In this document: positions 1-64,000 of the stretch, piece by piece
Layout of the letters: each line of letters begins with the position of its first letter
Numbering within the stretch: the stretch's first letter is position 1
NCBI GenBank assembly: GCA_038496445.1
Contig: JALMLS010000568.1
Span: 62,001 to 126,000, forward strand
Length of the DNA stretch: 64,000 bases
Direction: 5' to 3'
From: Trichosphaerium sp. ATCC 40318
Taxonomy: Eukaryota; Protista; Tubulinea
The notes under the pieces: generated by a model
Database searches by the model: none
The model's input: only the letters and a program-made list of their open reading frames with translations
Told to the model about the DNA's origin: nothing
Translations under genes and position numbers: made by a program

Positions 1-567
1 ACCATCTTCTCCATCAACTTCCACACAAAGTATTGACCCGTCTGCGTAGTTTTGAGAGCAATCTCTTATATTTAACTGACCGAAATGAGGAGAGAGATCG
101 ATGAGTTCTTTAACACTTGGATCCATATATAATGTCAAACATGTTGTTTTGATAGTTTTAAGTGATGAGCAATCTTTTGGAATTGTACATAAACTGACTG
201 ATTGTAGTTGAGTACAACAAGAAAGGGCTTCTACAATATCATTTATAGTTTTGTTGTCACCAATGCTAGCATCGATAACAACATTTCTTAGTGTCTCGGA
301 GCAAGATTTTATAGCATCAATAAGAGTTTTCGCGTCTATTGTCCCGTTTATAATCAAGTCTCGCAAAGGAGCTTTTTTTAGAATATTTAATACCTCTGTT
401 GGCTTGCTGTACGCTTTACTTTCATATTTTACTTGTCCAGCCATATCTTTTGAAGTGTATGGGAGACATCTTGTTGTTTTCGTAACGGAACGCAGCGCTA
501 CGATTGAGGAGAGTGGGAGGTACTGAGATACCTCAAATACGATATCGTCTTGTGATATTAGAGCCAT
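1..567 (-). CDS. Intronless F-box-like/LRR-like protein, 3' part runs off the window
   Basis: Manual translation from the ATG at 567 is open to base 1: MALISQDDIVFEVSQYLPLSSIVALRSVTKTTR...ETLRNVVIDA...CCTQLQSVSLC. The N-terminus has F-box-like spacing and is followed by LxxLxL-type repeats. Not in the ORF track because it has no stop in the window. Confidence 0.6.
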   Translation of the reverse strand, partial: MALISQDDIVFEVSQYLPLSSIVALRSVTKTTRCLPYTSKDMAGQVKYESKAYSKPTEVLNILKKAPLRDLIINGTIDAKTLIDAIKSCSETLRNVVIDASIGDNKTINDIVEALSCCTQLQSVSLCTIPKDCSSLKTIKTTCLTLYMDPSVKELIDLSPHFGQLNIRDCSQNYADGSILCVEVDGEDG

Positions 568-947
568 TGTAATGCTGTGTAGTTGTTCTAGCAATAGAAA
601 TAAGCGATTGTCTTGTTTGCTTGTTTTCACTGAAAAAAGAACATCGTTGCGTGGCAGTTTGATGAAACAACACGTGTCAGCTATGCGAGTTCATCAGGAG
701 TATTTCAACCAAGCCATCTGTTGGTTCGCTTGTTGAACAAGCGTCTTGATGACAGAAATCGTCTCAAACATTGGAGGAAGTGTTGTTGGAAAAGTGGATT
801 GTGCTTGTTTAAACCATTCCCCATTTCACATAATTTTCTCTGTGTGTGCCACAAATAAGTAGTACATTACATTAAAATTATCTATTCTTCTATAGATGAA
901 ACTAACTATAAACTCTACTGCTGTCGTAGCGCTGCATTATGCACTCA

Positions 948-1035
948 TAGTGCTGTTAACGACTTAAGTCGACTTAAAGTCATTTATTTACAGTTGAAGT
1001 CAAGTCGAACCGAGTCATTAGCAACTACTCACTTA
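948..1035. mobile_element. Remnant of a hAT-like MITE family (GACT/AGTC-rich)
   Basis: TAGTGCTGTTAACGACTTAAGTCGACTT resembles the left ends at 47028 (TAGTGATGTTAAACAACTGAAGTAGACTC) and 55843 (TAGTGTTTAAACGACTGAAGTCAAGTCGACTC). Confidence 0.45.
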
Positions 1036-1271
1036 GCATGTTGAACAAAGAGGCAAAATCGTTCGCATTTGGATCATCCTGAGATATTGTATATGTCTGT
1101 AAACGCCTGTTGTCCTTTCATATGAAAATTTCAATGACAATTCAAGTGATTTTAAAGTACCCTTGAAAAACTTATCACAATTTTTGTTATTGAAAATCCC
1201 ATCTATCAAACTTTCTGATTTTCAACATACTTTCTCCGTTATTGACACAAAGGGATCAAGAGTACAGTATT

Positions 1272-2211
1272 CTAGTCTTTTTTATTGTGTTTATAGTTAT
1301 ACACCACACGTATTGAAGCACAAGGTGGTAAATTAACAATGTCCTTATCTGAACGAATAAGATGTTTTGGATCTTCTGCCAAGTGCAGAATTTTATATTC
1401 TCCATCAAAATGATCTTTAATCTCTTCATCCAGATCTTTCATTATAAGGTTTGTCAAGTAGACTTCTTTTTTTTCTCCCTATTGTATGGTAAAGATGTCG
1501 TTTTATAAACAAGAATTTTTTGGTTTTTTTGATTGTTAGCAAATACCTTTGGTCCAATAATGTTGAACACATATGAACCGAATGGTCCTCTACCTTTGCG
1601 TGATTTGTAGTTTGGATCATGTAGCTCCATATCATAATCTTCAAGCTGGACAATAAATCCGCTGTTAGGACATATAAGAGGTCTTGCCTAAAAATGTAAA
1701 CAAGGGAATACAAGATTGAATGGATGTACCTTTGATAGTAAATCACGTGCAACATTAAAGTTCATATCACGCTTCCACATCAAATAAGCAATAACAACAC
1801 TTGCAGATCTATACACTTATTATTTTCCAGAACATTTCTAGCAAAGAAGCTGCAGCGCAGTTCGAAGTTAAGAGGAAGAAACAAGTGTTCCCTTTTCACG
1901 TAATTTTGTTTAAACCGTTGTTTGTACCTGGAGACGCCTGCAGAGCAATGAACAAGTGTATTTTCACCTTTAGACATGCATAAATCAATAAATGCGTTGG
2001 TTTCACCAAAATGTTGCCGTAGATTGTAGTCTGGATCATCAGGTACGCCGCATTGACAAATATTGAACAAATTGGCGTTAGGGTTAGGTGCTTTAACTAA
2101 GGACACGATGTTTTTAATATTTAGGCTCTGAAGTAGGTCTTTATCGATTGCCGCATGTATAGAACCAATGTATAGGTACTCCACCACCTGTTGAATATGG
2201 TCGTTTTCCAT
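1272..2211 (-). CDS. Dual-specificity protein phosphatase with a short C-terminal extra domain (spliced)
   Basis: MENDHIQQVVEYLYIGS...VHCSAGVSR|SASVVIAYLM...|ARPLICPNSGFIVQL gives the catalytic HCxAGxSR, AYLM and PNxGF motifs across GT-AG introns. Last exon reads GEKKEVYLTNLIMKDLDEEI...NKKD*. Confidence 0.9.
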
Positions 2212-2670
2212 CAGCGTTGATATGAGTGTTAATTTTGAACTTTTTAACACCAAAACAACTTAATCACTTTCACAGAATATGTTTACCAAAAACAGTGCGT
2301 GACAGCTTCAATTCAATGCAATATTATGGTGCCTTGATAGGGGGGCATCTAAAATCGTTGTTGATAGCACTACACTTGCTGTAAAATGGCCATGTTACTT
2401 TTGTATCAAAAAAAGAAAACACGTGTTACTCTACACCAACAATGGAGTACATGCAGCCTAAAAGCCAGGAGCAGTCCTTCCAAGCAATTTTGTGGTTCAT
2501 GGTGTCAAGCGGAAGCCCGTTTAAGTTTTATTTAAATCAAACTTAACCCGCTATTGTTAAAAAAACCGCAAATGTCAGCAAAACGCAAGGTACTCTTTAC
2601 ATTATTTGCTTTTGACGTTTCTAATAAAATACAATAGCAAACTACGTTTAAATTAGACAATCACCGTCTG

Positions 2671-3219
2671 TTGAACCTACCTATAGAGCTACAGCTTAAT
2701 ATCACCGATTTAGACTTTAGAACGTATAAAATATGGCCTCTTCTATCAAAAAAGGCGGCAACAACATCACGATTTGACTGTGATATGAAAAAACATGGCA
2801 GCTGGCTAAGGAAAAAAAACTGCCACAACACTACCTTAAAGATAAATTCTGTACTTAAAGTCAAGTGTTATTGGAAGCATGGACAGGCTCATGGAGAGTA
2901 TAAAAGGTGGTATGATAACGGACAAGTACATGTACAATGTAGCTTTGTAAATAATAAGTGGGAAGGAGAGTATAGACGTTGGTATATGCATGGTCAATTA
3001 GCTGAAAAGTATTTTTATGTTGATGGTAAACTTGAAGGAGATTATAAGGAGTGGTATGATAATGGTCAGCTACAGATGCAATGTTGTTATTTACATGATA
3101 AGCTTCATGGAGAGTATAAGATGTGGTATATGACTGGTAGTTTGTGTAAACATAGAAACTATATCAATGACAAACTTGCAAAACAGTATACTGTAGTACG
3201 AAAATACTTATTGAGCTAA
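2671..3219 (+). CDS. Intronless MORN-variant (antitoxin YwqK-like) repeat protein with an F-box-like N-terminus; giant-virus-like; no in-frame ATG at the apparent start
   Basis: About five repeats of G..HGEYK.WY.NGQ. N-terminus NLPIELQLNI. The ORF begins at TTG, with an in-frame TAG at 2635 and no ATG between. Confidence 0.75.
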   Translation: MNLPIELQLNITDLDFRTYKIWPLLSKKAATTSRFDCDMKKHGSWLRKKNCHNTTLKINSVLKVKCYWKHGQAHGEYKRWYDNGQVHVQCSFVNNKWEGEYRRWYMHGQLAEKYFYVDGKLEGDYKEWYDNGQLQMQCCYLHDKLHGEYKMWYMTGSLCKHRNYINDKLAKQYTVVRKYLLS

Positions 3220-3479
3220 GACGTATTCTTCAATTTCTTAATGTTTGTACCAAAGTGACATTGCCCTGTTGTAATAAAAATTTAGCTAGTGTATCATCAG
3301 TGGGATTGGGTTGCCTAGTATGTACTTGTCTTAATATTTTGTGAACAAGATTATACGGCATTCTCGTTTGTAGTCATTCAACTTTCAGTTTAATAAAATA
3401 AAAAAACTGTTAGATCTGGAAACCCTTAGGAATTCTACATTTTTATACCTAGTGGCTCAGTTGCTTTAACTGTGATTGT

Positions 3480-4789
3480 ATTGTTTCATGCACTAAGAAT
3501 AGATTTGAGGGATGTCATGTGCTTCAAAGCAGTCGTTTGTTACATATGGACAATGTTCTAGATCGAGGTGTTTGAGATTGATCAACGTTTTCAATCCTGA
3601 GTCTGTAATTCTGTTGCACAACCACAGCTTGAGGCTCTTGAGAATACTAAGTATTTCAAGCTGTCTGTCACGTTTTTGCAGTCACTAAGGTGTAGGTGTC
3701 TAACATTTGTCAAACATTTTATTCGTTACAGATAAACCACCCGTAATAGTAACTGTTTGTGCATTGCAAAGATGTTTTAGCCATGACTCTTTTGGGTTAT
3801 AAATTGATATTGTGTGAACGTTCTTAAGTGCCTTTATTCTTTCTACAGTAATTAGATAGAGCCTTCAATGAAACATCTGTTATCGCACAGTGGTAGAGAC
3901 TTATCTCATGAATGGTGTGCTTGCCACCTTGTAACTGTGTAAGGATACTGTCATCTGAAATTTTGGATTCCTTAGCTTTATAGTGTGAACACCAGACAGG
4001 CAAGCCATGTCTTACTCTGGTAGTACAACATCATCACAATGTATTTTGTATTTTGAGCAATGGACTGCCCTTTAGGACATTACAACCATGCGAGTCGTGC
4101 CCCCTTGAATACCTCTAATTCTATCGGTTAGACTATGCACATCCTCTAAGTTTCTGATTTTAAACCATTGGCAGCGTATTTCAGTCCCGTGTTTTACAAA
4201 ATATTGAAATGGTAATTTCCATTCTGTTAATAGTAATTTAAACACAAAAACAGGCCTTAGATCCTAATCAGTGAAGGCTATTTGTCCTAATTACTGTTAC
4301 GATAATGCCTCCACAGTAGGCCCTCTAATTTAGGTTAAGGGCGCTCAGAACTGTCCATAAATCAACAGCAACTACAGAACTAACAACAAACGTTACTATG
4401 GAACCACGGAACCCAAAGAACTGAAAGAGCCAAAGAATGTTTTTACACTCTTCCGAACATCAAAAGAATGCCTGACGTTTATTACTATGCTGATGGTACA
4501 CACAACTTCAGTATAAATGGTAATCCCCGAATGACAATATCTAGCCAGGTGGTGGAGTTGAAAGTACATACCACCAATGCAAGCTCTAGTATATCCTTTC
4601 TTATCTAGTTTGGCATTGCCACCTTAAATAAAAGCCAATGTTATACTGAATAATTTTGTTAAACACGTGACAGACTGTCGAAGCTCTAATGCGTTGCCAT
4701 CTTGTAAAATATTGTAAAATATGCCTTAATGTCTCTAGTGGTAAGTCTTGTACTTGTAACTGTTCTACACCCAAACACCAGCTACCCAT
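3480..4789 (-). pseudogene. Degraded intronless F-box plus LRR gene
   Basis: F-box DLPLETLRHILQYFTRWQRIRASTVCHVF at 4789-4601, then frameshifted LRR pieces: ALKNVHTISIY, CLTNVRHLHLSDCKNVTD, LKSLKLWLCNRITDSGLKTLINLKHLDLEHCPYVTN. Confidence 0.7.
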
Positions 4790-5049
4790 TTTTTGGCTTT
4801 CTGTCTTTTTTTCTCACCACAATTTGACAAAATCAATGAAGTAGTGAGCTCAACATGCGTCACATGTAAGTAGTCTGAGTTTGAACCACAGATCAACGGG
4901 TACGTAATCCCGTAAGTATTTTAGTGTAATTTGTGTTGTCACAAGCCACATCATTGCAACAAATGAGTCGCAAAAGAAAATAGAGACAAGCGAAAATCAA
5001 AAAATATTTAACATTTATTCCGTACTTTTAAAAGTGTTTTGAGAGCGTA

Positions 5050-5748
5050 TTAGGTTTGTGTAGGATTGTTTTTTACAGACATGCCATAGCGACTAGAAAT
5101 CTTTTGGCGTTTTTTTCTTTGTTTTTGACGCTTTACCGAATGTCATCTTTTGGATACTTTGGTAGCTCGTCTCTTACGCATAGATACGTTCTTTTCTTGA
5201 ATCCTTTAGCATACGGGTTACCGTTGCTCCATCCTTCAATCTTTCTTTGAACAACATATAGATAACCAGGCTTTGACGCAAAGATCCTACAGGCGTAGAG
5301 CGCTTAGAACCTTTTTAATGATTTTATGACATACCCAAAATCTCTTGCTTGTCTGGTACCTTCTCCCGGCCAATAGCGGTTACCTGTACGTAATATGAGT
5401 ACTTTTAAGGCTTTTGTTCAGGAAAAGCATTGTTTTGGCTTCAAATAGTGACGTACCCTTTTGTGTAGCTAGTATTTCGCCTGTTTTTATCTTTTGGAAC
5501 ATGCTTCTTTTCAATCCCCATGATTTAGGTTTTCTGTTGTCCGGTCTGTTTTTTGTTTGACCTGCCGATGTAGTACCGGCGTAGCGGCTGCGTTATTTGT
5601 AAGTAAATAAACTTTTTGTTCAAAATTAAAGCTACGCCGCTTAATGCGTCTATCCGATAACGTACACTGTTGGTGTATTTTGTATGCGTGAATTTATACT
5701 AGTAGGCGCCGTAGCAGTCATCTGCCGGCTCGCTAAAGCTCTGAACAT
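5050..5748 (-). CDS. MRPL27: Mitochondrial ribosomal protein bL27m (spliced)
   Basis: Transit-like MFRALASRQMTAT..., then VRYAGTTSAGQTKNRPDNRKPKSWGLKRSMFQKIKTGEILATQKG|NRYWPGEGTRQARDFG|IFASKPGYL. This follows the bL27 pattern (G.K...Q.V..G.I...Q.G....PG..V....D..IFA...G). Confidence 0.85.
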
Positions 5749-5882
5749 TGCGCCTGGTTTGTTGCTGCGAGACTACTCTGGGCGTCAATTTAGTCAAAAT
5801 GAAGTATGCTCGGTAGAAAAACTTGTTAATACTCAAACACCTTTTTAAGGCACAGCAAGTCTATATATACAACCCAATAGCA

Positions 5883-6715
5883 ATGGCCACCCATAAATCT
5901 GTAGAAGTTTTACCGTACGAGTTGGTTGTACAAATATTTTACGCGTTACCTCTCAAAAGTCGCGGTTCTATGCTTACAGTACGTTTATTTCGCGAAAGCA
6001 ACACTAATGGGGACAGACATGCAAAAAATGGCACTCTACGTTAACGACATACGCGCCATCGCTGAACATGGTTAGTAGCGCAGAGACTCTTACAATTACA
6101 GCAAATCCGTTCATTCTACAATTCAAAAATCTTGTAGCGTTGAATTTATCAGAGTGTTGCTATTTGAACACAATAGAGCCTCTTCTCGTTCACACAAACT
6201 TACGTTACCTGTACGTCGCACGTTTACTGACTCTACAAAAAAGTAACTGTATCACATAACGCGTTAGTAACTCTTAATTTGCTCTAGGAACATAGAATGG
6301 TGTATGTCAGTGCCACAAACTGAAATTGCTTTGTTGCGTAAACTACATCATCTACACACTCTATGTCTTGGCTTCTTGCGCCTTGAGGACGAGTCAATCA
6401 ACGATTTGATTGGAATAACCTCGCTAAAGGTTCTCGATCTGCGATGGAACATGAACGTGACAGACGAAGGATTACAGCGCTTACACAAGCTACGTATGCT
6501 TGAGATGCTGAGTGCGTAGTCCAAAATCTCAGATATTTTTTTTTCTAACTTTTTTTGTAGTTTTGGTAGGAACGCGGTATACACCGGAGGTAGTTAAAGA
6601 ATTAACTGGTATGCCTTCTATGAAGCGCATTGTTCTTGAAGATGATGTTAATGTATCACTTGCAACGTATTTGGATGAATACAAATCCCTTAATGTAATA
6701 AAAAGTATTTATTAG
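5883..6715 (+). CDS. F-box/LRR protein (spliced)
   Basis: F-box VLPYELVVQIFYALPLKSR; LRRs NLVALNLSEC, HLHTLCLGF, SLKVLDLRWNMNVTDEGL; short GT-AG introns. Confidence 0.8.
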
Positions 6716-6914
6716 CAATACATGAAGCTAACATTTTATTTTTTTTTCTTTTCAAAAGTTGCAAACTGGCTCGTAGTCTTAAGACACAACTACAATCATG
6801 CTATACCTTGAGAATCTTTCATGGTTATTGGAAAAAATTGAGCAGGGTATCGCTGATTTGTTACTTAAGTACGAACTGTTTGTCTAAACTTTTTCTTTTT
6901 ATTTTCTGTTTGTT

Positions 6915-8171
6915 TTAGTACGCAGCGATTTTTTCTTGCATGATTTCTACAAGCTCTTCTGTTGTTTTGTTAGGTTTTACTTTTTTTTCTACCATCTTAT
7001 CATACCACGTAGAAGCAGAGTGAGGATCTTCATTATCAAGGTAAAATTGCATAATGACATTAAATGGAAAATGTCCAAGCGGCAAGTTTTTCTCAAGCAG
7101 AAAGTTGTATGCATACAGAATACCCTTCTCATTACATAGCAATACATGAGCTTCGATAAGGAAAAAAATGCAAATATCACTATGATAAATATGATACTTG
7201 ACCATATGTTCATGATACTCAACAGTACGTTCAGGTCTACCAACAGCATTATAATATCTCATCAAAGCAGCATAAGTATTTGTACCCATTTTAAACCCAG
7301 ATTTTTGCATATCTTCAACAACATTTAATACTTCTTTTTCAGTACTCTTTAAAGTAGCATGAAGTCCAATCAAGTGAGTATAAATAAAAGAATTAACTTT
7401 AAACCCTTCGCCAACCATTCTATGAGTAACACTCGTTACATTATCTTTTAATCCAAGCTTGCAGTAAAGACGAACAATAGCACAGAAAGTAGAAAATTCT
7501 ATCTTTTGATTTGATTCAAGCAACTCTTCTGCAAGTCCTTGAGCTTCGTATAACTTAAATGTTTTGATATAATAATTTATCAATAATGTAACTGTATTAG
7601 AATCTGGTTTAACATCATTCTTACTAAACTCACGTAAACAAGATCCCACCCTTGAATCCATGCTTGGAGTATCAGCTGCTGATTTAGTGTAAAACCTTAT
7701 TAAACCTCTTAATGTCCATTTATCCATCCGTAGATTCAGTTTCTTGATTTTTGAAAGGATTAATTCAATTTCCTCTTCTGTCATATCATAGCGTCCTAGA
7801 ACTGTGTTGTACGTCACAATGTTCGTTTCTACTGATGGATCTTTTTCACATTCGTTTAGTATTGGGAAAACTTGCGCGCTAGGCGCTATTTTGATCAAAG
7901 TGTTGTAAACGAATGCATCTGGTTTTAATCCTTGTTTTTTTAGGACGTTTAGTTCTTTTACGGCGTACACATAATCATCTATACGCGACATACACCATAC
8001 CCAATCTCTTAGGCGCTTGTTTGTTATCAAATGAGCCTCGGCGGCGTATTTTTCTTTAGAACGCCTGACGAAGTCAGATCGCTTTTGAATACGCATAGGA
8101 TCGAATTGTTGGCCTCTATAAACGCCGTAAGAGCGTGTTTGGTGCGGTTTCGTTGTTTTTATTCCAGACAC
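6915..8171 (-). CDS. Pentatricopeptide repeat (PPR) protein, probably mitochondrial; true start slightly upstream (about 8300)
   Basis: Repeated 35-aa motifs: GLKPDAFVYNTLI, NIVTYNTVL, VKPDSNTVTLLI, NSFIYTHLI, GTNTYAALM, VKPNKTTEELV. Confidence 0.9.
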   Translation of the reverse strand: MSGIKTTKPHQTRSYGVYRGQQFDPMRIQKRSDFVRRSKEKYAAEAHLITNKRLRDWVWCMSRIDDYVYAVKELNVLKKQGLKPDAFVYNTLIKIAPSAQVFPILNECEKDPSVETNIVTYNTVLGRYDMTEEEIELILSKIKKLNLRMDKWTLRGLIRFYTKSAADTPSMDSRVGSCLREFSKNDVKPDSNTVTLLINYYIKTFKLYEAQGLAEELLESNQKIEFSTFCAIVRLYCKLGLKDNVTSVTHRMVGEGFKVNSFIYTHLIGLHATLKSTEKEVLNVVEDMQKSGFKMGTNTYAALMRYYNAVGRPERTVEYHEHMVKYHIYHSDICIFFLIEAHVLLCNEKGILYAYNFLLEKNLPLGHFPFNVIMQFYLDNEDPHSASTWYDKMVEKKVKPNKTTEELVEIMQEKIAAY

Positions 8172-8869
8172 GGATCGTAAGCTCTATAACAATAAGATTT
8201 AATTAATACACGTTGGCCACGCATAGATGGCATAATTACAAGCGCAAAGTGGCAAAAACATTCGCAATAATTTATTCGTGCGTAGGACTCAGTTTTGAGC
8301 ATCGTTGTGGTTTGTTAGTGTAAAAGCGACACGTACTGTTAAGCTATGGAATCGTAGCATATTTTACTACAATGCTTTATTAATATCGTGGTTATGGGTG
8401 GTGACCTTTTGGGCGTTCTCTAACTTCTCAGTCAGCGAAAGGTCAAAGCGGAGAATCCAACGTATTACTTCTGCCATAGAGAGTTCAAGCGGTAAAGGTA
8501 AGCCATCTTTGTGTCGAAGCGCTAAAATGGCTAAAATCGCCAAATGTTGTTTTGCCATTTATGTATTGACTTCAAGCAGATCTAGGAGTACATCATATTA
8601 GACTTTACGTTCATACTGACGTTTACAAACTTACGAAACAGGCAAGTGACTATTGACGCATGAAACGAATTTGACACACTATATAACTCCATTTGAAAGC
8701 ATAACAGTCGTTTTTTTTTCTAATTACACGTGAATGCAAACGCCAAGCCCTAAAAGCTTATAAAAACGTCCTAAAATCCACTAGAAGCGTATACTGAAAG
8801 AATTGCAAAAAAAGGGAGACAATCTACAAAATTAGCAATAATTAACGTATTAAATTATAAACCGATTAA

Positions 8870-11834
8870 ATGGAACCAAGAGATGCAGACTCAGAAGAGA
8901 AATCATCACCGCTAGATAAAGCAACAGCAGGATTTTATTGCTCGAGAATTACGCGTGGCTCGTCAAAACAGTATTGGTTTGAATATGACAGCGATTTTCA
9001 CCTCGTACGTGTTGCTCTAAAGCGCGTAGTTAAAAAAAATAACACCCGTTGATCTTCTAGCTTCGATACTACTCAGACCGTACAGCCAAGAGAACAAAAC
9101 GCAAGTATAGAGGAGCTATATACCTCAAAAGGGCCCAGATATCTTACAACATAAGAGACAACAACAGGATACTGAAGATCAAACCAAGGGTACGCAACAG
9201 TACACTTGTAGTGTTCCGTAGTTTCCTTGAGTGACATCGTGCAGGCTGGCAAGGCAGAGATCTTAAGCAACCCATCCAGTACGAGATTAGAACAATTCGT
9301 CGAAACGTTGTTTTCTAACGACTAATAGTGGAATTCTATGACCTTCTAAAAGCAATACATAAACGACATGATATTTCTAACCTTGTTGCGACAAGTCTTG
9401 AGGAAAACGTGAAGCTAACTGGTGAGCATGAATCAAAAACAAACATAAATCTTTTCGCTCTGTTCTCTTGATTTTCTTACATCTCTGTAGAACTTTCGAG
9501 TATTGATGTATACACTATTGATGGTAGATCAATTCCTCTAGCTTCTCTACTAGGCGAGGACCCGGCTGTTATACTATTCCTAAAGCACTTTAAATGGTAC
9601 TGCTTAAAATTTTTTTTTTGCTATATTTGAAAGACTTATATCTATCAGTCCCGTATGTATTAAAGCTGCAGAGATTGTTGTACGAGCGACTGCTACTTTT
9701 AGAAACTTAGGCACACGTGTGATAATAGTTGCACACGGTGCACCGCCACATGTTCTTTCTTTTATCGATGAGAATGAGTACACAGGTACGAATACTTTTT
9801 TTACAAGGTTTTGGCTTGTTATTAATTATGTAGGTGAGATTTACTTGGATTCGTCCAAGAGTGTACTACGATATTATAGATCAAAGGATAATTCAATAGA
9901 ACGAAGGAGACGCGTATTCTCGCCTGTTGACGAGTAAGAAACTATTGCAATGACCTGGGTCCTAATTTTAAGGCATTATGCTTTGTATATTGTTTCTAGG
10001 GATAAGGGTATAATATACAGTACTACGACTGAAGTCTTTGATATTAAATCAATGACTGCATCTATTATTCAGTTCTCTTGTCAGTATCCAGCCAACGTTT
10101 GGACTTCAGCAAGTCCTTTTATGGAGTGGAAATATGTTGAGGTAGTTTTGAGCTACTTTTCTTTTTTTTTTTGTTTCTGATAACGAAATAGCATGGATGT
10201 GGGCAAGCTGAGTTGGTTGATACTACAATACCTGGTTACTCTTTCGAATATGGTAGAAAGCTACCAACGATGAAGAATGATGTTTTTCTTATAAAGAGCG
10301 TTAAACTGTTTCAGCACTTCTTTGATGCCAACGGTAGTTTTTGAAACTAGATGTTCTTTCAACTCATCTTCCTGTTTTTTAGAGGTAGCAACCTTTTGGA
10401 TTTGTAAGGATCTTCGTGATCCAATGTTACTGTGCTTTAGAGCACCTAATGTTCATACTGGTGATAGCAAGGCCATGATTGTAGATCACAGGGTAACTTG
10501 TTTAAATATCTTGTTCTTTTTTTTCTTTTTTTTTCTATTTCGAATTTTATTTTTGACTTTGCTAGGGTGTAACAAGAAAGATTGTTCCAAAAGGATTAAA
10601 ATATCCAAAGCTACGTATTAAATATTTACTACAGCATGCTTGTGGATATGACGAGAAGAGTGCTGAATCGGCAAAGTTTGACCAGGTACACTGTATATTT
10701 ATGTCTAGTACTATGGCTAACATTTTCTTTCTTATCAAAGCTAATTGATTCACGACAAATGAGACATCATATTTCATTAGAATTGGAACAAATAAGTACC
10801 AAAATGCATTATTCATTTGGTGTACTGTATGCTGGTCCAGGACAAACTAGTGAGTCTCAATGGTATACAAATGGTGCGAGATAATTTATTTTTTTAAATT
10901 ATTGTTGTTTCATGTGTTAAGCTTAGTTGTATAGAAAAGCATTCAACAGATTTTGAAGAGTTTTTAGACTGGCTCGGTAATCGAGTTGCTCTTAAAGGAT
11001 GGTCACATCACTCCGGTGGTTTACAGACAACAGGCAAGGCTTCCGTTGTTATTATCATTTTAGCACTATTATTGTTTTTAACACCAAACACTAGGGAGCG
11101 GAAAAGATGGTAATTTTATGTACTACAGTTGGATGAACAGCATTGAGATTTGCTTTCACGTATCAACTTTAATACCTTTCCATCCTGCGGATCCTACAAG
11201 GTACGCGTGTTTATGAGATAATTATGGGAGTATAATATACAAACCAATAAAATAGGAAGCGTCATATTGGAAATGATAGAGTTATTATTGTTTTTAAAGA
11301 AGATAAAGATCAAAAGATAGATGTTACAACATTTAAGTCTCGTGTTCAGCGTACGGAATATGAAAATGCTAAGCGTTTAATTACTGATATATACTAATTA
11401 GAGACTTTCTTTATTGTACACAAGGAAGCAAACTCGCACAAGAAAAAGACTAAGTATAGGTAAGCAAAGAACGATCATTGATTTTGTGCTTCTAAACGCC
11501 TCTGTAGAATAGAGATTGCTAATAAGCAGCCTATACCAGCCTATCCACCTTTCCTCCCCGACCCTCCAATTCTATTAAAAACAGAGGCAACCAGATTGTT
11601 CCTACTGAACAAGAGTATGACCTTTATTTTTTTGTGCGGAACTCATGTTTTTATTAATATTTTCTTCAAGTGATAAATGCTGAACGTGTTGCTTTTACTG
11701 CTGTGCCTGGTTATCTAAAATGTCTCTCTGTAACAAACAGATTGAATATACTGGAATTTGCTAAGAAGTATCCTACGATTCAGTCGAGAAAAGGTAAATT
11801 AAAGCGCCATGGAAGTCTAGAAAGCGGAAAGTAA
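8870..11834 (+). CDS. Rap GTPase-activating protein with N-terminal PH-like and peroxiredoxin-like (AhpC/TSA-2) domains (multi-exon)
   Basis: PH-like KQYWFEY..|LRYYSD...RGAIYLKRAQI; Trx-fold ILFLKHFKC|PVC...RVIIVAHG...GEIYLD; RapGAP FGVLYAGPGQTSE...FEEFLDWLG...GWSHHSGGL...EICFHVSTLIP...RKRHIGNDRVIIVF. Confidence 0.85.
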
Positions 11835-12207
11835 GTTCAAAGCTACATTGTCACATTTTATTCTTAATTTTTTTTGGTAGTGATGAGAGTAGACGATGGT
11901 TTAGGCATCATGCAAGTAAAGACAAAAGTGAAAGTAGACGGAATACTGTAAGTATGACCAAAAGTAAGAGTTTTGCATGGCGTAATAGACAGAAATAACT
12001 CAAAAGATAAAGAAAAAAATTTAACCAAATAAACTCGTAAACCTTGAAACAAATTAGTTCATTATGTTGCACACTAGCGTATAAAAAATAGAATAACCCG
12101 TTTTCTTGTCAAGTTGTAGAACAGTTTGACAAACACGTATTTGTGCAAGCAACCTTATTTTTTTTAATGGTAAACTCTTACTGTACAAATTTAAGACACA
12201 AAAAAAT

Positions 12208-13808
12208 CTAGCTAAGTACTTTTGCTAATTTTTTTCTCCTCCAACTTCTAGATGTTTCAAATCAAGTTTTACCAAGATATTTTGGTTTGTAGCGTTTATA
12301 CTATAATAAACATATAAAAACCCATCAGATGCAATTACTTTCTTGGCATCTCTCCAAGGAGGATCTGTACGTAACGTCACAACCTAGAAAAAAATGTAAA
12401 AAAAAAACCAAGTTATTTCACTGTAAAAAAAAAAGTTAAAATAGTTTTATTATTTTGTACCTCTCCAGAAGAACTCAAGCGACGAATACCAACGCCATCA
12501 TCTGCCACATATATATATCCATCATCACCAACAGCAATAGAGCACGGATAGTAAAATTGTGCGTCCTAACAAAAGAACTTAGAAACACTTCAGGAAACAA
12601 ACAGCAAATTTCTACGTACTGCTCCAGATCCATCAATCAATCCTCGAGTACCATTTCCAGAGAATGTACGTATACAACCTCTTTTATCAATCCTACGTAC
12701 TACATAGTTACAGGCTAAAACAACAGTTAACTGAGGAGCCTTTTGTGGTAAGAACAAGTTAAGTTGCATGCAAAGTGATTAAGTGCGAATGATTTGTAAA
12801 GCCTTTTTACGTACTATCTACAACGTATACGTTTCCTGAATTATCGACAGCCGCACCAAGAGGAAAGTTGAAACGGCTATCTGTAAGAAGCGCATCTACA
12901 TGTCCCCTAGCATTCGGGCTACCGGCATGTAAAACTGCCACAGAATCCTTTGAATTGTTCATTCTGTAGATACAATGACTACCAGCGTCAATAATTAATA
13001 TATCGTTATCATTATCAAAACACAGTGATAGTGGCCCTATAGAAACGTTAGAGACATTGCTCATCAATCAAAGAAAAAAAAACGGCGCAAGTTGTTAAAC
13101 CCTTCAAATATTGTAGATTCAAGCGCAAAGTCAATTTTGCGCGTAGAAAACAAGAACAACGGAGGTTTTAGGGCGAAAAACGCGTACCAACGAATTCTTG
13201 ATCTAGTTTGTAAACGCCACTATCGAATTCAGCCATGTTAACAACGTCGTCAGGGTCTACTTGTGTAAACAGAGCTAAAAGAAAATTGTTGTTAACATGA
13301 TGCTAGTAAAATATCTCTAGATTGATACCATTATACTCTGCGACTGTGTATTTTCCTGTTTTTGAGTCTACTAGAATTTGCCATGGGTTAAAGTAAGTTC
13401 TAGAGAACAAATTGCGCTTAGGCTTTGTGTATAGAGTGTCAGTATCTCCATTGCGTGTATTAACTAAGCGTAGTGATCGATTGTAATGATCGACGACAAC
13501 TAACTGGAGAAATAGCGTTAATATATGATAGTACATAGCTACAACGTTATACAAGAGAACATAGCTCTACTATAAACAATAAAAAAGAAATATGATGCTG
13601 GTTGCCTATTTAGGCTATTTACTAGCCTTGCGCAGCGCTCGTTACTGAGCACGGAAAGTTGAGCATAAGCAATAAGTATCAGGTGTATTCTAGCGCGTAC
13701 GTTTCCTGTAGAGCGTAGCGCTGCGCCTGTAATAGTGGCGAAGCGTGCTTCCTCCAAGTTACCATCAACTAATTGTAGCGCTTTCGGTTGTTGATGCAAT
13801 ACTAACAT
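12208..13808 (-). CDS. NHL-repeat (beta-propeller) protein, multi-exon; start uncertain
   Basis: DGNLEEARF, VVVDHYNRSLRLVN, ILIIDAGSHCIYRM, GHVDALLTDSRFNFPLGAAVDNSGNVYVVD. Confidence 0.75.
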
Positions 13809-14102
13809 TCTAAATAGCCATGATATAGAACTAAACGAGCGATATTGTCGGAGTGCTCGTAAACCAAACGGAAATAGTGGCTAGATTAAGTCAGACACCC
13901 ATTTTTAAGTACCTATCATTGTAGATGTCATATCTACTTTGTATATAATACACTAGTACCAAAGTACACATACAGGACATTCCCAAACCAAAAGATTAAG
14001 AATCAATCGAGAAATCTTACATATTTTTAAACACAATATTTTTGGTGTACTCACACAGTATCAACAGCTCATATTGAAGCAACGACGAGTATATAATGTT
14101 TT

Positions 14103-15013
14103 TTATATTGGAACAACCTCTATCTCTATTTCTTGGTCTTCCTTTAGACGTAAAACATCTCTATCTTTTCTAATTACAGTGTTTGGTAATTTTCTAACCA
14201 TAGTTAATCTTTCTTTTGTTGTATCAATCTCCATTTCTTCTATTAGTGCAGTGAGAAGGCCACGAAATGTTTTCTCAGTGAAAGCAACTTCATAAAAATC
14301 CTCTTCACCCTTTCTTTTGACCTTTACAAAAAATTCTTCTAGACAATCATGTTAGTCATTAAACACTTGTTGTTTTGTTAACCGATACTAAACAAAGCGC
14401 ACAAACATGAAGTAGTATGTATATTCAAAACGTACCGGCAGGTTTTGGTTCTGGAGGAGGAAGCGTAACTTCAACTTTTTTTTCATTTGTTTTTTGTAAT
14501 TTTGCTCTTCTTTCGTCTGGATCTACCAAGTTTACTGGCCTAACTAATCTTTTTGTTCCCTGTGGTGTAAATGGCAGGTCTTTTTTCTCAACAGGTGCAA
14601 CTGCAGCTATAAAATCCGTAAATTAAAAAAAGTTCAAGAAAATGGCGTGTCAAATAAATGTTACGACGGATAAAGATTGCGTACCTTGTTTTTCGCCAAA
14701 TAGAGACAGTATGGAGGCGTCTGTGGTTAATTGACTTGGCAATTCTTGTTTTTGTGTTTTAATTTGCGGATCAGCACCGTTAAGCAGTAAGAAGTTCACT
14801 GCATTTTGTCTGTTGCCCTTACAAGCCCAATGAAGCGCTATATTAACAAATGTAAGTAAAACGGAGTAATTATCAACGTTTCTTACGTGTATAGCCGTTC
14901 ATTGGGTTAGCTGCATTCACATTGAGACCTCTTTGTAGCAGAATACGTAAATTGTACATATCACCAGCATACGCTGCTTCTTCCAAATTAACGTCTTCCT
15001 TGTGTGGTTCCAT
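14103..15013 (-). CDS. ANKRD40: ANKRD40-like protein
   Basis: N-terminal ankyrins (GLNVNAANPMNGYT|ALHWACKG) and the characteristic C-terminal domain EEDFYEV...VRKLPNTVIRKDRDVLRLKEDQEIEVV. Confidence 0.8.
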
Positions 15014-15270
15014 GCGTATTTATTACTTCAAAGCACTCTTTCAAGAATTGCCTGGCAAATTTTGTGCCATTGAAAATCTGACGGTCAAAATCAAACAGTA
15101 TTTTAGAACATTGGTTTACAATAATAAGGTGATTCTATCAACTGTGTTGAGATGGTGAGTAACGCTAGATGTAACAAATAGTTGCCTTCAAAGTGACTTT
15201 AGAGCCATGATTCCTTTCCGCTAAGTCAATACAATTCCTTTCTCTGAGAGGCTACTGGACGTGCAGCATA

Positions 15271-18200
15271 ATGGAGACTGATGGTACGCTTAAAAGCGTT
15301 TTTGCAAGCAAAATTACTGTCGTACGCAGCGTTTACTAGCGTTTAAAGCTAACTTATCTGTCAAGTCGCAACAGCTTCTTGAAACAACCCAAAAATTTCT
15401 TTGCGATGATCAAGAGCGTTTTTTAAATGAAACGCCGACAGGTAATGCTACGCCGCTGTCCTAATACTTATAGAAATAACGTAGACGAGCTCAGCGAGCT
15501 CCGAGATTACATTGCGGGGTTTAGATTTTCGTTTCACTCGCTGTTTGGCGAAATGTTTTCTGAAAGCGACAGTTTCATCATTGAAGGTAAGCCAAGCATA
15601 TTATTCGCTTAGAAACAACACTAGCGAAATAGATCCGCAAATGTGACACCTTTGTAGGTGATTCTGTTCTAGCAACATTACTACTCGACGCCAAACTTTC
15701 TTCTGGAGAATTCCTTCACGTAGTGTATCTGTTTGAGCGGTTCTTGGTTAAAATGAGAGAGTGCAGCCCATGCTTCACGCTACTTTTTATGCAACCAAAC
15801 AGAAGCATCTGGGTAAATAACCCAGAATGCCTAGCTCTTCGAGATTTGCTCATAAGGTACGCGACAAACGAGCTTTCTTCAATCCTTCCTGCCAAGATAA
15901 CCACTAATCCAACCTTACAGTCACTTACAACGTAACACGACCTTCAATATTAAAGTTGTAGACTACGACTGTTTATCTCCCGAATTCAGCTCTTACTTGA
16001 AAGAGTTCCACCCGGCGTTTATTGTATGCTCTAATGGATCTGATTCATCTATGAGAAACCTTTTAAAAGGACAACAAGTATCTATTCTACAAGCATTCAT
16101 GATGGTACGTTAAGTCAGACTAAGCTAAGCTTTTTTTTCTTCTCACTTTTTTTAGCAATGTGTCGTTTTGAATCACAATGTTGTGTGCATGGAAGAGTTA
16201 CAAGTTCATGGTGGACGTGTATGGGGTTGGATACTATATTGGGTATTCAGTGTGGGCAGACATGCTAAAAGAATGAAACCAAACATTGTACGAAGAAAAA
16301 CTCGAGTTTTCATCTGCTTCTTTTTTTCGGCTGACTTAACATGTTAGAAAGTCGCAATGGATTTATCTCGTAGCGCTCTTGCCTCGTTTGAAAATGAACT
16401 ATCTATAGAACAAAGTACGTGGCTTCTATGAAGAGAATTATTTCTAACACAAACTGATTATCTAGGTATTGCTGAAGTTGAGGTATTTACATACGCAATG
16501 GGTTTGACTATTCAATCAATACAAAAACTTGAAGATTATGAAAAAATGCGTGATTGCTTAAAGATATTTGTACTTCAACTACACCTGTTGCCTCACATTC
16601 CTCTTAAATCTAGAGTAAGTACCACATTCGGAATAAATGCTCACAAGTTATTTACGCTATTGTATAGGCTTTTCTGATGCTTCCAGTTGAAACAAGTAGC
16701 TTGACGCTTATTGAACCACTTGTCAAAACTATTTTTCGCTATTTTGTTGCAGCGCGTTCAAAGGTAGAAGGCAATCTATGTTAATACTCCTAATAATTCA
16801 ATAGGATAATGTTACACTTCCTGAGTGTCCCTCAAATTGCTTCTCTAGAAGAGTACTCAAGCAGTTGGTTAGCTTTTTACACTTGGAATCAACTGGAATA
16901 GTTAGTACGTCGTTGTTTTTGCGTTTGATCTTTTTCTGTGAGATTATAATTGTGCCTTTAGAATCTCGAGAATCTGCTTCAGATATCCTAGGTATCCCAG
17001 ACAATATAATACGTGAAGCTGAATCATCTTGGATGACCATCTGTTCGCTCGCAAACATAAACGATAATTTCTATCCTATTTGCTCGAATCTTGATGGTAT
17101 CTTGGATGCTGATGCTCTCAACGCATTGTTACTAAGCAACAAAGGTACTTATTGCTTGTACAAGTATATAACTGATATTCTACATAGCGAAGCCTTTATA
17201 TGCTCTTCCCTTTGATTCTCCATTGGAAACATTTATTCTTGGCGACGAAGCACAACAAATTCCAAAAATTGACGGTATGAGAAAAAAAAAAAAAAAGGAA
17301 AAAGCTTCTAATGTCTTGTTCTAGAAAACGATCCAAGCGTATTGGCGATAAATAACAACAATAATTTCTTTAACGAAAAATATCACTGGCACAGAAAGCA
17401 ACCGTTGGTTCAAGGTACTCAAGTACACCCAAAGAGAAGAACAAGACCATACTAAGATTGTTTTGCAGATTTTAAACTGAAGAGGGATGATAAACGTGAA
17501 TACACTGAAAGACAATTAAGTAGGAGAAAGAATAGACTCCAAACATATATGCATAAATACGCAGAAACGCTAGCTGGATCTCGTACGATGGCTATTGATC
17601 GAAATGTTCATTCGTGATTTATTCTTACTTTTTTTTCTCTTATTTTTCAGATTTAAAGCAAATGGAGATTCAAGCTGTCTCAAATATAAAGGAACCCACA
17701 GCTAAGGAAAAAGCTAAATATGAACGTATTAAAAAACAAGAGCAACGTAAGAAGGATATACAAGCAAAAGCCAAAAAAGGTCAAAAAAAGAAACCAACAA
17801 AAAAAGAACAAAGACATGCAGAAGTAGCAAAAAACCTCGCTCAGAAAGAACTAAATAACAGTAAAGAAAAGGCACTCTCTAGTCACTACTCATAATTATA
17901 CTAATTATTTACAGTGGCTTGGTATTAAGAAGCGTATGGCCAAGGGAAGCTTCGAAGAAAAGATAGAGCAAATACAAAGAGTTGTCGAAAATCCCAATCA
18001 AAATGTTAGGTTTTTTGATTTTGTACTTGCTGACTCTCTTAGGTCATTATTAAGGATCTAGCGTGGTTATATAGGGTACCTAACATTCTTTCAAAGCCTA
18101 CTGATAAATTTTAAAAGCTATCTATCTTATCAAGTGAGTTTACAAAGACACCGAGTATCGTGTTGAAGATTGAAATATTTCGAACGATTCATCATCTCAA

Positions 18201-21200
18201 AGATGTCAAATCACCTGAAGTGGCTTCTGTACGCCATATATGAAAGTAATAGTAGCTGAAAAAAATATTCTAGGCTTTAAAACTCATCGGGTTTCCTAAA
18301 TGTGCGGCTAGCATGTCGTCGAAAAGAAAAGTACATGTTGAAACAGATGCTATTGAAATGCAAATGAACCATCACCAAGAAGACATATCACGTGTTTCAG
18401 GAACAGAATTAGATGATCCAAGAGTAAGAGGCTTCAAATTAGACGCATGGCAAGTCAAATTGCTCAATGCTGTTGATGCAAATGGTACGATATTGGAACC
18501 GAAAAAAATGATTCATTTTTACTCTAGAAAGCGCTCTGATTGTTGCACCTACTTCGTCTGGAAAGACTTTTATTTCATACTACTGTATGGAACAGGTACA
18601 TTAAAAATACTTTCTGTCTATAATAACCACAAACTGATTTGTTTTTCGGCCAGACTCTACGTCAGAGCGATGAAAATATTGTTGTTTATGTTTCTCCTTC
18701 AAAAGCTCTTGTAAATCAGGTTGCAGCATCAGTTCTTGGAGCGTTCAAAAAGAGTTATACAAAGTCTAATAGTAGAAACTTGTATGGTATCTTCACAAGA
18801 GACTACAGGTTCCCTGAGGACAATCCATTAAAATGCCAAGTACGAAAAATTAATACTATCTTTGGGTGTAGTTTCTTCCTTTTAAATTTCCCACGTGACT
18901 TCTTTTTTGTTAAGTGGAAGTATCACGTTTTTGGAAAGTTTGTTTTTGTGCACTAATTTTTGAAAGATACTTGTTACTGTACCTGTTCTGTTGGAAGTTC
19001 TCTTGCTTTCACCTGAAAACAGAGAATTTGTAAAAAAGATAAAATGGGTAATCTTTGATGAGGTTCACCAAATTTCAATGGAAGGAACAGGTCCTTACTG
19101 GGAACGTTTACTTGTTATGATAAAGTGTCCATTCATTGCACTTTCTGCAACAGTAGGAAATTACAAGGAGTTTTATTCGTAAGTGACTAAATTGTCAATG
19201 TTGCTAAAGTATACTTTTTTGTTGACTTGTTTTTCGTGTAGCTGGCTTGTTAACGTGCAAGGAAAACTGTCTGAACAATACCCAGATGAGAAAACAGAAC
19301 AAATAGAAATAACAAGAGGACAAAAGTACATCACAAAGAAACCCAGACGGTTCAAAGGTAAACTCTTTTTTCTCATTACAATTCTTCTTTTTTTCTTACT
19401 TTTTTTTCTTCTTTAGTGCACCTCATTCATCACAACATACGGTTCTCAGATTTAAGAAAACAATTCTATCTTCCTCAAAAACATAAGTTAGATAAAATGA
19501 TAAGCGCTCCAGTTACATCAACAAAAGATCCTTTGAGCCACGAAGTCGGGTTAGTAGCGACTCTGTTGACAGAACTTTTTCTAATCAAGATTTCGTGAAA
19601 ATACAGAGTCTTCCTGAAGATTCATCCTATGCATTGCTTAACAATTGCCATGCTCAAAGACAAAGGCTTTCCTGAAGGTACATAGATCACCAAACGTTCA
19701 ATAACTATTCATGCTAAACACTTGGTTTCTAGACCTTATCTTGGAGCCACAAGATATCCTAAAACTTCACAATGAAATGGTTATAGTTCTACAAAACTCA
19801 GTTTCGCAACAAGATCAAGATACTGTTTTGCCTTCGCTTCTTCGATCTCTATTAGATAACAACCCATCTAAGTACTTCAAAGAAGTTCTAGTGACAAGAC
19901 ATAAAACTCGTGACTTTGCCAGTGATACAGTGAAGGTAAAGCAATGTCCAAAATACGTATTTGTTTAACACTGTTTTGTTTAGATGTTTATGAGTATACT
20001 TACCAAGGGATATGAATCAGAGATTCAGCAAGTTCTTGATAGTCTAAAGACTCTAGGGATTCCCGATCCGAATGATAAAAAGACACGTTCTGATACATAC
20101 TCTCGTAATTTCATGGTAACGCATTTGTTACGATTATTGACAAAGCTACGAAAAGAAGTGAGTGCTTGGTATCTCTTTTTTTGTCTAATAGTGTCTGTCA
20201 TAGGATAAACTACCTTGTATTGTCTTCTCTCTTGATAGGAGTAATGTCACAGCATTGCTAAGTGGTGTTGTACGTGACTTATTGCTTGAAGGGGTTTTTT
20301 AAGAAAGAGCATTGTTAATGATTGTATAAAGGTTTTATCTTTGTTACAAAGTGAAGAAGCTTTTAAAGAAAGTGAAGAATACCAGAAGAAACTGAAAAGG
20401 AATATGCAGAAGAGAAAGGTTCAGGCAGCGAGGCAAAAGAAGGCACAAAATACAAGAAAAACGAAAGACGAGAAAGAAGCCGATGAGGTACGCTTCAAAA
20501 CCAGGATATCACCGGGTTTATGTCTTACTCCTATAAGGTGTTCGAAGAGGAAATAGTAGAAGCTTTGCCTGATGTTGAACTTGATTTCTCTTTCTTGGAT
20601 GGTCAAGTCGAAGTAGAATTAAACTGGCAACTCGAAAAAATATTCAAAACGAGACACAATGGGCAGATACTTCTTGAGTACGTTTAGTCTTTCTAAGTAA
20701 TGACTAATAGATTTAAGGGGTCTAAAACGTGGTATCGGTATGCATCATGGCGGATTACCTTTGGCGTATAGACGTTTAGTCGAACAGCTCTTCAGACAAA
20801 AGGTGCTTGACTATTGAAAGCTTGTCTTACTGATGCTTTACTTAGAAACTGCGTGTAGTGGTTTCAACTTCTACTCTTGCACTAGGTATTCATATGCCTT
20901 GTCGTTCGGTGATTTTTGCTGGAGCTAATATATGGCTTCATCCAATGAGCTATAGGCAAATGTCCGGACGTGCAGGAAGGCGTGGTTTTGATCGTAAGTT
21001 ACAAGTAATTTAGACCTTTTATTCTCATTATATTGTAGCTATTGGTCATGTTGTATTCTATGGTGTCTCTGATAGTAAATTGAAGTACCTTCTATCAAGT
21101 CGACTACCTACACTTACCACAGAGTTCCCAGGTAAACAAAAACTTCCAACTTCAATTTTTTTTTTGTTTTTTTTGGTTTTGAACTTGTTCAGCTTACAGC

Positions 21201-22776
21201 TTTGGTTTCTTTTTTAGTGACCTTCACTACTATCTTGAGATGTTTGCTTCTTTATAATACAGAAAAGAATAAAGATAATAAAGAAGATATAGCCAAGATG
21301 ATAGCTCGTTTGTTTTCAGTTTCATTGTATGCTGAAAACAAATCCCAAGCGTTCAAGGATCACGTGCGTTCCTTTATTAAAAAGCAGTCCATCATCGCCA
21401 TCAATACTTCTTCTTATTAATCTGTATCTTGTAGTTGAAGCACTACTTCAGGCTAGCTATTGAGTACTTTGTATACAAAGGATATCTCAACCTTCAAGGA
21501 AAAGTACTAGCTCCTGCTGCTTTGGTTACTCATTTGTTTTACCATGAACCTTGCAACTTCATATTCGTTCATTTGCTTAAAAAAGGCGTATTTCATGCTA
21601 TAGCAGAGGATGATAAACTCAAATATGAGCAAAAATGTATCAAGATCTTAGTACGCCAAGAACAAACAATGTCCTGTTTCTAATGAGAAAAGAAACAACA
21701 ATTTGATTAATTTTTTTAGGAGATTATGGCTCACTTATTTACATCAACACCAATACCAAGTTGGCTTTCTACTGAAGATTTGAGGCCGAGAGATCGCTCT
21801 CAAATTGTGTTAAAAGTAAGAAAAAAAACCAATTGAGATCTCAACTTGTGATCAAAAGATTGACTTTAGTTGTAGCCTCTTACTGGTCCTGTTCAAGAAT
21901 CTATAATGGAACATAACCAAGAGACCTTAGATATATTTGGTAGGTACCTGAGATCCTACGGTTCCATCCTAGAAACAAAGAGTCCTGACGTACACCTTCC
22001 AGCATCAAAGTGAGTTGAAGTTATAATATTTACAAACTCAAGGCATTAACTTTTTTTGTAGAGTTGTTTGCGATGCACCTCAAACAGATGCAAAACCAGA
22101 ATCGTTTTTAGGCAGTCTCAATACATTAAAGATTCCTGTTGTAGCTAGATCATCTTTTGTTGCGCTCTCTGGGCATACGGACGTCTTCGACTCACGGGTA
22201 CAGTTTTCTAAAACATAGCGTACTCATTTTTCTAACATCGAGTTACAGGATGATTTTTATAATTGCAGACAAGGTACTATTTATCTAGTTAGCTATATCC
22301 TATTAACTGCAATTGTATCTCTAATATATTATAGGCATATCTCTTAATATTAAGACAATACCTTTGTTGTATACAAATGATAAGGAGAGGTTTAACTCGT
22401 GGGCTGTAGACTTTTGGAGACATGGTAAATCAAATTACAGTTTGTTTCTTCTTTTTTTTTCAGTAGCTTCAGTCCTTGTTAGAGCATCACACTCACAATT
22501 TTGTATCTAGGGAGCTATAAAGTACTTGTTAGGGTTAATCTAATACATAGTGGTGCTTACTTTGAGCTAATAAAAGGCTTCTGCTTAGCGCTTCAGGTAC
22601 GTTTTTTTTTTGTTGTTGTTTTCTGAAGGTGTCTTGTTTTATAGGCTATTGCTGTTGCCCTTGAGCAAATGCAAGATATTGGAGACAAAGAGAGCAAGAC
22701 CAAGGATCCATTCTTGAAGTTATTTACTGAGATAGCAGAGACGTACAGGAACAAGTTCACAAAAATGTGGGCTTAA
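15271..22776 (+). CDS. DDX60: DDX60-like Ski2-family DExD/H RNA helicase (many exons)
   Basis: N-terminal FIIEG|DS...[12 protein letters not shown]; [17 protein letters not shown]; motif I APTSSGKT; [11 protein letters not shown]; IFDEVH; LSATVGN; [10 protein letters not shown]; [13 protein letters not shown]; [12 protein letters not shown]; [10 protein letters not shown]. Confidence 0.9.
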
Positions 22777-23001
22777 GTTGTACTTAAGTCGGACCATACA
22801 GACTGGAAGCAAAATAAATGCAATGGTTACGAAAAGCCCTGATTATGACTTTTCTTGATACTTTAATGTTTGTGTTACCACAATACGATGGTTTTTATTT
22901 TACACTCAAAACGACTACACCACAATCAACAAAAATAAAGTGATTCTTCAAATCTATATTCTTGGTTTTTTTTGATTATTTGGTAATCGAGTATTTCTCG
23001 T

Positions 23002-28411
<5,410 letters not shown>

Positions 28412-28558
28412 TTAGTACGGTATCGCCACGAGGGACGCTTTTATTATAACTAGGAGCGCCTTATCTACAATTGGTTTAACACTGGCGCGTTTGACGGTGA
28501 AAGTCCGCTTACAATTTCCACCCAAGTTTTGATCAAAATAATCACAAAACTACTCGCC

Positions 28559-29884
28559 ATGAAGCTTATCGCTATACTCATTATTGTCATCGTGCTCGTA
28601 CACGCCAGACACCAGAAAAAGAAGAAGCATCACCCAAAAGGTGACTGCACTAAAGCCAGAAACATTGGCGGTGGCTCATGGTACGGAGATGCCTTGTAAT
28701 CTATCTCACACGCACTAGGGACTACATAGAACTTGTACAACAATGGCCTGGATCTGCTTGTCGCAACACACACAAACCTTGCGATGTGTACGTAATTACG
28801 GACTTGAAAGTTACTTACATCGCGTAGATTTATGTCTACATGGTCTATCCACGGTAATTATACGAGGAGTTTGCGGTTTTTTCATTTTTATAATTCCCAC
28901 GCATAATTACACGATCTTACGCGTTATACATTAGGTTTATGGCCTGATTTGAGTACTGGACACTGGTACGTTCGTTTTTGGAAAAGTCTCCAAGTTACCG
29001 TATTAAAAATGATTACTAGGCCTCAATTTTGCACCAGCGATAACTTTAACGTAACCGCCATTGAATCTCTTATGCCTAGGATGGACAAATACTGGTACTT
29101 TTCCAAAAAAACAAAAAAACTAAAAAATAACGATTACTTTTTTCTTTTTTGTCAAATGAGTCTCGAAGTCTGATAGTCTTCTATAATAAGTCACTCAGTA
29201 TCTAGTTTCGTATTTTATTTGTTTCCAAAAAAGTCAGAAAAGAAGCATACAACTTTGACTCACTTTTTTCTCTTTTAGGCAAAGTTATTACTCCCAAAAC
29301 TCCACTTGTTTTTGGGCTCATGAATGGTTAAAGCACGGTACATGTGCTTCAGAAGCTAAGCCTTTCAGCAGTGAACTCAAGTACTTTGGCGCTGCTCTTA
29401 ACCTTCGCGAGAAGTTCGATTTCTTGGTACGTTTACAAACTTTTTTTCTTTACATCTTCTTCTTCCTTTCGCTTACTTGGTACTTTAAAGAGTATTCTAG
29501 GAGAAGCTAATATTGTTCCTTCAAATAAGAAGACATACAAAGTCGATGATATGACTGCAGCCATTAAGAGTGCTACTGGTGGCGAACCAGTTATTCGTTG
29601 TCAAAACGCAGAGGTCTATGAAATTAGCATCTGTTTAAATAGAGAAATGGAGGTATGATTTTTTTTTTCAAGAAGAAAACAACAAGAAAGAAAAAAAAAA
29701 CCAAAAAAGGCTAACCGCTAGTTTTTTTTATTTTCTCGACTCTTTCGCTGTTTTATCGTGTATCCGTTTGTCCGTGCTGTTTCTGACGCTGTTTACCTAG
29801 GTTATTGACTGTTTCAAAGGAACTGCATGCCCTGGCAGCGTCAGTTATCCAACATTAGTCCAAAACGACAAAGTGCAGCATTAG
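28559..29884 (+). CDS. RNASET2: Secreted ribonuclease T2
   Basis: Signal peptide MKLIAILIIVIVLVHA; LVQQWPGSAC; CAS I H|GLWP; CAS II FWAHEWLKHGTC; EISICL. Confidence 0.92.
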
Positions 29885-30206
29885 AATGTTGGCGTAAAAA
29901 TGTTATTCGCGTTTATCAACGCTCAAAAAAAAAAAAATGAAATTAAAAAAGCATCAACCAGCATTTGTTTTGAAGTTGGTTAGATTCGTATCATAAAAAT
30001 TAAATAAACATCATAACGCGAAAACTGCAGCAGTATCATTTTCGCTTTATTTTATTCAGACCTCTCTGTCAAGCCACAATTGGCTGCCAATCCGAAAGGC
30101 GTTGTCTTTTAAGTCTTGATTCCAAAAAAACTGTAATCATGTGAGCAATTTTTAGCTAGACAAGACACGATTATTTACAATTTTTTGAAAACATTATTTA
30201 GTAGAA

Positions 30207-31838
30207 TTACTCCTGGCGAGCGAAATTGTTATTTCCAAACTGATTTGGAATAGTCATTATTTTCCTTTTCTTGCGCGGATTTTTTTGTAGTGGTATGCTA
30301 ATAATAACGTTAGCGAGGAACTAAAATCAAAACACGTGCATATCGTTTGCGTTTCTTTTACCCTGGACTTTTTTCGCAATAGGTATATTAGTTATTTTCT
30401 TTTTTTCTTGAGAGTATTTATCTTCCATCTCTTCTAGGGAATCATAGAAATAAATATAATCTCTTTTGTCCACTTTACAGCCTTTGCAGGCTCTACATGA
30501 TGTGACGTATATCTTTATCTCATGAATTGTTTCTCCACTTGGTTTGTGTTCAAAGGTTGCCACGTATGTTCCCGTAAAAGCAAATGCTAGTATAATCTCA
30601 TATTTACTAGGTTCGCGTTCAGGACACCAATGATTTATTAGAAGCCCCTTCATTGAGTATTTCTCGTTCACATCATCGGAGTCGTCACAGCAATCAAATA
30701 GGCATTCATCGAATACAACTTGATCTTTCTTGTATGTTGGATTGCCTGTTATTTTCACTTTGTATTGGCTAATGTGCATTGAAAAGTGTAACTTGATAGA
30801 CTCCCTTTTTTCTAGCGCGTTCGAATACCAACATATCGGTTCCTATTAATCAACAATAAACACAATGGATTTGTTGTATGTACTTGCCTTAACCCTTGAT
30901 TTTGTTACCATCTTTGCACAACCATACTTGCATACATGATATGCTATTGCTTACTTTTAGTACTACAACGGACTTGATTGAGTTCGTACTGTTTGAAAGA
31001 GGATCATAATTGTTTCCGGGTAACGTTAAAGAGTTTGGTTTGCTTTGCCTTTGCTCGAGTGAAAATGATTCAACGGGTAAGTGTGTTGCTTCTTGTTCGT
31101 ATATTGCAATCGTATTAGGTATGGGTAGCTGTGAAACCTGGGTTGGCGATACAGTTTGGCGCTGGTCGCATGTGCGTTCTCTGGAAAGAGGTGCGAACTC
31201 TTCAAGGGCAGCCGGAAGAGCTGACTCATTTTGAGTCGCTGGCAGAACCAACTCTGTCTCCGTAGCTAACTGGTATGCAGCACACTTCTCAGCAAACATG
31301 TCTAGTATTTTTTGAAACTTCGCTTTCTTTTTGTGGTAAATCCAAGCAATGAATTGCACTGACTTGTTTGAGGAAGTCCGAGTATAAATGTCAGCGCCTG
31401 CGTTAGTTAGAGGAGAACTTTTGGACTGAAAAAACCCAGTACCTAGGCGAATGAGGTCGCGTATGGTGTGTAAGTTGCCGACTTTTACAGCAACGTGTAA
31501 AGGTGTATGACCGGCTGAGTTAGTGCTGTTAAAGTTGACGTAGCACTTTTTAAGGATCTCAAAAATGGGCGTTGTGGTCTCCTGGCTCGCTGCCACGTGA
31601 ACTAGAGTGTCTCCAGCTAGATTGATATAAGCGATACAAATTTCGGGCAAAATGCTAGGGATGAGCGCACAACACAGTTTGAACCGTTCTAAATTGTGCG
31701 TATTTCTAGCTAGTATTTCTTCTAGTAATGTAAGTTTGTTGGTATGTAGGGCTCTAAATGCATCAACAACTAATATCATTAATATCATTTTAACGTATTA
31801 CACGAACCCTCCTGACTCAACGCGGTAGTTGCTTCCAT
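30207..31838 (-). CDS. Pair 1 gene A1: ankyrin repeats, uncharacterised beta-rich domain X, NLS-like tail
   Basis: GDTLVHVAA, GHTPLHVAVKVG; domain X VVLK|MVTKSRVK|EPICWY...KGLLINHWCP...YEIILAFAFTGTYVATF...IKIYVTS; tail NPRKKRKI. Confidence 0.8.
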
Positions 31839-31891
31839 TTATGGTTATTTGTGGATTTTGTGAGTAAAAAACTGGTCGAAACTGCTCAAGT

Positions 31892-31910
31892 TCGAACAAC
31901 TTAATAGTTG
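31892..31910. promoter_or_regulatory. Conserved motif in the pair 1 bidirectional promoter
   Basis: TCGAACAACTTAATAGTTG; related to 42125, 51661 and 61337. Confidence 0.5.
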
Positions 31911-31941
31911 TGGAACAAAAAACTATTACTCAAGGAAGTAA

Positions 31942-34900
31942 ATGTATCAAACACCGAAATTGCGTCTTGAACCCACTACCGTTTGTACATTACTTAACTT
32001 TGTTGGAAACGAAACAAGTAAAGAAGTACCCTGTTTGGAACCTCCACCTTGCCTTACACTTGTACTGGGGCTGTTTTTTCTGATTTGACAAGTATTTAGG
32101 TTAATAATGCTGGTATTGATGAGTCGCATTACTATGTGAAATGTACTGTTGTACAGAGGGAAACAAACTGTTTACGTCGTATTGCGCTTCGCGATCCAAT
32201 TATGGCTGACAAGGAACCGGCTCCTAACGTGAAAACCGTTACACGACTGTTCTGTAGAGGAACCGCAACGTTTACAGATATCCAGTTAGGTATGTTATGC
32301 TATTTTTTAATGCGCTAACATTTAAAAGGCCTTGCTACTTACACCCAAAATTTGGATAGAGCATTGACTTGCAGTCTTGAATTTTCTGTAGTCTCGGTAC
32401 GCGAGTTTGAAGGTTGCCACTAAAAAATGTAGAAACAATTTCCGAATTCAGCGCCATTAACAACCGCGATACTGCTTGTAGAAGCGCATGAGTGGATAGG
32501 CTAGTAATTTATCAGCGTATGTGCTAACAACATACAGGACATTCTCTCGATAAACCTTACATTGAAGATATTTCGCATCCGGAAATACTTGTTGGACGCC
32601 AAGAGAGTACGTTGCTTAACGACGGAAATTTATTAATATATTATTAAGCGGCGGTAATCTATGGACGCAACTTCGCGCCACCATCTATTGTTAAGTTCTC
32701 ACATGGTGAAAGCGTGGAAAAAAACCACGATAACAACTCTTATATTCCTAAAATAAAAATGCCTTGTTTTGAGTACGAAACGACCATTGACGCCTGTGTG
32801 TTATCTCGTACGTTTTCTTGTAGCACTTTGAAGTCTAATTGTAAAAAAGTAAATGGGCTATCTAATAAAATAAAGATCCAATACTACTTAGAAGATTCGC
32901 CCTATCGTGATGATTATCAAAAAACTATAGGTATGTGCGACTTCCCGTTTATGTACTCACTTGTTAAAAGGGATTAATGAACAAAAAGGGAATGATGAAC
33001 AATATCTACTCCCCAGTTTCGCAAACAAAGACAAGAAAATGGGTGAATCAGACGATGACACTTCCTGCTCTGCTTGGAACAATAATGTTGGGTCATTTTT
33101 TTCGTTTGAGTATACATTTGGGGCTCTTGGAGCTAAGAGACATTCCAACTGTATGTGATTCAATGATGCTATACATCCCTAAACAAGAACTAGACGGAGA
33201 GACCGCGCTTCATTTTGTAGCAGCCCACGGTACTGTTGACAATACGAGAGTTCTTCTCGCTGAAGGTGCAACGCTTGAAGCGAAGAATAATCGAGGCGAT
33301 ACGCCTTTATTCTATGCTGTAGCAAAACGAAATGAGCCTGTTCTTCAGTTCTTAATTGAGAACGGTACCAAGAAATATAACCTCATTTTGTTTTATGTCA
33401 TGCTTTTACTATCATAGGAGCATCTTTGGAAGTAGTAAACAAGGATGGTATAACACCTATCATGCTTGCATCGCTGTTTGGATACGATCTGGAAGTTGCA
33501 AAGAGTTTAGAAAAGCGTAGGAAACAGGTTTTAAAAGCCGGAGGTGTTGAGGTATGATTTAAAAACTCTGTACTTTGCTGCGCCTATGACCAGTTTAACT
33601 GTTTTCTTCAACAGTTTATTCCTACAAAAATCCTTTCATCAGCATACGACGATGACTCAGTAGGTGGTTGTGTTAACGACTCTTCCGCCACTATCAGTTA
33701 TAGCCCTAAAGAACTTCCCACTTCCCCAAATACAACACCACGTACCGAATCATTTGTTCACCAATTTGATGGTATACATACGCTATACGATAAAATAGAA
33801 CGCGATTGGAACGAGGAGTATCAAGTATGAGATGTGATTGTTTAATGCTTCATTTATTTATTACTAGTCTCTCAAAGAGCAACAATTTAGCGATAAAAGC
33901 AAAGAGCTAGAGAGAACATCGCAATTACGACATTTGACCGAAGTAAAAATTTTTAAATACTTCTGAATGCACGCATTAGCTTATACGAATAGGAATTTTC
34001 TGCATGCGCCACAGAGACTGCTAAGCGAATTATATCAGAAGTGCACTTGCCTGACTCAAGAAAAACTATTAAGCCTGTTACCAAGTACAACCCTCATTTA
34101 TAGCGTTTGGAAAAATACAATTGACTCTCCAGATTTTATTAATTCCTGCTTTTAGTAAACTCGGTGGCGCTGGTGGAGTTCAAGTACGTATCGTATTACT
34201 GTTTCCAAAACGGTTTTTTTAACTTTTTTTGTCTGTTTACAGTTTTTCCACAATTCCATCTTGTTCAAGTTCCCAAGTGATGGTAGAGGGATATATCAAA
34301 ACCAAGATGGTGTAAGAAAGGCGTGTGGACATGAATTGAAGGGTTTAATGTGCTTGATGGACTGTCGTGTTGAAGGTAAGACGAAATAGCATCTTGTAAA
34401 ACCTTAACTTTTCTTTGAAAAATACATACACTAACAACATTTTTCTTGTCAGCGTTATGTTTTCCTTTGATGACTATTATTGATTATCGAGGATGGCGTA
34501 TTCTAGCGGAAGCCATTTTGCCAATTGATAAACAAACTGTTATTTATGGGTCTACAGATGGTGCTCAGACTATTCATAATAGTAATGATGAAATGGACGA
34601 GAAAATGGGGATAGTCGCGAAAATTCTGAATTTAGAACCTGAAGAGGTCTGGAACCGGGATAAGACCAAGAAAACGCGGTTGCATGTCTCTTGTGATATC
34701 GAGGGGCACCTTGGACGAGATCATAGGTTCTACCTAATCGGTACACCTCTTTAACAAGTCAAATTTTTTCAAAAATATCCGTCGTCATTTTTTTGGTTAA
34801 AATCGATCACTTACTCTATTTATTTCGTCTGTAATTTAATGTATGTTTTTTTTATAGATACTGCACGTGTTATGCCACCGGCTGAACCTATAGTTGGTAT

Positions 34901-37416
34901 TAAACGTGGATTTCTTTTTCAACAACTTCGGCCTGAACTTGTTGTTATGAATTCTGATAGTCTTTGTGCTGATGCTTTTTCTGGGTTTACTATTTGTAAT
35001 GCAAAAACACATAAGAAACATATATGTGATGCAACAAGAAGATTAACTAATCATGTCATACCACACTTTGGTAAAGAATTGATGAGAGATAGAAACTTCT
35101 TGAAGAAGCTTAATGATCCTACTAATTACGTTTTTCAGCATCTAATCACTGCGCTACATCAGCATGGTATAAATGTTCGGTATTTGGTGCGTCTCAGTCT
35201 TCTTTTAACAGCGGTTTTCCTACGGTTTTCCAAACAAAAGAAAATGTTGTAACTTACCTGTTTTCCTTTTTTTGGCTTTGTCTTTTCTTCTCCCGGGGTG
35301 GGCTAAATTTTCTTTAGGCTATGTTACGGAATAGTGTACAAGGCGAAGAATTGAGAAAGTTTTTGATGACTGAGATGGTTGCGCGTGTGCTTAAACATGA
35401 ACTTCGTTCAAAAATGAGTGAACTTACGCAAACAAATGACGAGGACTTTTTTGTGCTAGTAGCTGACTTCTGCAACTTGGTTCGTATTCTTTCCTACACT
35501 AATTTACGCGGGCACTTGTGGTAGTACTTACTTATTACGTACACTAGGTGTTTCAAGATCACCACGACTCGTTCATGCTTTGGTCAACAACAATACATCA
35601 TGAACTAAAAAGTCGGTTTGTTGGATGGGATTTAGAGTCTACACAGTCTACTTATCTTAAACAAACATGTGTTCTCCCTTTCCATACGTTTAAACGGCTT
35701 ATGGCTCTAACGTGTTTTTCTATTTCGAAGGAACGTGAAGCGTATTTGAAAATGAATTGGAAAAAATTGATTTCGGGGCGTGGTGATGTCTTATTACGAG
35801 CAGCTGATGTAACCAGTCTTGATCCTAAGGTTAAGCATATACATAGGTTGTATTTTGAAGAAGCTACAGCTATGCCACATTATGCAATGAATACTAGAAA
35901 TCAAAAGAACAAAAAACATTTATTTAAAAAAGCTGTTCAAGGTTTTGGAACGGCTATTCGTGCTAAGCCTGGTGACTTTAGAGCACATCATAACCTTGGT
36001 ATATCTTACCTATACTTAGCAAAGAATATAACAAAGCTAGATAAAACAAATATTGAGGTACGGCAAGTCTAAGAAAGGAAGAAAAAAAAGAAGTTCATAA
36101 GAACTTTTTTCTTCTTGGTGTTAACTGCTTTCTGCTGTAGGTTGCGGATCAGAATAAGCTGCTACAGGCCCGTTATTACCTTGAGAAGTCTGTTTCAATG
36201 AGACCTAGAGCTGATACTCTTATTCATTTGGCGGACTGTTGTGTTGAAATTGCAAAAACTCATCACTCTCAAAAAAAGGCTCTTGATAGTTTGAACAAGG
36301 CTTTTACTCACTTTAAGAGCGCTTATAATTTAAAAAAGACTGCTGGTCTTTTTCTTAGTTGGGGTAATGCTATAATACAATGTGCGAAGGTACATCTTAT
36401 TTGGGATAAAACACGTGATGACAAGAAAAAAGAACTTTATGTTGAGGCTTGTTCTTTTTTCAAAAAAGCGCATGCTCTTGGTAACAAGAAAAATCATACT
36501 ATCTTGGTTCAGTGGGCTCTAGCACTTCATGAGATGGCTCTTATGTGCGGAGCAAAACAAAGAGATGTTTTATTTTCGAAGGCTATCAGGAAATTCGAAG
36601 AAGCAGCAAGTTTTAAAGGAAATTATGCAACTTTTTGGCATTGGGCTAATACATTGTATCGTCATGCCCGATGTCTTATTGCTGATTGTACTGAAAAAGC
36701 GTCAGAGGATAAAGGGTATATAACAATGATTTTATCTATATTAGGATCAGCAGTGGATAAATACAGACGGTACTTGAGCTAAACAACAGTTTTAAATCGC
36801 TAAACGAAAAAAAGTTTGGTTGGATTTTTTTTGCACGTGTTTTGTTTCGCTTACCTTAATTTTGTAGAACAATTCAAGCAAGGCCTACGTGTCGTAAGGC
36901 TATTTCAAATTGGGCGAAGGTATTAACGTCTATTTGGGATATATCAGCGAGGTTTGGTCCTCAGAAACAAATAGATCGATGTTTTGTTGAACAACTGACG
37001 GTTTTTTTGAAAGAGCATCACAAGGTTCATGTACCAGCTAATCAGCGTGAAATACTTTTAAAACAGATTACAGGACTTCATCCTGATGTTAAATCTATGG
37101 TTGATAATTTTTCACAGCCTCTTGTGAAACATTCACCAAAGCCACTTCAAAATGTATGGCAAACTTCACATTCTCAAGAAGCTCCTAAGAGAAGTCACTC
37201 TTCAAATGTATTAAGACAAGTTTTCGCATCAGATTCTGTTGGTACTTATGAACCAAAGGCAAAACGACAGAAGATTACGAAGGTAATAAGGCTTTTCCTC
37301 AAAGAGCTTTTCTGTAAGTTGTCTTGTTCTTTGTTTACTGACACTTTTTTACAAAGACTGAGTCACCTGATGATGACATTATTTCTATGACTCAAGATAG
37401 TCAAATGGCTGGATAA
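31942..37416 (+). CDS. Pair 1 gene B1: N-domain, IPT/TIG, ankyrin, CLU domain, TPR
   Basis: TLLNFVG..P.L.PPP; ATFTDIQLG; VEAHEWIG; IPT-like PYIEDISHPEILVG..AVIYGRNF; ankyrins GETALHFVAAHG and GDTPLFYAV; CLU RDWNEEYQ, GHELKG, PLMTIIDYRGWR, YGSTDG, DIEGHLGRDHRFYLI|DTAR, LRPEL, LHQHGINVRYL; TPRs (AHHNLG, WGNA, WANTL). Confidence 0.85.
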
Positions 37417-37699
37417 TACAGTCTTTTTCATTTTACACAACCAGCTTCACAACAATTGAATGTTCTCAGCTTGGTTCTCAACTTGGATCACAACTTGTTT
37501 TTCAAATGCCTGTATCTCATACGAATTATCAGCCAGATAACATTGTCAAAAGACGTCCAAGGTACAATTTTGCTAAGAACACCTCTTCCTAAAGGCTATG
37601 AATATCAGAGTTTTGAAAGAGAACGCTGACTTGAAGGTACTTTAATAGGTTTGGTTTTTTTTTTGCTTAACGAGAATTCAATAGTATATTTTGGCGACC

Positions 37700-39832
37700 G
37701 CTTCAAAGTTGTTCAAGTACATTCAACAAAAGTAATGAGAGGAACCTAGTAGATAGAGTACGAAGATACCACATGAATATACGATGTCTGACATTGTAAC
37801 ATATGAGAAGTTGTAAATGTGGCCATACAAAATTTGGTGTTCCAGTTATGGACAAGTAAATTTGGAACAGCCATCATTTCTTCTAAAAATAATTTATTGT
37901 CCGTGTCATTCGAGTTTACTAATATTTTCTAGAAAGTCAGTTTCTAGCACTTTTATCAGATCAGCAAAAATTGACACTTCTGTCAAATGGTGTAGATCTA
38001 TCACAATGTGAACTATTTGCGTTACTATGTTGTCCTTCATAGTGTGACTTCAAACAAACTTTGCCTCTTTTCGATTGACAAGCCGGCAGAACTACCAAAT
38101 TCCAAGAATTTCAAAAACTGTCCCAAAAGCGATGCTGCCGTTAACGCAACTAAATTTTCATTACAACAATGATGCACGCAAATCCTTTTAACTGTGCTAT
38201 GCATGTCCAACTAGCAAAGAAAACCTTCAAAATCAAAAAATACAAAAAAGAACAGCTCAACATGTTTCCCACACGTATATATGCGTTCCGTACGACTTTA
38301 CTAAATAAAAGTCTTTAGATATGCGTTTTCTTTTGTTTTGTCCGGTTCGTTTTAGCTGTTTGCTGTTAGCTCTTAACATTTTACAACACTACGCATCCTG
38401 TGCCAATAGTAACAACGACAATTGTCTAGGCGAACACCTTTATTACCTTCTATGACAACATAATGAACAAGTTCTTGGGTTGTTTAAAATAGCGACGCCA
38501 AAAAAAAACAAATGTTAAGTTTATTTTTACAATAGAGTACGGAGAACAAAACAGTTTTGGTGGATTATGAAAGCCATAGCTTAGCTCTAAATGGTTTTGT
38601 ATGTGATACATAATTTTTCTTCGTCGAGGGGTAAAGAGAACGTCCCTTCCATGAGCTCATAACATGCTTTACCAAGAGAAATGATAATGTCTTTAGTTGG
38701 GAAAGTGTGTAATAGTACTCGCTTTCCACGAGTAACGTTGGCATTGAAATGATTGGCCACAAAAGACGAAAATTGACTTACAGTAATAGGTCCCGGAATA
38801 CCTGAAAATCGAACCTCTTGGACTGTAGGGCGGTGAGCCACAGCCGACCAAAGTAGACCATGAATAAAAAAGCAGCTCTCTTTTGAATTGGATAAAGGGA
38901 TGCTGTCAGAACCTCGCACTGTGATGATATAGGAGCTGCTGGTGATGTCCAAATCAGCGTTTTCATTTTGTAGCTTTTCTATGATTATTTCTTTGGAGCC
39001 ATAAATGCGATGAGGCTTCCATGAGAAGCTCGTTAAGTTCTTTTTCAGAAAGAGTATTGAGACCATGCTTGAAAAAGCAGCTTTCTTTCGAGTAGGCTTC
39101 AGGGATGCAGTCAGAACCTCGTACAGTGATGATAAAGGAGTTGTTGGCAAAGTCCAAGTCAGTGTCTCTTTCTTTGTGAAGTTTTTGTAGCTTTTCTATG
39201 ATTATTTGTTCAGAGCCATAAATGTACTGCGAGGCTTCCATAAGAAGCTCGTTTAATTCTTTTTCATTAAAAGTATTTCTATTGATTGCAACAGGAGTTG
39301 TGGGTGTATTTCCGCAGGTGATTTGTTCATCTACAGGTTTACCAAGCAAGCTGATTTTGAACGTTGAAGAATGCTTTTTACCCTCAAGGAGATTCGACAT
39401 TTTCTCCTTCAGGATGAATTACTTTTGTGCAATCTCGCAGCCTTTTCTATTCGTTGCCTCATTTGTTTATTGTATGTAAGCCTTAATTAACATTAGCAGT
39501 TAGCTGAAACTAGAGTAATCTGATAACGTACTGCTTTGTATTTGTTCGCTATCTCACAACCCGTTTTCTGTTCTTCATCCAAAATTTGTGGCAACAAACC
39601 AATATCATCTCAAGCGAAATATCACAGTAGGAGTTTTAAATGGATATTCGCAATAATGTTGGCACAAGGTCGAAGCATGAGTGTAAGTTTCCTTCTCGCT
39701 TTTCTTCTTTTTTGCTTTCCTTGACTCTAATGTGAATTTGTTACTCACTCTCATAAGATCTCAAAACCTCAATATCATGGAAACCCATTTGAAAACCATG
39801 ACCCAATTAGAGTAATTCTTCCTGGAAACGAC
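37700..39832 (-). pseudogene. Scrambled partial duplicate of the 46.7-50.9 kb region (3' end of gene A3 plus fragments)
   Basis: 38143-39060 is near-identical to 48895-49818 but has a 2-bp deletion (ATGAGGCTT vs ATGAGAGGCTT) that shifts the frame. 39065-39540 is a more divergent repeat of the same domain. About 39548-39832 is an inverted copy of about 50651-50935. 37703-37795 matches 46733-46830, and 37803-37880 matches 47432-47510. Confidence 0.85.
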
Positions 39833-40506
39833 ACTTTTCATGTTTGACTAAATGTTCATTGCAACAGTTGACTGGTTTTTTTTTTTTACAGAAAACAAAA
39901 ATGAAATTTGGGTGTGGTAGGTGATTTCTGCTAGCTATCCTGTTACTGTCGTTGTCGGTTGCCAGTTGGTCTTGGTCCGTCGCGTTCAAACGTATGAAAT
40001 GTACATCTTCAGTCAAAAAATGGCTGTTGACGTGTTTTACTCCGTTACAGACGTTTGGGTAAACTTCAGTTGACTTCGTATAAATCAACAACAACCTACA
40101 AAGCTTATGAACAACATGATGAGCAGCAATCACCCACATCCCACCCAAAAATTTCCTAAACCTTTCTTTATTTTCCAAGTGTTCTTGTGTAATATATAAC
40201 AATGCTTGGCGCTGTGCTAGAGCCACAAGACATTTTAGATTCCTCCCAACATCGTTTATAGTTAGTGTTCTTTGTTAGTTGATAGAAGAAAGTAAACTGA
40301 GAGTGTTAGAACTCTAACGTTGTAGCACAACAAAGACCCCTTAACTTTTCTCATTTGCAATCAACTGTTAACTACCACGTGAAGCGTTTATCTTATCACT
40401 GAAAAAACTATGAAACCACAACCAGTCTTCTTTTTAAATTCTTCAGTTCGCTTCAAAAATTAAATAAAGAACAGAAAATGAGTATTCTTTATTTTGTTTT
40501 GAATAT

Positions 40507-42083
40507 TTACTCAACACAAGACAAGGTTTTAGAGTAATGGATGACTGGATTTAGAGCACGTGTCAATTTCCTTTTTTTGGGTTGCGGACTATTTAGTTGT
40601 CTAATAACATGTTAGTACTACAACAAAATCAAGGCACTTACGTATTTTTTGCATTTCTTTTACGAGCCACGTGTTTCTTCTTTGTTATGCTTGTTTTTTT
40701 GTTTATTTCTTGGATGTATTTATCTTCCATCTCTGCTCGTGAATTGCATAAATAAATGTAATCTTTTCTATCCACTGTAAATCCTGCTGTAGCTCGATGT
40801 GACGTGACGTATATCGTTATCAGTTGAACTGGTTCTCCACTTCCCTTGTTGATATAGGTAACAACGTATGTTCCAGGGAAAGCGAATGCTAGTATTATCT
40901 CGTATTCGCTCGTCTCGCCGACCTCAGGGCACCAGTGATGTATTTTTAGCCCCTTTGTTGAGTATTTGTTGTTCACATCTTCGGGGCTGTCGCAACAATC
41001 AAATAGGCAATCATCAAATGTGTCAGCTTTGCGTTTTGGAGTGCCTGTTATTTTCACTTTGTATTGGTTAATGTGGCCTTTAAACTGTAGCTTAATAGAT
41101 CGCCTTTTTTTAGGGTCTACAGCAATTCGATACCAACAAATTACTGGAATCTATCAAACTCAACAATCAACAGCCAGCTGCATTTTGACTAAATACTTAC
41201 CTTGACTCGTGTCATGGTTACCATTTTTACGACAAAAAAGTTTGTTTTGTCGTGCTCTACTTCTTACTTTAGTACTAGAAACGTCTTGAGTACTTCCGCA
41301 CCTGTTGAGTGAGACAAATTACAACGAGAGCCCTTCACTATAAATGGATTTGAGTTGCCACATAGCTGCTCTAGTTCAATAGGGCGCAGAGTGGTTTCTG
41401 GTTTGCTTGTTAATATTGAATTCGATACACCACGTGTGGAAGGCTGTGGTGATACCGTTCTGCTCTCGTGTTCGTCAAGAGGTGTGAGATCATCAACAGT
41501 AGCCGGCAAAACCAACTCGCTCACTGTAAGCTGAGCAAACGCATCTTGAATAGCATTTAAAGTCGGTTTGTTTTTTTTGTGGTAAAGGGTGGCAATGTCT
41601 TGTACAGTTTGGTTTGATTTTGTACGAGCAGAAATATCAGCGCCTGTGTGTATTTAGAGGTTGCAAAAAGAACTAATTTGCACCTTCGCTTCTCAGCTTG
41701 CGAATGGCATCTAGGCTGCCTGTTTTTACAGCGATATGTAATGGAGTCTGGCCAAAAGAGTTAGCGCTGTTAACGTCAACAAATTCACGAAGGATTTCGA
41801 TAAATTTTGATGCATTTTTGCTATTCTCCTTATTTAATGCCACATGAAGTAGAGTGTCTCCAGCTAGCATTACATAAATAAAAACAACTATTGAGAAAAA
41901 CAAAGCGGCCGTACAGGGAAGTTTGAACCTATCCAAGTCATACTTAGTTTTATTTAGTATATCTTTGAGCTCTTCAGGCTTGTTGTCGTGCACTGCTTGG
42001 AACGCTTTTAAAACTAATAATACGTTAGCTTGTCACTATAAGACTGCGTTTTTAATTGTTACACTGACCTTGCATCTGTTCAT
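40507..42083 (-). CDS. Pair 2 gene A2: ankyrin, domain X, NLS-like tail (one splice acceptor looks defective)
   Basis: GDTLLHVAL, GQTPLHIAVKTG; KGLKIHHWCP..YEIILAFAFPGTYVVTY..ITIYVTS; tail PQPKKRKL. Paralogous to A1 with the same exon layout. Confidence 0.75.
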
Positions 42084-42124
42084 TCCGTTAAAATTTTACC
42101 GTTCGAACAGTTTCGCACGTGTTC

Positions 42125-42146
42125 CGAACAACTTAACAGGTTAAGT
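42125..42146. promoter_or_regulatory. Conserved motif in the pair 2 bidirectional promoter
   Basis: CGAACAACTTAACAGGTTAAGT contains the inverted repeat ACTTAA-N4-TTAAGT. Confidence 0.55.
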
Positions 42147-42178
42147 GCACAAAAAGTTTTCAAACCGAAACATAGCAA

Positions 42179-45100
42179 ATGGAACGACGATTGCCTTTTG
42201 CGCGTCTCGAAACTCCCAAGAACGTTTGTACTTTGCTTAACTTCCTTGGAAATGTAACATGTAAAGAGGTGCCTTATTTAGACCCTCCACCTCGCATTAA
42301 ACTGGTACTGGGGTTGTAGTTTCTGATTTGACTTGATTTAGCTTGATAGCCTTGTAAACGAGTGGGATTACACTGTACTATGTACTGTTGTACCAAAAAC
42401 AGACCATTTACGTCGTATTACACTTCGTGATCCTGTCTCAGACTCTGGAAATAAGTCGGTTCATACCGTACAGCGACAGTTCGTTAATAGAATCGCAACG
42501 TTTACTGACATCCAGTTGGGTATGTCAACACTATTTTATAACATATTGTTTGCTAACAATTTAAGGCCTTAAGACATACACCCAACATTTTGATCGTGCT
42601 TTGCAATGCTCTCTTGAATTTTCTGTTGTCAAAGTACGTCCGATTTTGGTTGGTTCGCCTCTAAAAAATTTAGAAAAACGACAGCCAGTCAGAGCCAATA
42701 ATAACTATGACACTTTATGTCGAAGCACATGAGTGGATAGGTTGTAATTTATCGCTTACTATGTTGTTAATAATGATAGGACATAGTCTCATGTCGCCTC
42801 ATATTGTCAATATTGCACCTAACAAAGTACGTGTTGGACATCAAGAAGGTAACGTTTGTTACATGATTTTATTGAATATTTAACATATTTTTATAAAGAA
42901 GCCGTAATCTATGGACGTGACTTTGCTCCACCATCTATTGTTTTCTTCACAACCGGTGAAAGTGTAGAAAAGGAGCATGAGTACACAGCATTTATTCCTG
43001 AAATAAAAATGCCTTGTTTGGAGCAACCAGAAGTAGTTTGGGCTCGAGTATTATCTTGTACGTTTTCTTTTGTAAACTTGTACGGTTCTTATGTTTAACC
43101 AAGTAAATGGGTATTCTAATTATGTACCTATCGAATACTATCGAGAAAATACAACATCTCAAAATGGGTATCAACAAACCATACGTGCGTGCGACTTCCA
43201 TAGTTATATTCTCACTTTTTACCAAGAAAATTATGAGAATTACGAAGGGACTTGCATTTACAAAGACGAGACAATGGGCGACTCAAGTATGGAACTTTCC
43301 TTCTTTTCTAAGAAGATAATCTTTTTACAGGTTTTTCGTTTCCAAATACCTTTGCGACGCTAGGACCAACAGGACAATCTTGCTGTATGTTTACATTGTC
43401 GCTACAAATTTCTAAACATGAACTAGACGGAGAGACTGCACTTCATTTTGTAGCAGCCCATGGTACTGTCAACAACGCAAAGATACTTCTAGGCGAAGGT
43501 GCAGCGCTTGAAGCAAAGAATGAACGAGGCGATACACCTTTATTCTATGCTGTAGCAAAACGAAATGAGCCTGTTCTTCAGTTCTTAATTGAGAATGGTA
43601 CCACAAAATAGAATCTCGTTTGGTGATTTGTCGTGCTTTTACTACCATAGGGGCATCAGTAGAAGCGGTAAATAAGGACGGAATTACGCCTATCAAACTT
43701 GCGTCACTGTTTAGATATAGTCTGGATGTTGCAAATAGTGAAGAAAAGCGTGTAATACCGGTTTTAAAAGAAGCAGGTGTTGAGGTATTATTTAAAAAAC
43801 TCAGCAAATTTTGTGGCTATTAAACGTGATTCCTTCAATAGTGTATTCCTACAAAAAACATTACATGCACATACGATAATGAAGCACATATTGCAGGTGG
43901 TTCAGATAGAGGTAAGCACGAGAACAACTTTTTTTGTGGATTTTCATTCTCTTTTAAGATGTTTATCTGGCAACCTATGCTGGCCTGTATGTTGCTATCA
44001 AGATATTTAAGGGACAATTTGCTATTGATTCAAAAAGTGATTTTAGTTTATTTAATAGAGAGGTTATCGCATTAAACTCTTTACATCACGAAAATATTGT
44101 AAAATGTCTCGGATACATTCAAGGTACTAACATATTAACTTTTTATTGTTGATTGTTTTAATATAAGGTGGTGTTACTATGAGAGGTATAACCACAAAGG
44201 TATTGGGTATTGTAACACAGTTTCTTCCTGGCTCTGATTTAGCAAATATGATTGATTGTACAAAATTTTCACTCTATCCAGTACGGGGTGTGTCTCGTTT
44301 TTGCTCGGATATTAAGTTGGTTTGTTTTAGGCAAATGGTTTCAAACAAATACTGAAGATATTACAAGGTATTGCTCAGGGTATGGCGTATATACATAAGT
44401 TAAATGGGGCACATAGAAATCTAACAGCAGAAAATGTAAGACAAAAATAGTACAATCTTTGTTACACATCCTTTTGTAGTTGAGCTATTGACCTGTTTGC
44501 TTAGGTACTAGTGTGGGCAAAAGACAAAGTAAAAATAACAGGTTTTGGACTTTGTATATACGACACAACTGGTGTTAGTAAACTTTCTTCTGGACCTTCA
44601 GTGAAAAAAAGAACTGCCAATACTAGTAGATCTCTCCGTCAATGTGTTGGTACACCAATGTACGTTCAATTCTCTACCGAGAATGCTAGCTATGGTTTTT
44701 CTTTTTATGCTTTTCGTTAAGTCTCTATCAAAGATACATGGCTCCAGAAGTACATACTTTCTTCCCCGACACTTCACTTTCAGCTAAAGTAACAATTAAA
44801 GATTGGCAAATGTACGTACTTGAGCATTATGTAAAGGCTTATAAGAATGCCGTACTAAAGCCCTTTGTAGGGCAGATGTGTATGCTTTTGGTGTACTATG
44901 TTACGAGCTTATAAGCTCTACGCGGGCTTGGGGAGCTTTAGATACAATAGAGCTAGCGTAAGATTTCAGCAATTGAGATAATTAACCCACGTGTTGTGTA
45001 GACGTCTAGTATTACATGGGCACAGGCCAGAGTTTCCTGATGGAGTTTGGGATAGTGAGGATCTAGCAGAAGTGGGAATCTTGGCACAAGACTGTTGGGA

Positions 45101-46966
45101 TGCTGATCCTAAAAAGAGGCCTACCTTTCGTCGTATCATTGACACTTTGGAGATTGTCGAACAAAAGACGAGTAAAAACAAAAAAGATCCTCAAAGTATG
45201 CCTTTAGTGTTCGAAAATGCGTTTTCTATGCTCACACTTTGTAGTTCTAGGATCAAAGATACGCTCTACATGTACGTTTAAAATGAAGCTATAAATTCCT
45301 AACTAAAGTAGATCGGGAGAGTTCAATTCCTTTTGGGGCGCATGGCACTTTAGATACTGCAAAGGATCAGGTTATGACTGAAGTCAGAGTACAAACTTGA
45401 TTGTGTAACTTACTTAATTAACAAATGATCACAGCAGGAAATCGATGCCATGGATGTAGACATTATAACTCCAAACCAACATTTAGAACATGGCAAACTT
45501 GAAAAAGATACTTACTTTAGTACGAGTATTGTCGTACGTTGTAATTGATTTGTGTGCTACATACAGTAACTTCATTAGGATAAGTTTTTTTATCCAAACA
45601 CAAGCGAAAAGGACACTTGCGTTCAAAATACTGAAGATGATATGGATGTCGAGAAAATATTGGGAATAGACGATGTGACGTTAGGTAGGGAGTTAGTCGA
45701 CATAATTTTATACCAATATCTTCAAAGTTAGTTATACTAAGTTTATTGGCAGGGTTTGAATCAGCACGTGGCGAAAAACTTACAAAACATCGAGAAGAGA
45801 TGGAATATAAATACTCTCAATCCAAGCCAGAAAAGAAGACCCAAAGAAAAAAGAGAAAAACCGAAATTACCGAGCTACAAATGAGGAAAACAAGTACACC
45901 TTCAGAAGAAACCAAAGTACAGTTTCAGTTTAAAATATATTTTCTTCCAAATAGCTTATACCTACAAACAAGCATACATCAAATTACGATGAAGAATGGA
46001 TTGACAGTATACGCAAAGGTAGGATAGATAGTACAACAGTTTAATAACATTTTGTTTGTAACAGTAATGCCAACAACGGAATTTAAACTAAACGTCAACG
46101 AGATCTGTTATGATAGAGCCAAGGTACTCTAGTTATCAAAAAGTGCTCCTTAAACTCACGTAAAAAGCCGCATGCCTTCGAGAGAGAGCCAATCCCACAC
46201 GATAATCCTATTATTGTATATCATCCAATTGGAGTCTATAATTGGCGAGACGTTCAGTATACCATTAAATGCTTGAGTAAGCTGTTTGTACAGGAATTGA
46301 CTAAATATCCTCACATATTCATAGACAAACGAAACAAGGGTGAACCCAAAACAAAAGAGGATTGGAATGTAGCATTTGACCGGGGACTTTATAATCACCT
46401 TCTTCGTAATGAAATAGCGACTATTGACGGGACACAGACTATTCTTTACTTTCAGTTTGCATATATTGGCGAATACGAGATATCTCTATTTTACTACACA
46501 CCTGATCATCCAATTGGAGTTGTCAAGTGCCATGTAGTTTCTGGGCTACCTCCTTTTGTTCCTAGTTACCTTGAAAAAACTACTCGGCCTAGTCGGTACC
46601 TTTGTTACTCATCTCTACTCTTGCTAAATATAATACTAGAAAGCGTCTACGAACAGATGATCACCCCAATGATACTTTATATCCCCATCAAAACAGTAAA
46701 ATTGTACTGGATAATGAAGCTTTTTTGGACTTGCTTCAAAGTTGTTCAAGTACATTCAACAAAAGTAATGAGAGGAACCTAGCAGATAGAGTTCGAAGAT
46801 ACCATAATGAATATACAAAGTCTGACAAAGTACGTTTTGTTTAATAGTTAAGGCGAAAGCGGTTGTATAAAACAATTTTGTGTAGGAGGATAAGGAACTC
46901 AATAATTTGGCTACTAAATTGTATGCCACTTTTAATGACCACGTAAAAGATGATACTTCAAAGTAA
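42179..46966 (+). CDS. Pair 2 gene B2: N-domain, IPT/TIG, ankyrin, TKL-type pseudokinase, C-terminal domain X-like module
   Basis: ATFTDIQLG, VEAHEWIG, PHIVNIAPNKVRVG..AVIYGRDF, GETALHFVAAHG; kinase fold VAIKIF, LHHENIV, AHRNLTAEN, KITGFGL, GTPI|YMAPE, ADVYAFG, DCWDADPKKRPTF; then RGLYNHLL..ILYFQFAYIGEYEISLF..VKCHVVSG. Confidence 0.85.
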
Positions 46967-47027
46967 ACAATCGAGCGTATGTTTCTTATATTAAGATGTC
47001 CATTATATCAAGGCGAGTACAGTTTGT

Positions 47028-47149
47028 TAGTGATGTTAAACAACTGAAGTAGACTCAAATAGCTCGACTTTTGAATATTAAGCGAGTTGAATTTGAATAC
47101 AACAAGAAAAAAGTAGGAAAAGTATGGTTTGAGCACTTCAACACCACTG
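47028..47149. mobile_element. Short hAT-like MITE
   Basis: Imperfect TIRs TAGTGATGTTAAA / TTCAACACCACTG (reverse complement CAGTGGTGTTGAA); same family as 948 and 55843. TSD not identified. Confidence 0.5.
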
Positions 47150-47764
47150 CATAGTTGTTTTTCTTATCGAATACTATGTTTTGGTTCTATGGTGTTGGCA
47201 CGAAACACTGGTTGGTATAACATTCACTTATTAGACTGTTCAAAGGGGTACCTTAACTAGTTTAGCGTTAAGTGCTGAGTGTTCATCGAATTTTGGTAGA
47301 CGAATGCCATCAGACCATTTCTTTTTGTTGTTGTTGTTATGGTTGAATTGAATATGGTGCTTACATAGTTATTTGTTACAGTGGGAACTAGTTTGAGTAC
47401 TCATTCATTGTTTGGATCATTTCGTTTGCATGAGAGAAGTTGTAAATGTGGCCCTACAAAATTTGGTGTCCAGTTAGTACAAGTAAATTTGGAACAGCCA
47501 TCCATTTTCATTTTCTTCCTTCCATCAATAATTTAAGAAACACAAAGAAAATTGCACATGCAGAACTCAAGTGTACTATACATGGCGCGATGGCCGTAGG
47601 TACAAATTTTAAAGCCTTTCATTGTTAACGGTTGGTATAAAACCGAAAAGTACCGACAGTCAAAGCAATTTTCCAAACAAACTTTGCCTCTTTTCGATTG
47701 ACAAGCCGGCAGAACTACCAAATTCCAAGAATTTCAAAAACTGTCCCAAAAGCGATGCTGTTAA

Positions 47765-48894
47765 GGACATGCACTATTTTTTTTACTTTCGCTCCGGATA
47801 TTTTTGGATTTTGACGGATATCGCCGACTTTACACGTTTTTTTCCGGATACTCTGTTCACTGTTGTCATGTGACCAAGGTCCTACAGGTGGGTACCTAAT
47901 GTGACGTACAATACAAATTGCTTATGCATTCAGTGACATACAAACAGCTTTGAGAAACTTGCACTCTTCCATGAAACAGTACCTTGAAGATGAATTGAGG
48001 TGCTCAACACAACTTCTTTGTTGTTATGGCATGAACATTAGCTCATCTTAGTTTGGGTACACTCCTTTTCAGAAACAGAGGGGCATTATGTACTGTTCAC
48101 AGCCTGTACATGCTCCATCTAAAAAAGGTATCCTTCTGCAATTGTAAATTGCTACCTTTGTTTTCAGAATCATTGAAACAACACAATCAGCACAGACTGC
48201 CACAAAGAGAATATACACAGATCCCAGAGGTGTAATAATCCCCTCAACAAGATTAATTCAAACGACAAACCATTGGAGGAATGCAACGAATCTGTAAGTA
48301 CAAAGCAATTGCCAATTGCTATTGTCAAATTTTTTTATCTGTTTTGTAATTTCAGTATGCAATTTTCACGGCATGGACATGTTTACTTTTTACATATTAA
48401 TTCCTATGATTGCTTTTGGCGTACAATTAGCAATTGTTCCTTAAACTGACTCATTGCAAGTGTCACTTGACACTTGGTGTCAACAATTGTCAATTGCATA
48501 AACAGGGAGATAAGTACACTTCCTCCTGTTCCTACGAGCCATAAAACAAGTGTGCTCAAAGAATGTGGAAACAAATGAGCATTAAAAACATTGTACAGCT
48601 CCTTCAATCTACACCACCGGGGGTACATGCTTCAATTTTCAAGTACCAAGTTTCTCTAAGGTAAGGCAATTTCCAGTTGCCCAACCTCATTGACATCAAT
48701 GCCATTAGGTACAGCTTTGACACTAAGCAAGGTGAGTGCACCATATTGCCAGCAGCTTTCACCAAACAAGGAAAAAACACCAATTGCCCTTAGTATAATT
48801 CATCTCGTTATCCGGAAAACAAGGAAAAGTCCGACACACAACCGTCAAAAGTTGAAAATATCCGGAGTAAAAATAAAAAAAATAGTGCATGTCC
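47765..48894. mobile_element. Non-autonomous TIR DNA transposon (1130 bp) with TAA TSD, PIF/Harbinger-like
   Basis: Left end taa|GGACATGCACTATTTTTTT..CTCCGGATATTTT..TTTTGACGG; right end CCGTCAAAA..AAAATATCCGGAG..AAAAAAATAGTGCATGTCC|taa. The paralogous empty site is ccgttaacgcaactaaa at 38138-38154. No intact transposase. Confidence 0.9.
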
Positions 48895-49341
48895 TAACGC
48901 AACTAAATTTTCATTACAACAATGATGCACGCAAATCCTTTTAACTGTGCTATGCATGTCCAACTAGCAAAGAAAACCTTCAAAATCAAAAAAACACAAA
49001 AAAGAACAGCTCAACATGTTTCCCACACGTATATATGCGTTCCGTACGACTTTACTAAATAAAAGTCTGTAGATATGCGTTTTCTTTTGTTTTGTCCGGT
49101 TCGTTTTAGCTGTTTGCTGTTAGCTCTTAAAATTTTACAACACTACGCATCCTGTGCCAATAGTAACAACGACAATTGTCTAGGCGAACACCTTTTGTTA
49201 CCTACTGTGACAACATAATGAACAAGTTCTTGGGTTGTTTAAAATAGCGACGCCAAAAAAAAACAAATGTTAAGTTTATTTTTACAATAGAGTACGGAGA
49301 ACAAAACAGTTTTGGTGGATTATGAAAGCCATAGCTTAGCT

Positions 49342-51608
49342 CTAAATGGTTTTGTATGTGATACATAATTTTTCTTCGTCGAGGGGTAAAGAGAACGTCC
49401 CTTCCATGAGCTCATAACATGCTTTACCAAGAGAAATGATAATGTCTTTAGTTGGGAAAGTGTGTAATAGTACTCGCTTTCCATGAGTAACGTTGGCATT
49501 GAAATGGTTGGCCACAAAAGACGAAAATTTACTTACAGTAATAGGTCCCGGAATGCCTGAAAATCGAACCTCTTGGACTGTAGGGCGGTGAGCCACAGCC
49601 GACCAAAGTAGACCATGAATAAAAAAGCAGCTCTCTTTTGAATAGGATAAAGGGATGCTGTCAGAACCTCGCACTGTGATGATATAGGAGCTGCTGGTGA
49701 TGTCCAAATCAGCGTTTGCATTTTGTAGCTTTTCTATGATTATTTCTTTGGAGCCATAAATGCGATGAGAGGCTTCCATGAGAAGCTCGTTAAGTTCTTT
49801 TTCAGAAAGAGTATTGATGGCATGAGTAGTAATTGTAACTTTTCTCGGATCAGGTTCGGTGCTCCAGATAGTTGTAGGTGTACATCCATTATCGAGTTGT
49901 TCTTTTGTGAGTACAGGTTTACCAAGCAAGTTGATATAGAACGTTGAAGTATGCTTTTTGCCAACAAGCAGATTCGACATTTTCTCCTTCAGGATTTCAT
50001 CTGAATTACTGTTGTGCAATGTCATAGGCTTTCCTGTTCGTTGTCTTTTTTGAGAATTGTTTAAAGGCCTAAAATTAATATTAGCAGTTGTAGCTGAAAT
50101 TGAAATGACGTGCTGGTGTGCATTTTTTCGCTTTTTGGACATTTTCTCCTTCAGGATTTCATCCGAATTTCTTTTTTGCAATGACACAGGCTTTTCTATG
50201 TCTTGTCTTTTTTGAGGATTGTTTGTAGGCCTTACATTACATTAACAAACTGTAGCTTAAGCTGATAACATACTGCTTTGTATTTTTGTTTGCACGACTG
50301 TTGAGGTTGTTTTCTTGTTCTTTTACTTGTTTTTCAGATGTGTAGTATGTTATTTTATCTTTCATGCCTGCGTATTTGGAATTACGAGAGTAAGCGCGGA
50401 TGGTTATCTTAAAAATTTCTTCTTTGGAGTCAACGTGGCTGATGATCGCAGTGTACCACCAACCATGAGCAAGCGCCAATACCAAATTGTATTGTAAATT
50501 TCCATCTGGCGTTATTGTAGATGATTGTCGTTTCTCCAATACTGGATGTCTCCCTTTATTCTTATCGTGTTTTGTGTTTGGTTCGCTACAAGGGAATTTT
50601 CGTTTTAAGTCTTTGGTCTTATGCTTAACCTCACATACATATTTTGTTATGTCGTTTCCAGGAAGAATTACTCTAATTGGTTCACGGTTTTCAAATGGGT
50701 TTCCATGATATTGAGGTTTTGGGATCTTATGAGAGTGAGTAACAAATTCACATTGGAGTCAAGGAAAGCAAAAAAGAAGAAAAGCGAGAAGGAAACTTAC
50801 ACTCATGCTTCGACCTTGTGCCAACATTATTACGAATATCCATTTAAAACTCCTACCGTGATATTTCGCTTGAGATGATATTGGTTTGTTGCCACAAATT
50901 TTGGATGAAGAACAGAAAACGGGTTGCGAGATAGGTGTAAATTCACGTGACTTTTCTTCTTGTATCTTTTCTGGGGGTGACTCAAGTGTCAAATGAGCAC
51001 TGTCTGGTATTTTTCTTGAATTGCATGAACTTGTGGTTTGTACATTGTTTAAGTTTTCTTTGAGCATAGATTGCTCCTCTCTATTTCGTACGTAACTTCT
51101 TATTATTTCCTCGATTTTAATTTTACCAAAAATTCGGGCTGCTGTGGCTGGTGTCAAACCATCAGTTGTAGTTGCATTGACATCAGCTCCTACAATAGTA
51201 AAGTGAGGACAGAATATGATTAAGCTAAAACAATGAGCAGTACCCGCGTGTAAGAGAGTGCTAACGATAGGAACTTCACCTTTCACCGCGGCTACGTGTA
51301 GTGGAGTTAAGCCTCTTTTTTTAGTTTTCGCATTTACATCAAACCCGTTGTTTAACAGTAATATGACAGCGTCATGGTTTTTTCCATTTATCGCCAGGTG
51401 CAGCAACGTTTCTCCATCTTTTTAATGTGTCAGAAACGGGAGAAACATAAAAAGGAAACAAGTAAACGAACCGTCTAATTTTTCGTTTAGAAGCGAACTG
51501 GCACCTAGTAGGTGCGTTTTTTGAATTAATTCCATTGCGCTAAATGCTTATTAGCGGTAGTATGTTGAGTATTTATCGTTACATATCTAGACCCGAAGGG
51601 ACACTCAT
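49342..51608 (-). CDS. Pair 3 gene A3: ankyrin, divergent domain X, extra C-terminal domain of about 200 aa
   Basis: GETLLHLAING, GLTPLHVAAVKG, GLTPATAA; KWIFVIMLAQGRSMS|...YNLVLALAHGWWYTAII..FKITIRAYS; duplicated NSDEILKEKMS linker with KKRK; terminal domain ...IITVRGSDSIP...VRFSGIPG...CITYKTI*. Confidence 0.78.
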
Positions 51609-51660
51609 TTGAATATTGGTACGAAATTATAAGCTTGTGAAGACTTAACAAACGCTAGCC

Positions 51661-51680
51661 TCGAACAAATTCAGTTAATT
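51661..51680. promoter_or_regulatory. Degenerate promoter motif, pair 3
   Basis: TCGAACAAATTCAGTTAATT, with a second TCGAACAA at about 51728. Confidence 0.35.
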
Positions 51681-51744
51681 TAACAACAAATGGTTTTGTT
51701 TTCGTCAATCAAAAATAAACTATTAACTCGAACAAACGCGCCAG

Positions 51745-54700
51745 ATGGAGACCGATGACCGTGAAGATATATTTCCGCTTCCACCGCGCGATTCATCTTC
51801 CGCTACATGGGATGACACAGCGAACACACAGCAGACAAAGATAGACGACATTGAAAATTCATTTCCGCTAGTTGCAATGGATTGTGGGGATATTGAAACT
51901 CCAGCACATTTCTATGGCGGTGAAGTTTCGAAACAGTATTTAACACCAGAACCTTGCGTTTTTTTGGTAAAGACCCTCAATAGTATTAAAACTGACTGCT
52001 TTGTAGACCGTGAAAGAAGATGCACCAAAATGCTACGTACAGTGTACTATTGAAACGGAACCATGGCTATCACCTTTTAAACAATTGAAGCTTAGAGAAA
52101 ACAACAACCCAACGGGTACGCAGCGTTTAAGGGCCTTAAACTACGTAATTAGCTTTTCGTATAACGACAAACATCCTACAGGTTACCATTTTTTTTTGCG
52201 TGACGTTTGGATCACGTGTTTTTATTTGGTTTTTTTTTGAAGCTGAAATTATGTTGCGGGTATAAATATGCGCTTGGATAGCGAAACGAAAGGTTTTAAC
52301 ACGTCCGTCTTCAGTTACGGCCATTCCATTTTCTAGTGCCACCCATGTGCTCTTCAGCAGTTCTACCTACTCTGAATGGACTCAATCGTTAAACCAGTAT
52401 CCTGTACCTAAAAAACTAATCTATTTGTAAAGATTACATTCGAAGAAATTTTGATGCAAACGGTGTTGCCACGTTTGATGGAATTCAATTAGGTACCACT
52501 TACTGGTATTAACAATACAATAAATGATCGTTTGGATAGGAATTAACGTTAGATTGGATGGACATCCATTTAAGTTCGATGCATGCCTCCGGTTTGGTGT
52601 TTTTTTGGTATGTTTTCTATATGATCACATATGTTTCTTACGATCTACTAAAGTGGCATTCGACAGAACCTTATAAGGAATTCTTTGTTAAAGTAACGGC
52701 TCATATGTGGATGGGTTGTTTAGAAACACACTTTGTGACACTTCTTTTGACAACATCATAGGCATTGACAAACCTACAATAACAAGTATCGCACCTGATG
52801 TTATTTTACTTAATTGTGGAATGCGGGGTTAGAAATGAAGAGTTTTGGAATGTTCTTACACCTTCTCTAGGAGCAATTACAGGAAGTAATTTTATGCCAC
52901 CATCTACGATTTACTTTTATACGGAGCGAGGAATACTTGTGCATTGGTCCTGTGCACATGATCATCCCTCGTTATACATTAAACAAGTAGAAATGGCAAT
53001 ACAACGTGAACCCTGCACACTGTACGCAAGAGTAGTATCGGGTATGTCAAATGCTCTCTACGTACATTGCTGATGTTCTGTTTAAGCTAATGGATGGTCG
53101 AAAAACCATGTTGCAGTTCGATATGTTACACACGAACAAATGACTCAAGGCTTTCGTGTTGGAGCTCCTGATGAGAATAAGTCAAGTTCCCCTCCAAGAT
53201 ATGACGTAAGCGACTTCCTGTTACTCGAGTCAGCAGAACAGACTGTGATCCTTCGCAAAGGTTTTGATTACGAATACACACTTTCTAAACTTGGTTCAAG
53301 TGGTAGCAATAGATGTACGTTGCGTCAAGCATATGTCACTTACAGAACTAGACGGAGATACCACACTTCATTTCGTAGCAGCACATGGTACAGTTGAAAA
53401 TGCTGAAGATCTTCTTTCTAAAGGAGCATGTCTCGAATCTCAAAACGAACGAGGTGATACACCTTTATTCTGGGCAGTGGCAGCAAAAAATGCAAATGTA
53501 CTTAAAGTTTTGATTGACAAAGGTACACAAACTTTGATATTATCTCATCGTATTACAAGTTCACTTTTACTTGGTAGGGGCATCAACACAAGCTGTAAAC
53601 AAGGATGGTATGACACCTCGAAAACTTGCATCGCTGCTTGGATATAGTTTAGAAAATGGAAACGCCTATCATAACAAAGATAGCCATGTTAGGAACAAAA
53701 ACGATCAGTGAGTATTAGAAACAATAACACTGCTTATTTTCTATTCTAGGGAAGAAGAGGTTGAAGAGGGCATACCGAAACAAGGTAACATACATTCAGG
53801 AATACTGGTTTTTTCTTGTTTTGACGCCGATTAGTAAAAAGATGTGTTAAAGAGACGCCTACAAGTGTTTTAAAAGCAGCAGGAGTTAAGGTACAGTTCA
53901 AAAGCAGAATATATTTTGTTGTTGTAATCGATTTGTTGCTTCTGAACCTATTACTTCTATAGTTTATTCCTACAAACAACATTGTATCTACATATGATAT
54001 TGAGGCATATCTTGGAGGTGATATATACGGTGGGTTGTATAGTTTTGAGACTTGTTTTATTAACTTGTGTTCTTTTCATAGAGGTGTATCTGGCTGCCTT
54101 CAAGGGTGAGAGAATTGCTGTTAAGATTATTAAGGGATATACTGCCATTGATTCTGAAGGATTTACTGCTTTATTTCATAGAGAGGTTATGACATTGAAG
54201 TATTTACATCACGAAAACATTGTGAATTGTCTTGGATACACAGAAGGTACACATTTGTGATACTATTTGATATAAAGTAACGGTCATAAGGTGATATCAC
54301 TATGGGAAATGCATCGATGAGTGTATTGGGTATTGTAGTAGAGCATATTCCTGGTCATGATTTAGCAACAATCATCGAAATACAAGAAGAATACCTTGCG
54401 AATTTAACAATACTTCAAAAATTTTGGAAATTGGTATCCATACTAAGACTATGCTAATGTGCTAAGTTGTTTTAGCCAAATTTTGTGTCTGAGAGTTTCA
54501 AACAAAGGTTGAAGGTTTTAAAAGGCATTGCTCTCGGTATGGAGCATTTACATAAATTAAATGGAGCTCACAGGAATTTAAGAGCCGAGAATGTATGAGA
54601 CCATCATTACATTTGATCAACTTTAATGTTTTTGTTGTTTAGGTTATGGTACAGCCGGGAGGAAATGTAAAAATTATAGGCTTCGGTTTATCTATGATTT

Positions 54701-55497
54701 GTGGTACAAGTGCCAGTACTATACAAACTACCAGCTCACTCAATGAAACCCATGAGCAAATGGGTACACCAATGTGCGTTCAATATCAACGACAAAGACA
54801 TCTTTTTGCACTTTACCAATGTATTCTTAAGATACATGGCTCCAGAAGTACACGCTCTCTTCCCTGACATTCCAGGAAAAGTAACAATTAAAGCTTGGCA
54901 ACAGTACGTACTTAAGCATGATGTAAAAAAAATTGTTTGTAGGGCGGATATATATGCGTTTGGTGTATTATGTTATGAGCTATTATGCTCCAAACGCGCT
55001 TGGAGTGGTGTTATAGATACAACTGAGCTTGGGTATGAGTTATTCTGCACAATACTGAGATAATTAATGTTGTTTAGACGTCTTGTATTACAAGGGCAAC
55101 GGCCACAGTTCCCTGATGAAATTTGGGAAAGAGTTGAGGAATCAGAACTGGCAATCTTGGCGCAAGACTGTTGGGAGTGTGATCCTAAAGATAGACCTAC
55201 ATTTGTTCATATTATTACTGTTCTAGATTACATTGAGCAGATGTACACGGATGAAGCACAATACTTAAGTGGTAAGTTGGGTTTTATTACAGACTATCTA
55301 AAGTGAAACACTAATACTGACAAAATACAAAAGACCATGATCCACTGGATGCAGTGCTCAAGTTAGCAACTAATAAAGCCACTTGTCAAAAGGAAATACA
55401 AAAATGCAATGCAAAATACCAAAAAGAATATTATGAGTGGCTGGCTACAGAAGCAAGGTACGACGCAAGAAGGAATTTTGATAAAGACACAAGCTAA
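51745..55497 (+). CDS. Pair 3 gene B3: N-domain, IPT/TIG, ankyrin, TKL-type pseudokinase
   Basis: GVATFDGIQLG, VTAHMWMG, PTITSIAP..AITGSNF, GDTTLHFVAAHG, GDTPLFWAV; IAVKII, LHHENIV, AHRNLRAEN, KIIGFGL, YMAPE, DCWECDPKDRPTF. Confidence 0.85.
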
Positions 55498-55842
55498 AGA
55501 AGGTGAAGGTGAAGGAAGAACAACAAATAGGCTTATTGGATAAAAGTTAATAAAGTGTTGTAAAGCGTGGTAATCTTTGCGTCTTTTATTGCCTGTTGCC
55601 CTCTGTGCTGGTTTCGAATCACTGTGTAGTAAGTCAGGTCTTGTTCTAGTTGCAACAAGGGTCTGTTTACAATAGTATGTAATATACTTAGAGCAAACTC
55701 CAAGCAAACGGAGTGGTATTGGAAATCTACAAAGATAGTTTACTGGTTTAAGTACCATTAGCAATGGACATCACTTAGTATAATTAGTAGTGAGGCCTGT
55801 AGCACGTGCAGCGATATCGAAATACTCTATCAAAGTGGAGGC

Positions 55843-56717
55843 TAGTGTTTAAACGACTGAAGTCAAGTCGACTCGACTCGACTGACTCGCCAAGTCGACT
55901 CAAAATTTTGGAATCGGCTGACTTGGACTTGAAATGGCCTCAATTTCAGAAAAAATTAGAAAAAATACAGCGCCTAAGCACTTTGGTGGCATCACATTGG
56001 TGTGTCAAGTTACCGTTCACTCTATGTTGGTGCTGTGGCGCTTGTAGCGTATTCTCATAAAAACTCATTTTTGTTTAAAATTAGAATTTTCAAAGGCTCA
56101 AAGGGAGTAAGTACCCTTTGACTTGACGCTCGGATCACGCTGTTGACTCGACAATCAAAAAAAAAAATTGATTATCACATAACACGTGATTTACAATTCT
56201 TTGTTCTATTTACTAATTACTATGTGTTTTTAGCGCTTATTCGCAGTCTGCTTTTATTAATGACAACTCAGCGGGACTCAAGTTTTGTCATATAGGGATG
56301 GTGATAATATGAACTTGGGGTTCTGTCGGGGCTAAAAACGTGCTCGAGTCGTGAGTGGTTTTTTTGTTCATTTAACATTATGACTCCATGTCTGCCGGGG
56401 TAAAAGTGGTGCCGAGTCGGACTCAACTATTTGAGTTGTAGCTGACTAAGGTTAAAGAGCGGGATCAAGTCACAAAGGAGGTGTTTTTATTAACAGTTGA
56501 CTAGTGTACATTTTACACTTGTGTCACGAGTCAGTATTCACTATGACTAGGGCTTGTGTCAGGTAAAAACATGCTCAAGTCACGAGTCAGTATGCGTTAT
56601 GACTCCATGTCTGTCGGGGTAAAAATGGTGTTAGTCGTTACTCAACAATATTTACAATGGTACTATATATTGGGCGACTGAGTCGAGTCAGTCAAAAGTA
56701 GACTATTTAACACCACC
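55843..56717. mobile_element. hAT-like non-autonomous element with GACTC/GAGTC subterminal repeats and internal direct repeats
   Basis: Left end TAGTGTTTAAACGACTGAAGTCAAGTCGACTCGACTCGACTGACTCGCC; right end GGCGACTGAGTCGAGTCAGTC..TTTAACACCACC. Internal repeat TATGACTCCATGTCTG(C/T)CGGGGTAAAA at about 56379 and 56598. Confidence 0.6.
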
Positions 56718-57113
56718 TTAATACAAGTATTATCCCCAATGATGACAATTAAGTTCTGATAATATACAAACCAGCAAAGGACTAGTACCGAAGGTCAAAC
56801 CTTGCTACCAGAGCAAGGTTTGTGTTATTCAGGTGTTGTCAGTGCTAATAAATTATGAATATTGTAAAAAAATCAATCTAAAAGTTCTTACCAAGGCAAC
56901 TAATAGTTCATTAGGCGCTCTAGTGCGCTGTCACAAGATATATTACCTCTAATTAACGCGCTCTTGTACGCCATCACTCTTATTTAGGAATACATAGTTG
57001 TTTAAGTAAGATGACTTACACTAACATTAGTTAAGTACCATTACTTACACACTAATAACACTAATAGCAGAAAACTAGAAATAAAAACCAGGTTTCAATT
57101 ATCAATTGTTTAT

Positions 57114-57497
57114 TTAAGTGAGAATACAATCGCGCATTTGTACTTTAATACCAGCAATAATACAAGAATGTCCACGGCATTGGCCATTTCTCTTACACCA
57201 TCTTCTTGAACTGTTAACTTTACCAGGCTCCAAGACAATGTGATCTGGGTTAGTACAAAAGGTACAATGACACAAGTGTGATGCATCTACTAAAGTACGG
57301 GCCAAACCCGGATACCATAAGTAGTTGCCATCAAGCCCTTTGTCAAACAAAGTAATGCCCTTCTCCACATATAGAACTGTATGGGCTAGATTGAAAAGTC
57401 TGCTCATTTTTCTGGTTCTAAATACAGCACGGAGGTACCCTGCACTAGTGGTTGACCCTCTGGTGCACAATTTGCACCCGGTATCTAGAATATACAA
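57114..57497 (-). CDS. His-Cys box (I-PpoI-like, His-Me finger) endonuclease domain, free-standing; start uncertain
   Basis: DASHLCHCTFCTNPDHIVLEPGKVNSSRRWC...C.GH.C fits the SHLCH..C.NP.H...E...N..R..C zinc-binding loop. Upstream GCKLC...GY fits the HNH-type N-terminal strand. Confidence 0.85.
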   Translation of the reverse strand: MYILDTGCKLCTRGSTTSAGYLRAVFRTRKMSRLFNLAHTVLYVEKGITLFDKGLDGNYLWYPGLARTLVDASHLCHCTFCTNPDHIVLEPGKVNSSRRWCKRNGQCRGHSCIIAGIKVQMRDCILT

Positions 57498-57729
57498 TAA
57501 GTTTCTGAGTGATTACTTTGCTTGTTTTGTTAAGGTATACACTTAAGCACACACACAATAACCCTAATAGTGACGCATTTGAATATAGATTTATACTTCA
57601 ACATGTAAAGGATTGGACCTTGAGCTGTTTATAGTTGTAGTTTTATCAATCAATTCAGTATCAATGTCAATTTGGTTAAGTATGTGCACTTAAAATGAAA
57701 TAGCCCGTATCAATATAACTCAGTGATTG

Positions 57730-58432
57730 ATTTTTTTTTTTTTTTTTTTTTGAAGTAGGTATTTGACAAGTCAAAGTTCCTCAGAGTCCTTAATCGGATC
57801 GCACATAAGTCACGGCGGCGTTAGCCGCCGTGTACCCTTCCCAAGGCGTGCAATGCACGCCTCTTACATGGGGTTGGGTAGTCTGAGTAAACCCACTGTT
57901 GTCCTTTCGGGTGGATCGAGATTCACCCCAGGACGGTATAATTAATAAATTATGTAATAGGCGGTTCTACAAACCTTCTATATATACTGTCCAGTTCAGG
58001 ACATTCAACATATTCTCCATCGCTATATTTCCACCAATCCTCGTGCTTTTTACATCTTGATATATATATATCATGCGCATTGTTAACCAAAATGTGTTGC
58101 ACTTCTTTAAGTGTCTTGGTCACTATTTTCTTTTTAAAACTTTGCTCAATAATGCTATCAGAGAGACCAGCGGGTATGTACGCCTTAGCACCCAACTCCC
58201 GTACTTCAGCGGAAGGTGCATACCTAGCTTTAAAGCTGGCATGATCATTAGAGGACGGCCAAAACCTCTTGTACTTAACTCCAGGAAGATTATCTTCCAT
58301 CACCTTTTTAATACGTTTAGCGTTGTGTACACGTATGTGTTCATGTTCAACACAGTCCGCTAGAATATGCATAGTGGTTTCCTCAGAGGGACAGAAGACA
58401 CATACACCATCAGAGTACTTATGATTATGCAT
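57730..58432 (-). mobile_element. 5'-truncated non-LTR retrotransposon (LINE) 3' end with poly(A) tail
   Basis: ORF2 C-terminal zinc knuckle CVFCPSEETTMHILADC..H, then HDIYISRCK; stop at 57950; about 200-nt 3'UTR; poly(T) run on the plus strand at about 57730-57751. Confidence 0.85.
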
Positions 58433-58469
58433 TGTTGGTTAATGACATCAACTTAAAGTGAAATAGCCC

Positions 58470-58590
58470 GTATCAAAGTACAACTTTTCAATCACTTTTG
58501 AAATGTGATTAAGGATGCGTACTTAAAATGTATCAAAGTACAACTTTTCAATCACCTTCAGAATGTGATTAAGGATGTGTACTTAAAACG
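58470..58590. repeat. Two-copy tandem repeat of about 60 bp
   Basis: GTATCAAAGTACAACTTTTCAATCAC..AATGTGATTAAGGATG.GTACTTAAAA occurs twice. Confidence 0.8.
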
Positions 58591-59062
58591 TAATGACTCT
58601 AATGGTGGCAAATACAACATTGGTTGTCTGGTAACTGTGTTAAGTAGGTGAACTTAGATCGTAATAGCAACAATCAATCTAGTGAATTGTATTAAGCAAG
58701 GAAACTTAGTGTACAATGGCAACAATCAATCTTAGAGTAATGGCTATTCACTAGTGCTAAGTAATACAACTTAATGCAACATAGCACCAATAGGAGAAAT
58801 AGAAAGATGGAAAAAAAGTAGGTAGTGTGAACATGGACCCTTGGTGTACACTATCATCACACTGTGGTATTGTCTTAATATGATATAGCCAGTATACTCA
58901 GTGATTGTATTATTGGTTAACGACATACACTTAATACGACATAGCCCCAATAGGAACAAATAAGTTGTATGACATTGCAAATACCCTAATTAGTATTAGG
59001 TTTAGGGTTAAGTCTATGATATCCGTAGTTACATATCACTCAAGGAGTTCAAGTAAGAGACG

Positions 59063-59183
59063 TTAAGTAGTATCAGTAATTACACCAATAGGGTTAAGTA
59101 ATACAACAATTGCGCCACTGTGATTAAGTAATACAGCAATTGCACCACTTAGATTAAGAAATACAACAATTGCACCACTAGTG
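59063..59183. repeat. 30-bp minisatellite, about four copies
   Basis: TTAAGTAATACAACAATTGC(G/A)CCACT..GA repeated head-to-tail without spacers. Confidence 0.8.
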
Positions 59184-59662
59184 GAGGCATCCTTTGCCAA
59201 GGCGCATCCAAATCGTCTGTAAAGGCTACGGAGGTAACTGAACAATAGTTGAATTAGCGATGTTCCAAACGAATAGAATACCGAATATATCGCCAAAACG
59301 TAAAAAGTTGGAAATAGTCTACTATATAAACCTATTCGGTTTTTAGGTAAAACTAAGTCACGGTAGGCCTAACCGACACTTTTGTTGTGTGAAATTGTGC
59401 CAGTGGTGACGTTTTTTTGACAATTCGAGCCAATCTTGAGCCCACCACGTGATCTATTTTTTTGCTGGAAAACAAACGTTTTTGTTTATGGCATGAAGAT
59501 ATTCTAATTAGCAAATACCAGTATCACTAAATAGTTCTGACTAGTACAAATCTTTATTGTTACATGAAAAGTTTGAAATCTAAGAAAGTTCATCACTCAA
59601 TCGTCTACTTGACTTCTGAAAGAAGCACTCATCGTTATTTTTTTTATCAGGAAAAAACGTAC

Positions 59663-61103
59663 TTATCCTTCGTTTTTTTACCACCCTGCACTTTTCTTGT
59701 TTTCTACTTGTGTCAGCAATGATAACAAGGAGAAAAAAAGTGCTTACGTATTATTTGAACGTCGCTTACTTTGAGGTTTCTGTTGTTTTTCTATGTTTCT
59801 TTTCTTTTTTTTTTCTATTTCATACTGGGCTTGCATTTGTTCTTCAGAATCGTAGAAAGATATATAGTCGTTTGTGTCCACAGTACACCCTGCTCTTGCT
59901 CTACATGTTGTAACGTATATCGTGATCCACTTGACCGCTTGTGCACTTGGTTTATGCACAAAGGTAGCTTTGTATTTACCAGGAAAGGCAAAAGCAAGTA
60001 TTATGTCATATTTGCTATTTTCAGGGCAAGAGTGATGTATCATCAACCCTTTTTTGGAATACTTTTCATTTAGTTCCTCGGAGCTCTCTCCGCAGCCAAA
60101 GGAGATCTCGTCAAACGAATCCCTTGACAGCTTTGGAGTGCCTGTTATAACAACCCTGTACTCTTTCATGGGCTTATTAAATATGAGTTTGAGTGGTTTT
60201 CTTCTCTTTGGGTCAAGAGCAACTGACTTCCAAAATAATGAAGGTGTCTAGAACGTATTTTATAAAGGAATTGCGTATGGTATTTAACTCACCTTCACCC
60301 TTAGTTGCGTTACCATTATTGCTAGTATGTACTGCCCTTCGCTATACATATAATCTTCACCTGATGTGCTGTTAATTTTTGTTGATGCGTGGCTCTGTAT
60401 ATCTGTTTGTTTCGTTTTCTTGGAGGCTGTTAACAGTTCTCTTGATGATGTTTGCATTAGCAGCAGTCCTTCACAGGTAGCCGTAAATTGTTGCCCTCCG
60501 GTCAAACTTCTAAAGAGACCAGAATGTTCGTTTGGTACCAAGTCACTTCTCGTCACGTGATTTTCAATACCGTATAAACTGGAAAAGTGCTTGTGGATAT
60601 GATCTTTTTCGTTGTGGTAAATCTTAGCTATTGTGGCCGCTGTAAGATGCGCTTTCGTTCGAGCGTTAATATTAGCGCCTGCAACTATTTTAGCGCCTAA
60701 CAAGCAAACTTGGTCGAAAAATGTCGTGCCTTGTTCTATGAGGTAACGAATGATGTCCGTGTTTCCTTTTGATGCTGCTATGTGTAACGGAGTCTCACCC
60801 GATTTATTACTAAGGTTAACATCAATCCTTGTACAAAGCCTTTCAACCAATTTTAAATTGTTGTTTGAAACCGCCACATGTAATAGAGTATCTCCATCTG
60901 GTGTTATGTCAAGAAAGAGCAATTATTGGTCAACTGTAGACGTGCGCTGCGTTTGTACATCCTGAAGTTGATTCGTAGGGTCATTTATAGCGTCTCGCAT
61001 TACTTTGCTGTCTTCATGGACTGCATGAAATAGTTTGAAAGTCTTGAATACGTTAGTCATCTCAAAATTTGCACAGGATTACCCCATCCGTCGTTTCAGT
61101 CAT
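59663..61103 (-). CDS. Pair 4 gene A4: ankyrin plus domain X (3' end approximate)
   Basis: GDTLLHVAVS, GETPLHIAASKG; YILAIMVTQLRVK|TPSLFW...KGLMIHHSCP..YDIILAFAFPGKYKATF..ITIYVTT; basic tail EKKKKR. Confidence 0.8.
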
Positions 61104-61336
61104 CTCGCTTGATAACCATTTCGATATGTATTTTATAAGGTGCTAAGAGCAATTTCGCAGGATGAGGAACTATTTTCGTCAACTAAGTTCAATTCTCTGA
61201 AACATGAAGTTGAGGCCACCCTAATCATAGAACGAGAACAAGATCATCAAATGTAATTGTAAAACAAACGCCAACTAGCTACAGATAATAAAAAAGGTCC
61301 CATAAAAAATACCAATGTCGACGCCTTCAAACATTG

Positions 61337-61359
61337 TCGAACGACTTAAAAAGTTAAGT
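61337..61359. promoter_or_regulatory. Conserved motif in the pair 4 bidirectional promoter
   Basis: TCGAACGACTTAAAAAGTTAAGT contains ACTTAA-N4-TTAAGT. Confidence 0.55.
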
Positions 61360-61414
61360 GACTTAAAAGTAAACTTCATCGCAATACCAACGCGTTAATA
61401 GCAATCTAACACTT

Positions 61415-63190
61415 ATGAATATGGCCCAGATTGAACTCTGCAATCCACTACATGCAGAGACGCTACTGAACTTCATTGGAAGCGATGTGTATGACCAACA
61501 GCCGTATTTGACGCCTGCTCCTCAAATTAAATTGGTATTTGTCGTTTTTAAGTATTTGTTCGGTTGGAGTGACCACATTACTAGAACAACGAAATTGAGG
61601 AGTCGGATTACGTTATTAGGTGCACTGCTACGCCTATACAAATATGCCTCGCATTTGCTCACGCAGGGTGTTACCAAGTGAGGTTTCCTGCTGAAATTAA
61701 TCCTTTGCGCAAAGTTAAACTACGTGGGGAAAAATGTGAAGGCGAGCATGACAATTGTAGCTATATACTTATTATTTTTAGATTGCGTTTACCGAGGTTT
61801 TTGTGGTGGTCTCGCGACGTTTGATAAGCTCCAATTGGGTAACTTGTTATTGACTTTTTGAACACAAGTATTAATAGTTTAAGGTCTTTTGCGTCATCAC
61901 GAAGATGACCAATTTGCATTTCGCTGTGAGCTTCAGTTTGAATTGTTACGGGTTCGTTGTTTACAATTTTTTGGTTGCTCTAAAAATTATGTTTATTTTA
62001 GAAAGATAGACTCGATCAAGTGATAACAGCTGTTTCAATGAATGTTACAGCGCACGCGTGGATAGGTTAGTGATTTGTTATCAAGCATGACTTTATCGCA
62101 TTTAACACATTCAAGGCAAATCACTACTTCCGCCTCGTATTGATTGTATTTCGCATCCTCAAATAATAGTCGGACAGCACGTGACAAGTAAGTTAGACGA
62201 TACTTCTTTGGATAATTCTATTTTTAAGGTGCTATGATCTCTGGGAAAAGATTAGTAGGTCCATGCAAGGTTTTCATCTCAGACTCTGAGACTCAATCAG
62301 TTTCAAATAAAGCCGCTGCAGTTATTACAGGCATAAATATTCCAGTTGAGTATAGTCCAACAGTGAAAAGGGTGAGAGTATTGTGTTGTAAGTAATTGTG
62401 TTTCTGATGAGCACATGTACTAATTTTGAAACAAGTGAATGGGTACTCGAATGAAATAGAAGTCCAGTACATTGCATTACCATCACCATCACTGTCTAAC
62501 AACACAAGTAAACGTGATCAAAACATGTTATTCATATTTACACGGCATAGATTTCGTTGAGGAGGAAACACATATCGATTATTTGAAGTGTATTTCTGTC
62601 CATAGTAATTTCGCGTTTGACTATACTTTCAGTATCCTGGGGCCTATTAATCAAAGTCAGAGTGCGTTTATCGATATTGAAACATAACTAAACATAGCTA
62701 GATGGAGAGACTGCACTTCACTTTGCAGCAGCCTATGGGACTGTAGAAAACATAAAGACTCTTCTTACAGAAGGTGCATCCCTCGAAGCTACTAATCACA
62801 GAGGTGATACTCCTCTATTCTATGCTGTGGCAACAAAAAATATTGATGTTCTTAAATTCTTGCTGGCTAGCGGTGCGAAAATATAAATTAAGTGCCTCTA
62901 AATGTTAATGGCTCATTATCATTGTAGGAGCATCGATTGAAGCTGTAAACAAAGACTTTCTATCACCGCCCAAAATCGCGGCATTTTTGGGGTATGATAT
63001 CCATGCTTACTGTGAGAGTTATAACACCAAGAATATCAGCTCTCAATATGCCCTCGTGCAGCATAAAGAAACTGATAATTTAATCACATGCATTGAAGAG
63101 TTGAATAATGAGACTGCCGTAAAGAATATTGCTACTAAATTACTATCACAGAAAAAAAGCACCATTATCCATGGTAGATTATCCAAATGA
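61415..63190 (+). CDS. Pair 4 gene B4: N-domain, IPT/TIG, ankyrin, no C-terminal effector
   Basis: TLLNFIG..PYLTPAPQIKL, GLATFDKLQLG, VTAHAWIG, PRIDCISHPQIIVG..AMISGK, GETALHFAAAYG, GDTPLFYAV; stop at 63188-63190. Confidence 0.8.
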
Positions 63191-63498
63191 GGCTACGGGA
63201 GCAAATACGAGATATACTAGACATTGATGGAGCATTTATTGTTACCTTTAAACGAAAGCCATGGACGTTAACACATTATACAGCGGACTCTGTTTTTTTT
63301 TCTTAGTTGCCACTATTTTTGTTCATTGTACTTGTAAAATAACCATATTCAGATTACTGTTCTTGGCATTATAACGCCACCAGGTTGCTCATAATTACTT
63401 CATCAAAACAGCGAAAAAACCTGTGAAGTTCAAAATAAAACTTTCTCAAATAATAAGCACAAATCTACGTTATTTATTGTTAAGACTACTTCCAGGTG

Positions 63499-64000
63499 TC
63501 AGCTTTGGTATAACAAGTGTTGGAACCTCTTTACTAGGGACTTAGGTTTTTCTGGTGTCTCGTTTTCATTGAGATCATCACACCCCAATACTGGTACGAT
63601 ATTGGCCGGTTCTAGAAAGCCTTTGTTTACAGCTGTAATCAGTGCTCCTGTAGATAATGTTAACGCGTTGAAAAGTGCTTAGTTTATTTTCGTACCTTTA
63701 GTGTTCAAGCGATCTGTTCTTAGTGCAGCCCCTCCATCTAGCTATGTTTAGTCATGTATAAGTACCAATAAACGCACTATTGGTAGGCCCCATATTACTG
63801 ATATCATAGTAAGACCCAAAAGTGTTAAACGTGCCCTGCCTTTGATTGATAGGTTCCAGGGTATCCTCTAAAGTAAGAATTGTAAACCCGTCGCCCGTTT
63901 CTTCCTCAATATTGTCTATGCTGTGTAAATACGATATTATAACATATTTTGATTATACTTACTTGCGGTGCTGGTGGGTATTGATGGTGGTGATGATAAT
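63499..64000 (-). CDS. 3' end of a fifth, inverted gene-B paralog with most ankyrin repeats deleted (may be a pseudogene)
   Basis: Exons mirror B4: LSSPPSIPTSTA (B4 ALPSPSLSNNT), EEETG (EEETH), YDISNMGP (YTFSILGP), tagctag|ATGGAG.. truncated ankyrin exon, GALITAVNKGFLEP (GASIEAVNKDFLSP). Confidence 0.7.

Follow-up and report, generated by a model that had tools for sequence, protein, structure and literature searches.

In plants, the RRS1/RPS4, RGA4/RGA5 and Pik-1/Pik-2 genes form divergent pairs in duplicated clusters, in which one partner carries exchangeable extra domains. Pseudokinases are also employed as decoys in plant immunity. By analogy of cluster anatomy, the closest precedent for the locus described here is provided by the head-to-head tgr clusters of Dictyostelium, where tgrB1-tgrC1 represent duplicated head-to-head pairs of Ig/IPT-domain genes with a shared promoter, encoding matching partner proteins (PMC13648343).

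We analysed a window of 64 kb (the whole stretch of DNA under study) from the marine amoeba Trichosphaerium sp. ATCC 40318, which contains an array of four units of ~10 kb, each composed of one A gene and one B gene arranged head-to-head. The tgr clusters and the A/B array have in common duplicated head-to-head pairs with a putative promoter in the spacer, which in the tgr system coordinates transcription, as well as pseudogene fragments and rearrangements around the pairs (PMC13648343). Tgr proteins, however, are transmembrane and carry several extracellular IPT/Ig E-set repeats, while A and B show no hydrophobic segment and at most one IPT-like domain. The latter proteins possess instead ankyrin repeats and NLS-like tails, together with a module of the pseudokinase or CLU-TPR type, and no sequence similarity to Tgr was detected. 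Plant paired NLRs display a similar divergent-pair layout, but the A/B array differs from them in that neither NB-ARC, TIR, CC or LRR domains nor signs of positive selection were found.

Array layout and conserved spacer motif

In all four units the A gene lies on the minus and the B gene on the plus strand. The initial annotation had described four A/B pairs with closely spaced start codons and mostly persisting intron positions, and both the pairs and their gaps were found where it had placed them. The start codon of A4 is matched by a transcript peptide; for A1-A3 and the four B genes the start codons are predicted only. The genes are as follows.

~30229-31838, minus strand: A1, model only partly curated, Pfam Ank matches
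31942-~37400, plus strand: B1, curated exons 31942-33551 encoding N-domain, probable IPT and ankyrin repeats; 3' end approximate
40507-42083, minus strand: A2, with domain X in exon 40642-41150 and PKKRKL in the last exon (40510-40600); transcript peptides
42179-~46966, plus strand: B2, curated exons 42179-43784 encoding N-domain, probable IPT and ankyrin repeats
50240-51608, minus strand: A3, ankyrin repeats and divergent domain X subtype (~50274-50725)
51745-55497, plus strand: B3, curated exons 51745-53707 encoding longer N-terminus, N-domain, probable IPT and ankyrin repeats
59580-61103, minus strand: A4, six exons, stop codon 59580-59582; complete transcript peptide
61083-61103, 60946-61042, 60730-60897, 60293-60678, 59748-60247 (domain X) and 59583-59703, minus strand: exons of A4 according to transcript P0002
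61415-63190, plus strand: B4, manual model of about 435 aa, consisting of N-domain, probable IPT and ankyrin repeats
103, 95, 136 and 311 bp: ATG-to-ATG gaps of pairs 1, 2, 3 and 4 (predicted starts except A4)

Paralogy of the units is far above chance: blastp E values reach 1e-53 to 1e-64 for domain X exons and 1e-13 to 1e-40 between copies of the B N-terminal and ankyrin exons, and pairs 1 and 2 are 71.5% identical in DNA across 1.7 kb. All four pairs go back to a single ancestral pair rather than to separate pairing events, and give no independent evidence of selection for linkage.

A search of the 64 kb for a 13-bp motif, TCGAACRAMTTAA, allowing at most one mismatch, gives four matches, all of them on the plus strand and one per A/B spacer.

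31892-31904, plus strand: TCGAACAACTTAA, pair 1, between the A1 ATG (31838) and the B1 ATG (31942)
42124-42136, plus strand: CCGAACAACTTAA, pair 2, motif search
51661-51673, plus strand: TCGAACAAATTCA, pair 3, motif search
51728: a second TCGAACAA in the pair 3 spacer
61337-61349, plus strand: TCGAACGACTTAA, pair 4, motif search

The best 13-mer common to the four spacers has 4 total mismatches, compared to at least 7 in 300 shuffles, the motif having been spotted by eye before this statistical test. Synonymous sites are saturated between pairs 3, 4 and 1/2, and given such saturation in pairs 3 and 4 an unconstrained spacer should have been randomised. Retention of a family-specific motif in four of four short spacers argues for shared regulation, and A and B of each pair are probably switched on together.

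Composition of the A and B proteins

Curated B introns are of the GT-AG type and 36-55 nt long, with the exception of one GC-AG intron (B1) and one of 317 nt (B3). Their positions and phases are common to the four copies, with an extra intron shared by B3 and B4 and one more in B2. The B gene models are, like the B1 fusion described below, predictions, transcript support within the array being limited to A2 and A4. Profile searches retrieved no B peptides; the ankyrin-exon profile padded with A4 was swamped by generic ankyrin proteins, and B profiles padded with an orphan ORF gave no match, blanks which mean little as padded alignments make poor profiles.

The B N-domain (~150 aa) is beta-rich and directly precedes the IPT-like domain. 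Searches with single exons, whose sensitivity is low, found no relatives of it in Pfam, in PDB (exon-2 profile) or in Atlas. Neither RHD, CG-1 nor TIG was matched by Pfam on any single B exon, so the IPT label of the initial annotation lacks confirmation from that side. A profile of exon 6 (IPT) searched against 177,635 PDB sequences picked solely the TIG domain of NFATc4, non-significantly (E 1.3), and the four-way B alignment shows IPT-type motifs P-x-I-x-x-I-x-P, I-x-G-x-N-F and L-N-G-x-S-N. On this match and motif reading, an IPT domain in B is probable. The ankyrin module is kept in all four B genes (Pfam Ank_2 E 3.6e-11 for the B1 exon). In every A and every B gene, one and the same Gly codon, situated between the second and third ankyrin repeats, is split by a phase-1 intron, which suggests a common origin of the A and B ankyrin modules.

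The order of beta domain, IPT-like domain and ankyrin repeats in B resembles that of NF-kB p105/p100, NFAT, CAMTA and Spt23/Mga2, and ankyrin repeats on the C-terminal side are present in both B and p105/p100. Rel proteins carry an Arg-rich recognition loop, which is missing from the corresponding 'Y-x-V-x-C-T' stretch of B. The C-terminus of B is a pseudokinase or CLU-TPR, whereas Rel/NFAT/CAMTA/Spt23 types have a death domain, IQ motifs or a membrane anchor.

Copy-specific C-terminal modules, as initially proposed, were recovered for B: pseudokinase in B2 and B3, CLU-TPR in B1 and none in B4. The kinase-fold module spans ~43842-45195 in B2 (VAIK present, GAHRNLTAEN, ITGFG) and ~53963-55271 in B3 (GAHRNLRAEN, IIGFG), with Pfam kinase-fold fragments in the correct order and the VAIK Lys and APE motifs present. 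The catalytic Asp of HRD and the Asp of DFG are absent from both copies, which have HRN and GFG instead, so the module is a pseudokinase. ILK is a scaffold of ankyrin repeats and a pseudokinase. Like ILK-type scaffolds, B2 and B3 have ankyrin repeats followed by a kinase fold; both its catalytic Asp (HRN) and its Mg-binding Asp (GFG) are lost, yet purifying selection has kept the fold. B differs by the additional N-domain and IPT in front, and the likeness is one of architecture. B2 has a predicted C-terminal extension including a long exon (46117-46591). An own copy of domain X in B2, as had been claimed, was not confirmed (hhalign probability 0.6-3%; single-sequence AF2 pLDDT 52, unusable).

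In B1, exon 33615-33824 (FIPTK...) holds 13 residues left over from the N-terminal part of the pseudokinase, and DNA similarity between B1 and B2 ends inside this exon, at 33655. Downstream are encoded CLU (Pfam match 34453-34740; PF13236, E 6.8e-28, 98.5 bits, cutoff 24), an eIF3_p135-like region (PF12807, 22.3 bits, cutoff 22) and TPR-like helices. According to this predicted fusion, B1 has swapped the pseudokinase for CLU-TPR within an exon. CLU, eIF3_p135 and TPR-like helices are shared with CLUH/Clu1/TIF31, from which B1 differs in missing the CLU N-terminal domains and in the predicted fusion behind the N-domain-IPT-ankyrin core and the 13-residue relic.

A1 starts with an N-terminal helix and 2.5 ankyrin repeats, continues with a linker and the domain X exon (30336-30842), and finishes with a basic tail plus a short terminal exon; its domain X is 62-65% identical to that of A2. 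Peptides from an ordinary culture transcriptome of the same strain (MMETSP0405) are 100% identical to A2 and A4, which shows that both are spliced and expressed. P0001 and P0012 correspond to spliced A2 and confirm its last two introns, while the complete P0002 (431 aa) agrees with the start and all five introns of A4; the precomputed Pfam annotation of the A4 transcript lists Ank families only. A3 contains a divergent domain X subtype (17-22% identity to other copies), clusters in the tree with the unlinked paralog P0005 (support 100/99) and may extend to 49342, as a candidate 43-nt intron could link it to ORF 'C' (49342-50230). Exact look-ups of this and other ORFs in the protein collection gave no match. 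Beyond the window there are at least three further A paralogs (P0003, P0004 and P0005).

The HMM-type search with domain X suggested in the initial annotation was run on 1.84 billion proteins and its matches were confined to this species. Long bacterial matches of the profile proved to be InlK/PKD repeat proteins and were rejected as noise from a common beta-hairpin pattern. Structure searches (Foldseek against PDB, VIA wide and Atlas) returned generic Ig or filamin-like sandwiches only. Judging from these searches, domain X is an orphan Ig-like domain. No similarity links it to the N-domain or the IPT of B (hhalign probability 0.6%).

Maximal Kyte-Doolittle hydropathy over 19 residues is 0.87-1.18 in curated B cores and 0.92-1.59 in A transcript peptides, the peak of 1.59 being an ankyrin helix of P0004, and neither a hydrophobic segment resembling a membrane span nor a signal peptide was found in curated B cores or transcript-derived A sequences. 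Such low maxima speak against a membrane span, and we read A and B as soluble. The tails of A are NLS-like (PKKRKL in A2, for instance), in keeping with the nuclear location of the switch initially proposed; A and B may act in the nucleus.

Duplication history and alternative explanations

The dS values are 0.72 for A1-A2 and 0.66 for B1-B2. Identities rank alike in A and B (1-2 > 1-4, 2-4 > any comparison with 3), and the A and B trees, whose comparison had been recommended, turned out congruent. Near-equal dS and matching topologies indicate that A and B were duplicated as a block. All copies are under moderate purifying selection (dN/dS 0.11-0.60), with no diversifying selection seen at the whole-domain level. 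Both genes are intact in all four units although the 3' flanks are rearranged, as in the following two regions, the first of which includes ORF 'C' on the minus strand at 38590-39418 together with part of the A3 linker in inverted orientation (39549-39833), while the second lies tail-to-tail with B4 as a pseudogene fragment.

37700-39833: recent partial copy (94-100% identical) of spacer and A3 3' region (46733-50934), found by sequence self-comparison
63577-63821, minus strand: degenerate copy, in inverted orientation, of exons 8 and 10 of B4, with most of exon 9 deleted (self-blastn, 73-78% identity)

These data have to be weighed against passive tandem duplication, in which unrelated neighbours with a chance bidirectional promoter were copied as a ~10-kb block, stayed adjacent for want of any event that parted them, and have functionally unrelated products. 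We regard it as a serious, though rather unlikely, explanation. Equal ages and congruent relationships of A and B are what block copying predicts, persistent pairing would be expected of it as well, and head-to-head genes are common in the compact Trichosphaerium genome (MRPL27/F-box, ANKRD40/DDX60, C2-Rab/RNase T2). The spacer constitutes 1-3% of each unit, a small target which the handful of rearrangements seen would seldom strike, and its motif could drive just one gene of the pair. Against this, the spacers stayed short and kept the 13-mer despite saturated synonymous sites, and A and B remained intact in every unit while the flanks were rearranged. Moreover, A and B share an unusual ankyrin module of 2.5 repeats whose intron is identical in position and phase, which makes them related genes rather than random neighbours. 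If A and B were functionally unrelated after all, the locus would simply be a clear case of genes duplicated as a block in a compact amoeba genome.

An immune system of paired sensor and helper proteins akin to plant NLR pairs, with B C-termini as integrated decoys or sensors and A executing a nuclear response, appears very unlikely. The resemblance to plant NLR clusters pointed out in the initial annotation extends to divergent pairs in a birth-and-death-style, head-to-head cluster with swapped B C-terminal modules, to recent local rearrangement and pseudogene fragments suggesting such dynamics, and to the pseudokinase as a known type of decoy, but not to NLR domains. Pfam searches of about 55 ORF/exon pieces (A1-A4, B1-B4 and spacers) revealed no NB-ARC or NACHT, in line with the earlier claim, and likewise no AAA, TIR, CC, LRR or death-fold domain, nor any other domain of immune signalling. 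At the whole-domain level dN/dS stays below 1, the four copies comprise only two module types and one loss, and A2 and A4 are expressed in ordinary culture, all of which weigh against an immune role, while the extensive transfer of giant-virus genes to this amoeba that is reported with its genome (PMC10521059) speaks in its favour.

A pair for the recognition of self/non-self or of cell state on the model of tgrB1-tgrC1, suggested by the occurrence of tgr in the same supergroup (Amoebozoa), by similar cluster anatomy with duplicated head-to-head pairs, shared promoter and Ig-like/IPT-type domains (PMC13648343) and by the multinucleate, polymorphic Trichosphaerium with its complicated life cycle (PMC10521059), is exceedingly improbable, as A and B are devoid of signal peptides and transmembrane segments, have ankyrin repeats and NLS-like tails which mark them as intracellular, and contain a domain X and an N-domain for which no sequence relation to any other family was found.

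A probable co-transcribed cassette and its significance

The explanation which we consider probable is a lineage-specific, co-transcribed two-gene cassette, tandemly duplicated as a unit, whose A and B products belong to one pathway. The Trichosphaerium cassette would have been copied in tandem at least three times, long ago, with four working copies kept. In each of them the bidirectional spacer of 95-311 bp with its family element would drive both genes; a short bidirectional spacer with a conserved element makes it most likely that A and B are transcribed together and serve one pathway. B would be a soluble scaffold of Rel/NFAT-like order (beta-rich N-domain, probable IPT, 2.5 ankyrin repeats) with an exchangeable output or sensor module at its C-terminus. 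The ancestral module would be the catalytically dead TKL-type pseudokinase seen in B2 and B3, replaced by CLU-TPR in B1 and lost from B4. A would be a small soluble protein in which the 2.5-repeat ankyrin module is joined to the orphan Ig-like domain and to NLS-like tails; its most plausible role is that of an adaptor or regulator in the nucleus, as a partner of B. Such an A-B partnership is inferred, and so would be any DNA binding by B.

A more ambitious version, which we hold to be improbable, is an obligate two-protein nuclear switch of the Trichosphaerium lineage, with matched A and B in each cassette, sensor-gated B and possible feedback on TCGAACAACTTAA. Here the C-terminal module would restrain or activate B, a Rel/NFAT-like IPT-ankyrin factor, and A would be its cognate ankyrin-Ig-NLS partner. 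Should it be true, Amoebozoa would possess an independently evolved, modular paired sensing system without NLR domains.

The locus offers an orphan Ig-like domain that 1.84 billion proteins contain in this one species only, a dated replacement of a pseudokinase by CLU-TPR with the junction still visible within an exon, and a short candidate promoter element common to four pairs. Divergent partner-gene clusters underlie both plant paired NLR immunity and kin recognition in Dictyostelium. If A and B are true partner pairs, the Trichosphaerium array would add a third, unrelated case, built of ankyrin, Ig-like and pseudokinase parts, which would mean that this design for matched pairs arises repeatedly.

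Four divergent gene pairs and transcripts of two A genes

The window consists of AT-rich eukaryotic DNA (GC 34-39%) with very short introns, and those of the array, mostly 36-55 nt long, are compatible with the mean of 75 bp (8.7 introns per gene) published for the Trichosphaerium draft genome (PMC10521059). Gene models were built by a splice-aware dynamic-programming script combined with paralog conservation and manual three-frame reading. The four head-to-head pairs described in the initial annotation were borne out as four consecutive units of ~10 kb in the same orientation, each carrying one ankyrin/domain X gene (A) and one N-domain/IPT/ankyrin gene (B), with predicted distances between the A and B start codons of 103, 95, 136 and 311 bp in units 1-4, respectively.

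Gene pairs of the array
Unit 1: A1, ~30229-31838 (-); B1, 31942-~37400 (+)
Unit 2: A2, 40507-42083 (-); B2, 42179-~46966 (+)
Unit 3: A3, 50240-51608 (-); B3, 51745-55497 (+)
Unit 4: A4, 59580-61103 (-); B4, 61415-63190 (+)

In all-against-all blastp of stop-free segments the domain X exons of the units matched each other with E of 1e-53 to 1e-64, and the N-terminal and ankyrin exons of B with E of 1e-13 to 1e-40, while the DNA of pairs 1 and 2 was 71.5% identical across 1.7 kb. An RNase T2-like exon (…WAHEWLKHGTCA…; 29259-29507, +), convergent on the A1 3' end, forms the left border. Between B3 and A4 lies an ORF (57117-57497, -) matching Pfam zf-His_Me_endon, the zinc-binding loop of His-Me finger endonucleases (E 6.4e-11), possibly a gene of mobile-element or viral origin that entered the array.

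Peptides from the MMETSP0405 transcriptome of Trichosphaerium sp. ATCC 40318 (taxid 498012, Amoebozoa) showed 100% identity to two array genes across spliced exons, from which it follows that the window stems from this amoeba or a near-identical strain. The complete A4 peptide P0002 (431 aa) mapped exactly to six exons, starting at 61103, and P0001/P0012, a 3' fragment of A2, to the last three exons of that gene; A2 and A4 are thus genuine genes that are transcribed and spliced, and for A4 the peptide also confirms the start codon. P0002 also confirmed a GC-AG intron in A4 (60679-60729; G/GCACGA...TGCAG/GC).

Architecture of gene A, from the N-terminus
Short N-terminal helix
2.5 ankyrin repeats (Pfam)
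Variable linker of 100-150 residues, with a conserved MVTxxRVK motif at its end
Domain X, ~140 residues in one single exon
Basic tail and small last exon with NLS-like motifs, e.g. PKKRKL (A2) and KKRR (A4)

The last intron of A2 (40601-40641) and A4 (59704-59747) is in phase 2 and begins with GTAAG, and its retention would give an immediate stop (ACG TAA) with loss of the last exon, where the strongest NLS-like motif lies (in A2, PKKRKL). Such a stop may follow trivially from the donor consensus, or intron retention may act as a switch.

A profile search of 1.84 billion representative proteins returned only five true relatives of domain X, all of them Trichosphaerium transcripts; the remaining matches, bacterial InlK/PKD repeat proteins, were rejected as sharing only a common beta-hairpin pattern. 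Three of these relatives, P0003, P0004 and P0005/P0011, are not encoded within the window, so the A family has at least seven members, some beyond the array. The AlphaFold2 model of domain X, obtained with a four-sequence alignment, is a beta-sandwich that includes a single helix (pLDDT 72). Fold searches led no further than generic sandwiches of the Ig V-set and filamin types (Foldseek E >= 0.026, Atlas TM < 0.5). Given such generic fold matches and relatives restricted to Trichosphaerium, domain X is regarded as an orphan Ig-like domain. In the maximum-likelihood tree A3 clustered with the unlinked P0005 (support 100/99), which marks pair 3 as an old, separate subtype, and A1, A2 and A4 clustered together (92/99) beside P0003 and P0004.

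Conserved core and exchanged ends of gene B

The predicted B models were very consistent, and after curation B1-B4 displayed the same exon plan.

Core of gene B
Exons 1-4: beta-rich N-domain, ~150 residues (PYLxPxPxIKL, YxVxCT, ATFxxIQLG, FxFxCxLxF, VxAHxWIG)
Exons 5-7: ~100 residues with IPT/TIG-like pattern (PxIxxIxP, IxGxNFxPPS, LNGxSN)
Exon 8: variable acidic linker
Exons 9-10: 2.5 ankyrin repeats (Pfam Ank_2, E 3.6e-11)

The persistence of intron positions among divergent copies, claimed initially, held for B: positions and phases are identical, apart from one extra intron common to B3 and B4 and one more in B2. The predicted B1 intron 32500-32537 is of the GC-AG type. One B3 intron (52116-52432) measures 317 nt and its B4 counterpart 46 nt; an insertion may account for the difference. 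Pfam searches with single B exons, whose sensitivity is limited by the use of contiguous exons only, detected neither TIG nor a DNA-binding domain, and the exon-6 profile matched one PDB sequence, the NFATc4 TIG domain, at a non-significant E of 1.3; exons 5-7 are for this reason called only a probable IPT domain. The N-domain profile, a similarly limited single-exon query, found nothing meaningful. The N-domain precedes the probable IPT as in Rel proteins, a likeness of position only. No stretch of the curated B and transcript-derived A sequences was as hydrophobic as a membrane span or signal peptide typically is.

The C-terminal modules, noted initially as differing per copy, do differ. In B2 and B3 a protein-kinase fold comes next, with Pfam Pkinase and PK_Tyr_Ser-Thr fragments in correct order across several exons; VAIK and APE are retained, while HRD is changed to HRN and DFG to GFG in both. 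Since their synonymous sites are saturated and the B core ahead of the module has a dN/dS of ~0.4, we take it as an old, conserved pseudokinase. B1 retains ~13 first residues of this module (FIPTKILSSAYDD) and switches, inside the same predicted exon (33615-33824), to unrelated sequence; farther on come a CLU domain (E 6.8e-28), a region resembling eIF3_p135 and helices of TPR-like type. B1-B2 DNA similarity stops at 33655. B4 has no module and ends ~60 residues beyond the ankyrin repeats. B2 may carry a further predicted extension of ~500 residues; the proposal that its long exon encodes a second domain X found no support (hhalign probability 0.6-3%; low-confidence single-sequence AlphaFold2 model, pLDDT 52).

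Duplication of the pair and the shared spacer motif

Nei-Gojobori dS amounted to 0.72 between A1 and A2 and to 0.66 between B1 and B2; every other comparison within A or B was saturated (dS > 1.3 or undefined). When the two families were compared for congruence, as initially proposed, pairs ranked identically by amino-acid identity in both, with 1-2 at the top, 1-4 and 2-4 next in order, and the greatest distance for pair 3. The similar dS values and equal ranks indicate that the pair was duplicated as a block. Whole-domain dN/dS ranged from 0.11 to 0.60, and every copy has been retained under moderate purifying selection. In every A and every B gene an intron of phase 1 splits one and the same glycine codon, located between the second and third ankyrin repeats; in A4 this is the transcript-confirmed GC-AG intron. 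The shared position suggests one origin of their ankyrin modules, perhaps by inverted duplication long ago.

Rearrangement of the cluster continues. Segments 37700-39833 and 46733-50934, the former a partly inverted copy situated between B1 and A2, were recently duplicated or homogenised by gene conversion; they are 94-100% identical, compared with ~71% for the gene pairs themselves. The segment covers the B1/B2 3' flank, spacer and the region 3' of A3, including part of the A3 linker in inverted orientation (39549-39833 against 50934-50650) and the intact orphan ORF 'C' (38590-39418 and 49345-50241, -), which has internal repeats and no Pfam match. Just 3' of B4, tail-to-tail, lies a degenerate inverted copy of its exons 8 and 10 (63577-63821, -) with exon 9 mostly missing, and past the window edge the array may either go on or terminate in a palindromic remnant.

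Passive block duplication accounts equally well for the persistent pairing, because the spacer makes up merely 1-3% of each unit and the few observed rearrangements would seldom part A from B. The main positive evidence for co-regulation is a motif within the spacer, TCGAACRAMTTAA, spotted by eye in all four and subjected to statistical testing afterwards. Allowing <=1 mismatch, a scan of the 64-kb window on both strands yielded four matches and no more, one per A/B spacer, all on the plus strand and ending 38-72 bp ahead of the B start codon. The best 13-mer common to the spacers had 4 mismatches in total, against 7 to 12 for the best in 300 shuffled sets; three of the four window occurrences of the shorter core TCGAACAA fall within A/B spacers. 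As the synonymous divergence of pairs 3 and 4 from pairs 1 and 2 has reached saturation, an unconstrained spacer should have lost this common word. We read it as a putative family-specific regulatory element of a bidirectional promoter; the motif could act on A or B alone.

The initial annotation proposed a paired signalling or immune system resembling plant sensor/helper NLR pairs. This idea is supported in part: the conserved motif speaks for a co-regulated pair, and nothing in the data for pathogen sensing. Some 55 scanned ORF pieces contained neither an NLR-type domain (in agreement with the absence of NB-ARC and NACHT noted there) nor any other domain of immune signalling, dN/dS over whole domains stays below 1, and the likeness to immune pairs is one of layout alone. 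Functional coupling of the A and B proteins is plausible, and a coupled nuclear switch is possible. Best supported is a tandemly duplicated cassette of two co-regulated genes, specific to this lineage. In this reading B would serve as a scaffold of modular build, with A as its small ankyrin-Ig partner, probably in the nucleus. Among documented systems it comes closest to the tgr genes of Dictyostelium, another member of the Amoebozoa, which form duplicated head-to-head pairs around a common promoter (PMC13648343); Tgr proteins are transmembrane and multi-IPT, and A and B are neither. The array follows a known genomic design and is new in its orphan and reshuffled domains.

Follow-up and report, generated by a model that had tools for sequence, protein, structure and literature searches.

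Pseudokinases make up about a tenth of kinomes. In protein kinases the Asp of the HRD motif acts as the catalytic base and the Asp of DFG as the metal-binding residue, DFG standing 13 residues downstream of the catalytic-loop Asn in PKA; in mouse MLKL the first of these motifs reads HRN. As many as 84% of human pseudokinases violate the GxGxxG consensus of the Gly-rich loop (PMC2639636). VRK3 has a degraded, acidic loop (TRDNQG), HGN in place of HRD and GFG in place of DFG, and it is inactive and fails to bind ATP even with its Lys kept (PMC2639636). Plant ILK1 is built of ankyrin repeats and a Raf-like kinase domain with a one-Gly loop and GFG; its activity on substrates, seen with Mn2+, is not abolished by a change from HRD to HRN (PMC9403797, PMC5376563).

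In the marine amoeba (amoebozoan) Trichosphaerium sp. ATCC 40318, B2 and B3 are neighbouring genes that each encode a TK/TKL-like kinase domain in eight exons. This domain is probably a catalytically dead pseudokinase that has been kept for its fold in a binding or scaffolding role, its losses being ancestral to the two copies. All positions below refer to the forward (+) strand of the window, that is, the whole stretch of 64,000 nucleotides that was analysed. The initial annotation had placed kinase domains at these two sites, and there they are, with limits now corrected to 43842-45195 in B2 and 53963-55271 in B3. Every modelled intron is of the GT-AG type, the frames are open, and the seven introns inside the domain match between the two copies in position and phase.

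In B2, ankyrin repeats and a linker (43408-43784; Pfam Ank_2, 1.9e-11), interrupted by an intron at about 43603-43637, lie directly upstream of the kinase domain, an architecture of the ILK type. The exon end at 43784 and the junction from this linker to the kinase domain are confirmed by a 196-nt RNA contig from run X1, which crosses two GT-AG introns (43785-43841 and 43912-43958) with 0 mismatches and constitutes, as one short contig from one run, the RNA support for B2. Both introns flanking exon 1 (43842-43911) are therefore removed in RNA, as is confirmed for the acceptor of exon 2 (43959-44123), which encodes the VAIK of beta3, the alphaC Glu (REV) and HHENIV and matches the N-lobe of Pfam Pkinase and PK_Tyr_Ser-Thr. 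Exon 3 (44168-44280), a GT-AG, phase-consistent model, spans beta4-beta5, the hinge and alphaD and is the most divergent. Exon 4 (44331-44435) holds alphaE and AHRNLTAEN (PK_Tyr_Ser-Thr, 5.1e-6), and exon 5 (44505-44659), which is modelled, holds KITGFGL and the activation loop; the latter is long, rich in Ser and Thr and ends in GTP. A contig from a paralogue or allele about 90% alike skips 44440-44510, which lies near the modelled intron 44436-44504; 2 letters at its joint are unmatched. The modelled exon 6 (44734-44811) carries YMAPEV and, between APE and alphaF, a conserved insert (KVTIKDWQ) specific to the family. Exon 7 (44871-44957) encodes alphaF, DVYAFGVLCYEL, and matches PK_Tyr_Ser-Thr, and the modelled exon 8 (45002-45195) encodes alphaH-alphaI, CWDADPKKRPTF. 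A phase-1 donor at 45196 likely ends this exon, as inferred from the equivalent B3 intron, which a transcript confirms; unspliced at that point, the frame would stay open to a stop at 45279-45281.

The B3 domain follows the same plan: exon 1 (53963-54029), exon 2 with IAVK and the alphaC Glu (54082-54246), exon 3, 10 residues longer than in B2 (54291-54433), exon 4 with AHRNLRAEN (54476-54592), exon 5 with KIIGFGL (54643-54773) and exons 6-8 (54832-54903, 54943-55032 and 55078-55271). After removal of the intron 55272-55333, a ninth exon (55334-55497, its exact boundaries read from the sequence) adds a post-kinase tail that starts with DHDPLDAVLK. Peptide P0003, from transcriptome MMETSP0405 of the same strain, is 100% identical to the spliced exons 6-9. 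Checking the splicing with RNA had been suggested earlier, and both the B2 contig and the B3 transcript peptide are spliced as modelled; B2 and B3 are thus transcribed and correctly spliced where RNA covers them.

The substitutions of HRD by HRN and of DFG by GFG are common to both copies, and all four motifs were located where the initial annotation had seen them. In B2 the HRN of AHRNLTAEN is encoded by CAT AGA AAT (44412-44420) and the GFG of KITGFGL by 44541-44549; in B3 the HRN of AHRNLRAEN is CAC AGG AAT (54569-54577) and the GFG of KIIGFGL is GGC TTC GGT (54679-54687). Five of these six codons differ between B2 and B3 by synonymous changes only (H and R of HRN; G, F and G of GFG). The two motifs can be regarded as the positional equivalents of HRD and DFG since the B2 stretch VKITGFGL aligns with VKISDFGL of related kinases, with GFG opposite DFG, and HRNLTAEN aligns with the catalytic loop of TYK2; moreover, in both copies GFG stands exactly 13 residues past the catalytic-loop Asn, the spacing of PKA. 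Also as first described, the exon translations retain the VAIK/IAVK Lys (codon 44000-44002 in the YVAIKIF of B2; 54123-54125 in the RIAVKII of B3), APE (YMAPEV in both) and the C-lobe, together with the alphaC Glu and the catalytic-loop Asn; B2 further keeps DVYAFG and CW..DP..RPTF. A third defect had been overlooked: the Gly-rich loop is degraded to IAGGSDRD in B2 (IAGGSDR at 43890-43910) and to LGGDIYE in B3 (LGGDIY at 54011-54028), so that the middle Gly alone is left of the three, Asp and Glu have been acquired, and the loop length is unequal between the copies. Both proteins are pseudokinases by the sequence definition, which asks for the loss of one or more residues among beta3 Lys, HRD Asp and DFG Asp; here the two Asp residues have given way to Asn and Gly.

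The assignment to the eukaryotic protein kinase superfamily (PF07714/PF00069) is not a matter of chance because Pfam PK_Tyr_Ser-Thr and Pkinase match single B2 exons (profile positions 18-72, 101-133, 183-201 and 232-258), in the N-lobe, the catalytic loop and the C-lobe, and P0003, the B3 C-lobe peptide, is annotated with both families in the database. PK_Tyr_Ser-Thr outscores Pkinase on the catalytic-loop exon. The B3 C-lobe has 347 kinase matches in the PDB, and the best matches come from both TK (TYK2, Eph, Src, FGFR) and TKL (LIMK, RIPK1, plant kinases). Human ILK is absent among the best 60 PDB matches listed for the B3 C-lobe and for the catalytic-loop exon, and neither the N-lobe exon nor the activation-loop exon matched the PDB when used alone. 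These searches were run exon by exon. A representative-protein search with the C-terminal exon of B2 returned 94 matches, of which P0003, that is, B3 itself, is the only close one; the others, at about 26-60% identity over short stretches, are generic protist and fungal TK/TKL kinases with mostly canonical motifs. Word searches with P0003 and with a stretch of the B3 N-lobe retrieved P0003 and nothing more, the IMG/VR scan yielded no viral relatives, and no ankyrin repeats were found in those of the nearest relatives that were scanned with Pfam. Two metagenome-scan matches proved to be unrelated kinases, an AT-rich multi-kinase ORF (HGD, NFG) and a bacterial kinase. Close relatives outside Trichosphaerium were not found in the databases searched. 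Since HRD, DFG and GxGxxG are all canonical in the kinases that come nearest in the databases, the losses in B2 and B3 are derived.

Selection was estimated from dN/dS (NG86, bootstrap n=2000), and the estimates are coarse because only two sequences, B2 and B3, are compared. Over the whole domain dN/dS is 0.45 (bootstrap interval 0.31-0.62), and 0 of 2000 bootstraps reach 1. The C-lobe is under purifying selection (0.30 at a dS of about 0.8), at a level similar to the ankyrin repeats taken as reference (0.26), while the ATP-binding N-lobe is relaxed (0.81, interval 0.47-1.43) and indistinguishable from neutral. By exon, dN/dS is 0.12 in exon 7 and 0.14 in exon 4; exon 6 is 74% identical between B2 and B3, and exon 3 is 38% identical with dN > dS. 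Introns offered no neutral yardstick, as the short AT-rich introns of the two genes align about equally well when shuffled. The initial annotation had read the shared losses as a sign of selection rather than decay. That the genes are maintained holds, given open frames, matched introns, transcripts and a dN/dS of 0.45, but the shared losses themselves are not evidence for it because a single inheritance from a common ancestor is the simplest account; the dN/dS near 1 and lack of expression that it had named as contrary to its view are not what was found, both genes being expressed.

Put together, B2 and B3 are expressed paralogues of a Trichosphaerium gene family in which ankyrin repeats lead directly into a TK/TKL-like kinase fold that has lost its catalytic base, its metal-binding Asp and two of three glycines of the Gly-rich loop, most probably in a common ancestor of the copies, and kept these losses afterwards. 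The constrained part is the C-lobe, namely the catalytic-loop scaffold, the region from alphaF to alphaI and the insert after APE, and because the constraint falls there a role in protein-protein docking or scaffolding beside the ankyrin repeats is proposed. The Ser/Thr-rich activation loop may be regulated by other kinases. By the criteria of PMC2639636 the motif pattern predicts poor or no ATP binding. That B2 and B3 are catalytically inactive, bind ATP weakly or not at all and act as scaffolds is what we infer, whereas the motif losses, the splicing, the expression, the purifying selection on the C-lobe and the relaxation of the N-lobe are shown directly. Against full inactivity count the kept beta3 Lys, alphaC Glu, VAIK Ala and catalytic-loop Asn, which would permit some nucleotide binding.

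It is unlikely that the domain is instead an atypical but active kinase, similar to ILK1 or CASK, with a non-canonical phosphotransfer that would be Mn2+-dependent or independent of metal. Weak activity of B2 and B3 is conceivable because plant ILK1-3 show a residual Mn-dependent activity, a precedent by which motifs taken by themselves do not prove inactivity, and they have in common with B2 and B3 the ankyrin repeats joined to a TKL-like domain, the one-Gly loop and GFG. In addition, ILK1 works with Mn2+ and tolerates HRN in place of HRD (PMC9403797, PMC5376563), CASK is active despite its GFG (PMC2639636), and the Lys, the Glu and the catalytic-loop Asn are all present in the amoebal copies. 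However, CASK has an intact Gly-rich loop and HRD, whereas in B2 and B3 three elements are gone together, the loop has gained Asp and Glu, and the N-lobe evolves almost neutrally. In the scheme of PMC2639636, a degraded loop accompanied by two further defects predicts inactivity.

The initial annotation had favoured a nucleotide-binding switch, in which ATP bound without catalysis would toggle the attached domains in the manner of MLKL. The Lys and Ala of VAIK/IAVK and the alphaC Glu are indeed kept; MLKL (GFE, HGK) binds ATP through its VAIK Lys (PMC6013482), and GC-C and STRAD bind ATP despite degraded Gly-rich loops (PMC2639636). The proposal is nevertheless weakened, and is now judged quite unlikely, by a loop that is reduced to its middle Gly, acidic and of unequal length in the two copies, by the divergence of the hinge/alphaD exon, by the contrast in dN/dS between the lobes, and by the absence of a four-helix bundle or other executioner domain.

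The genomic context bears on a further possibility. The window contains four tandem head-to-head A/B gene pairs, in which the A partners consist of ankyrin repeats and a "domain X"; a putative copy of the latter downstream in B2 matched domain X of A2 at a BLASTP E of only 0.069 and is unconfirmed. The kinase module is present in B2 and B3, missing from B1 and not seen in the approximately 900 nt of B4 that remain before the window ends. The region upstream in the B genes had been taken for a putative transcription factor fused to the kinase domain, a view that found no backing: exon-by-exon Pfam scans of all the B2 pieces and one B3 piece gave no family at E<=1, in a scoring that intron-split domains escape, and an Atlas search of the region gave no usable match. 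A make-up like that of NF-kB p105, CAMTA or Spt23 was considered, and RHD, CG-1 and IPT/TIG, like other DNA-binding families, went unmatched in this exon-wise scoring. A pattern that looks TIG-like by eye, PxIxxIxP ... GxNF, extends over two of the upstream exons.

A decoy role had also been raised in the initial annotation, with the plant pseudokinases ZED1/RKS1 as effector decoys; the domain could be an integrated decoy or bait in a paired sensor, mimicking a kinase of the host that a pathogen such as a giant virus attacks and reporting the attack through the ankyrin protein and its partner A. The paired arrangement, the varying C-terminal modules of the B genes, the fast evolution of the N-lobe and the heavy giant-virus gene traffic reported for this genome (PMC10521059) are compatible with it, and it would be a special case of a pseudokinase scaffold rather than a competitor of the preferred reading. 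Neither an NLR-like or death-fold domain nor any other domain for signalling is present, viral relatives are lacking in IMG/VR, and the support is by analogy alone, which makes this role improbable. The broader version, in which the pseudokinase would be one bait among several exchangeable modules at the C-termini of ankyrin proteins and the locus an amoebal paired sensor/decoy system like the plant integrated-decoy pairs or ZED1/RKS1, is more improbable still; its targets might then be factors of giant viruses directed against kinases of the host. Finally, decaying copies, either young pseudogenes or mis-modelled exons, are rejected as extremely improbable, since a module dispensable in at least one paralogue (B1) and an N-lobe dN/dS indistinguishable from 1 are outweighed by open frames, phase-conserved GT-AG introns and spliced transcripts of both copies and by the constraint on the C-lobe.

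Returning to a dead kinase kept for binding, several described proteins resemble B2 and B3 in part. The comparison with MLKL made in the initial annotation stands at the level of motifs: both Asp residues are absent and the VAIK Lys is kept (GFE and, in human, HGK), with regulation through the activation loop (PMC6013482). Beyond that, MLKL has an N-terminal four-helix-bundle executioner domain with a brace and GFE, whereas B2 and B3 have ankyrin repeats and GFG and do not belong to the MLKL family; VRK3 and plant ILK1-3 are closer. HER3 (HRN) and CASK (GFG) each share one defect with B2 and B3 (PMC2639636, Table 1), but it is their single defect and their Gly-rich loop is intact, CASK being active and HER3 listed as experimentally inactive. 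Metazoan ILK likewise has ankyrin repeats followed by a scaffold pseudokinase with a degraded loop, although with other substitutions (RHA and DVK motifs; PMC2639636, Table 1). In plant ILK1-3, ankyrin repeats stand directly N-terminal to a TKL-type domain with one conserved Gly in the loop and GFG, and the HRD Asp is missing as well from some orthologues (PMC5376563, PMC9403797). ILK1 itself differs in keeping HCD and is an active, Mn2+-preferring kinase, and the B proteins carry a long additional region at the N-terminus and a tail behind the kinase domain. A specific relationship in sequence was not demonstrable, and the likeness is probably convergent, so that the ankyrin-plus-GFG design would have appeared independently in an amoebozoan.

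B2 and B3 add to an already known kind of protein, and another pseudokinase is unsurprising; judging from their sequence they are fairly ordinary dead kinases, most likely binding modules. Their value lies in a visible contrast of selection within one domain, relaxed over the ATP lobe and constraining over the C-lobe, and in a tandem family in which some paralogues carry the kinase module and others do not, a natural experiment on what a dead kinase contributes. A close parallel in motifs is VRK3, in which a degraded acidic loop, H-x-N, GFG and a kept beta3 Lys go together with a conserved fold and a scaffold or regulator function (PMC2639636). VRK3 belongs to the CK1/VRK group and has no ankyrin repeats, whereas B2 and B3 match best the TK/TKL Pfam model and structures, and homology is limited to the kinase superfamily. 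The amoebozoan genes would thus offer a clean natural triple defect of Gly-rich loop, HRN and GFG, as in VRK3, that arose independently.

The kinase-like domains of B2 and B3, two of four plus-strand paralogues in the window, lie at 43842-45195 (+) and 53963-55271 (+), each with 8 exons whose splice sites were set from the reading frame and the GT-AG rule. All seven introns within each domain are GT..AG introns of 39-74 nt, identical in position and phase between the two genes, and ankyrin repeats stand directly upstream (Pfam Ank_2, 1.9e-11). Single kinase exons match PK_Tyr_Ser-Thr and Pkinase in Pfam. The GC content of the window (36-39%) and its numerous short introns are eukaryotic in character and agree with the published Trichosphaerium draft genome (GC 37.7%, mean intron 75 bp, mean exon 154 bp; PMC10521059).

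At the motif level, the initial annotation of a kinase-like domain carrying HRN for HRD and GFG for DFG was confirmed in the spliced models of both genes, where these motifs align to the HRD and DFG positions. GFG is aligned opposite the DFG of related kinases and HRNLTAEN opposite the catalytic loop of TYK2, and GFG lies 13 residues past the catalytic-loop Asn, the DFG spacing of PKA. Both proteins retain the beta3 Lys (VAIK in B2, IAVK in B3), the alphaC Glu (REV), the catalytic-loop Asn, APE, the alphaF Asp (DVYAFG and DIYAFG, respectively) and the CW..DP..RPTF end of the C-lobe. A further loss, missed at first reading, affects the Gly-rich loop, which reads IAGGSDRD in B2 and LGGDIYE in B3 against GxGxxGxV; the middle glycine alone is retained, acidic residues have been gained and the two loops differ in length by 1 residue. 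The family also displays a long, Ser/Thr-rich activation loop and a conserved insert of 9-11 residues, KVTIKxWQ, between APE and alphaF.

Database searches were run exon by exon or with P0003, a 159-aa peptide retrieved in the large protein search. Besides P0003, the C-terminal exon recovered only generic TK/TKL kinases from 1.84 billion representatives, at ~26-60% identity over short stretches. The kinase domains of these matches are mostly canonical, with both HRD and DFG present in 59 of the domains scanned, and P0067, which gave the best match over several exons, carries HRD and DFG. No ankyrin repeats were found on the Pfam-scanned relatives, IMG/VR yielded no relatives, and metagenomes gave two kinases only, both unrelated. 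Neighbours in the PDB were FGFR, RIPK1, plant kinases, TYK2, LIMK, Eph and Src. Judged by sequence, the B2/B3 kinase domain is TK/TKL-like.

Both genes are transcribed and spliced. For B2, a 196-nt RNA contig from the one public run containing this DNA maps with 0 mismatches to 43716-43782, 43840-43909 and 43957-44013, leaving out one GT..AG intron of 57 nt and another of 47 nt; transcription and splicing across the junction between ankyrin linker and kinase domain thus follow the model exactly. For B3, P0003, which belongs to MMETSP0405, a transcriptome of Trichosphaerium sp. ATCC 40318 (taxid 498012), is 100% identical to exons 6, 7 and 8 plus a ninth exon starting at 55334, the introns being absent exactly at the previously modelled sites. 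A second RNA contig, ~90% alike to B2 over the HRN and GFG exons (44363-44563), omits 44440-44510, near the modelled intron 44436-44504, leaving 2 letters unmatched where the flanks join, and must come from a further expressed paralogue or allele outside the window.

Selection was estimated from B2 versus B3 exon by exon (Nei-Gojobori, split codons excluded, counts pooled). Over the whole kinase domain (293 codons, 56% amino acid identity) dS is 0.69, dN 0.31 and dN/dS 0.45 (bootstrap 0.31-0.62), with 0 of 2000 bootstraps reaching 1. Constraint is concentrated in the C-lobe (exons 4-8, 180 codons; dS 0.84, dN 0.25, dN/dS 0.30, bootstrap 0.19-0.47), which as a whole is constrained to a similar level as the adjoining ankyrin repeats and linker (99 codons; dS 1.08, dN 0.28, dN/dS 0.26, bootstrap 0.13-0.46), whereas the N-lobe is near-neutral (exons 1-3, 113 codons; dS 0.50, dN 0.41, dN/dS 0.81, bootstrap 0.47-1.43). 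Within the C-lobe, dN/dS is 0.14 for the catalytic-loop exon and 0.12 for the alphaF exon. In five of the six motif codons the two genes differ by synonymous changes (CAT/CAC, AGA/AGG, GGT/GGC, TTT/TTC, GGA/GGT), and the motif Asn is AAT in both; Asp is one transition from Asn, and likewise from Gly, and neither gene has reverted. The HRN and GFG losses that B2 and B3 share most likely go back to a single inheritance from their common ancestor. The evidence for selection consequently lies in constraint and expression, and not in the coincidence of two losses to which the initial annotation had appealed.

The locus consists of four tandem units, each with a minus-strand A gene head-to-head with a plus-strand B gene: 30327-31800 (-) and 31940+ (+), 40638-42000 (-) and 42176+ (+), 50759-51406 (-) and 51745+ (+), and 59744-60922 (-) and 61400+ (+). 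The A genes encode ankyrin repeats, recognized by Pfam as Ank_2, and at the C-terminus a ~140-aa domain that has no Pfam match; a claimed copy of this domain downstream of B2 (46273-46779, +) matches that of A2 weakly (BLASTP E=0.069, 25% over 63 aa). B1, the closest relative of B2 (ankyrin dS 0.37), retains the beginning of the G-loop exon (FIPTK..., 33615-33660), diverges thereafter and lacks the kinase domain, which is replaced; a weak CLU/eIF3_p135 match lies downstream (34839-35249, E 1.6e-4). B4 continues into unrelated sequence after its ankyrin repeats (62909-64000), with no kinase exon in the 900 nt before the window end. This paired, module-swapping arrangement lends only circumstantial support to the idea that the pseudokinase might serve as a decoy.

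Other elements were also observed at the locus. A ~95-nt segment downstream of B2 (46713-46805) is repeated at ~80-95% identity downstream of B1 (37680-37772) and is probably where the duplicated unit ends. Paralogous long minus-strand ORFs with near-identical C-terminal halves occur between pairs (38587-39400 and 49342-50187); the latter, the copy scanned, has no Pfam match. Between pairs 3 and 4, an ORF at 57117-57497 (-) matches Pfam zf-His_Me_endon, a homing-endonuclease zinc loop (E 6.4e-11), and adjoins a 160-aa Cys/His-rich ORF (57950-58432) with no Pfam match; together they may be a mobile-element remnant.

As to function, the initial interpretation was partly supported. The domain is probably a dead-kinase docking module acting with the ankyrin repeats, a reading favoured on sequence grounds by its motifs and by the near-neutral N-lobe beside a constrained C-lobe. 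Under the scheme of Scheeff et al., a domain with a degraded acidic G-loop and two more defects is predicted to be inactive and to bind ATP poorly, and VRK3 (TRDNQG, FSLK, HGN, GFG), the exact motif analogue of B2/B3, has no activity and does not bind ATP (PMC2639636). The chief caveat comes from plant ILK1, whose G-loop has one Gly and whose DFG is likewise GFG, yet which can phosphorylate its substrates in the presence of Mn2+ and tolerates replacement of HRD by HRN (PMC9403797, PMC5376563). Residual atypical kinase activity in B2/B3 is an unlikely alternative. The proposed nucleotide-binding switch is disfavoured by the degraded acidic G-loop, and the difference between lobes argues that the conserved function resides on the C-lobe surface and not in such a switch. 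For the fused transcription factor, the upstream B exons gave no match in Pfam or Atlas, so that the support for this label is a TIG-like pattern recognized by eye.

Among known systems, ILK1 shares with B2/B3 the ankyrin repeats as well as the one-Gly G-loop and GFG, its kinase being Raf-like (PMC9403797, PMC5376563). The analogy drawn earlier with MLKL holds at the level of motifs, GFE and HGK in that protein (PMC6013482), and does not extend beyond them.
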